A stretch of 64,000 nt of DNA from Turneriella sp. (GCA_965279515.1 CBDIID010000003.1:2496001-2560000), one strand, 5' to 3'; numbered from the stretch's first letter, positions 1 to 64,000 are shown. Notes: generated from the letters alone by a model not told the origin. Numbers and translations are program-made.

Positions 1-1
1 G

Positions 2-211
2 ATCAAGGGCATCATTGAAGAGAACGACAAAAAAATGCAGGAAAAACGCGACGAAAGCACTAAAAAAGTTGAAGAGCAGAAGGGCGCGACTGAGAACAAG
101 ATTCAGGAAATGAATAAAGGCACCACCGAAAAGATCGATCAGATGAAGAACAACATTGAAGAGCAAAAGAAAAAGCGCGAAGAGTTGTTCAAGAAATTCC
201 CTCAGAAATAG
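2..211 (+). CDS. C-terminal fragment of a K/E-rich coiled-coil protein, truncated by the window edge
   Basis: Open frame 2 (IKGIIEENDKKMQEKRDE...KKFPQK) ending TAG at 209-211. Confidence 0.7.
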   Translation: MKGIIEENDKKMQEKRDESTKKVEEQKGATENKIQEMNKGTTEKIDQMKNNIEEQKKKREELFKKFPQK

Positions 212-222
212 CGAGCAAAGCA

Positions 223-274
223 GAGCTGTCTAAAAAGGCGCAAGAAAACCGCATACGCGCCTTTTAGACAGCTC
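223..274. terminator. Long inverted repeat between convergent genes, probable bidirectional terminator
   Basis: gagctgtctaaaaaggcgc ... gcgccttttagacagctc. Confidence 0.6.
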
Positions 275-1349
275 CTGGCTGAAAATCTTCGGGATAATAA
301 ATCGTCACTTCTTCAGATTTACCGCGTACGGTACTTGTCTGTAATCTTTTGACTTTGAGGCGTTCGCCGCCGATCTCGCGGGTCTTTTCATCGATCAGAA
401 TATCAACCTTCGCGTTTTTGGTCATCGCCTCAAGCCGCGCAGACAGGTTCACCGGATCGCCGAGAATGGTGTATTCCAGTTTGTGGACATTACCGATGTT
501 ACCGGCAAAAACTTCACCCGTTGTGATTCCGATACCAAACCCAATCGGGTCCTTCACAGTCGCAGGACGTACTTCGTTATACATGGCAATATGCGAACGG
601 ATTCTCATCGCGCAGCTGAGCGCATCGAGCGTCGATTCGGAGGTATAGTTTCTGAGGCCGAATGTCACCAAAAAACCGTCGCCGGTGAACTTGTTGATCG
701 CCCCGTTACAGCTATAGATGAGATCTGAAATATCGGCGAAAAAACCGCTCAAAAACTGGAAGAAATTCGTCGGCCCCATCTGCTCGGCCATCGCTGTCGA
801 ATTGCGCAGGTCGAACATGAGAAAGGTTGCGGTCATGGTCTCGCCGCCAGGGTCGGCGGCGATACTGCCGTCAAGAATCGCATGGATCAAATCTTTCGAG
901 AAATAACGGCTCAGCTTTCTGAGATCGCCTTCGAGCTGCAACTGCAGCGCCTCATTCGATTTGCGGTAATTTCTGAGCTGCACCACCGCAGAAATGCGCA
1001 GCAGGTATTCTTCATGGTGAAAGGGTTTGCGGATAAAATCGACGGCGCCCTGCCTCAGAGATTCAAACGTCACTTCGGGGTTGTCATGTCCCGAAAGTAC
1101 GATGGTGTCTGGCCGCAGTTCAGGATCCCAGGTATTGATTTTTTTGAGTATGGTAATGCCGTCGGTATCGGGCAGCATGATGTCGAGCACGAGGACATCC
1201 GGCTGCCATTCTTCGACGAGCTTTAGACCCTCTGCACCTGTCTCGGCGTGTTTGGCATCATAGCCGCTTTTTTCGAGCAACATGGTTTGCACCATCGCTA
1301 TCGTGGTACTGTCTTCAATGACGAGAATTTTGACCTTGCTTTGTTCCAT
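264..1349 (-). CDS. Receiver-domain class III adenylate cyclase
   Basis: REC (ILVIED, DVLVLDIMLP, KP) plus cyclase motifs FDLRNST, NKFTGDG, EYTILGDPVNLSARLE; start trimmed to MEQSK. Confidence 0.9.
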   Translation of the reverse strand: MEQSKVKILVIEDSTTIAMVQTMLLEKSGYDAKHAETGAEGLKLVEEWQPDVLVLDIMLPDTDGITILKKINTWDPELRPDTIVLSGHDNPEVTFESLRQGAVDFIRKPFHHEEYLLRISAVVQLRNYRKSNEALQLQLEGDLRKLSRYFSKDLIHAILDGSIAADPGGETMTATFLMFDLRNSTAMAEQMGPTNFFQFLSGFFADISDLIYSCNGAINKFTGDGFLVTFGLRNYTSESTLDALSCAMRIRSHIAMYNEVRPATVKDPIGFGIGITTGEVFAGNIGNVHKLEYTILGDPVNLSARLEAMTKNAKVDILIDEKTREIGGERLKVKRLQTSTVRGKSEEVTIYYPEDFQPGAV

Positions 1350-1446
1350 ATCACTTACCTTCGAGCAACCTTGAAGCCAGTCGACAGTTGTGGACGAGGC
1401 CCGTTTTTTTCCTTGATACTGTAAAGTCCATTTCGGCGAATGAAGC

Positions 1447-1944
1447 ATGAAGCCGCACCAGCACTGCCACTTCTGCGGCACCGCATACCCGGCGGTAGCG
1501 TTTCCGAAAACCTGTCCCGAGTGTAAGCAGACCATCTGGTCGAACCCGCTGCCGGTGGCCGTGGTGCTTGTGAAAATGGACGGGGGCGTGCTGATCATCC
1601 AAAGGGGGATTGAACCCGCGAAGGGCCATTGGGCATTGCCAGGAGGCTTTCTTGAGACCGGTGAAAGCTGGCAAGAGGGTGCCGCGCGCGAGGTCCGTGA
1701 AGAGACGGGTTTGGTTTTGCCATGTGCAGAGATTCAACTGATCGATGCCCTGAGCGTGGCACAGAACCGGCAGATCATTTTGTTCTGCATGACCAAGGGG
1801 CACTATTCACGAAACGACTTCAAGTTCGAGCCGTGTGAAGAGACACTCGACCTGAGAGTGATGATACAACCGGAAGAGCTGGCGTTCTCGGCGCACACGG
1901 AGTACGCGCGGCGACTGCTCGCGGGAAAGATTGCGGGGCTGTAG
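1447..1944 (+). CDS. NUDIX hydrolase with N-terminal zinc ribbon
   Basis: CHFCG...CPEC and Nudix box [23 protein letters not shown]. Confidence 0.9.
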
Positions 1945-1955
1945 GCACGTAATTC

Positions 1956-2300
1956 CTAGGATATCAGAGATTCCGCCGGTATATTCAACTTCTTATTCAG
2001 GTTCCTTATCATTTCGACCGTCAAAGCGCGCTTCCGGGATAAAATTTCCGAAACCCGGTTATTCCCCCCAAGCAGCGGCGAAATGTCGGTCTTTTTTAAA
2101 CCCATCTGCTCCATTCTGAACTTTATTGCTTCAATTGGATCAGGAGGCAAGATATTATAATGGGTTTCTTCATACAGATCAACTAGTGTGGAAATTACAT
2201 CCAGTTCATCTCGTAATTTCTTGTCCTTAGTATCCCAAATTTCCTCAATACGCTTTAGCGTCCGCTTATAATCTTTCTCATTTCTAATCGGGGTTATCAT
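1956..2300 (-). CDS. higA: HigA-family HTH antitoxin
   Basis: PDPIEAIKFRMEQ...VSEILSRKRALT; downstream of and coupled to the toxin. Confidence 0.9.
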   Translation of the reverse strand: MITPIRNEKDYKRTLKRIEEIWDTKDKKLRDELDVISTLVDLYEETHYNILPPDPIEAIKFRMEQMGLKKTDISPLLGGNNRVSEILSRKRALTVEMIRNLNKKLNIPAESLIS

Positions 2301-2599
2301 TAGACCTCCTCAGGGATTATTTTATCGTATTCCATATGCGTGCCGATGAAACGAATGAATACTATTCCGATTTGATAATTTATGGCGACGATCAGCCGGT
2401 ACTTATTGCCACATATGTTGAATACGACCCTCTTATTATTGATTATGCTTGCTGTTCGGTACTTCACCTTAATTTCAGCAGAGTTCTTCCATTTGGCAGC
2501 TTTGACCTCATAGAGCCAGGCTCTTAAGGCTTGCTCTGAATCACGTCTACCGGCCTTCTGCCAAAAGTCGCGCAAAGCCTTTCTGGAAATCACCCGCAA
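2300..2599 (-). CDS. higB: HigB-family mRNase toxin
   Basis: MRVISRKAL...RVVFNICGNKYRLIV...IRFIGTH..YD. Confidence 0.9.
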   Translation of the reverse strand: MRVISRKALRDFWQKAGRRDSEQALRAWLYEVKAAKWKNSAEIKVKYRTASIINNKRVVFNICGNKYRLIVAINYQIGIVFIRFIGTHMEYDKIIPEEV

Positions 2600-2639
2600 G
2601 GGCTTAAATACGCCAGAAATGTCCGTTCGTCAATCTATT

Positions 2640-2656
2640 TTTCCCAAAATGGGAAA
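2640..2656. promoter_or_regulatory. Palindromic operator upstream of higBA
   Basis: tttccca-aaa-tgggaaa next to a minus-strand TTGACG -35 (2628-2633). Confidence 0.6.
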
Positions 2657-2681
2657 TATCTTCAAGGCATACATCCAACGA

Positions 2682-3002
2682 CTAATAACCAAACTCGCGC
2701 AGAATTTCGGGCGCCGTCACCTGCGCCCCGGCGTTGTACGCGCGCACACCACCCGCCGTGAAGTGCATCAGCGTAATTTTATCTTCGGGACAAAGATCGA
2801 AACAGGATGCATCCACCGCGCGCACCTTTTTCTTCAGATCGCGCTCCGCAATCAGCTCTTTGAGCGCAACGCGCAGCTTTGTCTTCTCGCCATCCATGGC
2901 ATTGAGCTTACCCGCACACTTCTGGCAGACTGCAATGCAACTTTGCCAGGGAGGCTCTGCTGCAACAATGTGCGTCAATGAATCTGTAGTGCGGTGTTCC
3001 AT
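2682..3002 (-). CDS. Small Cys-rich protein, thioredoxin-like [2Fe-2S] ferredoxin candidate
   Basis: VCQKC ... SCFDLCP cysteine pattern. Confidence 0.55.
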   Translation of the reverse strand: MEHRTTDSLTHIVAAEPPWQSCIAVCQKCAGKLNAMDGEKTKLRVALKELIAERDLKKKVRAVDASCFDLCPEDKITLMHFTAGGVRAYNAGAQVTAPEILREFGY

Positions 3003-3102
3003 GATTTACGAAGGCGTGCCTAACCTCAATTAAAGAGCCTAATACATAATACTCGCCCGAAGGAAAATAAACCACATTTTTATGGGTGAAATCTGCTTTT
3101 TA

Positions 3103-3131
3103 TTGACGGTCATGTCTGCCGAAATTAATAT
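3103..3131 (+). promoter_or_regulatory. Sigma70-like promoter of clpC
   Basis: TTGACG-17 nt-TAATAT, 6 nt before the ATG. Confidence 0.55.
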
Positions 3132-3137
3132 ATCCTT

Positions 3138-5723
3138 ATGTTCGATTTCACAAACCGCGTTAAGAAGATTATCAACGAGTATGCGCCCCGCGAGGCAAAA
3201 CGGCTCGGCCACGAGTTCCTGGGTCCGGAGCACATACTCCTTGGCCTTCTCAAAGCGCAGGATTCCGTCGCCGTCAAGATGCTCATGAACCTCGGTATCG
3301 ATTTGGGTGAGCTGCGCAAAGAAATCGAAAAACGCTCTGAGCAAGACAGCGCCACGCTGGTCATCGACCCCACCAGCAAAGATAAGGTGCAGCGTATTCT
3401 CGAACTTTCACGCGACGAGGCGCGCAAGATGCGCCACAGCTATATCGGCTCAGAGCACGTACTGCTCTCGCTGCTGCGCGACACGAACGGTATCGTCGCC
3501 GCGGCCCTGCAAACCTTCCAGATCAACTACCAGGTTATCCGCAATGAACTCAATGCGACGTTGGGATTACCACAGGCGACCACCACGCAGAAGACCGCAG
3601 CAGCGCAACCGAAGAAAGAGGCGTCGAAAACACCGATGCTCGACGAGTTTGCGCGCAACCTGTCACGCATGGCCGAAGAAAAACTAACCGATCCGGTGAT
3701 CGGCCGCGACCATGAAATCGAACGTGTTATCCAGATTCTCTCGCGCAAGACTAAGAATAACCCGATTCTCATCGGCGAAGCCGGTGTGGGCAAAACCGCC
3801 ATCGCCGAAGGTCTCGCGCAGCGTATCACCCAGAAGCGCGTACCCGAGCCGATGTTCAACCGTCAGGTCTATTCGCTCGATGTCGCCGCGCTCATCGCCG
3901 GCACAAAATACCGCGGCGAGTTTGAAGACCGCATCAAGAAGATCATGAAAGAGATCCGCACAAACCGCGAAGTCATTCTCTTCATCGACGAAGTCCATAC
4001 CATCATCGGCGCGGGTGCGGCCGAAGGCGCAGTCGACGCCGCGAACATTCTGAAACCGGCCCTCGCGCGGGGGGAGATCCAGTGTATCGGCGCGACGACG
4101 CTGCGCGAATACAAACGTTATATCGAACGCGATTCGGCGCTCGAGCGCCGCTTCCAGTCGGTCATGGTCGAAGAGCCGTCTGTGGAAGATGCGATCCGCA
4201 TTCTGGCGGGCCTGCGCCATGCCTATGAGAAACACCACGCGGTGTCTTTCAGCAAAGAGGCGATCATATCGGCCGTGAAACTCTCAGACCGCTATATCAA
4301 AGACCGGTTCCTGCCCGATAAGGCGATCGATATTATTGATGAAGCCGGCTCGCATGCCCGGCTGAAATCCGCCGTGATTCCAGAAGAGATCAAAGAGATC
4401 GAAAAAGAAATGCAGCAGCTGACGCGCGACAAAAACGAAATGGTGCGCCAGCAGGAATATGAAAAGGCCGCAAAACTGCGCGACCAGATCGGTGAGGCAA
4501 ACACGCGCCTCGCCGACGCGATGACTTCATGGCGCCGCAGCCAGAAAGAGGCGCGCGTTGAAATTACTGCAGAAGATATCAGCAAAGTCATCGCCGACTG
4601 GACAGGTATTCCGCTGCAACAGCTGAAAGACAGTGAGAATGAACGCCTCATCAAAATGCCCGAAGAGCTGGCTGACCGCGTCGTCGGGCAAAAGGCCGCG
4701 ATCGACCAGATCTCGCGTGCCGTACGGCGGGCGCGCATGGGTCTTAAATCCATTAAAAAGCCGATCGGCAGCTTTATCTTCTTAGGGCCGACAGGCGTGG
4801 GTAAAACCGAACTCGCGAAGGCGCTTGCGGAATTCATGTTCGGCGACGAAGAAGCGCTGATCCGTTTCGATATGAGCGAGTACATGGAAATGCACTCGGT
4901 CTCGAAATTCATCGGTTCGCCCCCGGGTTATGTTGGCCACGAAGACGGCGGCCAGCTGACCGAGGCGATCCGCCGCCACCCGCATTCGGTGCTGTTGTTC
5001 GATGAGATCGAAAAGGCACACCCCGAGATTCAGAATATATTATTGCAGGTGCTCGACGAAGGTGAACTCACCGACAACGCGGGTCACCACGTCGATTTTA
5101 AGGAAACGATCATTATCCTGACGTCGAATATCGGCGCGCGGTTTCTGCAAAAGGGCGGTAAGCTCGGTTTTAGCGAAGGCGACAGCAGGCAGGATGGCAA
5201 ACGCGAGCAGGTCCTGGAAGAGCTGCGCAAACATTTCTCCCCCGAGTTTTTGAACCGCATCGATGATGTGATCATTTTCGATCCGTTGACGCGCGAAGAA
5301 ATTCAGGAGATCGTCGACCTGACGATCGACGAAATCAACTACAATGCGCTGGCGAAAAACATGTACCTGACTCTGAAGGGCAATGCCCGCAGCTACCTGG
5401 CCGACAAGGGGTTCAGTGAGAAATACGGCGCACGGCCACTCAAACGTCTCGTGCAGCGTGAAATCGAAGACGAACTCGCGATGATGCTGCTCGAAAAAAA
5501 GATCACGCAACCCGTAGAGATCAAGATCTCCACGACGAAAAAAGACGGCGCAGAAAAACTCTCTTTCGCCTTTGAAAACCTCAGTGCTGAGAAGTTCCTC
5601 GAAATCAGGGGTGAATACTTCGAAGACGAAGCCTCCATCGACGAAATCTGGGAAAATTCACTGCTGGAAACAGAAGAGGGTGAAGCCGAAGACGAAGCGG
5701 AGAGCGAGGTCACGCAGAAATAA
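3138..5723 (+). CDS. clpC: ATP-dependent Clp protease ATPase subunit ClpC
   Basis: Clp N repeats, two AAA+ modules ([16 protein letters not shown]), UVR-type middle domain, LGF ClpP-docking loop, acidic tail. Confidence 0.95.
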
Positions 5724-5740
5724 GCGGCGCCGGCAAGCCG

Positions 5741-6691
5741 CTGGAAAGCGCCACACCGGCGCCTTTCCATAAGAGTATCCTCGTTGGGGCCGTGCTGCAC
5801 GCGGCGCAAAAGCTTCCCTACCTGCCGGCGGAGCATCGCAAAATCTGGGATGGCACCACCGGGCTTGGGGGACACCTCGAGGCATTTGCCTCAGCGTATA
5901 CCGATGCGACACTGCTTGCCTCCGATGCCGACGCCGAAATTTTAGACCTCGCGCGAAGCCGGCTCGGCGAGAAAGTCAGGGAATACCGCCACGAGAATTT
6001 TTCCAGTGCGCCTTTTGCCGACCAGGCGCCTCTGGGCTTCATCTTTCTCGATCTCGGTATCTCATCGGCGCATTTTGACTATTTTTCCCGCGGCTTCAGT
6101 TTCCGTTTCGATCAGCCACTCGATATGCGGATGGACATCAGCCGCGGCTCATCTGTGGCCGATGTACTGGCTTTTACCGAAGAGCATGAACTGGCGCGCA
6201 TTTTCTTCGAATACGGCGAAGAAAAACTCTCGCGCCGCATCGCACGCGAGATTGTCTCACGCCGCAAAACCGAGCCGGTCCGGACGACATTTCAACTCGC
6301 TGAAATCTGTGAAAAGATCTATCCGCCTAAATATAAGGCGAAGGGCCACGCGCAAAGGCATCCGGCTACCCGGGTCTTTCAGGCATTACGCATCTATGTC
6401 AATGGCGAGCTGAATGCCCTCGAAACCGCGCTGAAGATTCTGCCCCACCAGCTCTGTATTGGTGGCAGGCTGGCGATCATCACGTTTCATTCTCTCGAAG
6501 ACCGTATGGTTAAACGCGGCTTCCGCGACCTTTCACAGATTGCACAAAACGACCCGCATGCCAAGAGTAATTTCATACCGGGCGATTTTGAACAGATCCA
6601 CCCGGGTGGCGTCATACCAGAAGAGGCAGAAATCGACGCGAACCCGCGGGCGCGCTCGGCGCGGCTGAGAATTCTCGAGAGAATCAGGTAG
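5741..6691 (+). CDS. rsmH: 16S rRNA m4C1402 methyltransferase RsmH (start uncertain, CTG proposed)
   Basis: DGTTGLGGH, DLGISS, RGFSF..DQPLDMRMD, HPATRVFQALRIYVN, FHSLEDR, NPRARSARLR; in-frame HKSIL motif lies upstream of the ORF-track start. Confidence 0.9.
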   Translation: MESATPAPFHKSILVGAVLHAAQKLPYLPAEHRKIWDGTTGLGGHLEAFASAYTDATLLASDADAEILDLARSRLGEKVREYRHENFSSAPFADQAPLGFIFLDLGISSAHFDYFSRGFSFRFDQPLDMRMDISRGSSVADVLAFTEEHELARIFFEYGEEKLSRRIAREIVSRRKTEPVRTTFQLAEICEKIYPPKYKAKGHAQRHPATRVFQALRIYVNGELNALETALKILPHQLCIGGRLAIITFHSLEDRMVKRGFRDLSQIAQNDPHAKSNFIPGDFEQIHPGGVIPEEAEIDANPRARSARLRILERIR

Positions 6692-7604
6692 TGGGCACGG
6701 GCTCGGCGATTGCTGCCAGCTCTTTGTAGAGAGTGACCGAGTTGCCTTTTTCGTTATAGGTGACCTGCGTCATATTGACGCGTGAGATAAAAATACCGCG
6801 GCCATTGAGGCGCTCGAGATTTTCCGAGGCATGGGGGTTAGGCACTTTACTGACATCAAAACCCTTGCCCTCGTCGGTGATCGTAAAGGCGATCGATCTG
6901 GCGTCATAGGTGTAAGATACATGGACCTTGCGGTTGCGGAACGGTTCTTCGTTCGCACGCTCTTGCAGGTAGCGCTGGTAGTCGAGCACCTCTTCGAGCA
7001 GGTTCTTTTTCATCTCGTAATTGATCTCAAGATTGCCGTGCTCCATGGCGTTGACGAGCATTTCATAGAGCGATAACCTGATCGTGAGCGTGGTTTTTTT
7101 ATCGATGCCGGTGAAACGCGAGATGATGTGCATGATTTCAGACATAAAGGTCGAAACAATGGCAAAATCCGTCGGTAACTGAAACGTGCGCGACTCTTCG
7201 ATGATGCTCGAATAGATGTCATAGTCGGCTTCGCGGTTGGCCGTGAGGGAAAAGAACTTCTCGACGATACGCGCGATGTCGTCGATCTCAAACGGTTTTT
7301 TGAGAAAGTCCAGGGCACCGTGCCTGAGCGCGGTAACAGCGTTTTCGACCGTGGCCTTATCGGTAATGACAATAAACTGCGTATTGGTTTTGCTTTTTTT
7401 GGTTTTTTCAATGTAAGCAATGGCGTCTTCGCCGGGTAAAACGAGCTCGATAAAGATCAGGTGAGGATCTTCACCTTTGAGAACAGCCTTACCCTCGGCA
7501 ATGCTATTGGCGACGAAAATACGGAAGCGATTCTGGAGAATTTCTCCGAGAATTTCCTGAAGGGCGACGTCGGGGTCGATGATGAGAACCGGGGGTTTTA
7601 GCAT
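6684..7604 (-). CDS. Receiver plus RsbW-like HATPase (anti-sigma/Ser kinase) protein
   Basis: REC-like N-terminus; EMLVNAMEHGN, DEGKGFD, GRGIF boxes. Confidence 0.85.
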   Translation of the reverse strand: MLKPPVLIIDPDVALQEILGEILQNRFRIFVANSIAEGKAVLKGEDPHLIFIELVLPGEDAIAYIEKTKKSKTNTQFIVITDKATVENAVTALRHGALDFLKKPFEIDDIARIVEKFFSLTANREADYDIYSSIIEESRTFQLPTDFAIVSTFMSEIMHIISRFTGIDKKTTLTIRLSLYEMLVNAMEHGNLEINYEMKKNLLEEVLDYQRYLQERANEEPFRNRKVHVSYTYDARSIAFTITDEGKGFDVSKVPNPHASENLERLNGRGIFISRVNMTQVTYNEKGNSVTLYKELAAIAEPVPTT

Positions 7605-7656
7605 GAAGCTGTCAGCGGATATTCTAAAAAAGATTGCGTGTCAAGATAAAGTGCGA

Positions 7657-7700
7657 TAAAACCTCTCATGCCCGGGACAAGCCCGGACAGAGAGTCTTTT
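7657..7700 (-). terminator. Hairpin downstream of the lipoprotein gene
   Basis: ctctc-atgcccggg acaa gcccggac-agagag flanked by A/T runs. Confidence 0.5.
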
Positions 7701-7711
7701 TAGCTAATTTG

Positions 7712-8119
7712 TCAGTTTCTGAGGCTTTTGATCTTGTTCAAGGCTTCGAGAACTTCGGGTGATCCGGCAAACTTCTGCATGACTGCCTGTGTTTCGCCCG
7801 AGAAAACATTTTTCACGGCAGCCTGGAAGGCTTCGTTTTTTTCCTTGAGTTCGGGAGGCATCGCGCCCTTAGCCTTCATACCGTGTTTTTTTTCGAGTTC
7901 GGCGCCTTTGCTTTTCATTGTCGACATGGTATTGTAAACCTTTGTCAAAGCGGCTGCCACGGCGGGCGCGTCTTTGGCGGCTTTCATATCGGTAGCAGCT
8001 CCGTTTAATTCCTTAGTTGCATCATCGAAAAGGTTGCCGAAATCTTTCGTCATTGAACCTTTGCCGCAAGCGGCGAGTGTGAAAACTGCAACGGCAATGC
8101 ATAATCCTGTTTTTTTCAT
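7712..8119 (-). CDS. Small helical lipoprotein of unknown function
   Basis: MKK + hydrophobic stretch + LAAC lipobox; AGGAG RBS. Confidence 0.8.
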   Translation of the reverse strand: MKKTGLCIAVAVFTLAACGKGSMTKDFGNLFDDATKELNGAATDMKAAKDAPAVAAALTKVYNTMSTMKSKGAELEKKHGMKAKGAMPPELKEKNEAFQAAVKNVFSGETQAVMQKFAGSPEVLEALNKIKSLRN

Positions 8120-8219
8120 GAATTTTCTCCTGATTTTGCGCCGCGGGATTTCCCGGTGTTTTTCGGGTCGCAGAGCCGGGCTAGCAAACTAAACGAAAGG
8201 ACGCCGTCAAGTCAAACCG

Positions 8220-8648
8220 TCAGGCGACACCCGGCGGCAGTACCCGGCACGACCCCTTACTCACCGTCTCACCCCGCTGGTTGCTCCACAGGATATTCAT
8301 TTCAACGACCTTCATGCGTTCGATTTTTTTGGACACCGTGACGGCAACCGTAACGGTATCGCCGAAATATACCGCATTCCGGAACTTCTGCGTCACCTCA
8401 AGGGCGACTGTTCCGAGGCCCGGCAATTTCATACCGAGCACATTGGCTAAGAGCGATGCCGCAAGGCCACCGTGCGCAATACGCGTTTTAAAGGGCGATG
8501 TCTTCGCGTACTCTTCATTCACATGCAGGGGGTTAAAATCACCGCTGATACCGGCGAATAAATAGACATCGGTTTCTGTAATGGTCTTGGTGAAGCTGGC
8601 GGTTTCGCCGATCTGGATCTGTTCAAAAGTTTTGCCTTTCTCGTACAT
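8220..8648 (-). CDS. MaoC/PhaJ-like (R)-enoyl-CoA hydratase
   Basis: FAGISGDFNPLH...RIAHG hydratase-2 motif. Confidence 0.9.
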   Translation of the reverse strand: MYEKGKTFEQIQIGETASFTKTITETDVYLFAGISGDFNPLHVNEEYAKTSPFKTRIAHGGLAASLLANVLGMKLPGLGTVALEVTQKFRNAVYFGDTVTVAVTVSKKIERMKVVEMNILWSNQRGETVSKGSCRVLPPGVA

Positions 8649-8695
8649 AGGGTTTAGTCGGATTTAAAACACCGGGCGTCGATGACTAACCAAGC

Positions 8696-9895
8696 TCATA
8701 CACATTTCTGCTTCTTCAGTTCTTCGATCTCGGCGGCCGAGAAACCGGCTGCGGTAAGAATTTCGTCGGTGTGCTCACCCTGCGTCGGCGGCGCACTGCG
8801 GTAGGTCACCGGCGTTTCCGAGAAATGGAACGGCGAACCGATCACAGTGACTTTGCCCAGGCGGGGATGATCCATCTCACGGATCATGCCGCGTTCGCGC
8901 AGGTGGCGATCCTGCACCACTTCGCCCATAGAGCTGAGGCCTGAAAAACAACTATCTGTGTTCTCGAAGAGCGGCGACCATTCGGCATAGGTCTTTGCCT
9001 TGAAGATCTTTTCCAATTCGGCATGCACGGCCTTAAACCCCGCTTCGTCGCGGCTCATGTTTTCGAGCAGATCGACACGATCGATCTGGCGCAGGAATGT
9101 CTTAAAGAAGTTTTCTTCCAGCGCCGCCAGCATCACGTACTTACCATCTTTGGTTTCATAGACCTGGTAATTGGGCAACATCCCCGAAAGCGCCTCGTTG
9201 CCACGCTCGGGCTCTTTGCCGCTGGCGATAAACTCTCCCATATAAAGAGACAAAAAGGGCGCCGAGCCATCCTGCATCGAGATATCGAGAAACTGGCCGC
9301 GGCCGGTTTTCTCACGCGCATAGAGCGCCGCGAGAATTGCCGCCAGCGCCGTCAGCGTACCGCCGCCGATATCGGCGACCTGAAAGCCGGGCACCACAGG
9401 CGGGCCACCTTTGACGCCGTTCAGGGCCAAAAGGCCCGCACGCGCAATGTAGTTGGCATCGTGCCCGGCGTGTTCCTTATAAACTCCAGTCGCCCCATAA
9501 CCCGAAATCGCGCAGTAGATCAGCCGCGGGAATTTCTCCTTGAGCTGTTCATAGCCGATGCCCAGCTCGTTCAATGTGTCGGGGCGAAAACCTTCGAGCA
9601 GAATATCACAATCTTTCAGCAGGCGAAAAATTACATCACGGCCGCCCTCGCGCTTGATGTTGACCGTAATCGATTTTTTATTGCGGTTGAGCTGCAGAAA
9701 AAAACCGGTTTCTGAAAATTCTCCCTTCGTGACCTTAGTGCCCATGTAGCGCGTCAGGTCACCCATGCGGGGATTTTCCACTTTGATAACTTCGGCGCCC
9801 ATATCGGCGAGATGCTGCGAACACAGGGGGCCAGGCAGCAGCAACGACAGATCGAGAATTTTTACACCGGTCAGCGGGCCGTTTTCCATTTTCAT
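8696..9895 (-). CDS. CaiB/BaiF family III CoA-transferase
   Basis: LDLSLLLPGP, LADMGAEVIKVE, NRNKKSI, GHDANY. Confidence 0.92.
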   Translation of the reverse strand: MKMENGPLTGVKILDLSLLLPGPLCSQHLADMGAEVIKVENPRMGDLTRYMGTKVTKGEFSETGFFLQLNRNKKSITVNIKREGGRDVIFRLLKDCDILLEGFRPDTLNELGIGYEQLKEKFPRLIYCAISGYGATGVYKEHAGHDANYIARAGLLALNGVKGGPPVVPGFQVADIGGGTLTALAAILAALYAREKTGRGQFLDISMQDGSAPFLSLYMGEFIASGKEPERGNEALSGMLPNYQVYETKDGKYVMLAALEENFFKTFLRQIDRVDLLENMSRDEAGFKAVHAELEKIFKAKTYAEWSPLFENTDSCFSGLSSMGEVVQDRHLRERGMIREMDHPRLGKVTVIGSPFHFSETPVTYRSAPPTQGEHTDEILTAAGFSAAEIEELKKQKCV

Positions 9896-9943
9896 GTTCG
9901 TTGTATTTTTTCTGCGAGAGTCAGCGAAAAGAAAAATGGTATG

Positions 9944-10645
9944 TCACCCCCCTGACTCCCCCCTAAGGCTTACGATCGTCTGGTTCAAATCTTCCAGGTC
10001 TGCATTGCGCTCTTCCGCTTCGAGTTCGCGCAGTATCCGCGTAAAATCTTTGGCGCGGTCCAAATCGGTAACCTTGCCGCGCACCACAACGGGAATGCCC
10101 GCCTGTTGCAAAGCCCTGATCTGATCGGCGCCTGCCGACGAGGTACTCCAGCGGATGCGATCGAAGGCGGCGGCAGAATATTTTTCTGCCGCGAGCGAAA
10201 GAAATGCATACCCGCCGTCGCGCGCGAGTGTAATCACGCTTTGCGGAAAGAGGGCGATGGCCTGGTCAAAAACGCCGGCCGGTAAACAGGGGATATCCGC
10301 TCCCCAGACCAAAGCAAGATCGTGGCGGCTGAGAACTTCAGCACAGGCATTCTGCAGCCGCGTGCCGAGATCGCCTTCGCTCTGCGCACGGAAACGCAGT
10401 TTCATGCCCGCAAGATCGGGCGAAAATTTATAGCGCGCCACGAGCGCAGAAGCACCCGGCGCAAAGTAAACATAATCGGTATAAGAGTGCGCCGGGGCGC
10501 GCGGCAGCGAAAAAACGCGCGACTGCACGCGCAAGAGCCAGCGGTAGATTTCAAGGGCGGCAGTTTCAGATAGTTCGGCGGCCAGGCGGCTCTTGACCTT
10601 ACCGCGTTCGGGCAGGCGTGCAAAGAGGACGCGGGCGACGCGCAG
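9944..10645 (-). CDS. DUF2064/TIGR04282-like nucleotidyl- or glycosyltransferase (start uncertain)
   Basis: In-frame LFARLPERGKVKSRLA upstream of the ORF-track start; QSEGDLGTRL, GADIP, DGGY, DLD. Confidence 0.8.
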   Translation of the reverse strand: MRVARVLFARLPERGKVKSRLAAELSETAALEIYRWLLRVQSRVFSLPRAPAHSYTDYVYFAPGASALVARYKFSPDLAGMKLRFRAQSEGDLGTRLQNACAEVLSRHDLALVWGADIPCLPAGVFDQAIALFPQSVITLARDGGYAFLSLAAEKYSAAAFDRIRWSTSSAGADQIRALQQAGIPVVVRGKVTDLDRAKDFTRILRELEAEERNADLEDLNQTIVSLRGESGG

Positions 10646-11440
10646 TTACATCACCGCGGGCTTGAGGCCCTTGCTGTCCGCGAGTTGCAGATAGGCTTTT
10701 TCGACCACCGCACGGATGCCGATCAGCTTTTCTTTTTCGGTCAGCTTGCTCGTCGCGTTTGCGGGATGCAGCTCATGATCGGGCAAGATCGGGTCAAGTA
10801 CCTGGATAGCAATGCGATGCGGAAACAACAGGACATTCGAATGCATGGGCCGTGTTTCCTGCGTACCATACAGAACAATCGGAATAATCGGAAAGCCGCC
10901 TTTTTCGGCGACCTGGAATGCCCCCGCCTTGAACGGCAGAATCTTGCGCGCATCTTTACTACGCGTACCTTCGGGATAAATCAGCACCCGGTTGTTCTCA
11001 CGCACCTTAGCCTCGACGACCTCTAGCGAGCGGGCTGCCTGGCGCGGGCTTGAGCGGTTCACCGAGATGTATCCGATCTTGCGCATGGCGAGACCGATAA
11101 ATGGAATTTTGAAAACTTCTTCCTTGGAAAGAAATAGAAAGTCCAAAGGATAGAATCCTAACCCCGCCAAAATGTCAAAGAGGGATTGATGGTTGCTGAT
11201 AACAATGCCGGGTTCGTTTCGCGCCTTTTCCGCTCCGTAAACGTAGACCGGACAAAATGTAATGCGAATACCAAGCCAGCCCCAGAACTCTGCAAAGTAG
11301 CGCAATTTGCGGCTATGCTTTTTGGGCCAAACCGGGGCAAGCAGGATCACGAGGGTGGCGATGAGAATAGTGAATGGAATGAAGGTCGCCAGAAACCAGA
11401 CATAAAAAAGAAAGCCAACCGGAATCAACGCGTACCGCAT
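10646..11440 (-). CDS. plsC: 1-acyl-sn-glycerol-3-phosphate acyltransferase
   Basis: NHQSLFD, YPEGTRS, PFKAGAF motifs; N-terminal TM. Confidence 0.88.
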   Translation of the reverse strand: MRYALIPVGFLFYVWFLATFIPFTILIATLVILLAPVWPKKHSRKLRYFAEFWGWLGIRITFCPVYVYGAEKARNEPGIVISNHQSLFDILAGLGFYPLDFLFLSKEEVFKIPFIGLAMRKIGYISVNRSSPRQAARSLEVVEAKVRENNRVLIYPEGTRSKDARKILPFKAGAFQVAEKGGFPIIPIVLYGTQETRPMHSNVLLFPHRIAIQVLDPILPDHELHPANATSKLTEKEKLIGIRAVVEKAYLQLADSKGLKPAVM

Positions 11441-11554
11441 GGGGGGCCGTCTCGTTTTTGAACAGAACGTCAATGGTTTTTGGTTAACGAACAATGACGC
11501 AAAACCGGACATTTATTGATTGACCGCGAGCTAACGCAGGAAACTTAGCTTTAG

Positions 11555-12289
11555 ATGCACCGCGGAATACTCGAAACCGTATTCTGTGCCGGCGTTCATG
11601 GGAGCGCCGACAACTTCAGGCAGTGGGCGACGATGTACCGCCAACTCGCTGCATCACCCTTGCCCCCCAATCTCAGCGAATTTCAGGCCGCGCTCGATGA
11701 GCAGGTCGGTGATGCGGCAAAGCAGACGAGCGTAGATCTTTCTGACGATTTTATGCAGAAAGATATCATGCGTCTTTTCGATGCGGGCGCAACCGAAGTG
11801 ATATTGCCGTACAGCGAACTGCGGTGGCGTAACCATAACGAATGGGTTTTTCACACGGATAACTCAGAGAGTTTTTTTGTCGCGAACGATATGAAACTTT
11901 CACCGCTGCAATATATCCGCTCGCGCGTGCAGAATTTTTGCGACGACAAGGGTGTTCTGAACGCTCACCGCGACGAAATTGTCATCTCAGTCACCGAAGC
12001 GGCAGAGAACGCGATTAAGTACTCTAATGTGTTACCTGTTTTTATCCACCACGGCATCGAAAAAGAAGAGTATTTTATCCGCGCCATCAACTCAGTCAAC
12101 GACCTCAACCTTAAAGACGAAATTTCACGCGGCAAATTTTCTGAGGATGTCTCGCTGATGCGCGGAGTTCTGGTGATGTCAAAGCTGCTCGACTTTCTCG
12201 ACATCGTGCGCGACGTCGAGAAAAAACGCGTGGAGTTTATCGGCCGAAAGAAGATTTCGCTGAAACCTTCAAAACTAGTATCGGCCTGA
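11555..12289 (+). CDS. Protein with a C-terminal divergent RsbW-like HATPase domain
   Basis: EIVISVTEAAENAIKYS N-box; MRGVLVM G-box-like; no DxGxG. Confidence 0.6.
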   Translation: MHRGILETVFCAGVHGSADNFRQWATMYRQLAASPLPPNLSEFQAALDEQVGDAAKQTSVDLSDDFMQKDIMRLFDAGATEVILPYSELRWRNHNEWVFHTDNSESFFVANDMKLSPLQYIRSRVQNFCDDKGVLNAHRDEIVISVTEAAENAIKYSNVLPVFIHHGIEKEEYFIRAINSVNDLNLKDEISRGKFSEDVSLMRGVLVMSKLLDFLDIVRDVEKKRVEFIGRKKISLKPSKLVSA

Positions 12290-12318
12290 ACCGCTGCCGG
12301 CTAACAGATTTTCCGAAA

Positions 12319-13257
12319 TCAATACTTACCGGCTGAGGTGCTCAATGCCCCGATCGGGTGCCAGATCGTTTTATATTCCTGAAAGTCCGTAATGTAGTCG
12401 AGTTTTTCACCCGCTTCACTGTAGAGATCCGCCGCAGTTTTCCAGGACTTGATGCGCACGCGCTTCAGATTTTCTGTTGCCGCTGTTTCGGCGGTTTTAC
12501 GTGTCTCGTCGGAAATCACGGCAAGATCGAGCGCGTTGACATCCATGTGCTGCGCGAGGCCGGGTAACAGTTCTTTATGATAACCCGTGAGCACATTCAC
12601 GACACCGCCGGGTAAGTCAGAGGTTGCGAGCACTTCAGCAAGGCTCAGGACAACCGCTGGATTTTCTTCGGACACAAGCGCGATCACCGAATTACCACCC
12701 GCAAGAATCGGCGCGATCTGGGAAATAAAACCCAGCACCGGAGAAAAATTAGGGCAGAGCGCCACAACAACACCCATGGGTTCCGGAATAGTGAAGTTAA
12801 AATACGAACCCGAAACCGGGTTATGGTTACCCGAAAGCTGTTGGAATTTATCGCACCAGCCGGAATACCAGACAAGGCGATCGATGGAGGTCTCGACCTC
12901 ACGCGCGGCGTCAGAGGGCTTCGCACCGGAGACAAAAGAAATCTCAGCGCTAATCTCGCCGGCGCGCGCTTCGAGCATCTCGGCCATGCGGTAGAGAATC
13001 TGGCCGCGGTTGAAAGCGGTTTTCGAGGCCCAGCTATTGGCACCCTTGCGGGCGGCCTCCACAGCGTTGCGGGCATCTTTGCGGCTGCCCTGCTGGATAT
13101 TCGCGTAGAACTTTCCCGATTCTTTTGCACTCAGGGGAAACGAACGCCCCGATTCAGAGCGCGGAAACTCGCCGCCAATATAGAGTTTTTTAGTTTTGGC
13201 GACCGCAAGGCGCACCGACTTGGTGTCCGCGGCTTTTTCTTCGACGGCTTCTGGCAT
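12319..13257 (-). CDS. Short aldehyde-dehydrogenase-family protein (NAD-binding domain only)
   Basis: KLYIGGEFPRSESGR, EPMGVV, DLPGGVVNVLTG; 312 aa, no ELGG or catalytic Cys domain. Confidence 0.85.
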   Translation of the reverse strand: MPEAVEEKAADTKSVRLAVAKTKKLYIGGEFPRSESGRSFPLSAKESGKFYANIQQGSRKDARNAVEAARKGANSWASKTAFNRGQILYRMAEMLEARAGEISAEISFVSGAKPSDAAREVETSIDRLVWYSGWCDKFQQLSGNHNPVSGSYFNFTIPEPMGVVVALCPNFSPVLGFISQIAPILAGGNSVIALVSEENPAVVLSLAEVLATSDLPGGVVNVLTGYHKELLPGLAQHMDVNALDLAVISDETRKTAETAATENLKRVRIKSWKTAADLYSEAGEKLDYITDFQEYKTIWHPIGALSTSAGKY

Positions 13258-13291
13258 GCTTTAAGTTTCGGCGGGCCGCAGCCGTGTCAAA

Positions 13292-13870
13292 CTATTTGCA
13301 AAGCTCGGCATTCCCCATAGGGTCCGCTTCGTTGCCGAACCAGGCGACAGCATAGCCGCCCTTGATGCCAACGCCAAAGGCATTCCAGGCCCTGCTCCAC
13401 ATGCCTTGGTTCACCATAACCGCATTATGTCCCGAAGACCCCTGCCAGACGCGCAGCGCCGTTGCCGAGTCGATGCCGCCACTGCCGCCGGCCGAAATCT
13501 CAAAGCCGCTTCCCTTATAGTCACTAAGTTCCTGCGGCTTTTTCCACATGCACTGCGCCTTCGCATGATCGCTCGTATAACAGCACGAAGACCACGGGCC
13601 GGCATTCGACCAGCTGTGCATATTGCACATACCAGAGGCAGGGCGATTATCTGCAAGGTCAGCCGCATGCGTCTTTGCCACATAGCTGAGCGACTTTGTC
13701 GCTTGCAGTGTGGGCAATCCTTTGCCGCGGCGGTAGGTATTTATGGCCTCGACAAGTTTCATCTCTTCAGCCGTCAGGCAGACCTTGGCCGCAGGTCTTG
13801 CAAGCGGCGCTTCGCTGCGCAAGCCCAGAGAGGTGACGGCAATCAGTACCGCTAAAATAGTTTTTTTCAT
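13292..13870 (-). CDS. Secreted CAP (SCP/PR-1) domain protein
   Basis: Signal peptide; INTYRR..GLP.L, HAADL, WQGSSGHNAVM. Confidence 0.85.
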   Translation of the reverse strand: MKKTILAVLIAVTSLGLRSEAPLARPAAKVCLTAEEMKLVEAINTYRRGKGLPTLQATKSLSYVAKTHAADLADNRPASGMCNMHSWSNAGPWSSCCYTSDHAKAQCMWKKPQELSDYKGSGFEISAGGSGGIDSATALRVWQGSSGHNAVMVNQGMWSRAWNAFGVGIKGGYAVAWFGNEADPMGNAELCK

Positions 13871-15255
13871 CAGTAGTTTACGCTCACCTTTTCGAGAACC
13901 CCGAATGCCTCGAAAACCGTTTCTGACAGCGTCGGGTGCGGCATAACTGCATGCATAAAGTCATCCGCCAAGAGCTCTGACCCCATCGCGAGGGAAACCT
14001 GGCCGATCAGTTCGGCGGCATTTTCACCGACGATCTGCGCGCCCAGGATTTCACCGGTCTTTTTGTCAGTAAAGACACGCGTAAAAGCATTCTGCTCGGC
14101 CGCTGCCAGCGCCATGCCCGAGGCAATCCACGGAAATTCGCCGACGGTAAAATCACGCTTCGCTTCGGTCAGCTGTTTTTCGCTGAGCCCGATCGTCGCC
14201 ACCTGCGGGGATGTATAGATGCAGCCGGGAATCTCGCCCACAGCTGCGGGCTTTTTACCCGCAAGGCTTTCGGCGACAAAGATGCCCTGGTGTGCGGCAC
14301 GGTGCGCGAGCAGTTTTCCGGGCGTCACATCGCCGATCGCAAAAATATTCTTCTCTTTGGTTTGCAGCTGTGCATCGACATGGATGAACTTTTTTTCGTC
14401 GAGAATTCCAAAAGCGTCGATGCCCAGATCTTCGGTATTCGGCTGCACGCCGATCGCGACAAGCATTGCCGCCGACTGGACCTTTTCTTCTTTGCCATCC
14501 GCGGTCTTGAGCTTAGTTTCCACACCCTGGGCATTCTCCGCATTCGCGGTGATCTGCGCGCCTTCAAAGATCTGCATCCCCCTTTGTTCGAGGGCTTTTC
14601 TGAGGTGGCTCGCGACCTTGAGGTCGTCGTTCGGCAGAATGTGCGGCGCCATTTCAATGAGCGTCACCTTGCTGCCTAAGCACTGGTAAAAATCGGCGAA
14701 CTCGAGGCCGATGGCGCCACCGCCGATCACGGTGAGGCTCGCGGGCAACTCTTTCGCTACAAGCGCATCGCGGTACTGCCAGACTTTTTTCGAAAAGGGT
14801 AATTGCGGCAACGCCCGTGCCCGGGCACCGGTGGCAATGCAGGCATTTTTGAAATTCACCTGCGTCTCACCCGCCGCGGATTTTACCTTCAGCTGTGTTT
14901 TAGAAGTAAAGGCGGCATTCCCTTCGAAGAGTGTAACACCGTATTTTTTAAAGAGCGACTTGACGCCGGTCTGCAGGCGCGTCGCCACCTGGCGCGAACG
15001 GTCGATTATCGCGGGCAGGTCGGCGGCGATTTTACCCTCAACCGTGATGCCGAGTTTTCCGGCCTGTACCTTGTGCAAAAGATGCGCAGAGGTCAAGAGC
15101 GCCTTCGTCGGTATACATCCCCAGTTGAGACAGACACCGCCCGCGTTTTCGCGTTCGACCACAGCGGTCTTAAGCCCTAGCTGCGCCGCGCGTATCGCCG
15201 AGCTGTAACCGCCGGGCCCCGCACCGATCACAACATAGTCAAAGCTATCTGCCAT
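13870..15255 (-). CDS. lpdA: Dihydrolipoyl dehydrogenase
   Basis: GAGPGGY, GGVCLNWGCIPTK, GGGAIGLE, HPTLSE. Confidence 0.93.
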   Translation of the reverse strand: MADSFDYVVIGAGPGGYSSAIRAAQLGLKTAVVERENAGGVCLNWGCIPTKALLTSAHLLHKVQAGKLGITVEGKIAADLPAIIDRSRQVATRLQTGVKSLFKKYGVTLFEGNAAFTSKTQLKVKSAAGETQVNFKNACIATGARARALPQLPFSKKVWQYRDALVAKELPASLTVIGGGAIGLEFADFYQCLGSKVTLIEMAPHILPNDDLKVASHLRKALEQRGMQIFEGAQITANAENAQGVETKLKTADGKEEKVQSAAMLVAIGVQPNTEDLGIDAFGILDEKKFIHVDAQLQTKEKNIFAIGDVTPGKLLAHRAAHQGIFVAESLAGKKPAAVGEIPGCIYTSPQVATIGLSEKQLTEAKRDFTVGEFPWIASGMALAAAEQNAFTRVFTDKKTGEILGAQIVGENAAELIGQVSLAMGSELLADDFMHAVMPHPTLSETVFEAFGVLEKVSVNY

Positions 15256-15321
15256 TACACATGGACGTACGGGCATCAGTGGCGGCAAGAATGTTCGGAT
15301 GCGGGAAAACAGCTTTTTAGT

Positions 15322-15354
15322 TTGACTTTTTGATGCTATGATGCTGTGATGCGC
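15322..15354 (+). promoter_or_regulatory. vapBC promoter with three tandem TGATGCnn repeats (probable operator)
   Basis: TTGACT-17 nt-TGTGAT; tgatgcta tgatgctg tgatgcgc; ATG 6 nt after the -10. Confidence 0.55.
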
Positions 15355-15356
15355 GC

Positions 15357-15578
15357 ATGCGGACAACGCTGCACATCGACGACGACATCTACGCTTCGGT
15401 GAAAACTCTCGCTGAAACGAACGGTGTTCCGCCAGGCACTCTCATTAGTCAGTTGCTGCGCAAGGTTTTGTCGCAGACACCAATTGGCAGCGAAAATAGC
15501 CTGCCCGTATTTAAAGTAAAATCGAATGCACGTATTATACCCGGCAATCGGGCAAATAAATTACTTTCAGAAGAATAA
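15357..15578 (+). CDS. vapB: RHH/CopG-type VapB antitoxin
   Basis: MRTTLHIDDD N-terminus; coupled to a PIN gene. Confidence 0.85.
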   Translation: MRTTLHIDDDIYASVKTLAETNGVPPGTLISQLLRKVLSQTPIGSENSLPVFKVKSNARIIPGNRANKLLSEE

Positions 15579-15982
15579 TGGCATTACTTGACGTCAATGT
15601 GCTCCTGGCCCTCGCATGGCCAAACCATCAATTCCACAATGCCGCAGCAAAATGGTTCTTAAAAAATAAAGCAAAAAAATGGAGCACCTGCGCCCTGACA
15701 GAACTGGCCTTTATCCGTCTCAGTTCGAACCCTGCTTTCACGGAAGAATTCGTCAACCCGGCAACGGCAGCGGCGCTCCTTGAAAAAATGAAAGACAAGA
15801 ACCACGTTTTTTTGGATAAAGAGCGGTCGCCTGCAAAAATAACCTGGGACAAAATCCATTCCCATAAGACGGTAACGGATTTTTATCTCTTGCATCTCGC
15901 TGTAACCCATCGCGTAAAACTTGTGACGTTCGACGCGGGAATCGCGGCGATCAATAACTCGCACACCTTGTTGTTGGCATGA
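15578..15982 (+). CDS. vapC: VapC PIN-domain toxin
   Basis: LLDVNVLLAL, TELAFIR, VTDFYLL, LVTFD. Confidence 0.9.
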   Translation: MALLDVNVLLALAWPNHQFHNAAAKWFLKNKAKKWSTCALTELAFIRLSSNPAFTEEFVNPATAAALLEKMKDKNHVFLDKERSPAKITWDKIHSHKTVTDFYLLHLAVTHRVKLVTFDAGIAAINNSHTLLLA

Positions 15983-16524
15983 CTTTTATCATGTGGATCA
16001 TCGAGCTCGACAAACAAATCTTCGAATACCTGACCCTCTACGCCAACCCACCCTGGCTATCGGCCTGCGCCGAGCGCATCGGCAATCTCTCTACCTACAC
16101 AATACCCGCGCTCATCTTCTGCGTCCTCTACTACTGGCTCAACAGCCCGCGCTTCCTGCGTTTTCTTCTTTTCGTAATCTGCCTGTTAGTGCTCAGTGAA
16201 GGCGCAGCGTACCTGCTGAAAAATCTTATCGCCCGCCCCCGGCCGGCAGTCGACTGGCTGATCTATGTTGATCCCAAAGCATTAGGATTTCCCTCGGCGC
16301 ATGCGGTGAACTCGATGGCGCTGGCGGCTTTCCTGTCGCGTTGGTTTGAGAAATCGATCTTGTGGTATTTACCGATACCCCTCATCATCGGCGCCTCGCG
16401 CGTGCTGGCAAACTACCACTATCCGCTCGACGTTATAGGCGGATGGATCATCGGTTTCACAGTCTTCTGGATCTACTGGAGGCTGACCGACCTTTCATGG
16501 GCGGCGCACCTTAAAAAAATGTAG
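15979..16524 (+). CDS. PAP2-family membrane phosphatase
   Basis: KNLIARPRP, FPSAH, SRVLANYHYPLD. Confidence 0.9.
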   Translation: MTFIMWIIELDKQIFEYLTLYANPPWLSACAERIGNLSTYTIPALIFCVLYYWLNSPRFLRFLLFVICLLVLSEGAAYLLKNLIARPRPAVDWLIYVDPKALGFPSAHAVNSMALAAFLSRWFEKSILWYLPIPLIIGASRVLANYHYPLDVIGGWIIGFTVFWIYWRLTDLSWAAHLKKM

Positions 16525-16541
16525 TGTTGTGCTTTACACCA

Positions 16542-16584
16542 TGTGCGCCGCACAAAATCTGCACTCAGGTACGTTGCTGCGCAA
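16542..16584. promoter_or_regulatory. Two TGC-N3-GCA palindromes upstream of the phasin-like gene
   Basis: tgtgcgccgcaca (16542-16554) and ttgctgcgcaa (16574-16584). Confidence 0.4.
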
Positions 16585-16598
16585 GAGCAATAGGATTA

Positions 16599-16664
16599 AC
16601 CAAAGGAAGCGGTACAGAGCGCATCCGTGCGCACCGCTTCCCTGATACCTCGTGTACCAAAGGA
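16599..16664 (-). repeat. GGA-loop double-hairpin element, copy A
   Basis: Minus strand: ggtac-ACGAG-gtatc ... ggaagcggt-gcgc-ACGGAT-gcgc-TCTGT-accgcttcc; direct repeat accaaagga at 16599 and 16656. Confidence 0.7.
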
Positions 16665-16671
16665 GCTTAAC

Positions 16672-16992
16672 ATGGAACAAAATGTAAATAAAGTCGTCAG
16701 CTTCGGCATCGGTGCTTATGAGTCTGCCCGCGCAGGCGCTGAAACACTGCTGAAAAACCTCGAAACAGAAATCAACGCGCTCATCTCACAAGGTGAAAGC
16801 GTTAAAAGCGAAAACGCCGTAAAAGTGCGTACAGCCGTAACAGATGCTTCAAAACAAGTTTCTACCCTCGTTGAGCAGGCAAAAGCTCAATACACAGACC
16901 TCAGCGCAAAAGCGCAAAAGGCATTCTCTGACCTGCAAGCTAAGGCGAGCGAACTCGCTGCAAAATTGCCTGTCGGAAAACAAGCAGCTTAA
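16672..16992 (+). CDS. Phasin-like amphipathic helical protein
   Basis: FGIGAY...INALISQGE pattern, Ala/Lys-rich helices, AAGGAG RBS. Confidence 0.65.
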   Translation: MEQNVNKVVSFGIGAYESARAGAETLLKNLETEINALISQGESVKSENAVKVRTAVTDASKQVSTLVEQAKAQYTDLSAKAQKAFSDLQAKASELAAKLPVGKQAA

Positions 16993-17017
16993 GTCTTAAC
17001 GACTTGATCTGGTGGAG

Positions 17018-17045
17018 GCCCTTCCGCAAGGAGGGGCTTTTTTTT
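17018..17045 (+). terminator. Rho-independent terminator
   Basis: gcccttcc-gcaa-ggaggggc followed by a T run. Confidence 0.85.
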
Positions 17046-17505
17046 AGGTTAAACCAATAATCGCGTTACCCGAACAGCCTTCCCAGGTGAACGGAATGAC
17101 GAGCGTAGGCTCAGCCAGCAAGAACTTGAACTCTTCAGGCACTCCGACAAAAACGCTCGGCACTGAAATATCAAAACCGCTGCCGAAATGCACGCGCGCA
17201 TTACCGGCAATCGTATTGGCCATTTCGCCAATCATCGGGATAATATCATCTTCAGCGGGGGTCTGTGTCTCGAGCACAATCGTCACCAGCTTCTCGACAA
17301 GTTTTTTTTCGCAGGTGATAACCAGTCCGCCCTTGTGGCTGCCGGTGATACCGATGTGACCCGTATAATCAAAGAGCGGCTGCCGCGTCGCTTTCATATC
17401 AAGATTATACGGAACACCAAACTCGGGCTTCACCGCTTTGATGCTGAGAAAATACCGCTCGATACATTCGAGCAGCCCCTGAATGTCTTCGGTTTTGATT
17501 TTCAT
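17044..17505 (-). CDS. cheX: CheX-family CheY-P phosphatase
   Basis: DYTGHIGITG, GEMANTIAGN (ExxN), FDISVPSV. Confidence 0.9.
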   Translation of the reverse strand: MKIKTEDIQGLLECIERYFLSIKAVKPEFGVPYNLDMKATRQPLFDYTGHIGITGSHKGGLVITCEKKLVEKLVTIVLETQTPAEDDIIPMIGEMANTIAGNARVHFGSGFDISVPSVFVGVPEEFKFLLAEPTLVIPFTWEGCSGNAIIGLT

Positions 17506-17511
17506 AAGATT

Positions 17512-17575
17512 TCAGTCCGCGACAAAGAGGGCATCCATGCCCGTCGCAGACTAAGCGCCTCCATGCGCATTAATC
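17512..17575 (-). repeat. GGA-loop double-hairpin element, copy B (fills the cheX-cheX spacer)
   Basis: Minus strand: gcgc-ATGGAG-gcgc ttagtctgcgac-gggc-ATGGAT-gccc-TCTTT-gtcgcggactga. Confidence 0.75.
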
Positions 17576-18016
17576 AATCCCCACGACGAGGAAAGCCTGG
17601 TGGCCTTTCCAGTTGATCGGTAATACTACGACGGGTGTTCTAAGAATGATACGGAAATTGTTCGGCTTGCCCTTAAAAATTGTCGGCACCGAGATATTGA
17701 ATTCTGCACCAAAGGAAGTGCGCGCGTTACCGGCAATGGTGTTTGCGATCTCGCCGATCATATCAAAAACCGATTGGTCGTCGACTTCTTCCGTCAGAAG
17801 AATCTTGCGCGTGATTTCTTCGAGCATACCGCGCGAACAAGTGATGTAAAGACCGCCCTTACGGCTGCCTGATATACCTATGTGACCTGAATAATCGAGA
17901 ACGATCTGCTCTGCACCCTTTGTGTAAGGGATATCGAGTTCGGCCTTACTGCCGGTAACTTCTTCAAAATAACTGATCGTTCCGCGGATGAATACCTGAA
18001 TTTCTTCTTCTTTCAT
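17570..18016 (-). CDS. cheX: CheX-family CheY-P phosphatase (second paralogue)
   Basis: DYSGHIGISG, GEIANTIAGN, FNISVPT. Confidence 0.9.
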   Translation of the reverse strand: MKEEEIQVFIRGTISYFEEVTGSKAELDIPYTKGAEQIVLDYSGHIGISGSRKGGLYITCSRGMLEEITRKILLTEEVDDQSVFDMIGEIANTIAGNARTSFGAEFNISVPTIFKGKPNNFRIILRTPVVVLPINWKGHQAFLVVGID

Positions 18017-18062
18017 GATCGGCTCCGGGTTCCCATCTTGGTTTAGATAGCCTCAATAAGCG

Positions 18063-18422
18063 TTAATCCGCAACGACCTGATCAAATGCTTCTTTAATAC
18101 TTTCCGGGGTAAAGGGTTTGCCGAGGAAACTGCGCGCGCCTTTTTTCAACGCCTCGAGCGCTGTGGCTTCGTCTTTGAGCGCCGAAACCACCATCACGCG
18201 GATATCCGGCTTGATTTTAAGAAGTTCTTCGAGGCACTGCAGGCCATCCATCTCGGGCATGGTGATGTCGAGCGTGACCACATCGGGCATCGCTGTCTTG
18301 CACATTTCGACCGCTTGCTTGCCATCGGCAGCGGTGCCGACGATCTCAACGTTAGCGCTGGCGAGATATTTCTCGATAGCCTTGCGCATAATACTCGAGT
18401 CGTCCACAATCATCAGCTTCAT
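18063..18422 (-). CDS. Single-domain CheY-like response regulator
   Basis: MIVDD, DVVTLDITMPEMDG, SA, KPF. Confidence 0.9.
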   Translation of the reverse strand: MKLMIVDDSSIMRKAIEKYLASANVEIVGTAADGKQAVEMCKTAMPDVVTLDITMPEMDGLQCLEELLKIKPDIRVMVVSALKDEATALEALKKGARSFLGKPFTPESIKEAFDQVVAD

Positions 18423-18590
18423 AGGCTTACCTTGAGTCTCTGACAACGGCGTCACCCGTTTTTCCGGTTCAGTTTATACGAGTTAGTGAACTTTTGTGCG
18501 CAAGCCGGGCGACATAATGAATCTTCCGACCGCATGGTTGCGAAAGCACTGAGGTTCTTGCCATGGCACCCTTTACCGTGAAGCTGGCTC

Positions 18591-19169
18591 ATGGCAACCG
18601 CAAGCGAATTACAGAATTTTTTCGGGCCCCTTTTTCCGCTGATCGGTAAATGGGAAGGCGACAAGGGAATGGATGTATCACCCGAAAAAGACGGTGAAGA
18701 AATGTCTCCCTATTTTGAGACCATAACCATCGAGCCTGTCGGTGACGCCACCAATGCCGGAGAGCAAACGCTTGTTGTTCTCGCCTACAAACAAGTTGTC
18801 AGCCGCAAGTCCAACAACCAGGTTTTCCATCACCAAACCGGGTACTGGTATTTTGAGAAAAAAACCGGAGAAATTTTGTATTCGCTGACGATTCCCCGCG
18901 CTGTCTCTGTGCTTGCGAAAGGTAAAGGCGTTCTGAGCGGCGGCAAGATGGAATACAATGTCAAAGCCGATGCTTCCGATAAAAACCACGGCATCATTGA
19001 GTCTGCATTCATGGCAGAGAAAGCCTCAACGCGCAGTTTCTCCATGCAGGTTGTGGTCGAAGGCGACGCTTTGCGCTATAAAATGAATACCGGCCTGCAT
19101 ATCTACGGGCGTGATTTTGACCACAGCGACGAAAACTCGCTGACGCGCAAAGAGCTCGCACACATATAA
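18591..19169 (+). CDS. Nitrobindin/FABP-like haem-binding beta-barrel (DUF1794)
   Basis: GPLFPLIGKWEG, YFETITI, FHHQTGYW, C-terminal His (FDHSD). Confidence 0.8.
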   Translation: MATASELQNFFGPLFPLIGKWEGDKGMDVSPEKDGEEMSPYFETITIEPVGDATNAGEQTLVVLAYKQVVSRKSNNQVFHHQTGYWYFEKKTGEILYSLTIPRAVSVLAKGKGVLSGGKMEYNVKADASDKNHGIIESAFMAEKASTRSFSMQVVVEGDALRYKMNTGLHIYGRDFDHSDENSLTRKELAHI

Positions 19170-19348
19170 ATACACGGTATTTTTCGTCACACCGCCCCTG
19201 ATTTAGTACATTCCGACAGAAGCCGCCAAAGCTATGAATTTTGGTTTTATCTGGGGAGCGGTCCTCATCTAATGCAAAAACTCATGGTCCGGAGGGTTCG
19301 CTGCGCGTAGATTTTTTCTGCGTGCGTAATAAACTATCCGAGGTAAAA

Positions 19349-19963
19349 ATGAAGACAATTTCTAAATTATTTGTATTGGCAGCTGCGGGCCTGGTTCTCG
19401 CTGCCTGCGAAAAGCCCCCTGTAGCTCAAAAAGCCGAAGCCGTATCAACAGCGCCTGTTGCAAAAGCAGAAGGTAAAGAGTACCAGATCGACGCGACTAA
19501 AAGCTCAGTTCTGTGGGTCGGCACCAAAAAAATCGGCAAGCACAACGGCACCATCGCCCTGAAATCGGGTTCTGTGTTCGTTAAAGACGGAGCGATCGTT
19601 GCGGGTAAATTCGTCACCGACATGAAAACACTCGACGACAAAGACATGACGGGCGAAAACCACGACAAACTCGTAAAACACCTCAAAAGCCCTGACTTTT
19701 TCGACGTTGAACAATTCCCCGAAGGCGTTTTCGAAATTACCAGCGTATCAGGCAAGACCATCAACGGTAACCTGACACTCAAAGGTAAACCTTACGGCAT
19801 CAGCTTTGACGCAGATGTGGTATTCGAAAAAGACGCACCGAAAAGCGCGAAGACAACATTCAATATCGATCGTACAAAGTGGGGTATTGTTTATCCGGGT
19901 ATGCCAGACAACCTGATCAACGATACAATCAACCTGACACTCGATCTCAAAATCAAGAAATAA
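19349..19963 (+). CDS. YceI-family lipid/polyisoprenoid-binding lipoprotein
   Basis: LAAC lipobox; HLKSPDFFDVEQFP, GNLTLKG, IDRTKWG. Confidence 0.9.
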   Translation: MKTISKLFVLAAAGLVLAACEKPPVAQKAEAVSTAPVAKAEGKEYQIDATKSSVLWVGTKKIGKHNGTIALKSGSVFVKDGAIVAGKFVTDMKTLDDKDMTGENHDKLVKHLKSPDFFDVEQFPEGVFEITSVSGKTINGNLTLKGKPYGISFDADVVFEKDAPKSAKTTFNIDRTKWGIVYPGMPDNLINDTINLTLDLKIKK

Positions 19964-19985
19964 TCTTCCCTAAGGTTATTTGACG

Positions 19986-20009
19986 AGGGCGGGTAACCGC
20001 CCTTTTTTT
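19986..20009 (+). terminator. Rho-independent terminator
   Basis: agggcgg-gtaa-ccgccct followed by a T run. Confidence 0.85.
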
Positions 20010-20014
20010 ATGCC

Positions 20015-21085
20015 TTAACGAACCAGAAGCTCGTCGAGTGAAAAGATTTCGATTTCCTGCATCTTGCCGCGCACACCCGAATGTTCGACTTTGCGGCATT
20101 TGATGAGATTACCCAATCTGTGGCGCGTATTGCCGTCGATGAGGATATCCACCTTGGCTTCTTTGGTCATCGATTCAAGGCGGCTCGCCGTATTCACGGG
20201 GTCGCCTAACACCGTGTATTCCATGCGCCGCACCGAACCGATATTGCCGGCAAAAACCTTACCCGTAGCAATGCCCATGCCGACGCGAATCGGCTCGATG
20301 ATGTAGTCAGGCCGAACGTCATTGAATGTGGCGAGATGATTGCGAATCTGCAGCGCACATTTGGCCGCGTTCAGCACATCGTTTTCCGTCGGAACCGGGC
20401 AACCGAATGTAGACATGATACCGTCGCCCAGCATCTTGTTCACAGAGCCTTTATTCCCGTAGACAAGATCCATGATGTCGGTGAAAAATTCGCTGAGGAA
20501 TTCGGCAAAAATCTGCGGCTCGAGATTCTCTGCGATCGTTGTCGAGCGGCGTACGTCGAAGAACATAATCGTCGCTTCCTGGTGGCGGCCGCTGAGACTG
20601 TTGGCGTGCTCGTCCTGTAAAATACCTTCGACGATATCTTCGGAAAAATATTTTGTCAAAAGCTTGCGGTCGTTCTTTAGCCGCTGTTTCATCCAGGTCA
20701 GCTCGAGTTTGGCACGTTTGAGTTCGAGCAGATTGGTCAGGCGGTGCGACAGCTCGGTTTTCCCCTGGTCGGTACGCACGACATCGTCGTACTGCGATGC
20801 GCTTGCCCCAGCCGATGCGCTGCTGAGCAATACAAAACTTGCCCCGAACATGTGGCTTGCTTTTTTCAGCTCTTCAAGGCTATCGACCTTCGTTACATAT
20901 TCAGACGAAACGAAAACAAAATCGGGCTTGAGCTCATTCGCTTTCTGCACAGCGGCAACGATGTCGTTCACCGTCGTCAGTTCGCAACCCGTATCGGGCA
21001 AAAGCGGCTGAATGAGATCGCGCTCGTGTTTCTCTCCTTCGACAAGAAGAATTTTGGTAATCTGCGATTCGAGTTCTTCGCTCAT
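20015..21085 (-). CDS. Class III adenylate cyclase with a pseudo-receiver domain
   Basis: FDVRRST, NKMLGDG, EYTVLGDPVNTASRLE; receiver has PDFVFVS where the phospho-Asp is expected. Confidence 0.88.
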   Translation of the reverse strand: MSEELESQITKILLVEGEKHERDLIQPLLPDTGCELTTVNDIVAAVQKANELKPDFVFVSSEYVTKVDSLEELKKASHMFGASFVLLSSASAGASASQYDDVVRTDQGKTELSHRLTNLLELKRAKLELTWMKQRLKNDRKLLTKYFSEDIVEGILQDEHANSLSGRHQEATIMFFDVRRSTTIAENLEPQIFAEFLSEFFTDIMDLVYGNKGSVNKMLGDGIMSTFGCPVPTENDVLNAAKCALQIRNHLATFNDVRPDYIIEPIRVGMGIATGKVFAGNIGSVRRMEYTVLGDPVNTASRLESMTKEAKVDILIDGNTRHRLGNLIKCRKVEHSGVRGKMQEIEIFSLDELLVR

Positions 21086-23667
21086 TTTTTAGCCGCCCCA
21101 TCCGGTAGGAATATTTTAAATTCGCAGAACTTGCCCGCTTCGAAGCTGAGCTCGACCTTTCCGCCGAGTGAGTGCACCTTTTCTTTTATGATGTCCATGC
21201 CGATACCGCGGCCCGCGTTGAGCGTGGTCTGCTCGGCGGTGCTGATGCCCGGGATAAAAATCACACCAGCCACCGTGCCTGCATCCCACTTCGCGACTTC
21301 TTCGGCGGTATATTTGCCGGACTCAATCGCTTTGCGCCGCAGTTTATCGATCTGCAGGCCGCGTCCGTCGTCACGGAAAATCAGTTCGATGCCCGATGCA
21401 GCTTTTCTTGTCGCGAGCTGTATCTTACCTGTCTCGTTCTTGCCGGCCTTTTTCCTGTCTTCGGGGGATTCGAGCCCATGCGACAGGGAATTCCGCGTCA
21501 ATTGAATGAGAATATCCTTCATGAGTTTGCGGTGAGCCGCAGGCACCATGTCAGGATCAAAATCATCGAAGTTGAGTTCGGCCTTCTTGTTCATCTCTGC
21601 GGCGAGCTTCTGCACGTTCGACTCGACTGCGCGCACGAGTAAGTCGACGTTCTTCTTCTCACCGGAGAATGTTGCCTGGAACTGTGTGATACGCTGGATC
21701 AGGGATTTCACCTCGCGCAGTGTCTCTATCATTTCGTTGAGCTTGAGGACCAGCGGCAAGAAGTCCTGACCGCTCAGGTCGGTCTTCTGTTGCAGCTCGC
21801 CGACCTTTTCTTCGTACTCATGCGCTTTACCGGCGAAGAATTTCAGATTGAGAATCGACGCATTGCCCTTGATGGTGTGCATCGCGCGGTAGATGATCGC
21901 GAGTTTTTCCTTGAGTGGCAGGTTTTGGCCGCCCGGCTTTAAGGTCTCGTTGATGAGAGTGATATCCTCTTCCATGTCGGAGATAAACTCGCTCAGCATA
22001 CGCGGTTCAACATGCAGAATGCCGAACAGCATTTCCATCTGGCCGGCGTTCTTTTCTTCGGTCTCTTTCAGTTTTCTGTCAAGCAACACTTGTTTTGTCA
22101 CATCGGTCACGGTCGACATCAGGTGTTTGATGGCACCCTCAGCCATAATCCGCTGGAATTTAAACTGCAGGAATTTTTGTTTAGCGCCGCCCGAACCCTC
22201 GAAGTTAATTTCTGTCTCGCGGAGCGGGTTAATATTATTCATCACCGCTTCTTTGATTTCAGGCTTAAACATGAGCTCGAGATAATCAGTGGTCTTCTTC
22301 ATGGAAGATTCGGGCAGGCCCTTTTTCAGAACCGCGAGAATATCTTTATTCCCGAGCCCCTGGCTTGCAAACATATCTTCCAGCGCCTTCGAATACTGGC
22401 TGCCGATCTTATAGGAATTCCCGTCTTTTTGAACCAGAAAGAGCCCCTGGCCGACAGTATTCATAATCCTGTCGGTTTCTTCTTTTGCCGTGGTGAGAGC
22501 TCCGTTTGCCTGGGATAATTCCGTTGTACGCTCTGCGACCTTCACTTCGAGATTTTCTGCGTAATCTTTGAGCCCCTTCTGGGCATCCCTGAATGCAATC
22601 CGCAACGAGTCGAACATATCAGAAAGAAAACCAATCTCATCTTTTGAAGTTGAAATAATCTGGTGCTCAAGGTTGCCCTGTTTTACCTGTTCGACATCTT
22701 TGACGAGGTGGTTTACCGATCGCGTGAGACCACGCGAGAAAAATACCGCCATGACAAAGGCAAAAATGATACCGCCAATACCGGTAACAATAATGATAAA
22801 TTCGATGCGATAGAGCAGCGCCAGCTGTTTATCTTTAGAAGAGGCGATGATGAATCCCGCCTCGGGTACATTCTCGATGCCCCCCGCGATAGCGAGGTAC
22901 GATTCGCCGCCAACACTCAGCGAAAAAGTCTGTGAATGTTTGCTTTTACCTTCGCCGGTTTCGTTTTGAATTTTATCCTTCACTGTCTGTAAGATCTTCA
23001 CGACATCTGGCGCGAGTTCTTTCGAGAAAGCAGATGCGACGATTTTATCTTTGCTGAAAAAAGTAATGCGGTTACCGCTGAGCTCCTCGATTTTATAGGC
23101 GAACTTATCGCCGACTTCGTTACCCGCGAGCAGAACGGCGTCAGACCCGAGAAGCGGCAATGCCACGAGTTGATACAGTTTTCCATCCTCGTTCCACATG
23201 CCGAGGTAACGGCCATTTTCGACGGTCTTTTGCAGTAGCCCCTGGTACTGGCTGGGTACGGTCTTGCCGAGATTTTCAGGATGGATGCTGTCTATAAGCA
23301 CACGGCCAGAAAAGCTGACTGCCATTAGAAAATCGTATTCCGTGAGTTTTTTGAACCCCGCGGCGATCTTTGCGGAAGTCGCCGGAGCCGCTTTTAGATC
23401 TCGCTGGAAATTCGGGTTTTGAATGAAAAATTGCGTACGCGCGAGTACCTGTTCGAGTTTCGCGTCGTTGAGCTCTATATACGCCGTGGCAGCCGCATCG
23501 AGTTGGGTGAGAATATTCTTATTAACCTGACTGCGCACACCCTGGTCGATGAACAGCAGGCTGACCGCAGACAGAATGAGGACGATCGTAACGATCGCGA
23601 CAAGAATCTTACGCCGAAGGCCTGCCTGAGACAGGCCCTCGATGAGCGCTCTAATATTCTTTGTCAT
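21082..23667 (-). CDS. Membrane sensor kinase: TM-Cache-like-TM-HAMP-(PAS-like)-Hpt-CheA-type HATPase, no CheW domain
   Basis: HAMP (SKDEIGFLSDMF), Hpt YRAMHTIKG, RNSLSHGLE, DDGRGL, GRGIGMD; ends right after the HATPase. Confidence 0.85.
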   Translation of the reverse strand: MTKNIRALIEGLSQAGLRRKILVAIVTIVLILSAVSLLFIDQGVRSQVNKNILTQLDAAATAYIELNDAKLEQVLARTQFFIQNPNFQRDLKAAPATSAKIAAGFKKLTEYDFLMAVSFSGRVLIDSIHPENLGKTVPSQYQGLLQKTVENGRYLGMWNEDGKLYQLVALPLLGSDAVLLAGNEVGDKFAYKIEELSGNRITFFSKDKIVASAFSKELAPDVVKILQTVKDKIQNETGEGKSKHSQTFSLSVGGESYLAIAGGIENVPEAGFIIASSKDKQLALLYRIEFIIIVTGIGGIIFAFVMAVFFSRGLTRSVNHLVKDVEQVKQGNLEHQIISTSKDEIGFLSDMFDSLRIAFRDAQKGLKDYAENLEVKVAERTTELSQANGALTTAKEETDRIMNTVGQGLFLVQKDGNSYKIGSQYSKALEDMFASQGLGNKDILAVLKKGLPESSMKKTTDYLELMFKPEIKEAVMNNINPLRETEINFEGSGGAKQKFLQFKFQRIMAEGAIKHLMSTVTDVTKQVLLDRKLKETEEKNAGQMEMLFGILHVEPRMLSEFISDMEEDITLINETLKPGGQNLPLKEKLAIIYRAMHTIKGNASILNLKFFAGKAHEYEEKVGELQQKTDLSGQDFLPLVLKLNEMIETLREVKSLIQRITQFQATFSGEKKNVDLLVRAVESNVQKLAAEMNKKAELNFDDFDPDMVPAAHRKLMKDILIQLTRNSLSHGLESPEDRKKAGKNETGKIQLATRKAASGIELIFRDDGRGLQIDKLRRKAIESGKYTAEEVAKWDAGTVAGVIFIPGISTAEQTTLNAGRGIGMDIIKEKVHSLGGKVELSFEAGKFCEFKIFLPDGAAKK

Positions 23668-24319
23668 ATGCCTTGCCGTATTTGTTTTTATGCTTAATAC
23701 TGAAGACGCTTTCCTCCACCTCAAAATTTATGTTAATTGTTTTGCCGTCGACAACCGCGATACCGCGCTTTTCTGAAGCGCCCGTCGGTTGCCATGCAAC
23801 GAACGTATATTTACCTGCGGGAATGTTGCTGATCCGGAACTTGCCATCCTTACCGGTTTTGGCGAAGTACGGGTTCGGCACTACAAGAACATCCGCCACC
23901 ATGTTGGAGTGGATGTTGCAGTAGACGCGCACCGCGCCCGATTTGGCAAAGCGCACGTTCTTAGACTTGCCGGTGCCATAATAATCGAGATCAAACTTAT
24001 ATTCGGGAGTCGGTGAGAAAACATTATGGTTGAACGGGTCATCGTTGGGAAACTCGACCACACCGCCCATGACAATCGGCAGCACCCGTGGTGAGAACTG
24101 TTTACCTTTCTGTACAATCTGCGCCTTACCGTTCGGGTTCGGTTGCTGCAGCTCTTCGAGGAAGATAACGACATTCGATGAATCACCTTTCGCACCTTCT
24201 TTACCGAAGAGGCCCTTCGATTTAACTGTAACCTGACCTTCGATATTACCGCCGGCATAGACCGTGCCGCACAGCGCCAGGGCGCATACGGTGATGAGTT
24301 TCTTATTTATCTGGAACAT
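23651..24319 (-). CDS. Exported cupredoxin-like protein with a carboxypeptidase-regulatory-like domain ('methylamine utilization protein'-like)
   Basis: Signal peptide; FPNDDPFNHNVFS and CNIHSNM type-1 Cu ligand set. Confidence 0.8.
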   Translation of the reverse strand: MFQINKKLITVCALALCGTVYAGGNIEGQVTVKSKGLFGKEGAKGDSSNVVIFLEELQQPNPNGKAQIVQKGKQFSPRVLPIVMGGVVEFPNDDPFNHNVFSPTPEYKFDLDYYGTGKSKNVRFAKSGAVRVYCNIHSNMVADVLVVPNPYFAKTGKDGKFRISNIPAGKYTFVAWQPTGASEKRGIAVVDGKTININFEVEESVFSIKHKNKYGKAYDKEY

Positions 24320-24457
24320 TTCCCCTCCGGAATTGAATAATAGGACACGTCACCCGGACGCCTTCCGGGTTACAATCTTTTTTTGTGGAAAAATAGGCTG
24401 TTTTAGCTATACCAACGAAAACATTTACGCCCGGCCATGGCTTTAGAGCGGTGACCC

Positions 24458-26155
24458 ATGATCCAAAGCAACTACTTCACCGATAATACTGACCTGCAGC
24501 AACAGTTCCATGAAATCGTCGACTGGAATGAAATCATCGCCACTTACGAAAACGGTTTTGCCGACGCGGCCGAATTCCAGAAAAGTAAAAATCCGCGCCT
24601 CGAAATGGCGCCGTCGTCGAATGAAGAGGCCCTGCAATATTACAAAGAGATTCTGCATTCGGCGGGCGAGATTGCCGGCAAGCATGTCTCGCAGGCCGCG
24701 CGCGACATCGACCGCGAGGGTTTAAGATTTGAAAACGGCAATGTCACACATCCACAGAAGATGATGGATGTGATTAACAAATACCGCGAAGCGGGATTAC
24801 CCCCGATCGCGTTTCGGCGCCAGTACGGCGGCCTGGGTTTGCCCAGCGTCATCAAGGCATTGGCTTCCGAACTCATGTATCGCGGCGACACTTCCACAAC
24901 GATTGCCATGGGCAGCATGGGTCTCGCCGGCATTCTCGAAAAACACGCCTCCGAAGAAGCCAAACAAAAGTGGATTCCTAAACTCATCAGTGAAAATTAC
25001 TGCGTGGCGATGGGACTCTCCGAACCCGACTTTGGCTCCGACCTGCCCTCTGTTCGCACAAAGGCCGTGAAACGCGACGGCAAATGGTATCTCACGGGCA
25101 CCAAACGTTTTCAAACCGTTGCCTGCGGCCTCAACGGCGGCCCGGCGATCATGCTCGCGCTCGCGCGCACCGGCGAAGGTTCGGGCGGCGCACGGGGGTT
25201 ATCCTTCTTTATAGTGGAACGCAAAGACTACAAGATCACCGGCATCGAAAAAAAGCTGGGATTAAAAGCTTCGGCAACCTGTGAAGTCGCGCTCGAAGAC
25301 TCGCCGGGCGAACTTGTGGGCCAGGAAGGTTATGGCCTCGTGCGTTATGTCATCGGCATGCTGAACGGCGCGCGCATGGGCATCGCCGCGCAGGGTGTCG
25401 GCATCTCCACAGGCGCGTACATGGAAGCGAAAAAGTACGCCTCTGAACGCATCCAGTTCGGCAAACCCATCGACCAGATTCCCGCCGTGGCGCGCATGCT
25501 GTCGCGTATGGAACGCGAGATTGCGGCGATGCGTTGCCTCATGATCGAGGGTGCCTCGATCGTCGACCGCTACCAGTGCCCCGAGTTCAGCGGCAAGGTC
25601 AGCGAAGACTCGAAATTCTGGGAAAAAATCGCCAACACGCTGACTCCCATTTCGAAGTATTATAATTCCGAAATGTGCAATGAGCTCGTCGACGATGCGC
25701 TGCAGGTATTCGGTGGTTCGGGTTATACCGAAGACTATGACCTCGCCCGCCTCTACCGCGACGCACGCATCACGAACATCTATGACGGCACGACGCAGAT
25801 CCAGGTCAATGCAGCGATAGGCGGAGTGATCGCCGGCATGGCGCCCCATGGCCAGTGGCGGCAATACCTCGATTCATTGACAGAGCTTGTCGGCAAAAAT
25901 GAAACCATCGCTGAGATTCGTGCCCGGTTTGAAGACGTGGTAGAAGCGTGGCGCAAGTTCGAGGCGCGTGAAGTTAAAGAGGGCATGTCATTCGAAGTCG
26001 TCGAGTCCGCGGCGCGGCTAGTCAACAGCCTGCTACTCGAAAAGGCTGCGCTCAGGGCAAAAAATCCCGAAGCGCGCAAGAAACTCAACCGCGAGTACCA
26101 TATCGACTCGCTGGCGATTGTGACGGGAAATGGGATCAGGCTGAGGGCGGCGTAG
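24458..26155 (+). CDS. Acyl-CoA dehydrogenase
   Basis: MGLSEPDFGSDL, EKKLGLKASAT, ERIQFGKPI, QVFGGSGY, RDARITNIYDGT. Confidence 0.92.
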   Translation: MIQSNYFTDNTDLQQQFHEIVDWNEIIATYENGFADAAEFQKSKNPRLEMAPSSNEEALQYYKEILHSAGEIAGKHVSQAARDIDREGLRFENGNVTHPQKMMDVINKYREAGLPPIAFRRQYGGLGLPSVIKALASELMYRGDTSTTIAMGSMGLAGILEKHASEEAKQKWIPKLISENYCVAMGLSEPDFGSDLPSVRTKAVKRDGKWYLTGTKRFQTVACGLNGGPAIMLALARTGEGSGGARGLSFFIVERKDYKITGIEKKLGLKASATCEVALEDSPGELVGQEGYGLVRYVIGMLNGARMGIAAQGVGISTGAYMEAKKYASERIQFGKPIDQIPAVARMLSRMEREIAAMRCLMIEGASIVDRYQCPEFSGKVSEDSKFWEKIANTLTPISKYYNSEMCNELVDDALQVFGGSGYTEDYDLARLYRDARITNIYDGTTQIQVNAAIGGVIAGMAPHGQWRQYLDSLTELVGKNETIAEIRARFEDVVEAWRKFEAREVKEGMSFEVVESAARLVNSLLLEKAALRAKNPEARKKLNREYHIDSLAIVTGNGIRLRAA

Positions 26156-26158
26156 CAA

Positions 26159-27619
26159 CTATGGCCAGCCGGTAGTCGTACCGCAGATATTTGCAGTTCC
26201 TGAACAAGGGCCTGTTGTCAGCGAGGTTGATAGGGCTTCACCCTCAAGCGCTTTAAGGAAATTCACCAGATCTTCCATTTCCTCATTCGTCATATGGCGC
26301 GTCGTGAGAATTGTATCTTTAGTACCCGGGAAGTTTCCTGCATTTCCTGCAAAGTTATAAAAATTTGCGACGTCCCAGAGACTCGAAAAAGTTCCATTAT
26401 GAAAGTATGGCGGGGTTTTGTTAACGGACCTTAATGTCGGCGTTTTAAACGCTCCGGTATCTGAGGTAGCTGCGGTCAAACTACTAACCTTATCGGTTGC
26501 GGCACCAGATGAATCGAAGGTAGTTGTCGTATTAAAGGCTCCGTTATCCGCAACACTCTTGAGCTTTTCAATACCCGAAAACCGCCCTTGATCGTTCGAA
26601 CCTGACAAGCCACCAACCTGTGGTACTCCTAAGTTATGAAATTTACCATCTGAAAAATTACTTCCACTATGGCACCGGATACAATTCCCCTTACCAATAA
26701 ATATCTTCAGACCACGTTTTTGTGAAACGCTCATGGCATCTTCATTTCCATTCGCCCATTGATCAAAGGAAGAGTTCTTAGAAACTAACTTGCGCTCATA
26801 GGCGGCTATAGCCTTGCCAAAATTTGCAAACATGGTATTCACGTGTACTTCATTGGCAGCACTCAGGCTATCAAAAGTAGTCGTACCGGTAATCAGGTTA
26901 CCACTGGTATCGTAATGTTTACCGTAAGAATTGGTTGACGTTGGCTGGCAATTAGTCGCTCCATTGTTACATAAGGTATCTAGGACTACGGAAGTTTGAA
27001 GCGGGCAAAGCGCTGTAGTTTCAGGCGTTGAGACTCCGCCGCCAAAAACGTTTATATATTCATCGTGATATACAGTATTTTTGCAAATGACCCAAGCCAC
27101 CCCCATTCTGCCAAAGTTTTGGGGATTACCCTCAATAGCGGGTCTTGCCACAGCCCAAACAGAGTCTGCAGAGCCGTCCCATAAAGAATACGTATTGTGC
27201 GCTGTGTTCAAAATAGTCGGACTATTTCGCGAAGTAAAATTTGCGCCTAAAGAAACATCATTGGGTTTCGAAGTATTATCCGCCCAACCAAAACTGGGGT
27301 TGTGGCAGGTGACGCAGCTTATTTTCCTTTCCTGAGCGACAGAAAAATCCGTGCTTGAATTGGCGGGTGTTGTCGTTCTGTTTCCAGTGATAGATATTGA
27401 TCCCGAAAACTGTCTATCCCAGAAAAATTTCTGTCCTAATGTCGCGGCGGTATCGCTCTGATCAAAATTATTCGTCGGATCATCCGGCGGATCGGTATAA
27501 ATCAGGGTCTTGATTATTTCCCTATCCGTATCCGAAAAAAGCACATCCCCGTCGTCCTGTGTCGCGCAAGCCGACAGCAGCAAAAGGGCCGCAGATGATA
27601 CCAGTAGTTTTTTCTTCAT
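26159..27619 (-). CDS. Di-haem cytochrome c peroxidase/MauG-family lipoprotein
   Basis: LSAC lipobox; CVTCH, RNSPT, WDG, CIRCH, FKTPTLR...PYFHNG. Confidence 0.9.
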   Translation of the reverse strand: MKKKLLVSSAALLLLSACATQDDGDVLFSDTDREIIKTLIYTDPPDDPTNNFDQSDTAATLGQKFFWDRQFSGSISITGNRTTTPANSSTDFSVAQERKISCVTCHNPSFGWADNTSKPNDVSLGANFTSRNSPTILNTAHNTYSLWDGSADSVWAVARPAIEGNPQNFGRMGVAWVICKNTVYHDEYINVFGGGVSTPETTALCPLQTSVVLDTLCNNGATNCQPTSTNSYGKHYDTSGNLITGTTTFDSLSAANEVHVNTMFANFGKAIAAYERKLVSKNSSFDQWANGNEDAMSVSQKRGLKIFIGKGNCIRCHSGSNFSDGKFHNLGVPQVGGLSGSNDQGRFSGIEKLKSVADNGAFNTTTTFDSSGAATDKVSSLTAATSDTGAFKTPTLRSVNKTPPYFHNGTFSSLWDVANFYNFAGNAGNFPGTKDTILTTRHMTNEEMEDLVNFLKALEGEALSTSLTTGPCSGTANICGTTTGWP

Positions 27620-27629
27620 ACCATCCCCC

Positions 27630-29105
27630 TTAAAATTTTGCCACCAGCGATGACGTGAAGATATTGTTATTGAACGAATAATTGCTCAGCACACCGACCT
27701 CGAGATTCACGGAATACTCCGCCTTGAAAATGATATTTTCTGTAATATCGACACGCACACCCGGCGTAATCTGAGCGACGTCGACCACGAATACATACTT
27801 CGGATCGATCTCGCGCGCTACGCGGCGGCTGAAACGAGTGTAAATGCCAAAGGTATTCACGAGATCAAAGAGTCCCGGAAAGGAGTACATCCCCTCGATA
27901 TACCATGCCTCGGCCACGTAGTTCTTCGCTTCGTTGATGCCACCGCCATCGGTGTTGATCTTGAACCACTGCCCGCGGATCTGCAGTGCCTTCCAGGCTA
28001 CTTGCAGATCGGGACCGAAATCCCATTGTTTGGGATTGTTCGATGACTGCGCGTCCTGCGGCCCCCACGAGCCGGATGCACCGATTTCGAGCAGCGTGAT
28101 GGGCCCGAAGGCAAAATCATAGCTGAGGCGGCCCGCAACCGTTTTTCCGGTATTGCTCTCGACGGACTCAAAGATGCGCGTATCGGGTGTGAAAGAATTG
28201 CCGTTGGTGAGACCCACGTTCCAGACGAAGCGTTTGTCAAAATGTTTTCCGCGCACCTTTACCCCGATCGGGTTACCGTCCATATAACGACCGACCAGCG
28301 TCGGCGTTACTGTCCAGCGGTCGGGGGCGCGACGCCAGCGGTATTCGATACCGGTGATGCCGATGAACTTACCGGCGGTGAGAGTGATGTCGTACTGCTG
28401 AAAAGGTTTGTAGTCGATAAAGGCCATGTCGAGATTTACAAAGTTACCGTTACCGGTGACGTTCTGCACGACATTCTGGCGCAGCAGAAACTCTGTCGAA
28501 ACCTGCATGCGCACCTTTTCGTGGATCTCGGCAATCATGTCGATGGTAGCGCTGTTAATGGTCGCCATCGGCGCACCCTTGCCCTGCATCGTATCAAACG
28601 CGAGGGGAAAGTTACCCGCCTCGCCCAGATCATGCGCTTCATGGCGCGTGTTCATATAAGTTGAGGCAGGGTCGCCGAGAAAAACCGCCGTCTTATCGGC
28701 GTACTCGGGAAAATAGTTATTCACATCTTTTTGGAAACCCACGCCCTTATTTTGCGCGAAGGAGAAACCCATATCGAGAAAGCCCGTAATAAGAAACGAC
28801 GGTGCTGCCTTAGCGGCAGGCGCGCCGGGGGTGACTTCCGCTTCGGCAACGACATTGGTGCCGCTACCGGGTATAATTTCATCTGAAGCAGGATTTACCG
28901 CTGCGGGAACTGCTTTATTTGCAGAAGCAGCATCGACCGGGGCCGTGCGCGCCTCGGCCTTTTCAGTCTGGGTGGTCTTTTCGGCGACCTTGCGCTGTCT
29001 CGCCTTACGGCGGCGGCGCGCCGCCGAAAGCGCATCGCCCACGAGAATGAGAATGATTACAGCAAAAAATAACCTTTTGGCGGTATGTCCGGTCGATCTG
29101 AGCAT
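27630..29105 (-). CDS. Outer-membrane beta-barrel (porin-like)
   Basis: Signal peptide, Ala/Pro linker, amphipathic strands, C-terminal Phe. Confidence 0.7.
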   Translation of the reverse strand: MLRSTGHTAKRLFFAVIILILVGDALSAARRRRKARQRKVAEKTTQTEKAEARTAPVDAASANKAVPAAVNPASDEIIPGSGTNVVAEAEVTPGAPAAKAAPSFLITGFLDMGFSFAQNKGVGFQKDVNNYFPEYADKTAVFLGDPASTYMNTRHEAHDLGEAGNFPLAFDTMQGKGAPMATINSATIDMIAEIHEKVRMQVSTEFLLRQNVVQNVTGNGNFVNLDMAFIDYKPFQQYDITLTAGKFIGITGIEYRWRRAPDRWTVTPTLVGRYMDGNPIGVKVRGKHFDKRFVWNVGLTNGNSFTPDTRIFESVESNTGKTVAGRLSYDFAFGPITLLEIGASGSWGPQDAQSSNNPKQWDFGPDLQVAWKALQIRGQWFKINTDGGGINEAKNYVAEAWYIEGMYSFPGLFDLVNTFGIYTRFSRRVAREIDPKYVFVVDVAQITPGVRVDITENIIFKAEYSVNLEVGVLSNYSFNNNIFTSSLVAKF

Positions 29106-29107
29106 AG

Positions 29108-29689
29108 TTATTGCGTGGCAGGCCTCTTCACAGTATCGACGAAGATATATGCACACATAACCGTAATGGACAACGAAAGCAATCCCCCGCTGACCCGAAG
29201 CAGCATGGCAAAGAGTTCCTTATGCATAAAGAACAGCCCGAAGGTATGGAGCACAACCGAAAAAGCCAGTACCACACCCCAGAGAATCTTCATCTTCTCA
29301 GAGGCACTGGACCAAAGGAAAAGGATAATCAGTGAAAAATAAACCAGGCTTTGTCCGTTCAGGTGCGTATGCCCCAGCTTGAAATTTTCATAGATGAACC
29401 AGTCGACGGCCTTAACTTTGACAGATTCCGTGTCGGCCTCAATGACTACACCGGAAGATTGCCCGTCGTCAGCCTTTTGTGCCGCCTTCATCGCCGACGA
29501 GGGGTCGATGGGCGCTGAGGCCGCATTACCAGCGACACCCTTGCGTTCGATCGATTTATCGCTCGTCAGGCCGTGGTGCCATGAGCTGAGTATTAAGGCT
29601 ACAACCAGAATGCTGCCCATAAGCATTGTGTAGATCGCGATCAGGGTTTTTGCGGACCCCGGAAAATTGCGGATATTCGGCCAGTTCAT
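29108..29689 (-). CDS. Four-TM membrane protein with His motifs
   Basis: Hydrophobic segments; GHTHLNG, VLHTF. Confidence 0.65.
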   Translation of the reverse strand: MNWPNIRNFPGSAKTLIAIYTMLMGSILVVALILSSWHHGLTSDKSIERKGVAGNAASAPIDPSSAMKAAQKADDGQSSGVVIEADTESVKVKAVDWFIYENFKLGHTHLNGQSLVYFSLIILFLWSSASEKMKILWGVVLAFSVVLHTFGLFFMHKELFAMLLRVSGGLLSLSITVMCAYIFVDTVKRPATQ

Positions 29690-29778
29690 GGCGGCAAGCG
29701 TACATTCGTGGGTGCATAGGACAAGCCTTTTTCCCGATTAGCAGCCCGGATTTTGTGCACAGTTGTTACGACATGAAT

Positions 29779-31197
29779 TTAATCGCTCTTCACAACCTTA
29801 GCCAAAAGGTTGACTTCGGCAGCGGTTAACTCTTCAATCGGCCGCCCGCGCGTCAGTTCTTTGATTGCCTCGGTGGATTGTTTGAGCCGCGTGCGCAGCG
29901 ACGCCGCCAGGGATTCTTCTGTGTAATAAGACGCCCTGCGCAGAATGCTGCGCGCCATCCACAGGGTGCTTACTGTGACAATAAAGGTATTGATAGTGAT
30001 CTGTAACCATGTCGGCATCAGATTGATATTGGGGCGGCCCGCGAAAAAATAGAAGGTGTTAAACGTCGCCCATGCGCAGATAATGAGCATGCGGTGTCGT
30101 ATATCTTCCTTTGTTGTGTGCGGATTGATACGGACCGCGATTTTCGCATAGACCCATTCGATCGCGCGCCAGGCAAGATAACTCAGCAGAATACTCGCTG
30201 CCATCGCCAGCGGAGCCGCGATAATTTTCGGGATATCGATACTTTGTCCCAGAATAAAAAAGCCGGGGCTTAAAAGCTGGTTCAGCTGCATGTTTTCTTC
30301 ATGCGTCCAGGCGCCTGAAAAGTAATAATCCCAGCCGCCACTATAGAGAAAGTAGTAGAAATAAAACATAAAAACCATACCGAAATAGCCGTAGTAGGCA
30401 AAACGGGTACCGGGCTGCAGATAGGTTTCCCAGTGGCTGCGTTCGAGATCAATATCGGGGCATGGCGAGGCGCAGGCGACGCAGACCGATTGATCGCCGT
30501 CTTTGCCCGGTGCACGGCACATCGACTGGCTCACAGGCTGCTTCGGTACATGCGCTTTCGATTCCAAAAGGCCGCGGGGGGATGTATAGATTTTCTGGAT
30601 CGGCGCGATCGGGCAGAAATAATTACACCAGGTTTTGCCGCCGTAGATGAGGCCAACCAGAATTGCCGCCGAAATAATGCCGATAAAAAATGCCCCGAGC
30701 ACCCAGCGGTCTGAGTTGATAAACAATAGCCGCGCCGTGACCCCGGTACTCAGGAAAATAAACTGAATGGGAAAATGGTATTTACTCAGAAAGGAATCCG
30801 CGGCAATCGTCGCTGGCTTTCTTTCAATCTTACCCGTCTGGCGGTTGAAAGTCTTCTTCAGCCACTGGATGCCGAGATAGTAGGGAATGCGTGAAGCGAA
30901 GGAAAGCGGGCAGATACGGCGCCATGCCTCGTGACCCAGCAGCATGATAATCATCGGCACGCAGGGGAGCACCATCGTCCAGAACATGCGAGCGCCCATC
31001 GCATACGGCTTCTGCTCGAGCACCTGCCCCTGCACCGTGACGGGTATATCTTTGATACGGAACGGAGTGCCACTGTCAGCCGCCGTCAGCTTAATCGTTA
31101 CCGGGTCCCAAAATAATGAGACGATGAGCGTAGCCCAGGCGGCAAAGAGTATAAGACGGACGGTGAGCATCCTGCGTTCGGGAGCCTTGGCAAACAT
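29779..31197 (-). CDS. Polytopic membrane 4Fe-4S protein (NapH/MauN-like)
   Basis: WRRICPL, WCNYFCP, CVACASPCPDID; multiple TMs. Confidence 0.8.
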   Translation of the reverse strand: MFAKAPERRMLTVRLILFAAWATLIVSLFWDPVTIKLTAADSGTPFRIKDIPVTVQGQVLEQKPYAMGARMFWTMVLPCVPMIIMLLGHEAWRRICPLSFASRIPYYLGIQWLKKTFNRQTGKIERKPATIAADSFLSKYHFPIQFIFLSTGVTARLLFINSDRWVLGAFFIGIISAAILVGLIYGGKTWCNYFCPIAPIQKIYTSPRGLLESKAHVPKQPVSQSMCRAPGKDGDQSVCVACASPCPDIDLERSHWETYLQPGTRFAYYGYFGMVFMFYFYYFLYSGGWDYYFSGAWTHEENMQLNQLLSPGFFILGQSIDIPKIIAAPLAMAASILLSYLAWRAIEWVYAKIAVRINPHTTKEDIRHRMLIICAWATFNTFYFFAGRPNINLMPTWLQITINTFIVTVSTLWMARSILRRASYYTEESLAASLRTRLKQSTEAIKELTRGRPIEELTAAEVNLLAKVVKSD

Positions 31198-32973
31198 TTA
31201 AACCTCGATCTCTACGTAGTTTTTAGCGCGGGAAACGCAGGTCAGTATATATCCCGCTTCACGATCCACGTCGGTCAGCCCGGGCGTGTCTTCACATTCG
31301 ACTTCGCCCTTGATTTTCATAGCACGGCACGTGCCACAGGTGCCGGCACGGCATGAGGATGGTATTTCGATACCTACCTCTTCAGCCAGTTCGAGTATTG
31401 GAATATCCATGTCGCCACCGAAGACTTCGAGGGCCGAGAGGGAAAAATGCACGATCGGGTTAAGGCCCTTTTCACCGGGGGTCGCCCTGGCGGGACTATG
31501 GCGTGCCGCCGGTGCAGGAACCGTATCGACCTTGGGCTCTGCTGCCGTCGGGGTCGCATCAGCCTTGGGCGCACCGGAACCAAAACTCTCCTGGCGGAAG
31601 CGCTCCTTAACGGGAAAGTTGTTTTTTTCGAGAAGGAGTTTTACGTTCTTCATGAACGAATCGGGGCCGCACGTAAATACCATGCGCTCGGATAAATCAG
31701 GAGCTATCTGAAAGAGTCTTTCTTCATTGAGACGCCCCTTCATGCCGGGCCAGCTATCGGGTATCGAGGTCGAAGTGAACGACGTCATATACCTGAAGTT
31801 GCGGTTCGCCGACGTAAAGGTAATCATATCCTCCGCAAAGACCGCATCTTCAGGCTCGCGTATCGAGTGAAAGAATATGACATCCGGGTGGGCACCGGTA
31901 TCATGCCACCAGCGCGCCATCGACAGCATCGGTGTGATGCCGCTGCCGGCGGCGAGAAACAGGTACTTGTCAGATGTCGTATCGAAACAATGGAATTTTC
32001 CCGCCGGCGGTTTCATCATGATCGTGTCGCCGATGTTCATGCGGTCGTGCAGGTAATTGGAGACAAGGCCATTCTTCAGCCGCTTCACCGAAATTTCGAT
32101 GAGGTGGGGCCGCGAGGGACTCGATGAAATCGTATAAGAGCGCAGTGCACGTTTACCATCGATCATGAGCTCGAGCGTAACGAACTGCCCGGGCTTGTAA
32201 AAGAACAGCGTCGGCTCTTCGGCCATGAACTGGAAGCTCTTGAAGTCATGGCTGCGCTCGATCATGCCGATACAGCGCATCGCCCGCGCGCCCTTCGTCC
32301 AGAACTGGAGGCGTTCGGGATTCACCGCATCGTGTTCGCTCCAGGGTACAAGTTTGAGCACTGAGATAATAGCGGCAGGGTTTTCAAAAGATTTCTCGCT
32401 GATGGCCGGCAAAACAGGCTCGGGCATAGCTGCAGCGGGCACGGCTTTAACTTCTGCAGGCAACGGCGCGATGGCTGCAGGCGCGGCAAAGGCGGGCTTT
32501 TCGGTGGCAGCCGGGGTACTGGTCGCTGCGCTGCGCAACGCGGGATAAAAGCGGCTCATCTGGAAATAGCGCTGCAAATCAGAAAGCGCGGAATCGTCGC
32601 TCTTCAGAAGCCGCGCCAATGCATCTACAAGACCCGCCGTCTGTTTCCGTTTTTTCCCCGACGCAGCCCGGTGTACCGCGCTCAGCATCTGTAAGATCGC
32701 CGCCCGCAGATTTTCATCCACCTTATGCGTGAGCAGGCTCAGTTCGAGCGGCGGGGGCGGGCCCTGTTTCACATATTCGCGCCAGAGTTTCGGATAACGG
32801 TCGCTCAGCTCGCTCTTCAGCGGACCGTGCGTGGTATTGGTTTTACCCCCACCCAGGAATTCAAAAAAGGCTTCGGCTTCGGCGGGGGTGACTTCGCGGA
32901 CGAGATCGGCCTGCCAGACAAAAAACGCAAAAACCGTCTGCGGCAATTTATTCTCGTGCACACCTTCGGTCAT
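31198..32973 (-). CDS. FAD/NAD(P)H oxidoreductase with C-terminal 2Fe-2S ferredoxin (Hcr/PaaE-like) and an extra N-terminal domain
   Basis: PGQF, RSYTISS, GLVS, AGSGITP, CGP, CRAGTCGTC...C. Confidence 0.9.
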   Translation of the reverse strand: MTEGVHENKLPQTVFAFFVWQADLVREVTPAEAEAFFEFLGGGKTNTTHGPLKSELSDRYPKLWREYVKQGPPPPLELSLLTHKVDENLRAAILQMLSAVHRAASGKKRKQTAGLVDALARLLKSDDSALSDLQRYFQMSRFYPALRSAATSTPAATEKPAFAAPAAIAPLPAEVKAVPAAAMPEPVLPAISEKSFENPAAIISVLKLVPWSEHDAVNPERLQFWTKGARAMRCIGMIERSHDFKSFQFMAEEPTLFFYKPGQFVTLELMIDGKRALRSYTISSSPSRPHLIEISVKRLKNGLVSNYLHDRMNIGDTIMMKPPAGKFHCFDTTSDKYLFLAAGSGITPMLSMARWWHDTGAHPDVIFFHSIREPEDAVFAEDMITFTSANRNFRYMTSFTSTSIPDSWPGMKGRLNEERLFQIAPDLSERMVFTCGPDSFMKNVKLLLEKNNFPVKERFRQESFGSGAPKADATPTAAEPKVDTVPAPAARHSPARATPGEKGLNPIVHFSLSALEVFGGDMDIPILELAEEVGIEIPSSCRAGTCGTCRAMKIKGEVECEDTPGLTDVDREAGYILTCVSRAKNYVEIEV

Positions 32974-33060
32974 CGTTTAACCTGCAGTGAAGACGAAGCT
33001 CGTCGTGTCAACGGCGAAAAGTGGTTGTGTGTGCCAAGGCCAGTATGCCTTAGGCCCCTT

Positions 33061-34005
33061 GTGGATGCGGAAGTCAAATTACGCGTTTCGTTCACCGGCA
33101 ACGGGGGCGAGTTTTTCATTTTGCTCATTAAGAATTTTTTTCTGACACTCATAACATTAGGTGTCTATAATTTTTGGGCACGCGTCAATGTGCAGCGCTA
33201 CTTCTATATGCACACGGAAATCGCCGGCGGGCGCATCGGCTGGCACGCCACCGGCAAAGAGCGCTTTGTGGGATTTCTCAAAGCGGCGGTGCTTTTGGCG
33301 ATCATCATCGGCCTCAACACACTGCTGATCAAAATCTCACCGTTTTTGGGCATCATTTTACCTATCGGCATTCTACTGCTGCTGCCCGCGATCATCGTGG
33401 CGATGTACCGCTTTCGCATGTCGCGCACCTCGTTCAACCAGGTGCGCCTGCGCTTTTTGGGCCGGCCCGGCAACCTCACGGCGCTGACCCTCAAGGGGGG
33501 ATTTCTCACCCTCATCACATTCGGCATCTATGCAGCATGGTTCTCCGCACAGCTGAGAACCTACCTCTACCGCCAAACGGTTATCGGTAGTTCGAGCTTT
33601 GACTATGATGGCAACGGTGGCGACATCTTTGTGATCTACCTCAAGGGTGTGCTGTTAACCATCATCACCTTTGGTATCTTCAACAGCTGGTTCACAGCCG
33701 AGATCGCTAACTACCACACGAACCATACACTGTTCCAGGGCCAGCGCCTCAGGGGCGACGTCGACGGCACGGATATCTTCCTTTTAAATTTTTTTGGACC
33801 GGTTCTTACTTTATTAACCCTTGGCGTGTGGCTGCCCTGGTGGCTGGTTAAACTCAGAAAAGTGATGCTACAGGGCGTGAGCCTGGGCGCACCACCCGAT
33901 ATCGATCTCATGCACGCGAACCCGGACACTGATGCCAGCGCACTCGCCGACGGTCTTGCCGATGCGGCGAGCCTCCTGGATAACATTGCGGACTTTCTGA
34001 CATGA
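33061..34005 (+). CDS. YjgN/DUF898 membrane protein
   Basis: FTGNGGEFF, repeated LTLITLGVY..W units. Confidence 0.88.
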   Translation: MDAEVKLRVSFTGNGGEFFILLIKNFFLTLITLGVYNFWARVNVQRYFYMHTEIAGGRIGWHATGKERFVGFLKAAVLLAIIIGLNTLLIKISPFLGIILPIGILLLLPAIIVAMYRFRMSRTSFNQVRLRFLGRPGNLTALTLKGGFLTLITFGIYAAWFSAQLRTYLYRQTVIGSSSFDYDGNGGDIFVIYLKGVLLTIITFGIFNSWFTAEIANYHTNHTLFQGQRLRGDVDGTDIFLLNFFGPVLTLLTLGVWLPWWLVKLRKVMLQGVSLGAPPDIDLMHANPDTDASALADGLADAASLLDNIADFLT

Positions 34006-35201
34006 TACACCGCACCGAAGCCACACACCTCGACGGTGTCAAACCCCGGCCGCGCCGCGGAAAACTCATCTACGACGGCGCGAACAAAGAACTGCATTTT
34101 TATGAAATGGACTCCGAAACGCAGACGGAAAAATTCGCTTTTTCGCTCGATAAAAACCATGCGTATGAAATCCGCACACGGGCAAATGAACAACTGATCG
34201 AATGGCGCATCAAGGGCAACCATACCAGCGCGCTGATCGTCATCAGCGATCTCAAATTCACACGCCTGGTGCGCGACAAGTACCTCTCGCATAAAAATAT
34301 TTTCTGGCGCTATGCCACGTATGTCTGGTCCGAATCTTTTGGCCGCGTCATTATCGCCCTTGCGGTAGCGCTGACGGTGACTGGTATTGGCGCCCATTAC
34401 TTCATGGAGAATAGCTACCACCTGATACCAGTCACCTGGGACAAAAGTGTGGGCGACCAGGCAGAAGTGGGCCTCAAGGAATTCGGCGCCATCTGTGCCT
34501 CGCCCGAAACAGTGCGCGATCTCAAAAAATTCCTCCCCTATTTTAAAGAGGCGGGAACTCCCCACCAGTATGATATCCAGGTTCTGAAATCGCCGGTGGA
34601 GAACGCCTTTGCCCTGCCCGGGGGCAAAATTACCGTATTCTCGGCAACTGTGCAAAAGGCAAAAAACTATGAAGAGCTCGCCGGCATTCTTGCGCACGAA
34701 GTCGGTCACGTCGAGCGGCGCCACGGCATGCAGCAGCTCAGCCAATACATGACGCTTCGGCTGATTTTAACGCTGGCATTCGGCATGACCGACGATGCCA
34801 GTATACTCTCCTTCGCCGCGGATGCGGGCGCCCTGCTACTGCTGCTGAAAAATTCGCGCGACCACGAGCGTGACGCCGACGCATTTGCCGCGCAGAAGCT
34901 CGGCGAGGCCGGCATCTCGAGCAAGGCCATCCGCCAGTTTTTTGAACGTATCGGCCAGGAGCATAAAGCCGAGATTTCGAGCGTGCCCGACTTTGTGCTG
35001 ACGCATCCCGCGGATGACGACCGCATCCGGTTTTTCGAGCGCCATGAGACTAAAAATAAAACACAGATCCGCGCTGCTGCCGAAAGATTGAATCCCGATA
35101 TCCGTTACCTTCTGCAGCAGAAGCCGGTACTCTCCGCTGCATGCAGAGCTTCCGCTGATCTTAAAAAAGACAGCGAGAACGAAGAAACCGAGGGGGATTA
35201 A
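34002..35201 (+). CDS. M48-family metallopeptidase
   Basis: NAFALPGG, LAHEVGH, ERDAD, THP; ATGA overlap with the DUF898 gene. Confidence 0.9.
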   Translation: MIHRTEATHLDGVKPRPRRGKLIYDGANKELHFYEMDSETQTEKFAFSLDKNHAYEIRTRANEQLIEWRIKGNHTSALIVISDLKFTRLVRDKYLSHKNIFWRYATYVWSESFGRVIIALAVALTVTGIGAHYFMENSYHLIPVTWDKSVGDQAEVGLKEFGAICASPETVRDLKKFLPYFKEAGTPHQYDIQVLKSPVENAFALPGGKITVFSATVQKAKNYEELAGILAHEVGHVERRHGMQQLSQYMTLRLILTLAFGMTDDASILSFAADAGALLLLLKNSRDHERDADAFAAQKLGEAGISSKAIRQFFERIGQEHKAEISSVPDFVLTHPADDDRIRFFERHETKNKTQIRAAAERLNPDIRYLLQQKPVLSAACRASADLKKDSENEETEGD

Positions 35202-35237
35202 AAAAACGGCCCACCATCATCCGATGGTGGGCTTTTC
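35201..35237. terminator. Bidirectional terminator-like hairpin
   Basis: A run-gcccaccatc-atcc-gatggtgggc-T run. Confidence 0.75.
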
Positions 35238-35321
35238 AGTGAGACAACATGAAGGCGGAATCCGTGGGCAACTCCGCCGAGCTATTCACCCTCAAGCAAA
35301 GAGCATGCCATTTCCTTTGCC

Positions 35322-35410
35322 CGCCCCCATCCCAAAGTCTGGGGGAAGGGCGCAGTGAAACTCTTTCTCCCCTTGCCCCGGACTCGGGGAAAGGGGCCGG
35401 GGGTTAGGGG
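35322..35410. repeat. Two C/G-run REP-like palindromes
   Basis: cgcccccatccc...gggggaagggcg and ccccttgccccg-gact-cggggaaagggg-ccgggggttagggg. Confidence 0.55.
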
Positions 35411-35462
35411 CGTTCGGACAATATCTCCTCGACGCATTGTTCAGATTTTTACGCCTGCAAGC

Positions 35463-36392
35463 ATGTCGGAACTTGTCCCCAGCGACCTGCGCACAGATAT
35501 CACTAAGTGGGTCGTCGGTCTCGGAACCCGGTTCGCCTTCAATGAGCGCACGCCTCTGCCAATGTTGCGCAAGCTCATCGATCAGATTGGCCTCATCGCG
35601 CGGCCCGCGCCTGAATGCGAATTGCAGCAGGGCACAATCGATACGATCGCTTATGATTTCTGGACACCGGCAAAACTCGCACCGGGCCGCCTGATTATCT
35701 ATAGCCATGGCGGTGGTTATACCATGTTCTCGCGGCGCACGCACCGCGGCCTCGCCTCGCGGCTGGCGCAGGAACTCGAGGCGCAGGCGATCGTCTATGA
35801 CTACCGGCTGGCGCCGGAGCACAAATTTCCCGCGGCTATCGACGATGCGCTCATCGTTTACAGGCATGTGCTGGCCCTCGGTTTTGATCCTGAAAAAATT
35901 ATTTTTGCGGGCGATTCGGCGGGTGGCGGCATCACCTTCGCACTCATGCTCGCTGCGCGTGACGCCGGCCTGCCTCTGCCGGGGCTGGCTATCGGCCTTT
36001 CGCCCTGGGTTGATATGACAGCATCGGGTTTCAGTATGCGTGAAAATGCCGACAAGGATGTCATGTTAAAACCAGGCGGCATCGCAAAATTTGCGGTGAA
36101 GTATCTGGGTGGGGCAGAGCCGCGGCACCCGTATGCATCCCCCCTCTTTGCCGACCTGAAGGGATTGCCGCCCGTGATGCTGCAGGCCGCGGGGGATGAA
36201 ATTCTGCGCGACGACTCGGTGCGTCTCGCCGCGGCTTTACGCGAAGCCGGGGTCAGGGTAGAACTCGATGTCTGGCCTGGTCTCTTTCATGTCTTTGAGT
36301 TCGCCTGGCGCTGGTTACCACAGGCCGAAGAAGGAATGCGCAAAATCGGTGAATTTGCGCACCGCCACTTCGCGAGCGCCAAAAAAAAGTAA
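35463..36392 (+). CDS. HSL-family alpha/beta hydrolase (esterase)
   Basis: HGGG, YRLAPEH, GDSAGG, E.LRDD, H. Confidence 0.92.
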   Translation: MSELVPSDLRTDITKWVVGLGTRFAFNERTPLPMLRKLIDQIGLIARPAPECELQQGTIDTIAYDFWTPAKLAPGRLIIYSHGGGYTMFSRRTHRGLASRLAQELEAQAIVYDYRLAPEHKFPAAIDDALIVYRHVLALGFDPEKIIFAGDSAGGGITFALMLAARDAGLPLPGLAIGLSPWVDMTASGFSMRENADKDVMLKPGGIAKFAVKYLGGAEPRHPYASPLFADLKGLPPVMLQAAGDEILRDDSVRLAAALREAGVRVELDVWPGLFHVFEFAWRWLPQAEEGMRKIGEFAHRHFASAKKK

Positions 36393-36484
36393 CAAGCCGT
36401 CACCGTACGGGCGGGTTTCGGACATTTTTTACTTGTGCCGTTACGGTAACTTTGGTTTCGGTGCGTGTGCATGAACCGACGGCT

Positions 36485-37564
36485 ATGTCGCAGCCCGATA
36501 CTTTCATCGAGCATTATGAGCGAAAAATCCACAGCCAAAAGCAGCTCATTGAGCTTTCCAAAGCCCTCAATTCAAACCTCGACCTCAAGTCGCTGATTGA
36601 TTCGATTCTGAACGTCAGTATTGCGCAGAGCCGCTGCCTGCAGGCCGGTATTTATCTCGTACCTGAAATCGACCACCATGGGCTGGTGCTCAACGAAAAC
36701 TTTGTCGGCTTCGAAATTACCGACGCCGACGACTTTACGATTCCTTATAAGAGTGATCTTGTGAAACTGCTGTCGGAGTACCCAACGCTGCTGACGCTCG
36801 CTGAAATCAAAAACATCGCCGCGGCGACCGACCATTCGAGTCTCGCGCAAGTCAATTACCGCGATGCCGTGCTGCAGCTCTCGCGGCTCAACGACAGGCT
36901 ATTGCTGATTCCGCTCAAGGCCAAGGGGCGTATCAACGGCATTCTTGTCATGGGCCCCAAGTCTGACGGTGAAGAATATCTCGCAGAAGAAAAAGCCTTT
37001 GTCTCTGACCTCGCTTCGCTGGCGGCTATTGCGGTTGAAAACGCACGGCTCTATGAACTCGCGACGGTTGATATGATGACGAAACTCAAGATCCATCATT
37101 TCTTTCAGACCCGGCTGCGTGAAGAAATGGAAGTGGCGCGCGAGAACGGACAGCCGCTGAGCCTGCTTTTGACCGATATCGATCATTTTAAAAAATTCAA
37201 CGACAGCTATGGCCACCAGATCGGCGATCTTGTACTCAAGGAAGTCGCCAAGGTGCTCATCAACACCGCGCGGGGTAAAGACATCGCCGCGCGTTATGGC
37301 GGCGAAGAATTTGCCCTCATTGCGCCGGGGCGTGACCTCGCTGCCGCCCGCGCGATCGCAGAAAAGTACCGCGAACGTATTGAAAAGCTTGCGGTTAAAA
37401 ATCCCACCAACAAGGGCGACAAGCAGCTGAAGGTGACAGTCTCTGTTGGTGTGGCAACCTTTGACCCGGCTGCCGACCAGGAGAACAAACATATTATCGA
37501 GCGCACCGACCAGGCGCTCTATGCCGCAAAACATGCGGGCAGAAACCGCGTAGAAGTCAAATAG
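36485..37564 (+). CDS. GAF-GGDEF diguanylate cyclase
   Basis: DIDHFKKFNDSYGH, RGKD I-site, RYGGEEF. Confidence 0.92.
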   Translation: MSQPDTFIEHYERKIHSQKQLIELSKALNSNLDLKSLIDSILNVSIAQSRCLQAGIYLVPEIDHHGLVLNENFVGFEITDADDFTIPYKSDLVKLLSEYPTLLTLAEIKNIAAATDHSSLAQVNYRDAVLQLSRLNDRLLLIPLKAKGRINGILVMGPKSDGEEYLAEEKAFVSDLASLAAIAVENARLYELATVDMMTKLKIHHFFQTRLREEMEVARENGQPLSLLLTDIDHFKKFNDSYGHQIGDLVLKEVAKVLINTARGKDIAARYGGEEFALIAPGRDLAAARAIAEKYRERIEKLAVKNPTNKGDKQLKVTVSVGVATFDPAADQENKHIIERTDQALYAAKHAGRNRVEVK

Positions 37565-37651
37565 TCACCAGCCTTGCCGGCAACCTCGGGATATTCATCG
37601 AATCCCTGTGGTTTTCCTTGACGCCCCCATTTCAATACGAAGTTGAGCAGC

Positions 37652-38104
37652 ATGGCTGAACTCAGCAAAGACATTGTTGGCCGCAAAATGGATCCTTTCA
37701 CGTTCACCGTCGAACGCGGCAAAGTGAAGGAATTTCTCCAGGCAATCGGCGAAAAGAACCCCATTTATTGGGACATTACTGCCGCGAAAGCCGCAGGCTA
37801 CAGCGACACTCCCGTTCCCCTGACATTCCAGACTGCATTTACCTTCTGGGGTTACGGCGATAAATTCTGGACCGACATCGAATCTTTCGGCATCGATACC
37901 AAACGCCTGCTCCACATGAAAGAAGAATATACCTACCTCGAGCCGATTTACCCAGGCACGACTGTCACCTGCCAGGTTGAAGTCATCGACGTCAAGGTCG
38001 GTAAAATGAATATGGTAACTTTCAAGAATACTTACAGTGACGGTAAAGGCAAGGCCTTCATCGAAGCCGAGATGGCCATTGTCATCCGCCCGGAGGGTAT
38101 GTGA
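37652..38104 (+). CDS. MaoC-like dehydratase partner subunit (HadA-like)
   Basis: VERGKVKEF..AIGE.NP.Y, P.P.TF. Confidence 0.8.
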   Translation: MAELSKDIVGRKMDPFTFTVERGKVKEFLQAIGEKNPIYWDITAAKAAGYSDTPVPLTFQTAFTFWGYGDKFWTDIESFGIDTKRLLHMKEEYTYLEPIYPGTTVTCQVEVIDVKVGKMNMVTFKNTYSDGKGKAFIEAEMAIVIRPEGM

Positions 38105-38138
38105 CAGGATGTCACTTAGTCGACGAGCCACGGATGGC
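38101..38138 (+). repeat. GGA-loop double-hairpin element, variant copy D
   Basis: gtgac-AGGAT-gtcac ttagtcgacga gcc-ACGGAT-ggc immediately before an AAGGAG RBS. Confidence 0.6.
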
Positions 38139-38155
38139 GTAAGGAGACATGTAAT

Positions 38156-38575
38156 ATGAGTAAAATCCAATTTGCAGCCGTGACCGAAGGTCAGGATATT
38201 CCCGAGCTGCGTGTCGGCCCGATTCAGCAGATGGACCTCGTGCGTTATGCCGGGGCATCGGGTGATTTCAACCCGATCCACAACGATAACGAATTCGCAA
38301 AATCTGCGGGGCTTCCCGGCACGATTGCCCACGGTATGTACATCATGGCGCTCATGGGTCGTCTCGTGACCAACTGGGCGAGCCCGGCACAGGTGAAATA
38401 TTACGGTGTTAAGTTCAAAGGCATGAGCCTTCCCGGTGAAACAATGGTTTTCACCGGCAAAGTTAAAAAGAAAAAAGAGGAGAACGGCGAGAAACTCATC
38501 ATGGTATCATTGACCGCCGCAAACGACAAAGGTGAAGTCAAAGTCGCGGGCGATTTGACCGTAAAAGCGGAATAA
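38156..38575 (+). CDS. MaoC dehydratase catalytic subunit (HadB-like)
   Basis: YAGASGDFNPIH...IAHGM. Confidence 0.88.
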   Translation: MSKIQFAAVTEGQDIPELRVGPIQQMDLVRYAGASGDFNPIHNDNEFAKSAGLPGTIAHGMYIMALMGRLVTNWASPAQVKYYGVKFKGMSLPGETMVFTGKVKKKKEENGEKLIMVSLTAANDKGEVKVAGDLTVKAE

Positions 38576-38592
38576 GTTTCGTCTAAAACAAT

Positions 38593-38922
38593 ATGGACAT
38601 ATCATTCGCAGATGTAGGCAACCACAAAGTGGTTCGGGTTATGGGCGATGTCGACCTCTATAACGTCGGCGACCTCAAACGCTCTGTTTTCGAACTTATC
38701 GACGAGGGCGAAGTTCAGTCGCTCATCATCGATATGGCGAATGTCAACTATATCGACTCCTCTGGCGTAGGCGCCCTGGTTGCCGCACAGAAGAAGATGA
38801 AAACACAGGGTGGCAAGTTTGGCCTGATGAGTCTTACCGAAGACGTTCTGAATATTCTCAAACTCGCGACGCTCGACCAGTTCTTCAAAATCTACGAAGG
38901 CGAAGCGCAGCTGCCCCAATAG
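38593..38922 (+). CDS. STAS anti-sigma-factor antagonist
   Basis: GDVDLYN, IDMANVNYIDSSGVGAL. Confidence 0.92.
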   Translation: MDISFADVGNHKVVRVMGDVDLYNVGDLKRSVFELIDEGEVQSLIIDMANVNYIDSSGVGALVAAQKKMKTQGGKFGLMSLTEDVLNILKLATLDQFFKIYEGEAQLPQ

Positions 38923-38931
38923 GGGATTTTC

Positions 38932-40008
38932 ATCAAAAAGATCAACACCGTCGCCCTGATTTATGGCGGCCAATCCGGCGAGCATGAAGTCTCGTGCATT
39001 TCGGCCACCTATCTCGAACAGACCATCGCCGAAGCCGGCTTCACGCCCATTGCAGTCTATGTAGACCGTGCGGGTATCTGGCACTGGCAAGACCGTGTGC
39101 ATAAGTTGCCGGCAGAGAACCTCGCAAACCCGGCGACAATTTCACGGCTTGCCAACGGCGTCACATTGCGTTCGGCTTCCAATGCAGTCATACTCGATTT
39201 CGCCTTCCCGATCATCCATGGGCCTGCAGGCGAAGACGGTTCGCTGCAGGGTTACTTTGAGGTTGTAGGATTACCCTATGCGGGAACAGGCGTCGCTTCG
39301 TCGGCAGTCTGTATGGACAAGGCCCTGATGCGCGCGCTTTTCGCCGTCAATGCGATTCCCCAGGTGAGATATTTTACGATCCAGAATCCCCTCAGCGCAG
39401 ACACGCGCGCGCTCGACGAACAGATTATTGCAGCCTTTGGTTATCCGGTCTTTATCAAACCCTGCAACATGGGCAGCTCTGTGGGAGTCCATAAGGTAAA
39501 AGACAAATCGGGCCTCGCAGCCGCGCTCGCCGATGCCGGGCGCTTCGACGACCACCTGCTCTGCGAAGAGGGTTTGAACGTGCGCGAACTCGAGATCGCT
39601 GTCGCGGGTAACTTTCCCCGCTACATCACCTCAGGCGTGGGTGAAATTCAGGTACACCACGAATTCTATTCGTATGAGGCCAAATACCTCGACCCCAAGG
39701 GCGCGGATCTCTTCCTGAAGGCGCCGATTTCGGACGAGATGGAACGCCAGATCCAGGCGCTTGCGGCAAAGGCTTTTTCCGCAGTGCGCGGCGACGGCTT
39801 TGCGCGCATCGATTTTTTTCTCGATAAAGATTCGGGAAAGCTCTATCTCAATGAAATCAATACCCTGCCGGGTTTCACTCCCATCAGCATGTTCCCCCAG
39901 CTCTTCAAGGCCGCCGGTGAATCGGGCGCCTCGATCACCCGCAAGATTATCGACTGGGGAGCCGAACGCTGCGCACGGCTGATGAGCCTGCGCGCCTCAG
40001 CGCGCTAG
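38932..40008 (+). CDS. ddl: D-alanine--D-alanine ligase (start uncertain, ATC/ATT proposed)
   Basis: In-frame ALIYGGQSGEHEVS upstream of the ORF-track start; HGPAGEDG, KP...GSSVG, YSYEAKY, NEINTLPGFT. Confidence 0.92.
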   Translation: MKKINTVALIYGGQSGEHEVSCISATYLEQTIAEAGFTPIAVYVDRAGIWHWQDRVHKLPAENLANPATISRLANGVTLRSASNAVILDFAFPIIHGPAGEDGSLQGYFEVVGLPYAGTGVASSAVCMDKALMRALFAVNAIPQVRYFTIQNPLSADTRALDEQIIAAFGYPVFIKPCNMGSSVGVHKVKDKSGLAAALADAGRFDDHLLCEEGLNVRELEIAVAGNFPRYITSGVGEIQVHHEFYSYEAKYLDPKGADLFLKAPISDEMERQIQALAAKAFSAVRGDGFARIDFFLDKDSGKLYLNEINTLPGFTPISMFPQLFKAAGESGASITRKIIDWGAERCARLMSLRASAR

Positions 40009-40009
40009 C

Positions 40010-40354
40010 ATGGCGGGGCAGTTCACACTTTCATACCATTACTTCAGGCAACGCGACAGCCGCAACCACCTCGAACTTTTCCTGGATACCGACGGGATAT
40101 CCCCCTTGCAGACCTGGCGTTGTTTTGAGGGCAAGGCGCGCCGGCGACGTTTTGTTGCCGCACCCGATCACCGCCGGGTTTACCTCACCTTTTCGGGCGC
40201 GGTGAGCGAAAACCGCGGGCGCCTGCGTATTCTGCGCAAAGGGAAATTCATTGACCGAAGGACAGGAGGTCTGTGGTCATCGGGTGGCATGGATGCCACT
40301 CTTACCGATGACCGAAGGACAAGACGCGGCGACGCCATCATGGTAGGCTTATGA
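40010..40354 (+). CDS. Small protein resembling stand-alone LigD 3'-phosphoesterase-like domains
   Basis: HLELFL...LQTW...PDHRRVYL.FSG.VS.NRG pattern. Confidence 0.45.
   Translation: MAGQFTLSYHYFRQRDSRNHLELFLDTDGISPLQTWRCFEGKARRRRFVAAPDHRRVYLTFSGAVSENRGRLRILRKGKFIDRRTGGLWSSGGMDATLTDDRRTRRGDAIMVGL
40252..40321 (+). repeat. GGA-loop double-hairpin element, copy C, in-frame in a CDS
   Basis: gac-AGGAG-gtc tgt ggtcatcgg-gtggc-ATGGAT-gccac-TCTTA-ccgatgacc; 13-bp direct repeat tgaccgaaggaca at 40252 and 40309. Confidence 0.8.
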
Positions 40355-40743
40355 GCGAATCGCGCGTACCGGAAATTCCCTTGCCGCGGCCCTTTCTGCG
40401 GGTGATCTCTGAAGAGAAAGTCACACGCGACGATGTGGAGCGCGTGCGCAAGGGGTTGCAACAGCGGATCGAAGGCCTTGAGGTCGAGCTCAGGCGCGAA
40501 AAGGAACTCACGAAAAAACTGGAAAAATCCGGGCAGGTTTTGCAGGAAATTCTGACATCCCCCGATTTTAAGGCACTGACGGCCAAGGCGCGCGAGAGCG
40601 GCCCCGCGACCGAAATCGCCACCCCGTCATCCGTAGCGCACATCGATGAGCCGCCGATCGAATATGTCGAGGTTACAGAAATCGAATTAACCGACGCCGA
40701 AGTCAAGAGCCTCGAAGCGCCGCCGCCGAAAAAACCTCAATGA
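40351..40743 (+). CDS. Hypothetical coiled-coil protein
   Basis: Coupled start/stop with both neighbours; heptad-rich. Confidence 0.65.
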   Translation: MSESRVPEIPLPRPFLRVISEEKVTRDDVERVRKGLQQRIEGLEVELRREKELTKKLEKSGQVLQEILTSPDFKALTAKARESGPATEIATPSSVAHIDEPPIEYVEVTEIELTDAEVKSLEAPPPKKPQ

Positions 40744-41453
40744 AAAAACTGATTCTCATCGCCCTGCTGGCTGTTATGCCTGGTTTGAACTATGCTGCTG
40801 AAGCGCCGCCAGCGCCCGACGATGCCGTTGAGGATGGCTTTCTGGCCATCGAGGGCGGCTTAGGCTACAACACCTACGAGACCAGCCAGTATCTGCGGAC
40901 GCCGATGTTTTTTACCGGCAGTTCAGCGCAGCGTGAAATCGCCACGCGGCTTTTACTGCTGTCAGATATCGGCCACGCCGCGGATTATTTTTCAGGTAAC
41001 AATGGCTTTCTGAAACCCAATGGAATTTATCTTTTCAATTTTGGCCTGCTCGACATCGACTATCTGTCGTGGTCTGGCAAAAAATGGGCCGTGGGTTTTG
41101 GCCTGGGCCTCGCGCACCAGGGATTTTTGATCTCGGGCGCCGATAAGGGGGCCCATGCTCTCACGCTGCGCCTGCGCGGCCAGGGCTTTGTTTATTGGTG
41201 GGATTATCTCGCAACGCAGGCGGTGATTACCCTACCCGTAGCGATCTACCAGTCGGTGACTGACGAGTTCAGGCTCATCCATGGCGAATTTAACATACTC
41301 TTCGATTTCAAGGGCCGCGTCAAAAACCCGGAACCGCAATCCTTCATGTTCTCCGCATCGCTGCATTACGATTATATCCACCTGAACCATCCTATCCGCA
41401 TGTATACGCAGCATGAACTGACTCCAATGCTCAAGGTGATGGTACTTTACTAA
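40740..41453 (+). CDS. Exported hypothetical protein, possible small beta-barrel
   Basis: Signal peptide; alternating aromatic strands; C-terminal Tyr. Confidence 0.65.
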   Translation: MKKLILIALLAVMPGLNYAAEAPPAPDDAVEDGFLAIEGGLGYNTYETSQYLRTPMFFTGSSAQREIATRLLLLSDIGHAADYFSGNNGFLKPNGIYLFNFGLLDIDYLSWSGKKWAVGFGLGLAHQGFLISGADKGAHALTLRLRGQGFVYWWDYLATQAVITLPVAIYQSVTDEFRLIHGEFNILFDFKGRVKNPEPQSFMFSASLHYDYIHLNHPIRMYTQHELTPMLKVMVLY

Positions 41454-42139
41454 TGGCAGCAAATACAGACCAGTTAATCGTCGCACTCGATGTGCCTGAT
41501 GCAGCAGAGGCGATGCAGCTTGTCGATACCCTCGGCGACGCGGTGCATTTTTACAAAGTGGGTATGCAACTCTACTTTGCCGAGGGCAATGGTTTCGTGC
41601 GGCAGCTGAAAGACCGCGGCAAAAAGATCTTTCTCGATCTCAAGATCAACGACATCCCTGAAACGGTGGCAAAAGCCGTAGAGTCGGTGACACGGCTCGA
41701 GGTGGATTACCTCACGCTCTTCACGGCGGCAGCCCAGATCAAGGCGGCGCGCGAGGTGTTGACGCGCCTCGGTTCGCCGCTGAAACTTTTGAACGTGACT
41801 GTGCTCACGAGCGAAATCAGTGATTTCACCTCCGTCAAAGTACGCGCAGAGCTCTCGCTGGAAGCCGGTGCACACGGCCTCATCTGTTCGGGCCGCGAAA
41901 CGCGCGAACTGCGCCAGCTCTACGGTGCGCAGCCGATTCTCGTCAATCCTGGCATTCGCCCCCTGGGCGGCAGTGACGACGACCAGATACGCATCGTCAC
42001 CCCGACGATGGCAATCGAATCCGGCGCGACAAACATCGTCGTCGGTCGGCCGATTACCCGTGCAGCCGACCCACGTGCTGCAGCCGAGGCGATTGTTGCC
42101 GAGATCACCGCGGCGCTGGAAAATCCTCCGCCCCGATGA
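41453..42139 (+). CDS. pyrF: Orotidine-5'-phosphate decarboxylase
   Basis: IVALD, YKVG, FLDLKINDIPET, PGIRP, VVGRPI. Confidence 0.93.
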   Translation: MAANTDQLIVALDVPDAAEAMQLVDTLGDAVHFYKVGMQLYFAEGNGFVRQLKDRGKKIFLDLKINDIPETVAKAVESVTRLEVDYLTLFTAAAQIKAAREVLTRLGSPLKLLNVTVLTSEISDFTSVKVRAELSLEAGAHGLICSGRETRELRQLYGAQPILVNPGIRPLGGSDDDQIRIVTPTMAIESGATNIVVGRPITRAADPRAAAEAIVAEITAALENPPPR

Positions 42140-43107
42140 AAACACTCATAGACAAAATCGGAAAATCCCGCGTCGTGCTCTCGCCCATGGCGGGTTTTTC
42201 GGACTCGCCCTACCGCAAACTCTGCCGCCGCATGGGTTCGGCGATGAGCATCAGTGAATTCGTGTCCACCGAACACCTGTTCCGTTCAAACCCCAAAGCG
42301 ATCGCGCTGTTCCGCTACGAAGAGGTCGAGCGCCCCGTTATCTTCCAGATTTTTGGCAACAACCCCGACATCATTCTGCGCGGCGTCAGCCGGGTGCTAC
42401 ACCTGAAGCCCGACGGTATCGATCTCAACATGGGCTGCTCGGTAAAAACCGTCTCGGGCAGTGGCTCGGGTGCCGGTCTTTTGTTATGCCCGGCCAAAAC
42501 ACAGGAGATCATCCGCCGGCTGATCGCAGAAACGGGCCTGCCGGTTTCGGCAAAGATCCGCCTCGGCTGGGACCACCAGAATCTGAATTATATGGATATT
42601 AGCGCGATGCTCGAAAGCGAAGGCGTCTGGGCGATCGCGGTGCATGGCCGCACCCGGCAGATGGCATACACGGGCCGCGCCGACTGGGATAAGATCGGCG
42701 AGATCGCGCAGGCAAGAAAAATTCCCGTCTTCGGCAACGGCGATGTGACGTCTTATGCAGAGGCGATGGAGAAGATCAAAACCTATGGCGTGTACGGCGT
42801 CTATATCGGCCGCGGCGCAATCGGCAACCCGTGGATTTTCAGCGGCATCGACCGCGACCGCCTGGGTTACAATGAACGTTTACCGATGATACTCGCCCAC
42901 CTGAACGACATGGCGGCATTTTATGGCGATGAAGCGGCAGCGATTTTAATGCGCAAACATCTTACACAGTACCTGCGCAATTTGCCGCAATGGCAAGAGA
43001 TGAAAGGCCAAGCATACCAGTTTAAATCGGCAGAGCGTCTCGCTGAATTCCTGCACGCGGGCCGCGACGCAGAAGCCCCTGCCCCCTATCTGGCTCAAGC
43101 GGTTTAA
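42136..43107 (+). CDS. dusB: tRNA-dihydrouridine synthase (DusB-like)
   Basis: LSPMAG, DLNMGC, SAKIRLG, HGRT, NGDV, GRGAIGNPW. Confidence 0.85.
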   Translation: MKTLIDKIGKSRVVLSPMAGFSDSPYRKLCRRMGSAMSISEFVSTEHLFRSNPKAIALFRYEEVERPVIFQIFGNNPDIILRGVSRVLHLKPDGIDLNMGCSVKTVSGSGSGAGLLLCPAKTQEIIRRLIAETGLPVSAKIRLGWDHQNLNYMDISAMLESEGVWAIAVHGRTRQMAYTGRADWDKIGEIAQARKIPVFGNGDVTSYAEAMEKIKTYGVYGVYIGRGAIGNPWIFSGIDRDRLGYNERLPMILAHLNDMAAFYGDEAAAILMRKHLTQYLRNLPQWQEMKGQAYQFKSAERLAEFLHAGRDAEAPAPYLAQAV

Positions 43108-45140
43108 ACCGCGACTTCTTCGGCCTCTTCGACACCTTCTACAGTTGTCAGCTCCTTGAGAATGTTGTCGAGGTGCTCGTCTGAATCTACCTCAATGATG
43201 AATTTGTCGCGTATGTGACCGACCTGCGAGGTCGTCGCATTCGCTTCAATGATATTCGCCCCGCTCTGCGCGAGCTGTTTGACGATGTCGAGGTAGATCT
43301 GCGGGCGATCGATACCCCGGATCTCGATGGAGGCCTGCCGGCCCGTATTATGGCCGACCCATTTGAGCGGAATCAAGCGTTCTGCCTGGTCGGGTTGTGC
43401 GCTGAGGTCAGCCAAAGAGGGGCAGCCCTTTTTGTGGACCGAAATGACGCCCAGCCTCGAGATAAAGCCGGCGATGCTGTCGGGCGGTGCCGGCTCGCAG
43501 CACTGCGCATATTTTACCTCGACGTCGGTCTCGCCCTTCCAGTCGATTTTTCGCAGGCCCGGTTGTTCGGTGACGACGGCGCCGAGTTTCTCTGCCCGCG
43601 GCGGCCGCTGCTGCTTATTCTCGGGAGTTTTCTTTTCGTTTTCAATCAGCCGCTCGGCGATCGAGGCATCTTGTTTACGGAAATAGCTTTTCAGCTTCGC
43701 GCGCGCATGCGGGGTTTTGAGAAAATTGAGCCAGTTCAAGGACGGCTTCACACTGCTGTTCGAGATAATTTCGATCTGGTCGCCGTTCTTGAGGGGAGTG
43801 CGTATACTGACAAGGCGATCACCGATCTTGGCACCGGCGCATCTCAACCCGATATCGGTGTGGATACGGAAGGCAAAATCGAGTACAGTCGAATTCTCGG
43901 CCATAGTAAAAATCTTACCTTTGGGTGAGATGACATAGACTTCATTCGCCTGGCTGAGGTTCGAAACGAGTTCCTGGTAGAACTCCCCCGAATCGGACTC
44001 GTCGTCCGAGATCGCCATGTTCTGCAGTTCGAAAAACTGCGTCTCGAATGCCTTCGAATCGGGTTGTTTTTCTTTATACGCCCAGTGCGAGGCGATACCA
44101 AATTCCGAAATGCGGTGCATGGTCCAGGTACGAATCTGCACCTCGATGCTCTGCCCGCCGGGGCCGATCACCGTAGTGTGCAAACTCTGGTAACCGTTGG
44201 ATTTAGGCACAGAGATATAGTCTTTGAAGCGCCCGGGAATCGGCGTCCAGAGCGTGTGCACAAGGCCGAGAACCGAATAACAATCCTGTACTTCGTTGAC
44301 GAGTACGCGCACACCCGTCAGGTCATAGATCTCTTCGAAATTCTTTTTCTGCTCCTGCATTTTGTTGTAGATCGAGTAGAAGTGTTTCGAGCGGCCTTCG
44401 ACAGTCGCCTTGATCTTCGAATCTTTGAGATGCTGGTTGAGCAGCGACATCACCATCGCCACGCGGCCGTCGCGCTGTGTCTTTTTCTCGGCGACCTGGT
44501 CTTTGATGCTGGCGTAGGTGGTGCGGTCGAGATGGTAGAGCGCTAGGTCTTCGAGTTCAGACTTGATTTTGTAGATACCCAGGCGCCCGGCGAGCGGCGC
44601 ATAGATTTCGAGCACCTCGCGCGCGATCTGCATGCCCTTATTGGTGGCATGGAAACCCAGCGTGCGCATGTTATGCAGCTTGTCGGCGAGCTTGATGAGA
44701 ATGACCCGGCTGTCGCGCACGGTCGCCATGATCATTTTACGGATATTGATCGCCTGCTTATTCTCGGCGCTTTGGTTTTTCAGGACTGAAATCTTCGTCA
44801 CCGACTCGACCAGATAGGTGATGGTGTCGCCGAATTCCTGCCGCATGTAATCCGGCTTAATGAAGGTATCTTCAAGCACGTCGTGCAAGAGGCCCGCACA
44901 GATGACCTCGTGGTCGAGGCCCAGGTCGGCGAGCGTATGCGCCACGGCGAGGGGATGGATGATGTAGGGCTCGCCCGAAAGCCGTTTCTGGAATTTATGG
45001 CCGTCTTCGGCGAGCAGGTAGGCCTTTTTGACCAACGCCTTCTGCGCCCGGGTGACATACGAGGGCATGCGGGATAGCAGGGTGTTCAAAGTCTGCGTTT
45101 CAGAAGCAGGCTGGCTGCGAAGGAGTGATGGCATCGCCAT
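43104..45140 (-). CDS. rel: Bifunctional (p)ppGpp synthetase/hydrolase Rel (HD-SYNTH-TGS-ACT)
   Basis: SGEPYIIHP, LHDVLED, KLADKLHNMRT, RFKDY, NGYQSLHT, EVQIRT. Confidence 0.93.
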   Translation of the reverse strand: MAMPSLLRSQPASETQTLNTLLSRMPSYVTRAQKALVKKAYLLAEDGHKFQKRLSGEPYIIHPLAVAHTLADLGLDHEVICAGLLHDVLEDTFIKPDYMRQEFGDTITYLVESVTKISVLKNQSAENKQAINIRKMIMATVRDSRVILIKLADKLHNMRTLGFHATNKGMQIAREVLEIYAPLAGRLGIYKIKSELEDLALYHLDRTTYASIKDQVAEKKTQRDGRVAMVMSLLNQHLKDSKIKATVEGRSKHFYSIYNKMQEQKKNFEEIYDLTGVRVLVNEVQDCYSVLGLVHTLWTPIPGRFKDYISVPKSNGYQSLHTTVIGPGGQSIEVQIRTWTMHRISEFGIASHWAYKEKQPDSKAFETQFFELQNMAISDDESDSGEFYQELVSNLSQANEVYVISPKGKIFTMAENSTVLDFAFRIHTDIGLRCAGAKIGDRLVSIRTPLKNGDQIEIISNSSVKPSLNWLNFLKTPHARAKLKSYFRKQDASIAERLIENEKKTPENKQQRPPRAEKLGAVVTEQPGLRKIDWKGETDVEVKYAQCCEPAPPDSIAGFISRLGVISVHKKGCPSLADLSAQPDQAERLIPLKWVGHNTGRQASIEIRGIDRPQIYLDIVKQLAQSGANIIEANATTSQVGHIRDKFIIEVDSDEHLDNILKELTTVEGVEEAEEVAV

Positions 45141-45267
45141 AGGTACAAAATAATCAGCGGCACACGGCACATCCAATAAAAAGACCCCAATTCTTATGCT
45201 TTACGCTGCGCAAAATACGCCGATATTAATGACAGGGGCATGGCAGGCCAATCGCCCTGAGTTTACC

Positions 45268-46815
45268 ATGCTTTATTTAGCCGTTCTGAGCTTCGTCGTA
45301 CTGATTGCGCTTCTTGCGTGGCTGCTGACGCTGCGCAAAAGCAATCCCTTTCACCTCGTGCAGCGGCTCATGGATGAGGGCAAATATGACGAAGCGGTAC
45401 TGAAACTGACCGCGATGTCTGAAGATGTGGATCTCGCCCCGCGCTCTTATATCTATCTCGCCGAATGCCATGAGCAGCTGGGCGCGAAGGACCTCGCCCG
45501 TACCTGCTACCGCAAAGCCATCGATTCGGGGGCTTTTGACGATAAGGACCGCGAGGTCGAAATCTTCAAGAAGATCGCCGAAATTTTCCGCGAAGAAGGG
45601 GATATCGAAGGTTTTTTCGAGACCTGCCTCGAGATTCTGCGGCTCAACCCTGACGACGAACTGGCAAACCAGGAAGTCGGAATCATTGCGTTGGGCGACG
45701 GCCACTTTGCAATTGCGGAAACATACCTGAAGGCGGCCATGCAGGCAAGCGACGACCCGCAACTGACACTCGCTTTTGCGGTGACGCAGTGGCAGCTGGG
45801 TGAAAAAGAAAGCGCCATGTCGATCATGGAAAAGCTGCTCGCCGAAGGCGACGCAGAGCAGCCGAACAACCTGCTCTATGCGACGATGGCAACCTATGGC
45901 CCCCACATCGCGCGGGGCAAGCAGGTGACGCTGAAGCTGATCGAAAACACGAATGACCAGAACGTGCGCCAGTTGCTTTTCAATATCTATCTCTTCCAGT
46001 GCTACCAGTCAAAAGCCCTGCGCGAAGCGCTGGAATTTCTGAAAAAGCAGAGCGAAGCCAACACCCTGCCGACGGAAAAAAAACGCGAGTACCAGTACCT
46101 GCTGCTGATTCTCTACCTGAACGAGGAAATGTTTCTCGAAGCTTCGCGGCTCTACCGCGACCTCGACGACGAAGACCATAGCTACCGGGACATGAAACAC
46201 CTCAAGATTTTCATCGATCAGATCGACCTGAATCCGCATGCGGAGAACCTGAAGCCTTTTAAGCAGATTCTGAAAGACAACTTCGAACCGCTGCTCATCA
46301 GCGACCTGACCTACGCTATTTCCGGCTTCCGCAAAAACCGCGGCATCCAGTTTACGAAATTCTTCGACATGGGTTCGGCGCGGCCCTCGCTCAAGGTTGA
46401 ATACGACGTCATGACGCCCGAAAAAGGCGCCGACCTTTTCATGTCGATGATGCCTGAAGAATTCCAGAAATTCGTGCTCTATATCATCACCAACCTCGAA
46501 TATAACGAACCGGTCAAAGAGGCATCGGGTGAGAAGGATCTCGTGCTCTACTCGGCGATTTCCTCGAAGAGCAAGTCGATCCGCGCGCTGTTTGCCTTTT
46601 ACCGCTTACGCACCGGCGCACATATCAGCGACATCTCTGTGCGCAATTTACAGAATAAAATGCAATCGCTGAAGGCCGACAAGACCTATATTATTTCAAG
46701 CGCTCAGCTGACAGAGGGAGCTCTCAACGTACTCGCGGGCGAACCGTCGCTGAAACAATTCGATGCCGACCATTTGGCCGAATGGCTGCACGATTTTTAT
46801 AAAACCCGGCGTTAA
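45268..46815 (+). CDS. Membrane-anchored TPR protein with a degenerate Mrr-like C-terminal domain
   Basis: N-terminal TM, TPR helices, EEFQKFV...ISDISVRNL...IISSAQLTEGA...DADHL. Confidence 0.65.
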   Translation: MLYLAVLSFVVLIALLAWLLTLRKSNPFHLVQRLMDEGKYDEAVLKLTAMSEDVDLAPRSYIYLAECHEQLGAKDLARTCYRKAIDSGAFDDKDREVEIFKKIAEIFREEGDIEGFFETCLEILRLNPDDELANQEVGIIALGDGHFAIAETYLKAAMQASDDPQLTLAFAVTQWQLGEKESAMSIMEKLLAEGDAEQPNNLLYATMATYGPHIARGKQVTLKLIENTNDQNVRQLLFNIYLFQCYQSKALREALEFLKKQSEANTLPTEKKREYQYLLLILYLNEEMFLEASRLYRDLDDEDHSYRDMKHLKIFIDQIDLNPHAENLKPFKQILKDNFEPLLISDLTYAISGFRKNRGIQFTKFFDMGSARPSLKVEYDVMTPEKGADLFMSMMPEEFQKFVLYIITNLEYNEPVKEASGEKDLVLYSAISSKSKSIRALFAFYRLRTGAHISDISVRNLQNKMQSLKADKTYIISSAQLTEGALNVLAGEPSLKQFDADHLAEWLHDFYKTRR

Positions 46816-46864
46816 GTTCAGGCATGCGCGGCGGGGGGAATAGTGCCCCACGCCCTAAAAAGAT

Positions 46865-46899
46865 TTGCCACCTCAACAAATATGTTATAGTATACTTGT
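46865..46899 (+). promoter_or_regulatory. Promoter/operator of the second vapBC
   Basis: TTGCCA-17 nt-TAGTAT, ATG 6 nt later; imperfect inverted repeat acaaatat/atacttgt. Confidence 0.55.
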
Positions 46900-47133
46900 A
46901 TGCCGCAACTGTCCCTGTACTTAGACAACGCGACCCTGAAAGCCGTAGAAACCAAAGCCAAAGCCCGAAAAATCTCCATTTCTAAGTACGTGAAAGAAGC
47001 CATTGAAAAAGACATTCATTCAAATTGGCCTAAAGACTATTTTACTCTTTTTGGCTCAATCCAGGATGTAAAATTTAAGCGTCCAAAAGAACTTAAATTC
47101 GAGTCCGACCGGATCAAAACCCGACTTGAATGA
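46900..47133 (+). CDS. vapB: RHH antitoxin
   Basis: MPQLSLYLD...SISKYV; ATGA overlap with a PIN gene. Confidence 0.8.
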   Translation: MPQLSLYLDNATLKAVETKAKARKISISKYVKEAIEKDIHSNWPKDYFTLFGSIQDVKFKRPKELKFESDRIKTRLE

Positions 47134-47522
47134 TATTCCTGGATTCAGATATTTGCATCCACTTCTTAAATGGCAAGGATGCCGATCTCATTAAGAAATT
47201 CCAGGCTAAATCTCCAACAGACCTGAAAATAGCGGCGATTGTTCAGGCAGAACTACTATTCGGCGTTGCAAATAGTAAGAAGATCCGCGAAAACGGTTCG
47301 AGGCTTGCTAAATTTCTTGAGCCCTACGAAATCATAAATTTTGATAGCCGGGCAGCTTCAATTTACGCGCAAATCCGTTTTGAACTCATGAAAAAAGGCA
47401 CCCTAATCGGACCGAATGACCTGATATTAGCGGCGACAGTTATCGCAAATCAAGGCTCTCTGGCAACTCGGAACATCGGTGAGTTTAAGCGATTAGAAAA
47501 TCTAAAAATTGAAGTTTGGTAG
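47130..47522 (+). CDS. vapC: VapC PIN-domain toxin
   Basis: FLDSDICI, AELLFG, IGPNDLILAA, TRNIGEF. Confidence 0.92.
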   Translation: MIFLDSDICIHFLNGKDADLIKKFQAKSPTDLKIAAIVQAELLFGVANSKKIRENGSRLAKFLEPYEIINFDSRAASIYAQIRFELMKKGTLIGPNDLILAATVIANQGSLATRNIGEFKRLENLKIEVW

Positions 47523-47523
47523 T

Positions 47524-48189
47524 TCACGCAAGCTTTTGATCCTGATCTTCGGGTAATCCCAGCATACCGCGCAGCCAAAGCACAAGGCGCAGCGCGCCGT
47601 AAGCAAAGAACGGAGCAACAATGACATCCACCGTGTAATGCACGCGCTGTGCAACGAGACAAGCCCCCATCACCAGGGCGGCGAGAAAAGCGAGCTTGCG
47701 GTAGATGCCATAGGGCAGCATGAGATAGACAAGGTACATGGTGGCGGTATGCCCCGAAAAGAACAGGTCTTTGTTCACCTGCTTACCCGCGTACATAAAA
47801 CCCAAAATTGGATCGACAAGTGGAATGAGACCGATGGGCGGCTCGAGCGGAACCAGTGACATGGTAATCATACGCAATATGACAAAAACTGCGTAGGCCT
47901 CGAAACCAATCACGAGACGTGCAGGCGAAGGTAACAGAAAGACAAAACCGGCAATTAAAGCGGAATAAATAATCAGGAAGATCGTGCTGCTGAGGTCACG
48001 CGCAGGCAAGACATTGAGGATCGGGTCATTGAGCTGGACTCCGGGGCGCAGGTCAATCTGCGTCAGAAACGGTACCGAGCTGAACATGACGCCGGCAAGG
48101 ACAACGGCCGCTATGAGAAATTCATAGCGGTGATCCGGTCTTTTCCAATAATCGAGCCAACTTGCCTTGATGCGTGCCATGTACTTCAC
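47524..48189 (-). CDS. PAP2-related, sphingomyelin-synthase-like membrane protein
   Basis: DLFFSGHT and HYTVDV motifs; about 6 TMs. Confidence 0.8.
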   Translation of the reverse strand: MKYMARIKASWLDYWKRPDHRYEFLIAAVVLAGVMFSSVPFLTQIDLRPGVQLNDPILNVLPARDLSSTIFLIIYSALIAGFVFLLPSPARLVIGFEAYAVFVILRMITMSLVPLEPPIGLIPLVDPILGFMYAGKQVNKDLFFSGHTATMYLVYLMLPYGIYRKLAFLAALVMGACLVAQRVHYTVDVIVAPFFAYGALRLVLWLRGMLGLPEDQDQKLA

Positions 48190-48251
48190 CGTAGGCTGCT
48201 AAACTGAGCACGGCCTGTAAAACTTTTTTGCGCGATCAAGCAAAAATACCC

Positions 48252-48944
48252 CTAACCTCTCGCCTTGAGGTGAAAAAGCGTAAATATCAAAAAGCTGATA
48301 GTCACGGTAATATAGAGAAGATAGCTCATATCAATCAAGGCGCGGAAAATGAACAGGGTGAGCGCATAGAGCCTTATGGGCGGGCGGGGCCTGAGGCATG
48401 CGGTACAGTTTCTGGCAAGCAATGAATTCTCTGCCCCACACCCGGTGCAAGTATAGTGGATACGGTTTAGCGACCCAATAACGGTCGCATAACTCTCGCT
48501 GAGAACATAAACCGGATTTAAGTTGCGTAACAGTGCCTGCACAAAAGACCGAATGGTAATCTTGTCGGGTTTCTTTTCTGCTTTTAAATACCGGAGAATA
48601 TGGATTTGCCCCGTCGTGCGGATCGGTTCTAGCTTATACGCCGGAAAGTTGTAGAAAATTTCATCTTCGTTATGAGCGATGAAATCCTGGACCATCGTGC
48701 GAAATGCTTCATCCGGGGCGGCGGTCAGGGTGTCGCCGACGACCTTCTGGACGACCGCAGGGGAATTAGCGAGCCCAGCCATGGCATAATATTTCGAGGT
48801 GCCCGAATGCAGGCGCGCCGCGTCTTCGTCTTCCCAGCCCGATGATTCGGTAATGCCCCGCCCAAAAGAAAAGGCAACGACGCCGAAAAGCGCAGAATTG
48901 AAGCGTATGGAACGAATGAAAAAGCGCGGATCAACGCCGATCAC
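48252..48944 (-). CDS. Hypothetical membrane protein with a zinc ribbon (start uncertain)
   Basis: CTGCG...CTAC; C-terminal TM. Confidence 0.55.
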   Translation of the reverse strand: MIGVDPRFFIRSIRFNSALFGVVAFSFGRGITESSGWEDEDAARLHSGTSKYYAMAGLANSPAVVQKVVGDTLTAAPDEAFRTMVQDFIAHNEDEIFYNFPAYKLEPIRTTGQIHILRYLKAEKKPDKITIRSFVQALLRNLNPVYVLSESYATVIGSLNRIHYTCTGCGAENSLLARNCTACLRPRPPIRLYALTLFIFRALIDMSYLLYITVTISFLIFTLFHLKARG

Positions 48945-49075
48945 GACGGCCCGGGCAAGAAAATCGGGGCGCGAATATTCTTCGAATGCGTAGAGTCGAA
49001 GATCATTTTGGCGCTTGATGCGTGTTAACCGCAGCAGATAAGTTCTTAGACGAAATTTTCTGAAATTTTACGTCA

Positions 49076-50893
49076 TTATTGGGCAAGCCAGAGTTTTTTA
49101 TAGGTTTTGGATTTCTTCAGAAGCTGCGCATGTTTGCCCGTCGCTTCCACCGCACCGTTGCGGAGTACGAGAATCTGGTCGGCGTGGCTGACCGTGCTCA
49201 GCCGGTGCGTAATAATGATGACAATACGGTTTTTTTTCAGCTCGCCCAGGTGCGAACGAATGCGCTGCTCGCTGATGGTATCGAGGTGGGCCGTGGCCTC
49301 GTCGAGCACCAGAATCGGCGCACGTTTCGCGAGAGCGCGGGCGAGCGTCAGGCGGTGTTTTTGGCCACCCGAAAGTTTAAAACCACGCTCGCCGATCAGG
49401 GTATCTAACCCCTGCGGCAGCTCGGCGATGAATTCACCGGCGTCTGAAGCCTTCAATATATGGCGGAGCTCCCCCTCGTCAAAATCATTGTTATCGGCGA
49501 ACAAATTCTCACGCACTGTACCGTCGAAGAGGATAGCTTCTTGCGTGACGATGGCGACCTGGCGGCGGTATTTTTCGAGATCGAATGCGGTGATGTTTTC
49601 ACCGTTCAGGGAAATCTGCCCCGTGTCGGGCTGGTAGAAGCGCATCAGCAGGTCGATGAGTGTCGTTTTGCCGATGCCGCTCTCGCCGATGATGGCATAG
49701 ATATGCGACGGCTTCATTTCAAAAGAGATGTTTTTCAGGACAGGCTGACCGGGGCGGTAAGAAAAGGACACATTCTCAAACGCCACCCGGTCGAGCTTGC
49801 GGGGTAAATCCGCCTGGCCGTTATTTTCTTCGGGAGCAAGCGCCAGCATGTCGAGCACGCGCTCGAGCGACGCGAGGGATTTCTGGATCTGCGAAAGCGA
49901 AAACACCATGCGCCAGACAGGGTAGAGCAGCATGCCGCTATACATCTGGAAAGCGACGAGGTCGCCGATCGTGGTCTCTTTTCTCAGGTAGTAGATGCCG
50001 CCGATGACCATGATGAAGAGCGAGGTTACGGGAATCAGGAAATTCCAGACGCCATCGATGCCCGACTCTTTGAGCGAGGCAAAAATGTTTTTACGAAACA
50101 TGAGCGCCTGCACGAGATTGTAGCGGCGCTTTTCGAGCGTCTGCATCTCATAGGCCTTGATGGCGCGGATGCCGGTGAAAACCTCGCTCGTGCGCGCATC
50201 TTGCGCCGAGCGGTCATTCGAGATGGAGCGGTAGATTGGCCGCACTTTCAGAATGTAAACGAGGCTGATATAGACAAGAGGGGGAATAAACCCCGCGGCG
50301 ACCAGGGCGAGCGGCAGGTGCCAGTGGATGAGAATGCCGAAGGTGATGGCGATGCGCAAAAAAGCGACGGCGGGCGAGATGATGGCCATCTGCAGAATAC
50401 CTGTGAGGTTTTCGGCGTCGCTTGTGAGGCGTGAAACAATGCCGCCGGTTTTGAGCTCATGGATACGGCCCAGGGGAATATTCATGAGATGCGTGAAGAG
50501 TTTTAGCCTGAGCGCGCGCACGAAGCGGCCGTTGACGAGCACCGTATAGAAGCGCCGCCAGAAATCCAGCCCCTGCGCGGCGATGAGTGTACCGAATAAA
50601 ACGAGACCGATCTGGATCAGGAGTTTCTGCTTCGCCGGTTCAGCGAGGCCCGGCGCCATGAGCACGCCGTCGATGATGTGCCGGGTTGTGATCGGCACCG
50701 CGAGATAGAGCAATTCGGTAACTACTGCTGCGACAAAAATCTTAATGAACGCGGAACGATAACCGCCCAACAACCCTAAATAGACGCGAAAGTTGGATTT
50801 AGGCGGCAAATCGCCCGGTTTTACCTCGGCCTTTTTTTCCGGGGTCTTGGCAAGGAACTCGTCGAAGAGCACCCGCGAGGGTGTGAGAGACAT
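49076..50893 (-). CDS. ABC exporter, fused permease/ATPase
   Basis: TMD plus GESGIGKT, LSGGQ, LVLDEAT. Confidence 0.92.
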   Translation of the reverse strand: MSLTPSRVLFDEFLAKTPEKKAEVKPGDLPPKSNFRVYLGLLGGYRSAFIKIFVAAVVTELLYLAVPITTRHIIDGVLMAPGLAEPAKQKLLIQIGLVLFGTLIAAQGLDFWRRFYTVLVNGRFVRALRLKLFTHLMNIPLGRIHELKTGGIVSRLTSDAENLTGILQMAIISPAVAFLRIAITFGILIHWHLPLALVAAGFIPPLVYISLVYILKVRPIYRSISNDRSAQDARTSEVFTGIRAIKAYEMQTLEKRRYNLVQALMFRKNIFASLKESGIDGVWNFLIPVTSLFIMVIGGIYYLRKETTIGDLVAFQMYSGMLLYPVWRMVFSLSQIQKSLASLERVLDMLALAPEENNGQADLPRKLDRVAFENVSFSYRPGQPVLKNISFEMKPSHIYAIIGESGIGKTTLIDLLMRFYQPDTGQISLNGENITAFDLEKYRRQVAIVTQEAILFDGTVRENLFADNNDFDEGELRHILKASDAGEFIAELPQGLDTLIGERGFKLSGGQKHRLTLARALAKRAPILVLDEATAHLDTISEQRIRSHLGELKKNRIVIIITHRLSTVSHADQILVLRNGAVEATGKHAQLLKKSKTYKKLWLAQ

Positions 50894-50971
50894 CTCCGTG
50901 AAATATAACCGCAGATCGCCCGGTTGACTAAATAAATGGACCGGGCGGTGTTTTTTTCCATAATGCCGGCC

Positions 50972-51847
50972 ATGGTTTCCTACGATCCCAAAGAATGGTT
51001 TTCTTACATTTTCCGCTTTCACAGGGCGGATACATTCCGCAAACTATTTCCGCTCATGATCGGCATAGCCCTCTACGCGGGGGTCATCGCCTTCCTCGAG
51101 ATTGAATACTGGAAACTTTCAGATACTGCGCATATCAAGAACGTCAGCGTCATGCACAACCTGCTCGGTGTCGTGCTTTCGATGCTCCTGGTCTTCCGCA
51201 CGAATACCGCGTATGAGCGCTGGTGGGAAGGCCGCAAGCTCTGGGGCGAGCTCGTCAACAACAGCCGCAACCTAGCCCTGAAACTTTCGTCAATGCTGCC
51301 TTCCCCCAAGGACAGGCTGTTTTTCCAGAAGGCAATCCCCATTTTTGCCGAGACGCTGAAAAATCACCTGCACCGCGACCCGCCTGAACTCGAACCGCTG
51401 CGCGAGATCGGGGTGCATGCCAAACACGGCAGCCACCTGCCCAACCTGGTCGTCAAGGCGATCAAAGGGAAAGTCAACGCACTCTACAAGGCAAGGAAGA
51501 TCAAGGGCGAACACCTCATCATTCTCGACAATGAGCTGGAGTCATTTGGCAATATCTGCGGTGCTTGCGAGCGCATCAAGAATACACCGATACCTTACTC
51601 GTACAGCGCGTTCATCAAGAAGTTTGTATTTTTTTATACGATGACGATGCCCATCGGTCATGCTTTTACACTCGGTTATTATATGATACCGATCGTGATT
51701 TTTGTGTTTTATGCGCTGGCCAGTCTCGAACTCATTGCTGAAGAGATTGAAGATCCGTTCGGTAAAGACCCCAACGACCTGCCGCTCATGCGCATTTCAT
51801 CGACTATCGCGCACAATGTCGATGAAATTTTCGACGATTCAGAATAA
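50972..51847 (+). CDS. Bestrophin-family (YneE-like) channel
   Basis: FRTNTAYERWWEGRKLWG, CERIKNTPIP, EIEDPFG.DPNDLP. Confidence 0.92.
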   Translation: MVSYDPKEWFSYIFRFHRADTFRKLFPLMIGIALYAGVIAFLEIEYWKLSDTAHIKNVSVMHNLLGVVLSMLLVFRTNTAYERWWEGRKLWGELVNNSRNLALKLSSMLPSPKDRLFFQKAIPIFAETLKNHLHRDPPELEPLREIGVHAKHGSHLPNLVVKAIKGKVNALYKARKIKGEHLIILDNELESFGNICGACERIKNTPIPYSYSAFIKKFVFFYTMTMPIGHAFTLGYYMIPIVIFVFYALASLELIAEEIEDPFGKDPNDLPLMRISSTIAHNVDEIFDDSE

Positions 51848-51853
51848 CTGCGG

Positions 51854-52486
51854 TCAGGGTAACGGAGCTTCCGTTCCGCCGTTCTTGAGTTCGTCTTCGA
51901 TAAACTTTTCGACGCGTTTGGTCGCATCGTTCGATAATGTCGTAAAAATAATCCCACAGGTGTACCGCGTCTCCATCTCGAGGTCGCGGGTACACCAGCG
52001 CACCATCGCCTGGCAAATGAAGCGCAGGGATTTTCCGGGAAAATAAACGTTCACGCTGATGAGCGTATTCTTTTGCAATGGCCGGTCTGCGATGAACTTC
52101 ATGCCCACCGAGCTCAGATCGGTGAGGATTGCATTGTGCAGCCCGGGTTCGGTCCAGACATTGTAACCGATGGGGGTATTGAGGTGAAGCCTTTTTGCCT
52201 TACGGATGGTACTTTTGAAAATTTTTGTCGGCTTCGTGATATGGATGAAGTTCCCATCCCGCGCGGGTGAAATGGCCGAATCGAAATGGAATTTGAAATT
52301 CGCCATCGTAAATTCCACACGCGCCATATCAGACTTTGGCGCGGACGCAAAATCAGGCTCCATTTTGACCTTGATGTGCTGCTCCTGGAGCTCTTCGAGT
52401 ATCCCGGGGTATTTAAGACCTTCGGGGTTATCGTCTGCGGGGATAATCTGTAAGGCAAGGCTTTGGCGTAGTATGGACATCGGCAT
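51854..52486 (-). CDS. PilZ-domain c-di-GMP receptor (YcgR-like)
   Basis: RKAKR and DLSSVG motifs. Confidence 0.85.
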   Translation of the reverse strand: MPMSILRQSLALQIIPADDNPEGLKYPGILEELQEQHIKVKMEPDFASAPKSDMARVEFTMANFKFHFDSAISPARDGNFIHITKPTKIFKSTIRKAKRLHLNTPIGYNVWTEPGLHNAILTDLSSVGMKFIADRPLQKNTLISVNVYFPGKSLRFICQAMVRWCTRDLEMETRYTCGIIFTTLSNDATKRVEKFIEDELKNGGTEAPLP

Positions 52487-52618
52487 TTCCTCCGGGCACC
52501 GACCGTACCGGGTATGTATAGGCCGTCCATCTTTTCCACTTGACCCGCTGCGGTAAAAGCCGTATTTGCAGTCAGGATTAAGACCGGGGCACCCATCCTC
52601 CGATAGTTAACTCGAAAC

Positions 52619-54763
52619 GTGGAACCTCTCAAAGAACTCTCTCATACCGTGACGGAGCTGCCGCGCGGCGGCTACCTCGTGAAAACCCCAGGCGGGTATT
52701 TCCAGTTCGGCGCCCCACCAGAAACCATCAAAGATACGATGTTCCTGCCCGAAGGCGTGCCGACAGTGTTCGTGCTGCCCAAGCAGTTCTTCAACTGGCG
52801 CAAGGGCATCAGCGTCGCCGAGTTGGAATTCCCCATATACTACAACTTCTTCCTGAAAAAGAAAAAAACCGTCCTCATCTGTAACCAGGAACAGTTCGTC
52901 CGTTTTAAGACCGTCTTCAACGAGGCTGTGTTCGGCCCGCGCGATCTCGACGTTAGCGGCGACTATATGACAGGTCTCGAAGTGCCGCAGCTCAAGCGCG
53001 AGATGAAGTTCTTCAGCAGCACGTTCAAATTCTCCGACATGGTCGGGTTCGGTCTCTTTAACGAGAAGGGCCGTTTCACCTACAACGGTGTCACCATCAG
53101 TCAGGACGCCGAAGGCAATTTCTCGGTCACGAAAGCCGGCGAGAGTATCGCGGAGATCCCCGGCAAGATCGACTTTAAAACCATCTACCAGATCGGCGAG
53201 CGTCTGCACGAACCCTTCGTGCCACCGCTGTTCGGTGTGACGTGCCTGGGCCCGAGCCATGGCTTTGACCCGCACGAGAATACATCGGGCTTTATCATTT
53301 GGCTGAACCACTGCGGTATCATGGTCGACCCACCGGTGAACACGACCGAGTGGCTTGAAGACTCGAATGTAAATCCCAAATTTATCGACAGTATCATTCT
53401 CACGCACTGCCACGCCGACCACGACGCCGGCACCTTCCAGAAAATTCTCGAAGAAGGCAAGGTGACGATCTACACCACCGACACGGTGATGGGCAGCTTT
53501 CTTAAAAAGTACTCTGCCTTCGCCGACGTCGACGAAAGTTACATGCGCCGCCTGTTTGACTTCAAACCCGTGAAGGTCGGCCAGCCGTTCTTTATCCACG
53601 GCGGGCGTTTCGACATCTTCTACACGCTGCATTCGATTCCCGCGATCGGCTTCAACCTGAAGTTCCAGGACCAGTCATTCGTCTATTCTTCTGACCACAA
53701 CAACGACCCCGAGATCCATGAGAAGCTCAAGGGGATGGAAATCATCAGCGAATCGCGCTACAACGCGCTGCGCAATTTTCCCTGGCACAGCAATGTCATT
53801 TATCACGAGTCGGGAATTGCGCCGCTGCACACCCCGATTAAATACCTCGACTCGCTGCCCGACGATGTGCGTAAGAAGACCGTTGTCTACCACATCAGCG
53901 AAAAAGACTTCCCGAAGGATTCCCTCCTCACGCTGGCGAAGTTTGGTATCGAAAACACGCTCTATTTCAACGCCACGGCGCCCGAGAACGTCAAGGCGTC
54001 ACAGATTCTGAGCACCCTCAAACAGCTCGACTTCTTCGAAGATATGCCAATCTCGCGTGCACAGGAATTCATCGACATCGTGGAAGTCGAGAAATACAAC
54101 AAGGGCGATCTCATTATCCGCCAGGGCACGGCGGGCGACCGGTTCTATATCATCTACTTCGGTTCGGTATCCGTGCGCACGCAGGATCTCCAGTCGCGGA
54201 AAATTTACGGCGCGTATGATTATTTTGGCGAAGTGGCCCTCGTCACTGACCAGCTGCGGACAGCCGACGTCGTTGCCGAAACCGAGGTCACGCTCTTTAC
54301 CGTCGAAAAAGACAAGTTCCTGAACTTCATTTCAGGTTCTGAGTTTGAGAAGATTCTGCTGCGCCTCGCGAAAGTGCGCGACGCCGAGACATGGAATGTC
54401 ATTTCACAGAGCCGTCACCTGAACTTTTTGACATCCACACAAAAGACCTGGCTTGAATCGATGCTCGTGCCGGTGGAATTCACGGAACCCGGTACGATCT
54501 ATCCCGAAAGTGCGCAACCGCAATACTTTTATATCATTCGCTCAGGCGAAGTAGCCGTGGCCGATAAGGGTGTTCACCTCGGTGACCTGACGCGCGGCGA
54601 TGTGGTCATCCACACTGACCTCTTAAAAACCGGTCGTGAAAAATTTGCCTTCACGTTCGCGAACCGCGGCCCGGCTTCACTCTATGCGGTGAGCCGCGTC
54701 GACGCGCTCAAATTCTTCGACCGCAACCCCGGTGTGAAGATGAAACTGCAGTACGAATTTTAA
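52619..54763 (+). CDS. Metallo-beta-lactamase-fold hydrolase with two cNMP-binding domains (probable cNMP phosphodiesterase)
   Basis: THCHADHD; FGEVAL...RTADV cNMP motif; second degenerate cNMP domain. Confidence 0.85.
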   Translation: MEPLKELSHTVTELPRGGYLVKTPGGYFQFGAPPETIKDTMFLPEGVPTVFVLPKQFFNWRKGISVAELEFPIYYNFFLKKKKTVLICNQEQFVRFKTVFNEAVFGPRDLDVSGDYMTGLEVPQLKREMKFFSSTFKFSDMVGFGLFNEKGRFTYNGVTISQDAEGNFSVTKAGESIAEIPGKIDFKTIYQIGERLHEPFVPPLFGVTCLGPSHGFDPHENTSGFIIWLNHCGIMVDPPVNTTEWLEDSNVNPKFIDSIILTHCHADHDAGTFQKILEEGKVTIYTTDTVMGSFLKKYSAFADVDESYMRRLFDFKPVKVGQPFFIHGGRFDIFYTLHSIPAIGFNLKFQDQSFVYSSDHNNDPEIHEKLKGMEIISESRYNALRNFPWHSNVIYHESGIAPLHTPIKYLDSLPDDVRKKTVVYHISEKDFPKDSLLTLAKFGIENTLYFNATAPENVKASQILSTLKQLDFFEDMPISRAQEFIDIVEVEKYNKGDLIIRQGTAGDRFYIIYFGSVSVRTQDLQSRKIYGAYDYFGEVALVTDQLRTADVVAETEVTLFTVEKDKFLNFISGSEFEKILLRLAKVRDAETWNVISQSRHLNFLTSTQKTWLESMLVPVEFTEPGTIYPESAQPQYFYIIRSGEVAVADKGVHLGDLTRGDVVIHTDLLKTGREKFAFTFANRGPASLYAVSRVDALKFFDRNPGVKMKLQYEF

Positions 54764-54766
54764 CGT

Positions 54767-55162
54767 TTGAGCGACACAGTTCAAAACCTCCCCTTCCACA
54801 CGACAGAGTCCGAAAAGCGCATCATCCGCGAGCTTTTGCAGGTTGCCGCGTTACGCAAAAATGCGGATGGCTTAACGGTTGCGCAAGCCGGCGATACAGC
54901 GACGGCCTATATCGCGCGCCTGAAAACGAATCTTTTTCCCCTCGAAACAGCCATCGCCGCAGAGCGCACACGCCTGTTAAAAACCTTGCAGACAGATTTT
55001 ATGCGCGCCCAGTTCGACCAGACCCTCGAGACGGCGGCGCTGACCTTCAACGCGAAAATCCGCACCAGCGCGGAATACCACCTGCTCGTCGATAAGCTGA
55101 ACGCTTTCGACTTTGAAACTTGGCTCAAGCACTGCGAAAACGAGCGCGCCGATGCTGATTGA
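54767..55162 (+). CDS. Hypothetical protein
   Basis: Fills the operon gap; overlaps the next start. Confidence 0.55.
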   Translation: MSDTVQNLPFHTTESEKRIIRELLQVAALRKNADGLTVAQAGDTATAYIARLKTNLFPLETAIAAERTRLLKTLQTDFMRAQFDQTLETAALTFNAKIRTSAEYHLLVDKLNAFDFETWLKHCENERADAD

Positions 55163-56156
55163 CACCCTTTATATCGAGCGCGCGATTGCGGAAAAACCCG
55201 AAGCGCAGAGAATACGCGCACGGGTAAAGGCCAAACGTACCGAGATCATCGAAGACTACCAGGATTTATTCTCACGCAGAAAAACACCCTATCTCGAAAA
55301 ACGTAATGCCAGAAACCTTTTCATCGCCGTAAAAAAAGGCGCGCTGGTGCGTGAAGCGCCGGCGGCATACGGCTTTGGCGCCAACGATCTGCACTATTAT
55401 TATATCCACGCGTTCAATTGTATCTTCGAATGCGAGTATTGTTACCTGCAGGGTTATTTTAGTTCCCCCGATCTTGTGCTTTTCGTGAACCACGATGAGA
55501 TTCTGCGCGACATGCGTGAAGTGGTCAAAAAAAATGCCGGCCAGCGCGTTTGGTTTCATGCGGGAGAATTCAGCGATTCCCTCGCGCTCTCGCATGTCAG
55601 CCAGGAACTTCCGCTCTACTGGGATTTTTTCCGTGAAAACCCCGGGGCATGGCTGGAGCTGCGCACCAAGGCGATCAACCTGACCGAACTGCGGCCACTG
55701 ACACCCTTGCCCAATACGATTATCAGCTTTTCGCTGTCGTCGAGTGAACAGGCGGAAATTTTCGATCGCGGCACGCCGCGCGCCCTGAAGCGCATCGAGG
55801 CCATGCAGCGCCTGAAGGAAATGGGGTTCAATCTCGCCGTGCATTTCGACCCGATCATTTTCGAGGAGAATTTCGCGGCAGCTTTTGAGTCGCTTGTCCG
55901 GGTATTGGGGCAAGAAGTCGGCTTCACGGCGCTCGAGTATATTTCACTCGGCGTCGTGCGTTTTGCGAAGGATGTCTTCCGCGAGGCAAAAGCCAATTAC
56001 CCCGATTCGGCTATGTTCGCCCGCCACTTTATTCAGGGCGAAGACAACAAGATGCGCTATATACGCCCGTTACGCCTGCAGCTGCTCGAGACGTCGAAAG
56101 AGATTCTGAAAAAGCATGGTTGCCCTGAGGAAAAAATTTATTTCTGTATGGAATGA
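55152..56156 (+). CDS. Spore-photoproduct-lyase-like radical SAM protein
   Basis: NCIFECEYCYLQG, GEFSDSL, ELRTK, HFDPII. Confidence 0.85.
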   Translation: MLIDTLYIERAIAEKPEAQRIRARVKAKRTEIIEDYQDLFSRRKTPYLEKRNARNLFIAVKKGALVREAPAAYGFGANDLHYYYIHAFNCIFECEYCYLQGYFSSPDLVLFVNHDEILRDMREVVKKNAGQRVWFHAGEFSDSLALSHVSQELPLYWDFFRENPGAWLELRTKAINLTELRPLTPLPNTIISFSLSSSEQAEIFDRGTPRALKRIEAMQRLKEMGFNLAVHFDPIIFEENFAAAFESLVRVLGQEVGFTALEYISLGVVRFAKDVFREAKANYPDSAMFARHFIQGEDNKMRYIRPLRLQLLETSKEILKKHGCPEEKIYFCME

Positions 56157-56770
56157 ATCCCCGGCGGCTCATCATCGGCATAACAGGCGCCTCGGGCGCC
56201 GAGTATGCGCTGCGTTTTCTCTGGCGGCTTTCTTCACTGGAAGGGGAAAGCGATCTCATCTTTTCACCAAATTTTTTCAAGGTGCTCGCGGCCGAAACGG
56301 GTTTTACGCCCCCATCCCCAGAGGGGGGTGGGGCGATCCTCGATCTTATCCAAACTCGATACGGATCTTTGGGAGATAGGCATACTTTTAACTTCTGCGA
56401 CTACCGCGACATCGGTGCACGCGCCGCGAGCGGTTCGGCGCGCTACGATGCGATGGCCGTCGTCCCCTGCAGCATGAAGACCGCAGCGGCGATTGCGCAT
56501 GGCCTGAGTTCGAACCTGATCGAACGCGCGGCCGATGTCTCGCTGAAAGAACGGCGGCCCCTGATTCTCTGCCCGCGCGAGACGCCGCTGAGTTCCATCC
56601 ACCTCAAAAATCTGCTGGCTCTCAGCGAAGCCGGCGCAACCATTATGCCGCTCATGCCCGGTTATTACCATAAACCGAAAAATCTCACCGACCTCTATGA
56701 TTTTATGGCGGACCGCCTGCTGACGCACCTCGGTTTCACCGAGCGGCTCATTAAACCCTGGCAGCCGTGA
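56153..56770 (+). CDS. ubiX: Flavin prenyltransferase
   Basis: GITGASG, ASGS, PCSMKT, RAADV.LKERR, RETP. Confidence 0.93.
   Translation: MNPRRLIIGITGASGAEYALRFLWRLSSLEGESDLIFSPNFFKVLAAETGFTPPSPEGGGAILDLIQTRYGSLGDRHTFNFCDYRDIGARAASGSARYDAMAVVPCSMKTAAAIAHGLSSNLIERAADVSLKERRPLILCPRETPLSSIHLKNLLALSEAGATIMPLMPGYYHKPKNLTDLYDFMADRLLTHLGFTERLIKPWQP
56307..56335. repeat. REP-like palindrome inside ubiX
   Basis: cgcccccatcccc-aga-ggggggtggggcg; shares 12 nt with the palindrome at 35322. Confidence 0.5.
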
Positions 56771-57498
56771 AGATCTTTCTCATACCCATTTTTGCCATCG
56801 CTGTCGAATACGAACTCGACGGCCCACTCGACCTGAAACAAAAATGGGGTTTCGTGCGCGAAGAAATGTTTTTCCTCCAGCATCAATGCGGCGAAGACAG
56901 GGGAAGGGCCAACGCAAAACGCATCAAAAAACTTATCGGGAAAGACTCCCCATTAAAAGCCGTTGAACCACCCATGCGATTATTGCAAGTGCGGCTCTTA
57001 CCGGGTTTTGATGCCTACCGGCGGACCTTCAAATTCTCCAAAGACCGCCACGGGCACTACGACGAAAAAATCAGCCTCATGACCAGCTACTGTGGCGCCT
57101 CGGCGGCCGTACTCGAAGAGCAGCTTATTTTGCACCGCCTCGCGGAGACGCCATTGCGCCTTTGGCAGAAAATCTTCATCGCTGAAACACTCCCCGGATC
57201 GAACCCCTTCAGCGACGCCGCGAAGGTAAAACCCAGGCCGCTGCGGTTTGTGGTACTTTCAAACCACCGCCCCGAAAAGGCCGAGCGCGCGACACTCAGG
57301 CGGCTGGCGCTTTTCCTGCAAAAAGAAAAGAAATTGGATGAATTTATCGCCGCGATCATCCGGGGGCGCGGTTTCGATGATACAGGCATGGAGATTCTCG
57401 AAACCATGTTTCCCGGGGGGCTGAAGGCCCTCGAAGAGCGCGTCACGCCCCCTGAGCCGGCGAAAAGCGCCAATAACACTTTACCGGGCCGGAAATAA
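56767..57498 (+). CDS. Hypothetical protein
   Basis: GTGA overlap with ubiX; 243-codon ORF. Confidence 0.6.
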   Translation: MKIFLIPIFAIAVEYELDGPLDLKQKWGFVREEMFFLQHQCGEDRGRANAKRIKKLIGKDSPLKAVEPPMRLLQVRLLPGFDAYRRTFKFSKDRHGHYDEKISLMTSYCGASAAVLEEQLILHRLAETPLRLWQKIFIAETLPGSNPFSDAAKVKPRPLRFVVLSNHRPEKAERATLRRLALFLQKEKKLDEFIAAIIRGRGFDDTGMEILETMFPGGLKALEERVTPPEPAKSANNTLPGRK

Positions 57499-57515
57499 TA
57501 CCAGGACACTCCGTC

Positions 57516-59591
57516 GTGTACAACAGCATCCTTACCATCGCCCTTGGCGCAGCGCTTCTCACATCGCTGCTGTGCCTGATACAGATTCTAAAGCGCATCA
57601 AGGGAGTTGCCTCCTCGCCAGGCATATCGGCAGCGCGCACGGAATTTTCCCTGTACCTGCGCCGCGTCAGCATCGTTGCCTTTGTACTTTTCGCAGCGGC
57701 TCTGTGGGTGGGGTATTACCTCGACCATGTGCGGCATGGCGCGCCCGATCTGATGGTCATCTGCACCGGCGCCGGCGGATTTCTCGTGTTTCTGATTACG
57801 GCTTACCTGACAGAGCGGCTGCACCGGCGTATGAACGTGCGTGTCGACCAGTTACGCAAAGAATCGATGAGCCGGCTTTTTCGGCATTTTCTCTATGCCG
57901 GAGCGTTATTGGGCATGGGGGCGGTTTTTGTCGCGGCCGGTTATATTTTTCTCGTACAGCGGCAAAACACTCTTTCAATTGAATTTTTTCTTTTACCTGC
58001 GTATGCTGGGGCGTTGCTGATTTACTGGCTGCGTTTTAACGTTGCGCTCATTGCGCGCTCGAGCGACTATGCTTTTGAACTCATGGGCCGGCAAGAAGCA
58101 GTGATGCCGCTGCTCGGCGAGTTAAACCCGCTCTGGAAATTGCGGATTAATTTTGCTGCAATTAACAGATTTCTGTTTTACCATCTCGAATTTTTTATTC
58201 TGTGCGTGGTCGTTCTGCTTGTCTCGGGCCAGATTGAATCGCAAACGAAACTGGGCCTCAAAGGCCAGAATTCCATATCGCTGACGGTGTTTGCCGTCGG
58301 CATTCTTTCAGCCATCCCCGGTTTTTTTATCATGCGTGTGCGCGAAAAAACTTCGCCCGAAACATTCCTCTGGAATATACGCATTGGTTATATCGCCGCG
58401 ATCAGCATTCAGGCGATTATCACGTATCTCGTGCTTGTCGTCATCGCGAAAGTGCACATCAAATATTTCTGGGTTGTGCTGCTGGGTTCGCTGACGGCTT
58501 TTACGCTCAATGTCTATTCGGCGATCTATGTCGCCGAAAACCACAAGACTGCGCGCAGCCTCATTGCGGCGGCCGCGAGTTCCGTTTCGACGGTCATCCA
58601 CCGCGGCATCGCTTCGGGTATGCGCGGGTCTGCCATACCGGCACTCATCATCGCCGTCATGATGGGCCTTGTCTATCTGGCTGGTGTCGTCGAAGAAAAG
58701 GGCGAAGACAAGTTCAACCACGGCCTGTTCGCGCTTTCCCTCGCGCTAACTTCGATGATCTCGCTTTTTACGGTCGCCCAGGCCACCGCGGTCATCATGC
58801 CGCTGGCTTCGACGACGATTGCCCGCCTGCGCGCCATCGCCACCAAAACCGAAAAGAATGACCTGATCGGCAAATTCCGTAACCTCCGCAGCGTCTCTAT
58901 TCCCTCTTACGTGCTGCATGGCAAGGTGATGTTTTCTGCGCTCGCTGTCCTGATCTTCCTTGTCTATGCGCAGATCCTGAGTGAATCGGGCCATGCCTCG
59001 CTGTTCAGGCACCTGACGCAGACAGCCATGCTGCTCATCGGCGGCATTGCCTCGTATTTTCTCTCTGCGCGCATCAACGAACTTGTGCTGAATCTGGGTC
59101 CGCTGCTGGTCCGCGAAGCGGGACGGCAGTTCCGTGAACTCTCTGGCCTGTCAGGCGGCCAGACACCACCGGATCTCAAGAGTCTGTGGAAGATCGCGAA
59201 CGGATATCTCACGCGGAAAATTCTGCCGCTCTTTGCCGGCACGATGCTGCTGCCCGCACTCGCCTGTCTTTTGGGTGGCGCCTATGGCCTCGCGGGATAT
59301 CTCATCGGCTTTGGGTTTGTATCTTTCCTCAATGGTAACAGCTGGCTAACCACCGGCGCCGCCTGGTCGAGCGCCCGCCATGCGGCGGAAGCCGATACGC
59401 AGGTGACGCGCCACACCGCGCAGATGGAGGCCCTGATTCAGGCCGACATCGTCGGTGACTCTATGCATGAAGCTGTCGCGCCGACGCTTTCGGGCGCGCT
59501 GCTGGCAACGATTATCGCCTCGCTGCTCTTTACACCCGCAACGCTCGAACTGCACGAGCGGCTGCGTGATTTTGTCAAGTCGGCCCTCTAG
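57516..59591 (+). CDS. Degenerate membrane H+/Na+-pyrophosphatase (HppA) homologue
   Basis: Many TMs; remnants DYAFELMGRQE..P...NP, REAGRQFRE, GAAWSSARH, ADIVGDSMHE. Confidence 0.7.
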   Translation: MYNSILTIALGAALLTSLLCLIQILKRIKGVASSPGISAARTEFSLYLRRVSIVAFVLFAAALWVGYYLDHVRHGAPDLMVICTGAGGFLVFLITAYLTERLHRRMNVRVDQLRKESMSRLFRHFLYAGALLGMGAVFVAAGYIFLVQRQNTLSIEFFLLPAYAGALLIYWLRFNVALIARSSDYAFELMGRQEAVMPLLGELNPLWKLRINFAAINRFLFYHLEFFILCVVVLLVSGQIESQTKLGLKGQNSISLTVFAVGILSAIPGFFIMRVREKTSPETFLWNIRIGYIAAISIQAIITYLVLVVIAKVHIKYFWVVLLGSLTAFTLNVYSAIYVAENHKTARSLIAAAASSVSTVIHRGIASGMRGSAIPALIIAVMMGLVYLAGVVEEKGEDKFNHGLFALSLALTSMISLFTVAQATAVIMPLASTTIARLRAIATKTEKNDLIGKFRNLRSVSIPSYVLHGKVMFSALAVLIFLVYAQILSESGHASLFRHLTQTAMLLIGGIASYFLSARINELVLNLGPLLVREAGRQFRELSGLSGGQTPPDLKSLWKIANGYLTRKILPLFAGTMLLPALACLLGGAYGLAGYLIGFGFVSFLNGNSWLTTGAAWSSARHAAEADTQVTRHTAQMEALIQADIVGDSMHEAVAPTLSGALLATIIASLLFTPATLELHERLRDFVKSAL

Positions 59592-59989
59592 TCCAGGAAA
59601 CGTTTTCTGAGTTCAGGCGTTGGCAGGTAACAGGCCTCGCGTTTCCCAAACCAGCGGTAGCGGTTGCGTGCGATAAAACGGTACAAAATGTCCCGCAGAA
59701 AGCGCGGCATAATATGCGCCGCGTAACCCAGGAAACGCCATGGCTGGCGAAGATAGCGGCTGATGCGCAGCACGGCATCTGACTCACGGTACCAAACACC
59801 GTTCTCAAAAAATAAAATACTACCGGGAGTTTCCTCAGGGGGATGTCCCGCGGTTTTTAAATAATGATTCCCTTGCAGGGCTGCAAACAGCAGGGCCGCG
59901 CCTGCTTCGCGCTTTAAAATAAACTGCACTGCGCCGTTGCAGAGATTACATACGCCGTCGAAAAAAACGACCGGTGCCGCGGTATCCAA
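59588..59989 (-). CDS. DCC-family thiol-disulfide oxidoreductase (DUF393)
   Basis: FDGVCNLC, FAALQ, RD..YRFIARNRYRWFG; TTG start just after the upstream stop. Confidence 0.9.
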   Translation of the reverse strand: MDTAAPVVFFDGVCNLCNGAVQFILKREAGAALLFAALQGNHYLKTAGHPPEETPGSILFFENGVWYRESDAVLRISRYLRQPWRFLGYAAHIMPRFLRDILYRFIARNRYRWFGKREACYLPTPELRKRFLD

Positions 59990-59990
59990 A

Positions 59991-60839
59991 TCAGGAATGT
60001 TTATTGATCCAGCCGACGACGTCGGCGAGAACCTTTTGGCGGTCGCTGTAGGTTTCATTCATGGTCTCGTGATAGAACCCCGGATAGATATGCAGTGTCT
60101 TATCCTGCGAGCTGACGCCTGCGAAAAAAGCTTTTGAGCCCTCGACTTTGGCTATCCCGTCGGCGTCGCCATGGAAGACGAGAATCGGCAGCGTAAAGCG
60201 CGGCGCTTCGTTGATGAGTTTTTCACCGACGCTGAAAAGATCGACACCCATTTTCAGCGAGATCTTGCCGTGCACCAGCGGATCATTGATATACGCCTGA
60301 ACGGTGTTTTCATCACGCGAAATCAGCTTAACATCAAGTCCCGCGTCAACAGTTACAGCTGGCGCAAAATTCGCGAGCACGGTGCCGACGGCTTTTTTGA
60401 TTTCCTGTATCGGGTCGAGCGCTGGCTTAAAGCCGCCGCTTGAAAGTATCAACCCTTTGAGCTCTTTTGCGGTATCACCCGATAACGTCGCAAGACCAGC
60501 AACCAGCGCGCCCATCGAATGCCCTAATAGAAACATTGGCACATTTGGATTTTCAGCGCGCGCTTTTTTGATCAATACCGTTAAATCGGCGGCGTAAAAG
60601 TTAAAATCGTCGACGTGCCCGCGCCGGCCGGGTGTTTTGCCGTGCCCGCGCGCATCCAGGGCATAGATGGCTGTGTTTTCGTTTTCGAGCGCCTGTACAA
60701 TATTCTTATAGCGGCCCGAATGCTCGCCGAAACCATGTTGAATTACCAGTACCTTCTTGATTTCCGCCGGTTTCCAGGACTGTGCATAGAATTCAAACCC
60801 ATCGGCAGGGTTTTTCAACGTCATCGAAGCCTGTTGCAT
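59991..60839 (-). CDS. Lysophospholipase/monoacylglycerol lipase
   Basis: HGFGEHSGRY, DARGHG, GHSMG, YHE. Confidence 0.9.
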   Translation of the reverse strand: MQQASMTLKNPADGFEFYAQSWKPAEIKKVLVIQHGFGEHSGRYKNIVQALENENTAIYALDARGHGKTPGRRGHVDDFNFYAADLTVLIKKARAENPNVPMFLLGHSMGALVAGLATLSGDTAKELKGLILSSGGFKPALDPIQEIKKAVGTVLANFAPAVTVDAGLDVKLISRDENTVQAYINDPLVHGKISLKMGVDLFSVGEKLINEAPRFTLPILVFHGDADGIAKVEGSKAFFAGVSSQDKTLHIYPGFYHETMNETYSDRQKVLADVVGWINKHS

Positions 60840-60879
60840 AGGCCATAGAGAGGCCACGACACGCCCGGACAAACTCAAT

Positions 60880-61275
60880 TCAGCGGATGAGCTTGCCGGA
60901 AAATAAACCCGGCAGATCGGTGAAACCAATCCATTTGTTAAACCAGAGACGGTAATAAACAAAAAATGCGCAGACATAAAGCAGCGCGATAATCAGCATC
61001 ACCGCGGTCTTACGGTACTTGAAAGTTTTACCGAGCTCAATGACATACTTGAGCACCGCGTTGGTCATATTCTCAATATAAGAAATAAGAAAATAGAAAA
61101 GCGCAACCACCAGTACCATGCCAATCATCGTCACAAGAACGGGGGCGATATATTTTTGCAGTGAGATCACCTGGAGGTTCAGCACCTGAACAGCGAGATC
61201 GATCACCAGTAAAACCAACATACGAAACGAAACGCGGATGACTCGCACCTGCCAAGCCTGATGCCCGTTGCTCAT
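60880..61275 (-). CDS. Small three-TM membrane protein
   Basis: Hydrophobic segments; coupled to the upstream gene. Confidence 0.65.
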   Translation of the reverse strand: MSNGHQAWQVRVIRVSFRMLVLLVIDLAVQVLNLQVISLQKYIAPVLVTMIGMVLVVALFYFLISYIENMTNAVLKYVIELGKTFKYRKTAVMLIIALLYVCAFFVYYRLWFNKWIGFTDLPGLFSGKLIR

Positions 61276-62852
61276 TTTTTCCCTTTTGCCTGTGCCGATT
61301 TTGAAGACCACAGCAGCCTGTTTTCGCGCTCGATTTTTTTCTGCATCAACCGGGCATTATTCTGGTTCAGCGCCTGCGCGATGCGCTGGCCTTCGAGTGA
61401 ATTCAAGGTTTTGAATTTGCCAAGGCTCTCTTTCATCGCGGTGTGTATTTCCTGCGTGAGAAAATCCCCGGTATCATTCAAATTCTCGATACCGCGCCAG
61501 ATATCGACGGCGCGTTTTGCATTTTGCCACGAGGCGGGGTTGCCAGGTTCGACGCTTTCCCAGAAAACCCTGCCTTTGGCGAACGTCGCATCCTTGATAC
61601 GGTAACCACCGGGCGTATTTTCGGTGAGGTAATCGAGGATCTCGGTGCGCTTAAGATAGTAGTGCTGCAACGCTGCCGGGCCATTGCGAATACCTTTTTT
61701 TTCGGCGAGGGGTAAGTAGCGCTTCGCAACCTTGTCGAGGGTCTGCACACGGATGTTCTCCCGTGCCTTCGGCGGAAGGGAATCGATATATTTTTTCATA
61801 TCGAAGAGCATATTGAGCGCGCGACCCTGAATCTCGTAAATGTTCTCGATCGCAAAAAGTATTTCCGTCGCGTATTTTGTACCTCTTTTCTTCGCGGCGA
61901 CATCGAGTGCCTTGCGTAAAAACTCTTCTTTATTCAAGGCTTCGTGGTAATAGTCGATGGCGAGGTAGGTCGGGTCAGAATGATTAAATGTCGAAGCGAC
62001 GCGCTGCAGATTTTCATAATACAGATCGCGGATCGCGCGCGGCAGGTCGCCGTCGTTTGGGTCGAACTTGCCATAATCCTGTAAAAAACGGTCGAGCTGT
62101 TGTTCCTTCGGGTCTGAAAGTGTTTCGTCAAAGTATTTCCGCCGCGCGGCTTCGTCAAAACTCAGCTTTCCCGCGGCGCCTTCCTGCGTACGTTTGACGA
62201 TAACCTTGGTCCGTTTCTTGTCCGGTATCGCCTTGCCTTCACGCCACAGCCTGTAGTTTTCGATGACTTCGTTGCGCTCGTGCATCTTTTCAAGCTCTTG
62301 CGGCGCTTCTTTAATTTCTTCGCGGAAGGGTTTGTCGATATTATTCAGTGTCGGGAAAATATCCTTGGCGATGATGTTGCGGTAATCGCGTTTGCGGTTG
62401 CGGTATTCTTCAGGAACCGCATTGTTGATCGCACTCTTCTCTTCTTTACCGCCATAATTTTCGTTGAGCTTCTCACCCTCTTCGGTGCGATCGAGCTGCT
62501 CTTTCCACTTACCGCCCGGAATGCCAAACTCTTCGGCAAAATCGCCGTTACCCTTGCCCTGTGAATCCGCCATGGGGCCATGCTCAAAACCACCACCGTC
62601 CGAAGGTTTGGATTCCTCACCTGGTTGGCCGGGTGCCTTCGGAGCCGGCACCATCTGTGCCATCAACTGAATCTGTGGCTTGTTGCAGATCTCGAGTTCC
62701 TGCGCCTTAAGCCCCTGTATTGCCAGGTGCGTAAAGAGCGAGAGATGCATGAGAATCGACAGATAGAAAAACAGCGCCCAGCGCTGCCGTTGCACATAAC
62801 TGAGGAAATTCCTGAAAATACCCGTGCCTCCGTGCGAACCTTCAAGCGTCAT
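61272..62852 (-). CDS. Membrane-anchored hypothetical protein
   Basis: TM with SILMH, Pro/Gly linker, large helical domain. Confidence 0.7.
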   Translation of the reverse strand: MTLEGSHGGTGIFRNFLSYVQRQRWALFFYLSILMHLSLFTHLAIQGLKAQELEICNKPQIQLMAQMVPAPKAPGQPGEESKPSDGGGFEHGPMADSQGKGNGDFAEEFGIPGGKWKEQLDRTEEGEKLNENYGGKEEKSAINNAVPEEYRNRKRDYRNIIAKDIFPTLNNIDKPFREEIKEAPQELEKMHERNEVIENYRLWREGKAIPDKKRTKVIVKRTQEGAAGKLSFDEAARRKYFDETLSDPKEQQLDRFLQDYGKFDPNDGDLPRAIRDLYYENLQRVASTFNHSDPTYLAIDYYHEALNKEEFLRKALDVAAKKRGTKYATEILFAIENIYEIQGRALNMLFDMKKYIDSLPPKARENIRVQTLDKVAKRYLPLAEKKGIRNGPAALQHYYLKRTEILDYLTENTPGGYRIKDATFAKGRVFWESVEPGNPASWQNAKRAVDIWRGIENLNDTGDFLTQEIHTAMKESLGKFKTLNSLEGQRIAQALNQNNARLMQKKIERENRLLWSSKSAQAKGKK

Positions 62853-62906
62853 TGCGAGATGAGTCTGGTTTTGGACGGCGCACCGTCAATGAGTTTGAAC
62901 CCGCAG

Positions 62907-64000
62907 CTACGGCGTAAAGGGATCATACAGCGGCCCGCAGAGTACCGGATCACTCGGGCTATTGGCACAATCGAGATTGATGCGTGTTACCCGGCCGTTA
63001 TATATGGAAGTGACGAACAGGTAGTTACGTTTTGTTCCCTTCGCAGCGGCCGTTGCCAATGCCAAACCATGCGGCTCCGCATAATAATCCGGCGGATAAT
63101 AGCTGACTCCTGCATAGGGATCTGATCCTGGAGCCGATGCGTTCATTTCCCAACCAACTTTACCATGCCCAAGCCAGCCGGCAAAATTCCCCGTGCCGAT
63201 ATTCCAGCGCACAATGCGGCTATTCAAACGATCCGCTATGTACAGGTAGGTACCGTCGGTTGTCACCGCGGAAGGGTTTTTAAAATACCGGACCGCTGAT
63301 GAGGCCGTTGCCGCCGCGGTCCAGGTCGTCTGCCATCCGTTAGTACCGTTACCGATCCACCCGGTAATGTCATTGGCCACCAAATCAATCCTGACAATCC
63401 TATGATTCTGCTCATCGGCGACATAGAGAATATTATTGTGAAAGGCTATGCCGCGCGGGGAATCGAAATAGCCCTTTGCGAAACCATTGAGCGTGCCGGC
63501 GCCAATGGCGAGAGTGCTTGAATTCCAGGCACTCTGGTTGTTGCCAAGGTAACCAACATAATTGCCGTTCGTCTTATTGCGTCTCAGTATCCGGTGCTTT
63601 CCGTTATCGACAATAAACAGATCGGTACCATTAGAAGTCATCGCCCAGGGAAGCCAGAACATACATGGATCGGTCTCCGCGCCTGCGAGACGGAGCGTCT
63701 CAGCGTCGGTAACTGTACCGGCACCTTGCCACGCACCTGCGGAGCATGTAGTGTTCAACCCAATCCAGCCGGTAAAATTTCCCGCAGAATCATATTTCAC
63801 AATGCGCCGGTTATTTGAATCAGCAATGTAGATCGTATGGCCTGAATCCACATAAACGCCCTGCGGCGAATCCAGGGTATGCGCACAATACGAATTCACA
63901 AAACGTGACGTATTGTTATCCCAGAGGTTACCGGTGGTCGGGCAGGTGTTGGAGGAATTCCCCAGGCGGCCCATGGGCGTTCCCATTTCGACATCCAAAC
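62907..64000 (-). CDS. NHL-repeat beta-propeller protein, C-terminal part (truncated by the window edge)
   Basis: Repeated PxGV/I...YIAD..NxRI units. Confidence 0.85.
   Translation of the reverse strand, partial: LDVEMGTPMGRLGNSSNTCPTTGNLWDNNTSRFVNSYCAHTLDSPQGVYVDSGHTIYIADSNNRRIVKYDSAGNFTGWIGLNTTCSAGAWQGAGTVTDAETLRLAGAETDPCMFWLPWAMTSNGTDLFIVDNGKHRILRRNKTNGNYVGYLGNNQSAWNSSTLAIGAGTLNGFAKGYFDSPRGIAFHNNILYVADEQNHRIVRIDLVANDITGWIGNGTNGWQTTWTAAATASSAVRYFKNPSAVTTDGTYLYIADRLNSRIVRWNIGTGNFAGWLGHGKVGWEMNASAPGSDPYAGVSYYPPDYYAEPHGLALATAAAKGTKRNYLFVTSIYNGRVTRINLDCANSPSDPVLCGPLYDPFTP

Follow-up and report, generated by a model that had tools for sequence, protein, structure and literature searches.

A structure-defined double-hairpin repeat of Turneriella that is mobile at orthologous sites

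Introduction

The window, a 64,000-nucleotide stretch of Turneriella sp. DNA (GCA_965279515.1 CBDIID010000003.1:2496001-2560000), contains short double hairpins with alike loops and different stems, which raises the question whether such repeats serve regulation or spread as mobile DNA. A sequence-only reading had suggested either a structure-defined, non-autonomous mobile element or a module placing paired CsrA-type sites near genes. The former is borne out by genome-wide matches, covarying stems, empty orthologous sites and a comparison with Rfam in which no family reached its cut-off. The Turneriella double hairpin is a previously undescribed structure-defined mobile repeat: a search of the open literature, with subscription journals and the supplementary files of the TwoAYGGAY papers outside its scope, gave no account of the Turneriella family.

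Architecture and abundance

The repeat is a 57-bp DNA unit with fixed loops, bulge and spacing. Hairpin H1 (about 5 bp, loop A-N-(G)-G-A-N) is followed by a linker of 2-3 nt, a 9-bp stem P2 and a 4-bp stem P3 capped by the same kind of loop, the two loops being 20 nt apart. A 3' bulge sets the unit length, TCYNN giving 57 bp and 2 nt giving 54 bp. Mean column identity of the copies is 61%. At least 78 copies are present in the genome of the window (G000), the family occurs in 14/14 Turneriella genomes and a 54-bp variant is found in 14/149 other spirochaete genomes. Of 38 genes next to copies in other spirochaetes, most have housekeeping functions, and one copy lies within a PDDEXK_2 gene. Tandem arrays consist of head-to-tail units, either identical or mixed.

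The genome scan gave matches above background: a fixed-geometry score detects 50 copies in the genome versus 0 (reversed) and 1 (complemented) in main contig controls, and a hairpin-2 scan yields 27 matches with the loop A.GGA. versus 0-3 for nine control loops. The covariation of stems with differing letters claimed earlier holds as well. In 38 copies, 88.3% of cells are paired versus 60.6% after shuffling, with 197 versus 60 two-sided changes, and in 103 distinct copies from relatives, in an alignment fitted to the model, 93.4% pair versus 65.9%; because the copies are related, these values overstate significance. Fold z-scores of the three intact copies on the GGA strand range from -2.3 to -4.0 as RNA and from -3.7 to -4.4 as DNA; opposite strands give similar z-scores and therefore folding alone picks no strand. 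A basal stem or three-way junction was considered and rejected, with no excess-pairing diagonal between the upstream and downstream flanks of 50 copies.

Copies in the analysed stretch

Reading the sequence confirmed copies 1-3 with their loops and bulges, as well as the direct repeats claimed for them, exactly 57 bp apart at two copies and degenerate, 58 bp apart, at the third. Model R1 gives these copies 55-67 bits, all three being in its training set. The features are as follows (positions from the first letter of the window).

16605-16658, minus strand: copy 1 core, with H1 of 5 bp and a pentaloop, 2-nt linker, 9-bp P2, 4-bp P3 with ACGGAT loop, and 5-nt 3' bulge
16656-16664, minus strand: upstream direct repeat of copy 1, 9 bp, perfect; overlaps, on the other strand, the Shine-Dalgarno-like AAGGAG of the phasin-like gene
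16599-16607, minus strand: downstream direct repeat of copy 1, 9 bp, perfect, 57 bp from the upstream one
16672-16992, plus strand: phasin-like gene adjoining copy 1 (Pfam match below cut-off)
17515-17569, minus strand: copy 2 core, in sense between two cheX genes, beginning at the stop codon of the first
17570-17575 and 17512-17517, minus strand: degenerate repeats of copy 2, 4/6 matching, 58 bp apart
17570-18016 and 17044-17505 (span 17044-18016), minus strand: two tandem cheX genes, separated by copy 2
38096-38154, plus strand: decayed copy that has lost the 3' arm of its long stem; the neighbours are a FAS1-type dehydratase gene and a MaoC gene
38099-38104 and 38149-38154, plus strand: 6-bp near-repeats enclosing a 50-bp insert at the decayed copy
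40259-40313, plus strand: copy 3 core, lying in frame within the C-terminal portion of the ORF at 40010-40354
40252-40264, plus strand: upstream direct repeat of copy 3, 13 bp, perfect, in host coding sequence (codons for ...DRR)
40309-40321, plus strand: downstream direct repeat of copy 3, 13 bp, perfect, 57 bp from the upstream one
40010-40354, plus strand: conserved hypothetical ORF of 114 aa hosting copy 3 (no Pfam or NCBIfam match)

Copy 1 is flanked by a PAP2 gene and the phasin-like gene and is antisense to both. In the relative G001 the spacer at this locus is shorter by exactly 57 bp and the 9-bp repeat is present once, i.e. the site is empty, while G011 carries a diverged copy with compensatory stem changes (G001, G006, G008, G009 and G011 are relatives). 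The two cheX genes abut (gap of -4 to +5 bp) in 10/10 relatives having both, compared with a gap of 64 bp at copy 2. What had been called a variant at 38101-38138 is indeed a related copy, specifically the decayed one listed above; it scores 15 bits with model R1 and 21.9 bits (E 0.007) with model R2. At its locus, 6/11 relatives shown have a spacer of 1 bp; a related insert is present in G008. The copy 3 site is empty in G009, occupied by other-looking copies in G001 and G008, and by decayed or truncated ones in G006 and G011.

Flanking direct repeats had been proposed as a shared feature. They are real at copies 1-3, but long ones are not general: 8 bp or more is reached by 23/97 single copies (versus 1.1% of mismatched pairs), with 4 bp or less in 60/97. 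The claim that the insert carries an inverted copy of its flanking repeat, allowing an alternative fold, was found to hold for copies 1 and 3, where the inner arm pairs with the downstream repeat in the RNA minimum-energy folds. The inverted copy is simply the 5' arm of the long stem, as this arm must pair with the unit's own 3' end.

Gain and loss at orthologous sites

The double-hairpin repeat is a mobile element, gained and lost at orthologous sites, since relatives show empty sites that are often shorter by exactly 57 bp. Among 55 orthologue pairs compared with G000, 46 are empty in G000 and 9 are filled, as a mobile element had been expected to show. Thirty of the 46 empty pairs lie in coding sequence, 29 of these 30 reading through in frame; 10 pairs differ by exactly 57 bp. 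Since the relatives are only about 70-82% identical, breakpoints are noisy, with a clean reading in only 9/46 empty pairs, and gain and loss are not always separable. The products concerned are lengthened by 19 aa in recF (versus 5/5 relatives), 18-19 aa in thiC (3/4), 17 aa in aroA (2/4) and 13-14 aa in dxs (5/5). One observation counts against the movement model set out below: some orthologous copies, such as those of G000 and G011 at site 1, are retained in different species and carry compensatory changes, a pattern not expected of a dead insertion unless it was replaced.

The locations of 85 copies bear on the proposed regulatory role. Forty-three are inside predicted coding sequence, 28 in sense and 15 antisense (a sense lean with p 0.07); 16 of the remaining 42 are antisense to both neighbours, so that 31/85 copies are antisense to their host gene or to both neighbours. 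Across the family, each of the six frames, three sense and three antisense, is used to read the unit, and the host genes are functionally unrelated. The loops themselves are of the CsrA type, as had been recognised: both fit A(N)GGAX on a C-G-closed stem in 119/148 copies, and loop 2 fits the CsrA rule in 141/148, as counted by a finder that required a GGA- or GA-type second loop. According to work on RsmE, binding takes place at a 5- or 6-nt loop on a C-G pair, which the unit's loops match (PMC4005645), and Leptospira CsrA is described as binding a GGA hexaloop (PMC8668096). A csrA gene is present.

A host-selected regulatory module, in which paired CsrA sites in leaders or intergenic regions tune translation or soak up CsrA and mobility is incidental, could draw on these consensus loops at their 20-nt distance, on the 9/55 pairs filled across species, on the Csr sponge role proposed for TwoAYGGAY (PMC4333381) and on the enrichment of intergenic sites (27/78 copies versus 13% non-coding DNA). 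The last, however, follows from purifying selection in genes. A location near a ribosome-binding site on the transcribed strand or in a small RNA is not the pattern observed for the 85 copies, and in the window copy 1 runs antisense to the genes on either side and copy 3 is inside an ORF. With half of the copies intragenic and in both orientations, the idea that the unit places CsrA sites near genes is not supported; as most sites are also species-specific and the host genes unrelated, the regulatory explanation is very improbable.

Junctions, arrays and the mode of movement

The direct repeats, which overlap the stems, are 1-18 bp long, and the unit ends are not inverted copies of each other. 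Among 45 cores in G000, H1 is found upstream only in 31, on both sides in 8, on neither in 6 and downstream only in 0; no permuted copy occurs (0/45). In the 9 clean pairs, similarity to the empty site changes over close to the P2 foot. The arm before P3 equals the arm after the bulge in length in 25/40 arrays or loci versus 16 expected (p 5e-5, likewise overstated because copies are related), and stems contain 61 G.T versus 18 A.C pairs with a strand-neutral finder (p 1e-6), a polarity that points to a single strand. Units joined end to end fold as dumbbells in circular-mode folding. Mixed arrays are represented by 9/33 pairs of adjacent units, whose members differ at 10-16 of 37 positions and show 2-5 compensatory double changes; such neighbours resemble random family members (mean 14.3 differences). 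Many other arrays are near-identical (0-4 differences), one with an A-B-A-B pattern. The contigs of 4 sequencing runs hold no joint skipping or circularising copies 1 or 2, which is uninformative because contigs drop rare variants. That copies arose in place, by copying the target into the stem, seems unlikely: a mismatched internal loop is kept at the junction, and stem subfamilies are shared between different loci.

The best explanation, to which we assign a probability of roughly 0.55, is that a folded single-strand dumbbell is moved in trans, opened at a fixed junction and inserted at microhomology. The element would travel as one folded single strand whose ends meet, forming a closed dumbbell capped by a loop on either side. 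A trans-acting protein would recognise the loops and bulge and open the unit at one fixed junction, between the P2 foot and H1. Insertion would take place where the target shares a few bases with this junction, usually 2-7 bp around CC and sometimes 9 or more, leaving direct repeats. Each copy might then become a target for the next, giving mixed arrays, while slippage could expand or precisely delete units. Selection for movement would keep the stems paired as their letters drift, and unit lengths of 54 and 57 would let copies survive inside genes. By analogy with IS200/IS605 or REPIN chemistry, we lean towards single-stranded DNA as the intermediate. Lagging-strand ssDNA transposition, as in IS608, predicts a replication-strand bias; the copies show none (37:41), which counts against that route. 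Neither a circular form nor an excision joint nor a transcript was seen, and the enzyme loci surveyed below lack the element in their flanks, which also speaks against the explanation.

An RNA intermediate is possible though unlikely. Here the loops of the transcribed unit would be bound by CsrA or a similar protein, and the RNA excised or circularised before reverse transcription or RNA-templated repair at microhomology converts it back into DNA. The CsrA-type loops, with a csrA gene present, hint at RNA together with the 3/85 copies that abut tRNA 3' ends in sense (0.02 expected); the sense lean of coding copies, the G.T bias, which fits RNA as well as ssDNA, and near-identical arrays, which are compatible with rolling-circle copying, can be added. 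However, reverse transcriptase (RT) genes occur in only 6/14 genomes (5/9 near-complete ones), compared with 14/14 for the element, and the single RT of G000 is in a retron-like pair with an ATPase/nuclease gene and has no copy nearby. Moreover, 15 coding copies are antisense, intact copies exist with ACGAN loops that lack GGA, and 23/148 first loops break the CsrA rule.

Enzyme-free dynamics, i.e. slippage, short-patch recombination and template switching at hairpins that spread and homogenise the unit with no dedicated protein, are improbable. The near-identical arrays, including A-B-A-B, and precise 57-bp losses between direct repeats are compatible with slippage, and no partner enzyme was found. 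Template switching, however, should eliminate the bulge and leave the sequences of the two loops unconserved. Specific recognition is suggested by insertions at new loci that share only 2-7 bp of homology, by the 0/45 permuted copies and by mixed arrays.

A search for the suggested HUH or IS110 enzyme with the motif in its flanks found none. Y1-HUH genes are present in 12/14 genomes, IS110 in 3/14 (0 in G000), GIY-YIG in 14/14 and PDDEXK_2 in 0/14. At 35 Y1-HUH, RT, IS110 and csrA loci the flanks lack the element (one weak match, E 0.28), and 34 GIY-YIG, tyrosine-recombinase and RT loci gave zero copies with model R1, the only model used there. The 23 Y1 loci, from 12 genomes, have zero copies at E < 0.1, their flanks carrying other palindromes. 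The recombinases of G000 comprise four of the tyrosine and one of the serine type, none flanked by the element; for the serine recombinase, distance was the sole criterion, the closest copy lying some 27 kb away. A strict pattern gave 0 matches in viral contigs.

A more doubtful proposal is a minimal replicon: a closed dumbbell of 54-57 nt (RNA or ssDNA) with a CsrA-type loop at each end and a target guide in one arm, undergoing strand exchange at the fixed junction with an unrecognised host or phage protein and representing the stripped-down core of a superfamily that includes TwoAYGGAY. If the intermediate were RNA bound by CsrA, such a replicon would be a viroid-sized bacterial retro-element recruiting a global regulator to move. 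A unit of this size can be synthesised, and one arm seems to encode its target preference. Identification of the moving protein might uncover an insertion chemistry that is new and has a programmable target.

Comparison with known systems

The Turneriella unit shares with classical MITEs that it is non-coding, dispersed and associated with empty orthologous sites, but it lacks terminal inverted repeats with a fixed-length outside target-site duplication. Small dispersed repeats (SDRs) of cyanobacteria, for which Elhai et al. 2008 reportedly described in-frame insertion and compensatory structure, are about 20 bp long, whereas the Turneriella unit is more than twice as long and has two GGA loops and a bulge. 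SDRs are described as very small, possibly mobile, tandemly repeated units (PMC2884548).

REP/REPIN/BIME elements with RAYT, and IS200/IS605 ends, have two hairpins per unit, a proposed single-stranded intermediate and clusters formed by insertion into or beside copies (PMC3116915). Two hairpins, clustering and a proposed single-stranded intermediate are common to the Turneriella unit; REPINs, however, adjoin a RAYT gene, are extragenic and conserved in sequence, whereas half of the Turneriella copies are intragenic and the Y1 genes are flanked by other palindromes. Ssn-related motifs are hairpin repeats recognised as ssDNA by Ssn GIY-YIG nucleases (PMC11893778). The short GIY-YIG genes of Turneriella are instead flanked by other palindromes, with 0/29 loci carrying the element, and the only GIY-YIG match of G000 is in a 670-aa frame that by its size is probably UvrC-like.

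Rickettsia palindromic elements (RPEs) are repeats that can form hairpins and sit in frame within metabolic genes unrelated to one another (PMC10969869), resembling the in-frame insertions in unrelated housekeeping genes seen here (recF, thiC, aroA, dxs). RPEs measure about 150 bp and encode a conserved peptide; the Turneriella unit, of 54-57 bp, is read in several frames and on both strands, is conserved in structure and not in sequence, and forms arrays. Genus-wide, housekeeping enzymes gain loops of 13-19 aa. The unit thus generates protein variation as the Rickettsia elements do, yet it is its shape that is conserved, and repeat finders that rely on sequence undercount it.

Searched against Rfam (E up to 5), the window yields two weak matches, both unrelated, and none of the 18 + 18 further loci contains a family that corresponds to the element. 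A different, three-hairpin repeat weakly matches PrrB/RsmZ (25.7 bits, cut-off 44). The closest likeness is to TwoAYGGAY (RF01731), with two hairpins, one short and one long, and AYGGAY-type loops; it is also multi-copy with varying copy number, and CsrA binding has been proposed (PMC2864571; bioRxiv 10.64898/2026.09.22.753630). A 54-bp copy aligns to positions 48-110 of the RF01731 model with 24.4 bits, the best of 6 matches in G000, 0/6 of which reach the gathering score of 43; that model finds nothing in the window at E up to 5, nor in the 36 further loci. AYGGAY loops (ACGGAT, ATGGAT, ACGGAC or ATGGAC) form loop 2 in 71/148 and loop 1 in 29/148 copies, the rest being ANGGAN or ANGAN. TwoAYGGAY has a basal stem with both hairpins, absent in the Turneriella unit (50 copies), and forms divergent doublets rather than head-to-tail arrays; the Turneriella unit has a conserved 3' bulge, broader loops, a length that is a multiple of three and demonstrated empty sites. 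It resembles the TwoAYGGAY core but falls outside that family by the basal-stem and score tests. In the 2026 preprint, mobility of TwoAYGGAY is suspected but called 'unresolved' (bioRxiv 10.64898/2026.09.22.753630); the filled and empty sites of Turneriella provide direct evidence of mobility for a GGA-loop double hairpin.

Structure of the element

The window belongs to a 4.9-Mb Turneriella genome (G000) with 53% GC, and its MaoC protein falls into one 90% cluster with proteins of Turneriella. It holds four copies of a double-hairpin element of 54-57 bp:

16605-16658 (-), copy at site 1
17515-17569 (-), copy at site 2, between two cheX genes
40259-40313 (+), copy at site 3, inside the ORF 40010-40354
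38096-38154 (+), fourth copy, decayed

The sequence itself bears out the sequence-only reading for the three main copies, with loops, bulges and direct repeats all at the positions claimed. The fourth, proposed as a variant, is by the models R1 (57-bp unit) and R2 (built on a 54-bp variant) a decayed copy and not an intact one. On the 3' side of copy 2, at window 17505-17514, lies a near-duplication of 10 bp, by which the second cheX gene seems to regain its beginning.

The unit is built as follows:

H1, the first hairpin of the unit: 5 bp with a 5- or 6-nt loop
Linker between H1 and P2: 2-3 nt
P2: 9-bp stem
P3: 4-bp stem with loop ANGGAN
3' bulge: TCYNN, then a short linker

As the sequence-only reading had anticipated, copies occur genome-wide above background: a fixed-geometry score gives 50 in G000, while the two control sequences yield 0 and 1. 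The loops lie 20 nt apart in 40 of these 50 (19 or 21 nt in the others), and across the 50 no basal stem joins the upstream and downstream flanks. A scan for hairpin 2 only found 27 sites with loop A.GGA., compared to 0-3 for each of nine control loops. The 54-bp variant, with a bulge of 2 nt, is also present in G000.

The claimed covariation of the stems holds. Over 38 copies, the paired share of the stem cells is 88.3%, versus 60.6% after shuffling, two-sided stem changes number 197 versus 60, and the signal is lost when stem partners are slid out of register. For 103 distinct copies from relatives, in an alignment fitted to the model, 93.4% of stem cells pair against 65.9%; since the copies are akin, neither set of figures is to be read as probabilities. 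In 148 distinct copies, G.T mismatches outnumber A.C mismatches by 61 to 18 with a finder scoring both alike (p 1e-6). It is thus the GGA strand whose structure counts, whether as RNA or as single-stranded DNA.

Distribution

With R1, G000 carries at least 78 copies at E up to 0.01 (150 candidates scored), a lower bound. All 14 Turneriella genomes carry the element, with 19-71 copies each, and R1 did not detect it in 20 further genomes from the order, a set that includes six from the same family. Elsewhere in the phylum, R1 identified three weak carriers among 140 genomes. R2 matched 14 of 149 other phylum genomes, with 1-10 matches each, and none of the 16 genomes of one family (f8). Inspected by eye, 23 of the R2 loci retain both loops along with their spacing and the bulged stem. 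A strict pattern run across all GTDB species returned 15 stretches, all titled Turneriella, Leptospiraceae or Spirochaetota (records nearest G000 may be omitted). In viral contigs, a strict pattern gave no match. A metagenome pattern search gave 20 stretches, seven with the full structure; two are similar to G000, and among the rest one has flbB, a spirochaete gene.

Several related arrangements were observed. Metagenome contigs of 42-47% GC (L207, L213, L220, L221) carry a three-hairpin GGA repeat with the P3 hairpin and a 2-nt bulge in common with the element; its only Rfam match is a weak one to PrrB/RsmZ. In an unrelated metagenome contig (L210:70-1380), a protein of the pyruvate-dehydrogenase E2 type has an 18-residue repeat in its linker, produced by two 54-bp units. 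Locus L267:1-450 (G079:C312) has three tandem units, separated by AT-rich spacers, in which a 2-nt-bulge double hairpin lies within a tRNA-like 5' segment. Ten matches in one genome (G022; L277, L283, L289, L291, L293, L295) fall within a larger repeat (~230 bp) that combines two unlike double-hairpin units, located between housekeeping genes and nested with other palindromic repeats. In G000 itself, one copy whose first hairpin is degenerate lies inside another structured intergenic repeat (C3:2239085-2239149, L074).

Filled and empty sites

The sequence-only reading had suggested looking for empty orthologous sites with a single repeat copy, and G001 provides one at site 1, where its spacer is 90 bp with one repeat copy versus 147 bp in G000. 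At this site, G011 has a diverged copy in which the P2 and P3 changes are compensatory, and G002, G003 and G009 show sequence that was read by eye as decayed remnants. At site 2, the cheX genes adjoin in all ten relatives having both. Site 3, in a conserved ORF, is empty in G009 and is filled by two different-looking copy lineages, one in G001 and G008 and the other in G000, G006 and G011.

The reverse comparison covered 93 loci around relatives' copies; among the matches listed, 59 had an orthologous G000 site. After removal of four duplicate records, 55 pairs remained, with G000 empty in 46 and filled in nine. Thirty empty pairs lie in coding sequence and represent about 22 sites, with one duplicate still included and several pairs sharing a site. 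The length difference by flank alignment is a multiple of three in 26 of the 30, exactly 57 bp in ten, and read-through is in frame in 29; the remaining pair was read on the other strand. By translation, five of the 30 are one adenylate-cyclase-like site (G000:C3 about 4332720; L055, L114, L115, L119, L147). This gene loop carries from one to three units in each of five relatives but is empty in G000, being either a hot spot for insertions or an array of long standing. Conversely, G000 proteins are longer than their counterparts: RecF by 19 aa (5/5 relatives), ThiC by 18-19 aa (3/4, the fourth having a similar insert), AroA by 17 aa (2/4, the others being one filled and one intermediate) and Dxs by 13-14 aa (5/5). 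The element is very probably mobile (roughly 90%).

Genomic placement and CsrA

Paired CsrA-type sites near genes had been proposed. G000 has csrA, and of 148 copies, 119 follow the A(N)GGAX rule (PMC4005645) in both loops; some copies that are intact have ACGAN loops and break it. The consensus RUACARGGAUGU and binding by Leptospira CsrA are described in PMC8668096. Judged from sequence, sense copies probably bind CsrA once transcribed. A regulatory purpose for the host is another matter, as copy position and orientation argue against it. Based on crude gene calls for 85 copies (R1 and R2 combined, G000), 43 fall within coding sequence, where sense outnumbers antisense by 28 to 15 (p 0.07); the other 42 are sense to both neighbours (13), antisense to both (16) or mixed (13). 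Leading and lagging strands are used equally (37:41), and the host genes are functionally unrelated to each other.

Three copies adjoin tRNA 3' ends in sense, versus 0.02 expected. By eye, the arm of a copy seems to match the kind of target: where the P2 foot is GGAG or GGAAG, the copy lies opposite a ribosome-binding site, on the other strand, and several copies with TTAG are found at stop codons. At G000:C3 about 1513120-1513310 (L079), tRNA-Arg(TCG) is followed by a duplicate of its own 3' half, with one element copy within this half and one at its end.

Search for a partner enzyme

The suggested HUH or IS110 partner flanked by the motif did not emerge: 35 Y1-HUH, RT, IS110 and csrA loci gave one weak R1 match (E 0.28), and 34 GIY-YIG, tyrosine-recombinase and RT loci gave none. 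Among the 14 Turneriella genomes, Y1-HUH genes occur in 12, with perfect palindromes of their own, RT in six, IS110 in three and PDDEXK_2 in none.

The short Y1-HUH genes found genus-wide (G000:C3:2616152-2616472, L056; L225-L244) have long perfect palindromes on either side, centred on GGGTTTAAACCC, GGGCTTAAGCCC or GAATTAATTC; these palindromes are a separate REP-like system. One such gene is present in G002, G003 and G008 at a site matching window about 26155-26206, where G000 is empty. Short Ssn-like GIY-YIG genes of several Turneriella genomes (L296-L302, L310-L313; none in G000) also have their own palindromic repeats in the flanks. At G000:C3 about 1298270-1301780, an ATPase/nuclease gene (L266:275-2128, +) faces a gene for a 511-aa reverse transcriptase (2241-3776, -), a retron- or DRT-like pair under all NCBIfam cut-offs.

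Proposed movement

The direct repeats are copy-specific and mostly short, reaching at least 8 bp in 23 of 97 single copies versus 1.1% of crossed pairs; the centre of this excess is the junction between P2 foot and H1. In the nine of 46 empty pairs that are cleanly readable, the match to the empty site switches from upstream to downstream flank around the CC of the P2 foot, where a few bases are shared. The arm before P3 equals the arm after the bulge in length in 25 of 40 units, counting one per array, versus 16 expected (p 5e-5, r 0.43). Equal arms are required only if the unit ends meet, which points to a dumbbell; as no permuted copies were seen among 45 in G000, its opening point is taken as fixed. 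Another H1 follows 57 units. Arrays consist of either near-identical or mixed units. Nine of 33 neighbouring unit pairs are of the mixed kind, with 10-16 differences over 37 positions and 2-5 compensatory double changes, comparable to random family members (mean 14.3). Mixed arrays can be read as serial insertion into a junction regenerated by each copy.

From the direct repeats, arm lengths, fixed opening and mixed arrays together, we infer a folded single-stranded intermediate. A protein acting in trans would open the unit at one junction, and the opened unit would be inserted at short microhomologies. We consider this dumbbell mechanism, with its hypothetical intermediate, a little likelier than an even chance.

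Comparison with known systems

No Rfam family matched at its cut-off. The closest, TwoAYGGAY, has a core of one short and one long hairpin (model positions 48-110) that aligns with a 54-bp copy at 24.4 bits, under the cut-off of 43; it also has a basal stem, unlike the Turneriella element. The motif is listed in a table of PMC2864571, and CsrA binding has been proposed for it (PMC4333381). According to the 2026 preprint 10.64898/2026.09.22.753630, its copy number varies and the link between mobility and regulation is called unresolved; Spirochaetota are mentioned there once, about another system. No published description of the element was found in the literature searched, which did not include the supplement of that work. 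In behaviour, the element resembles Rickettsia palindromic elements (PMC10969869), REPINs (PMC3116915) and SDRs (PMC2884548). Tested for membership, it falls outside all three. The element is real and apparently undescribed so far: a mobile repeat that is defined by its structure, belongs to Turneriella and has relatives across the spirochaetes.
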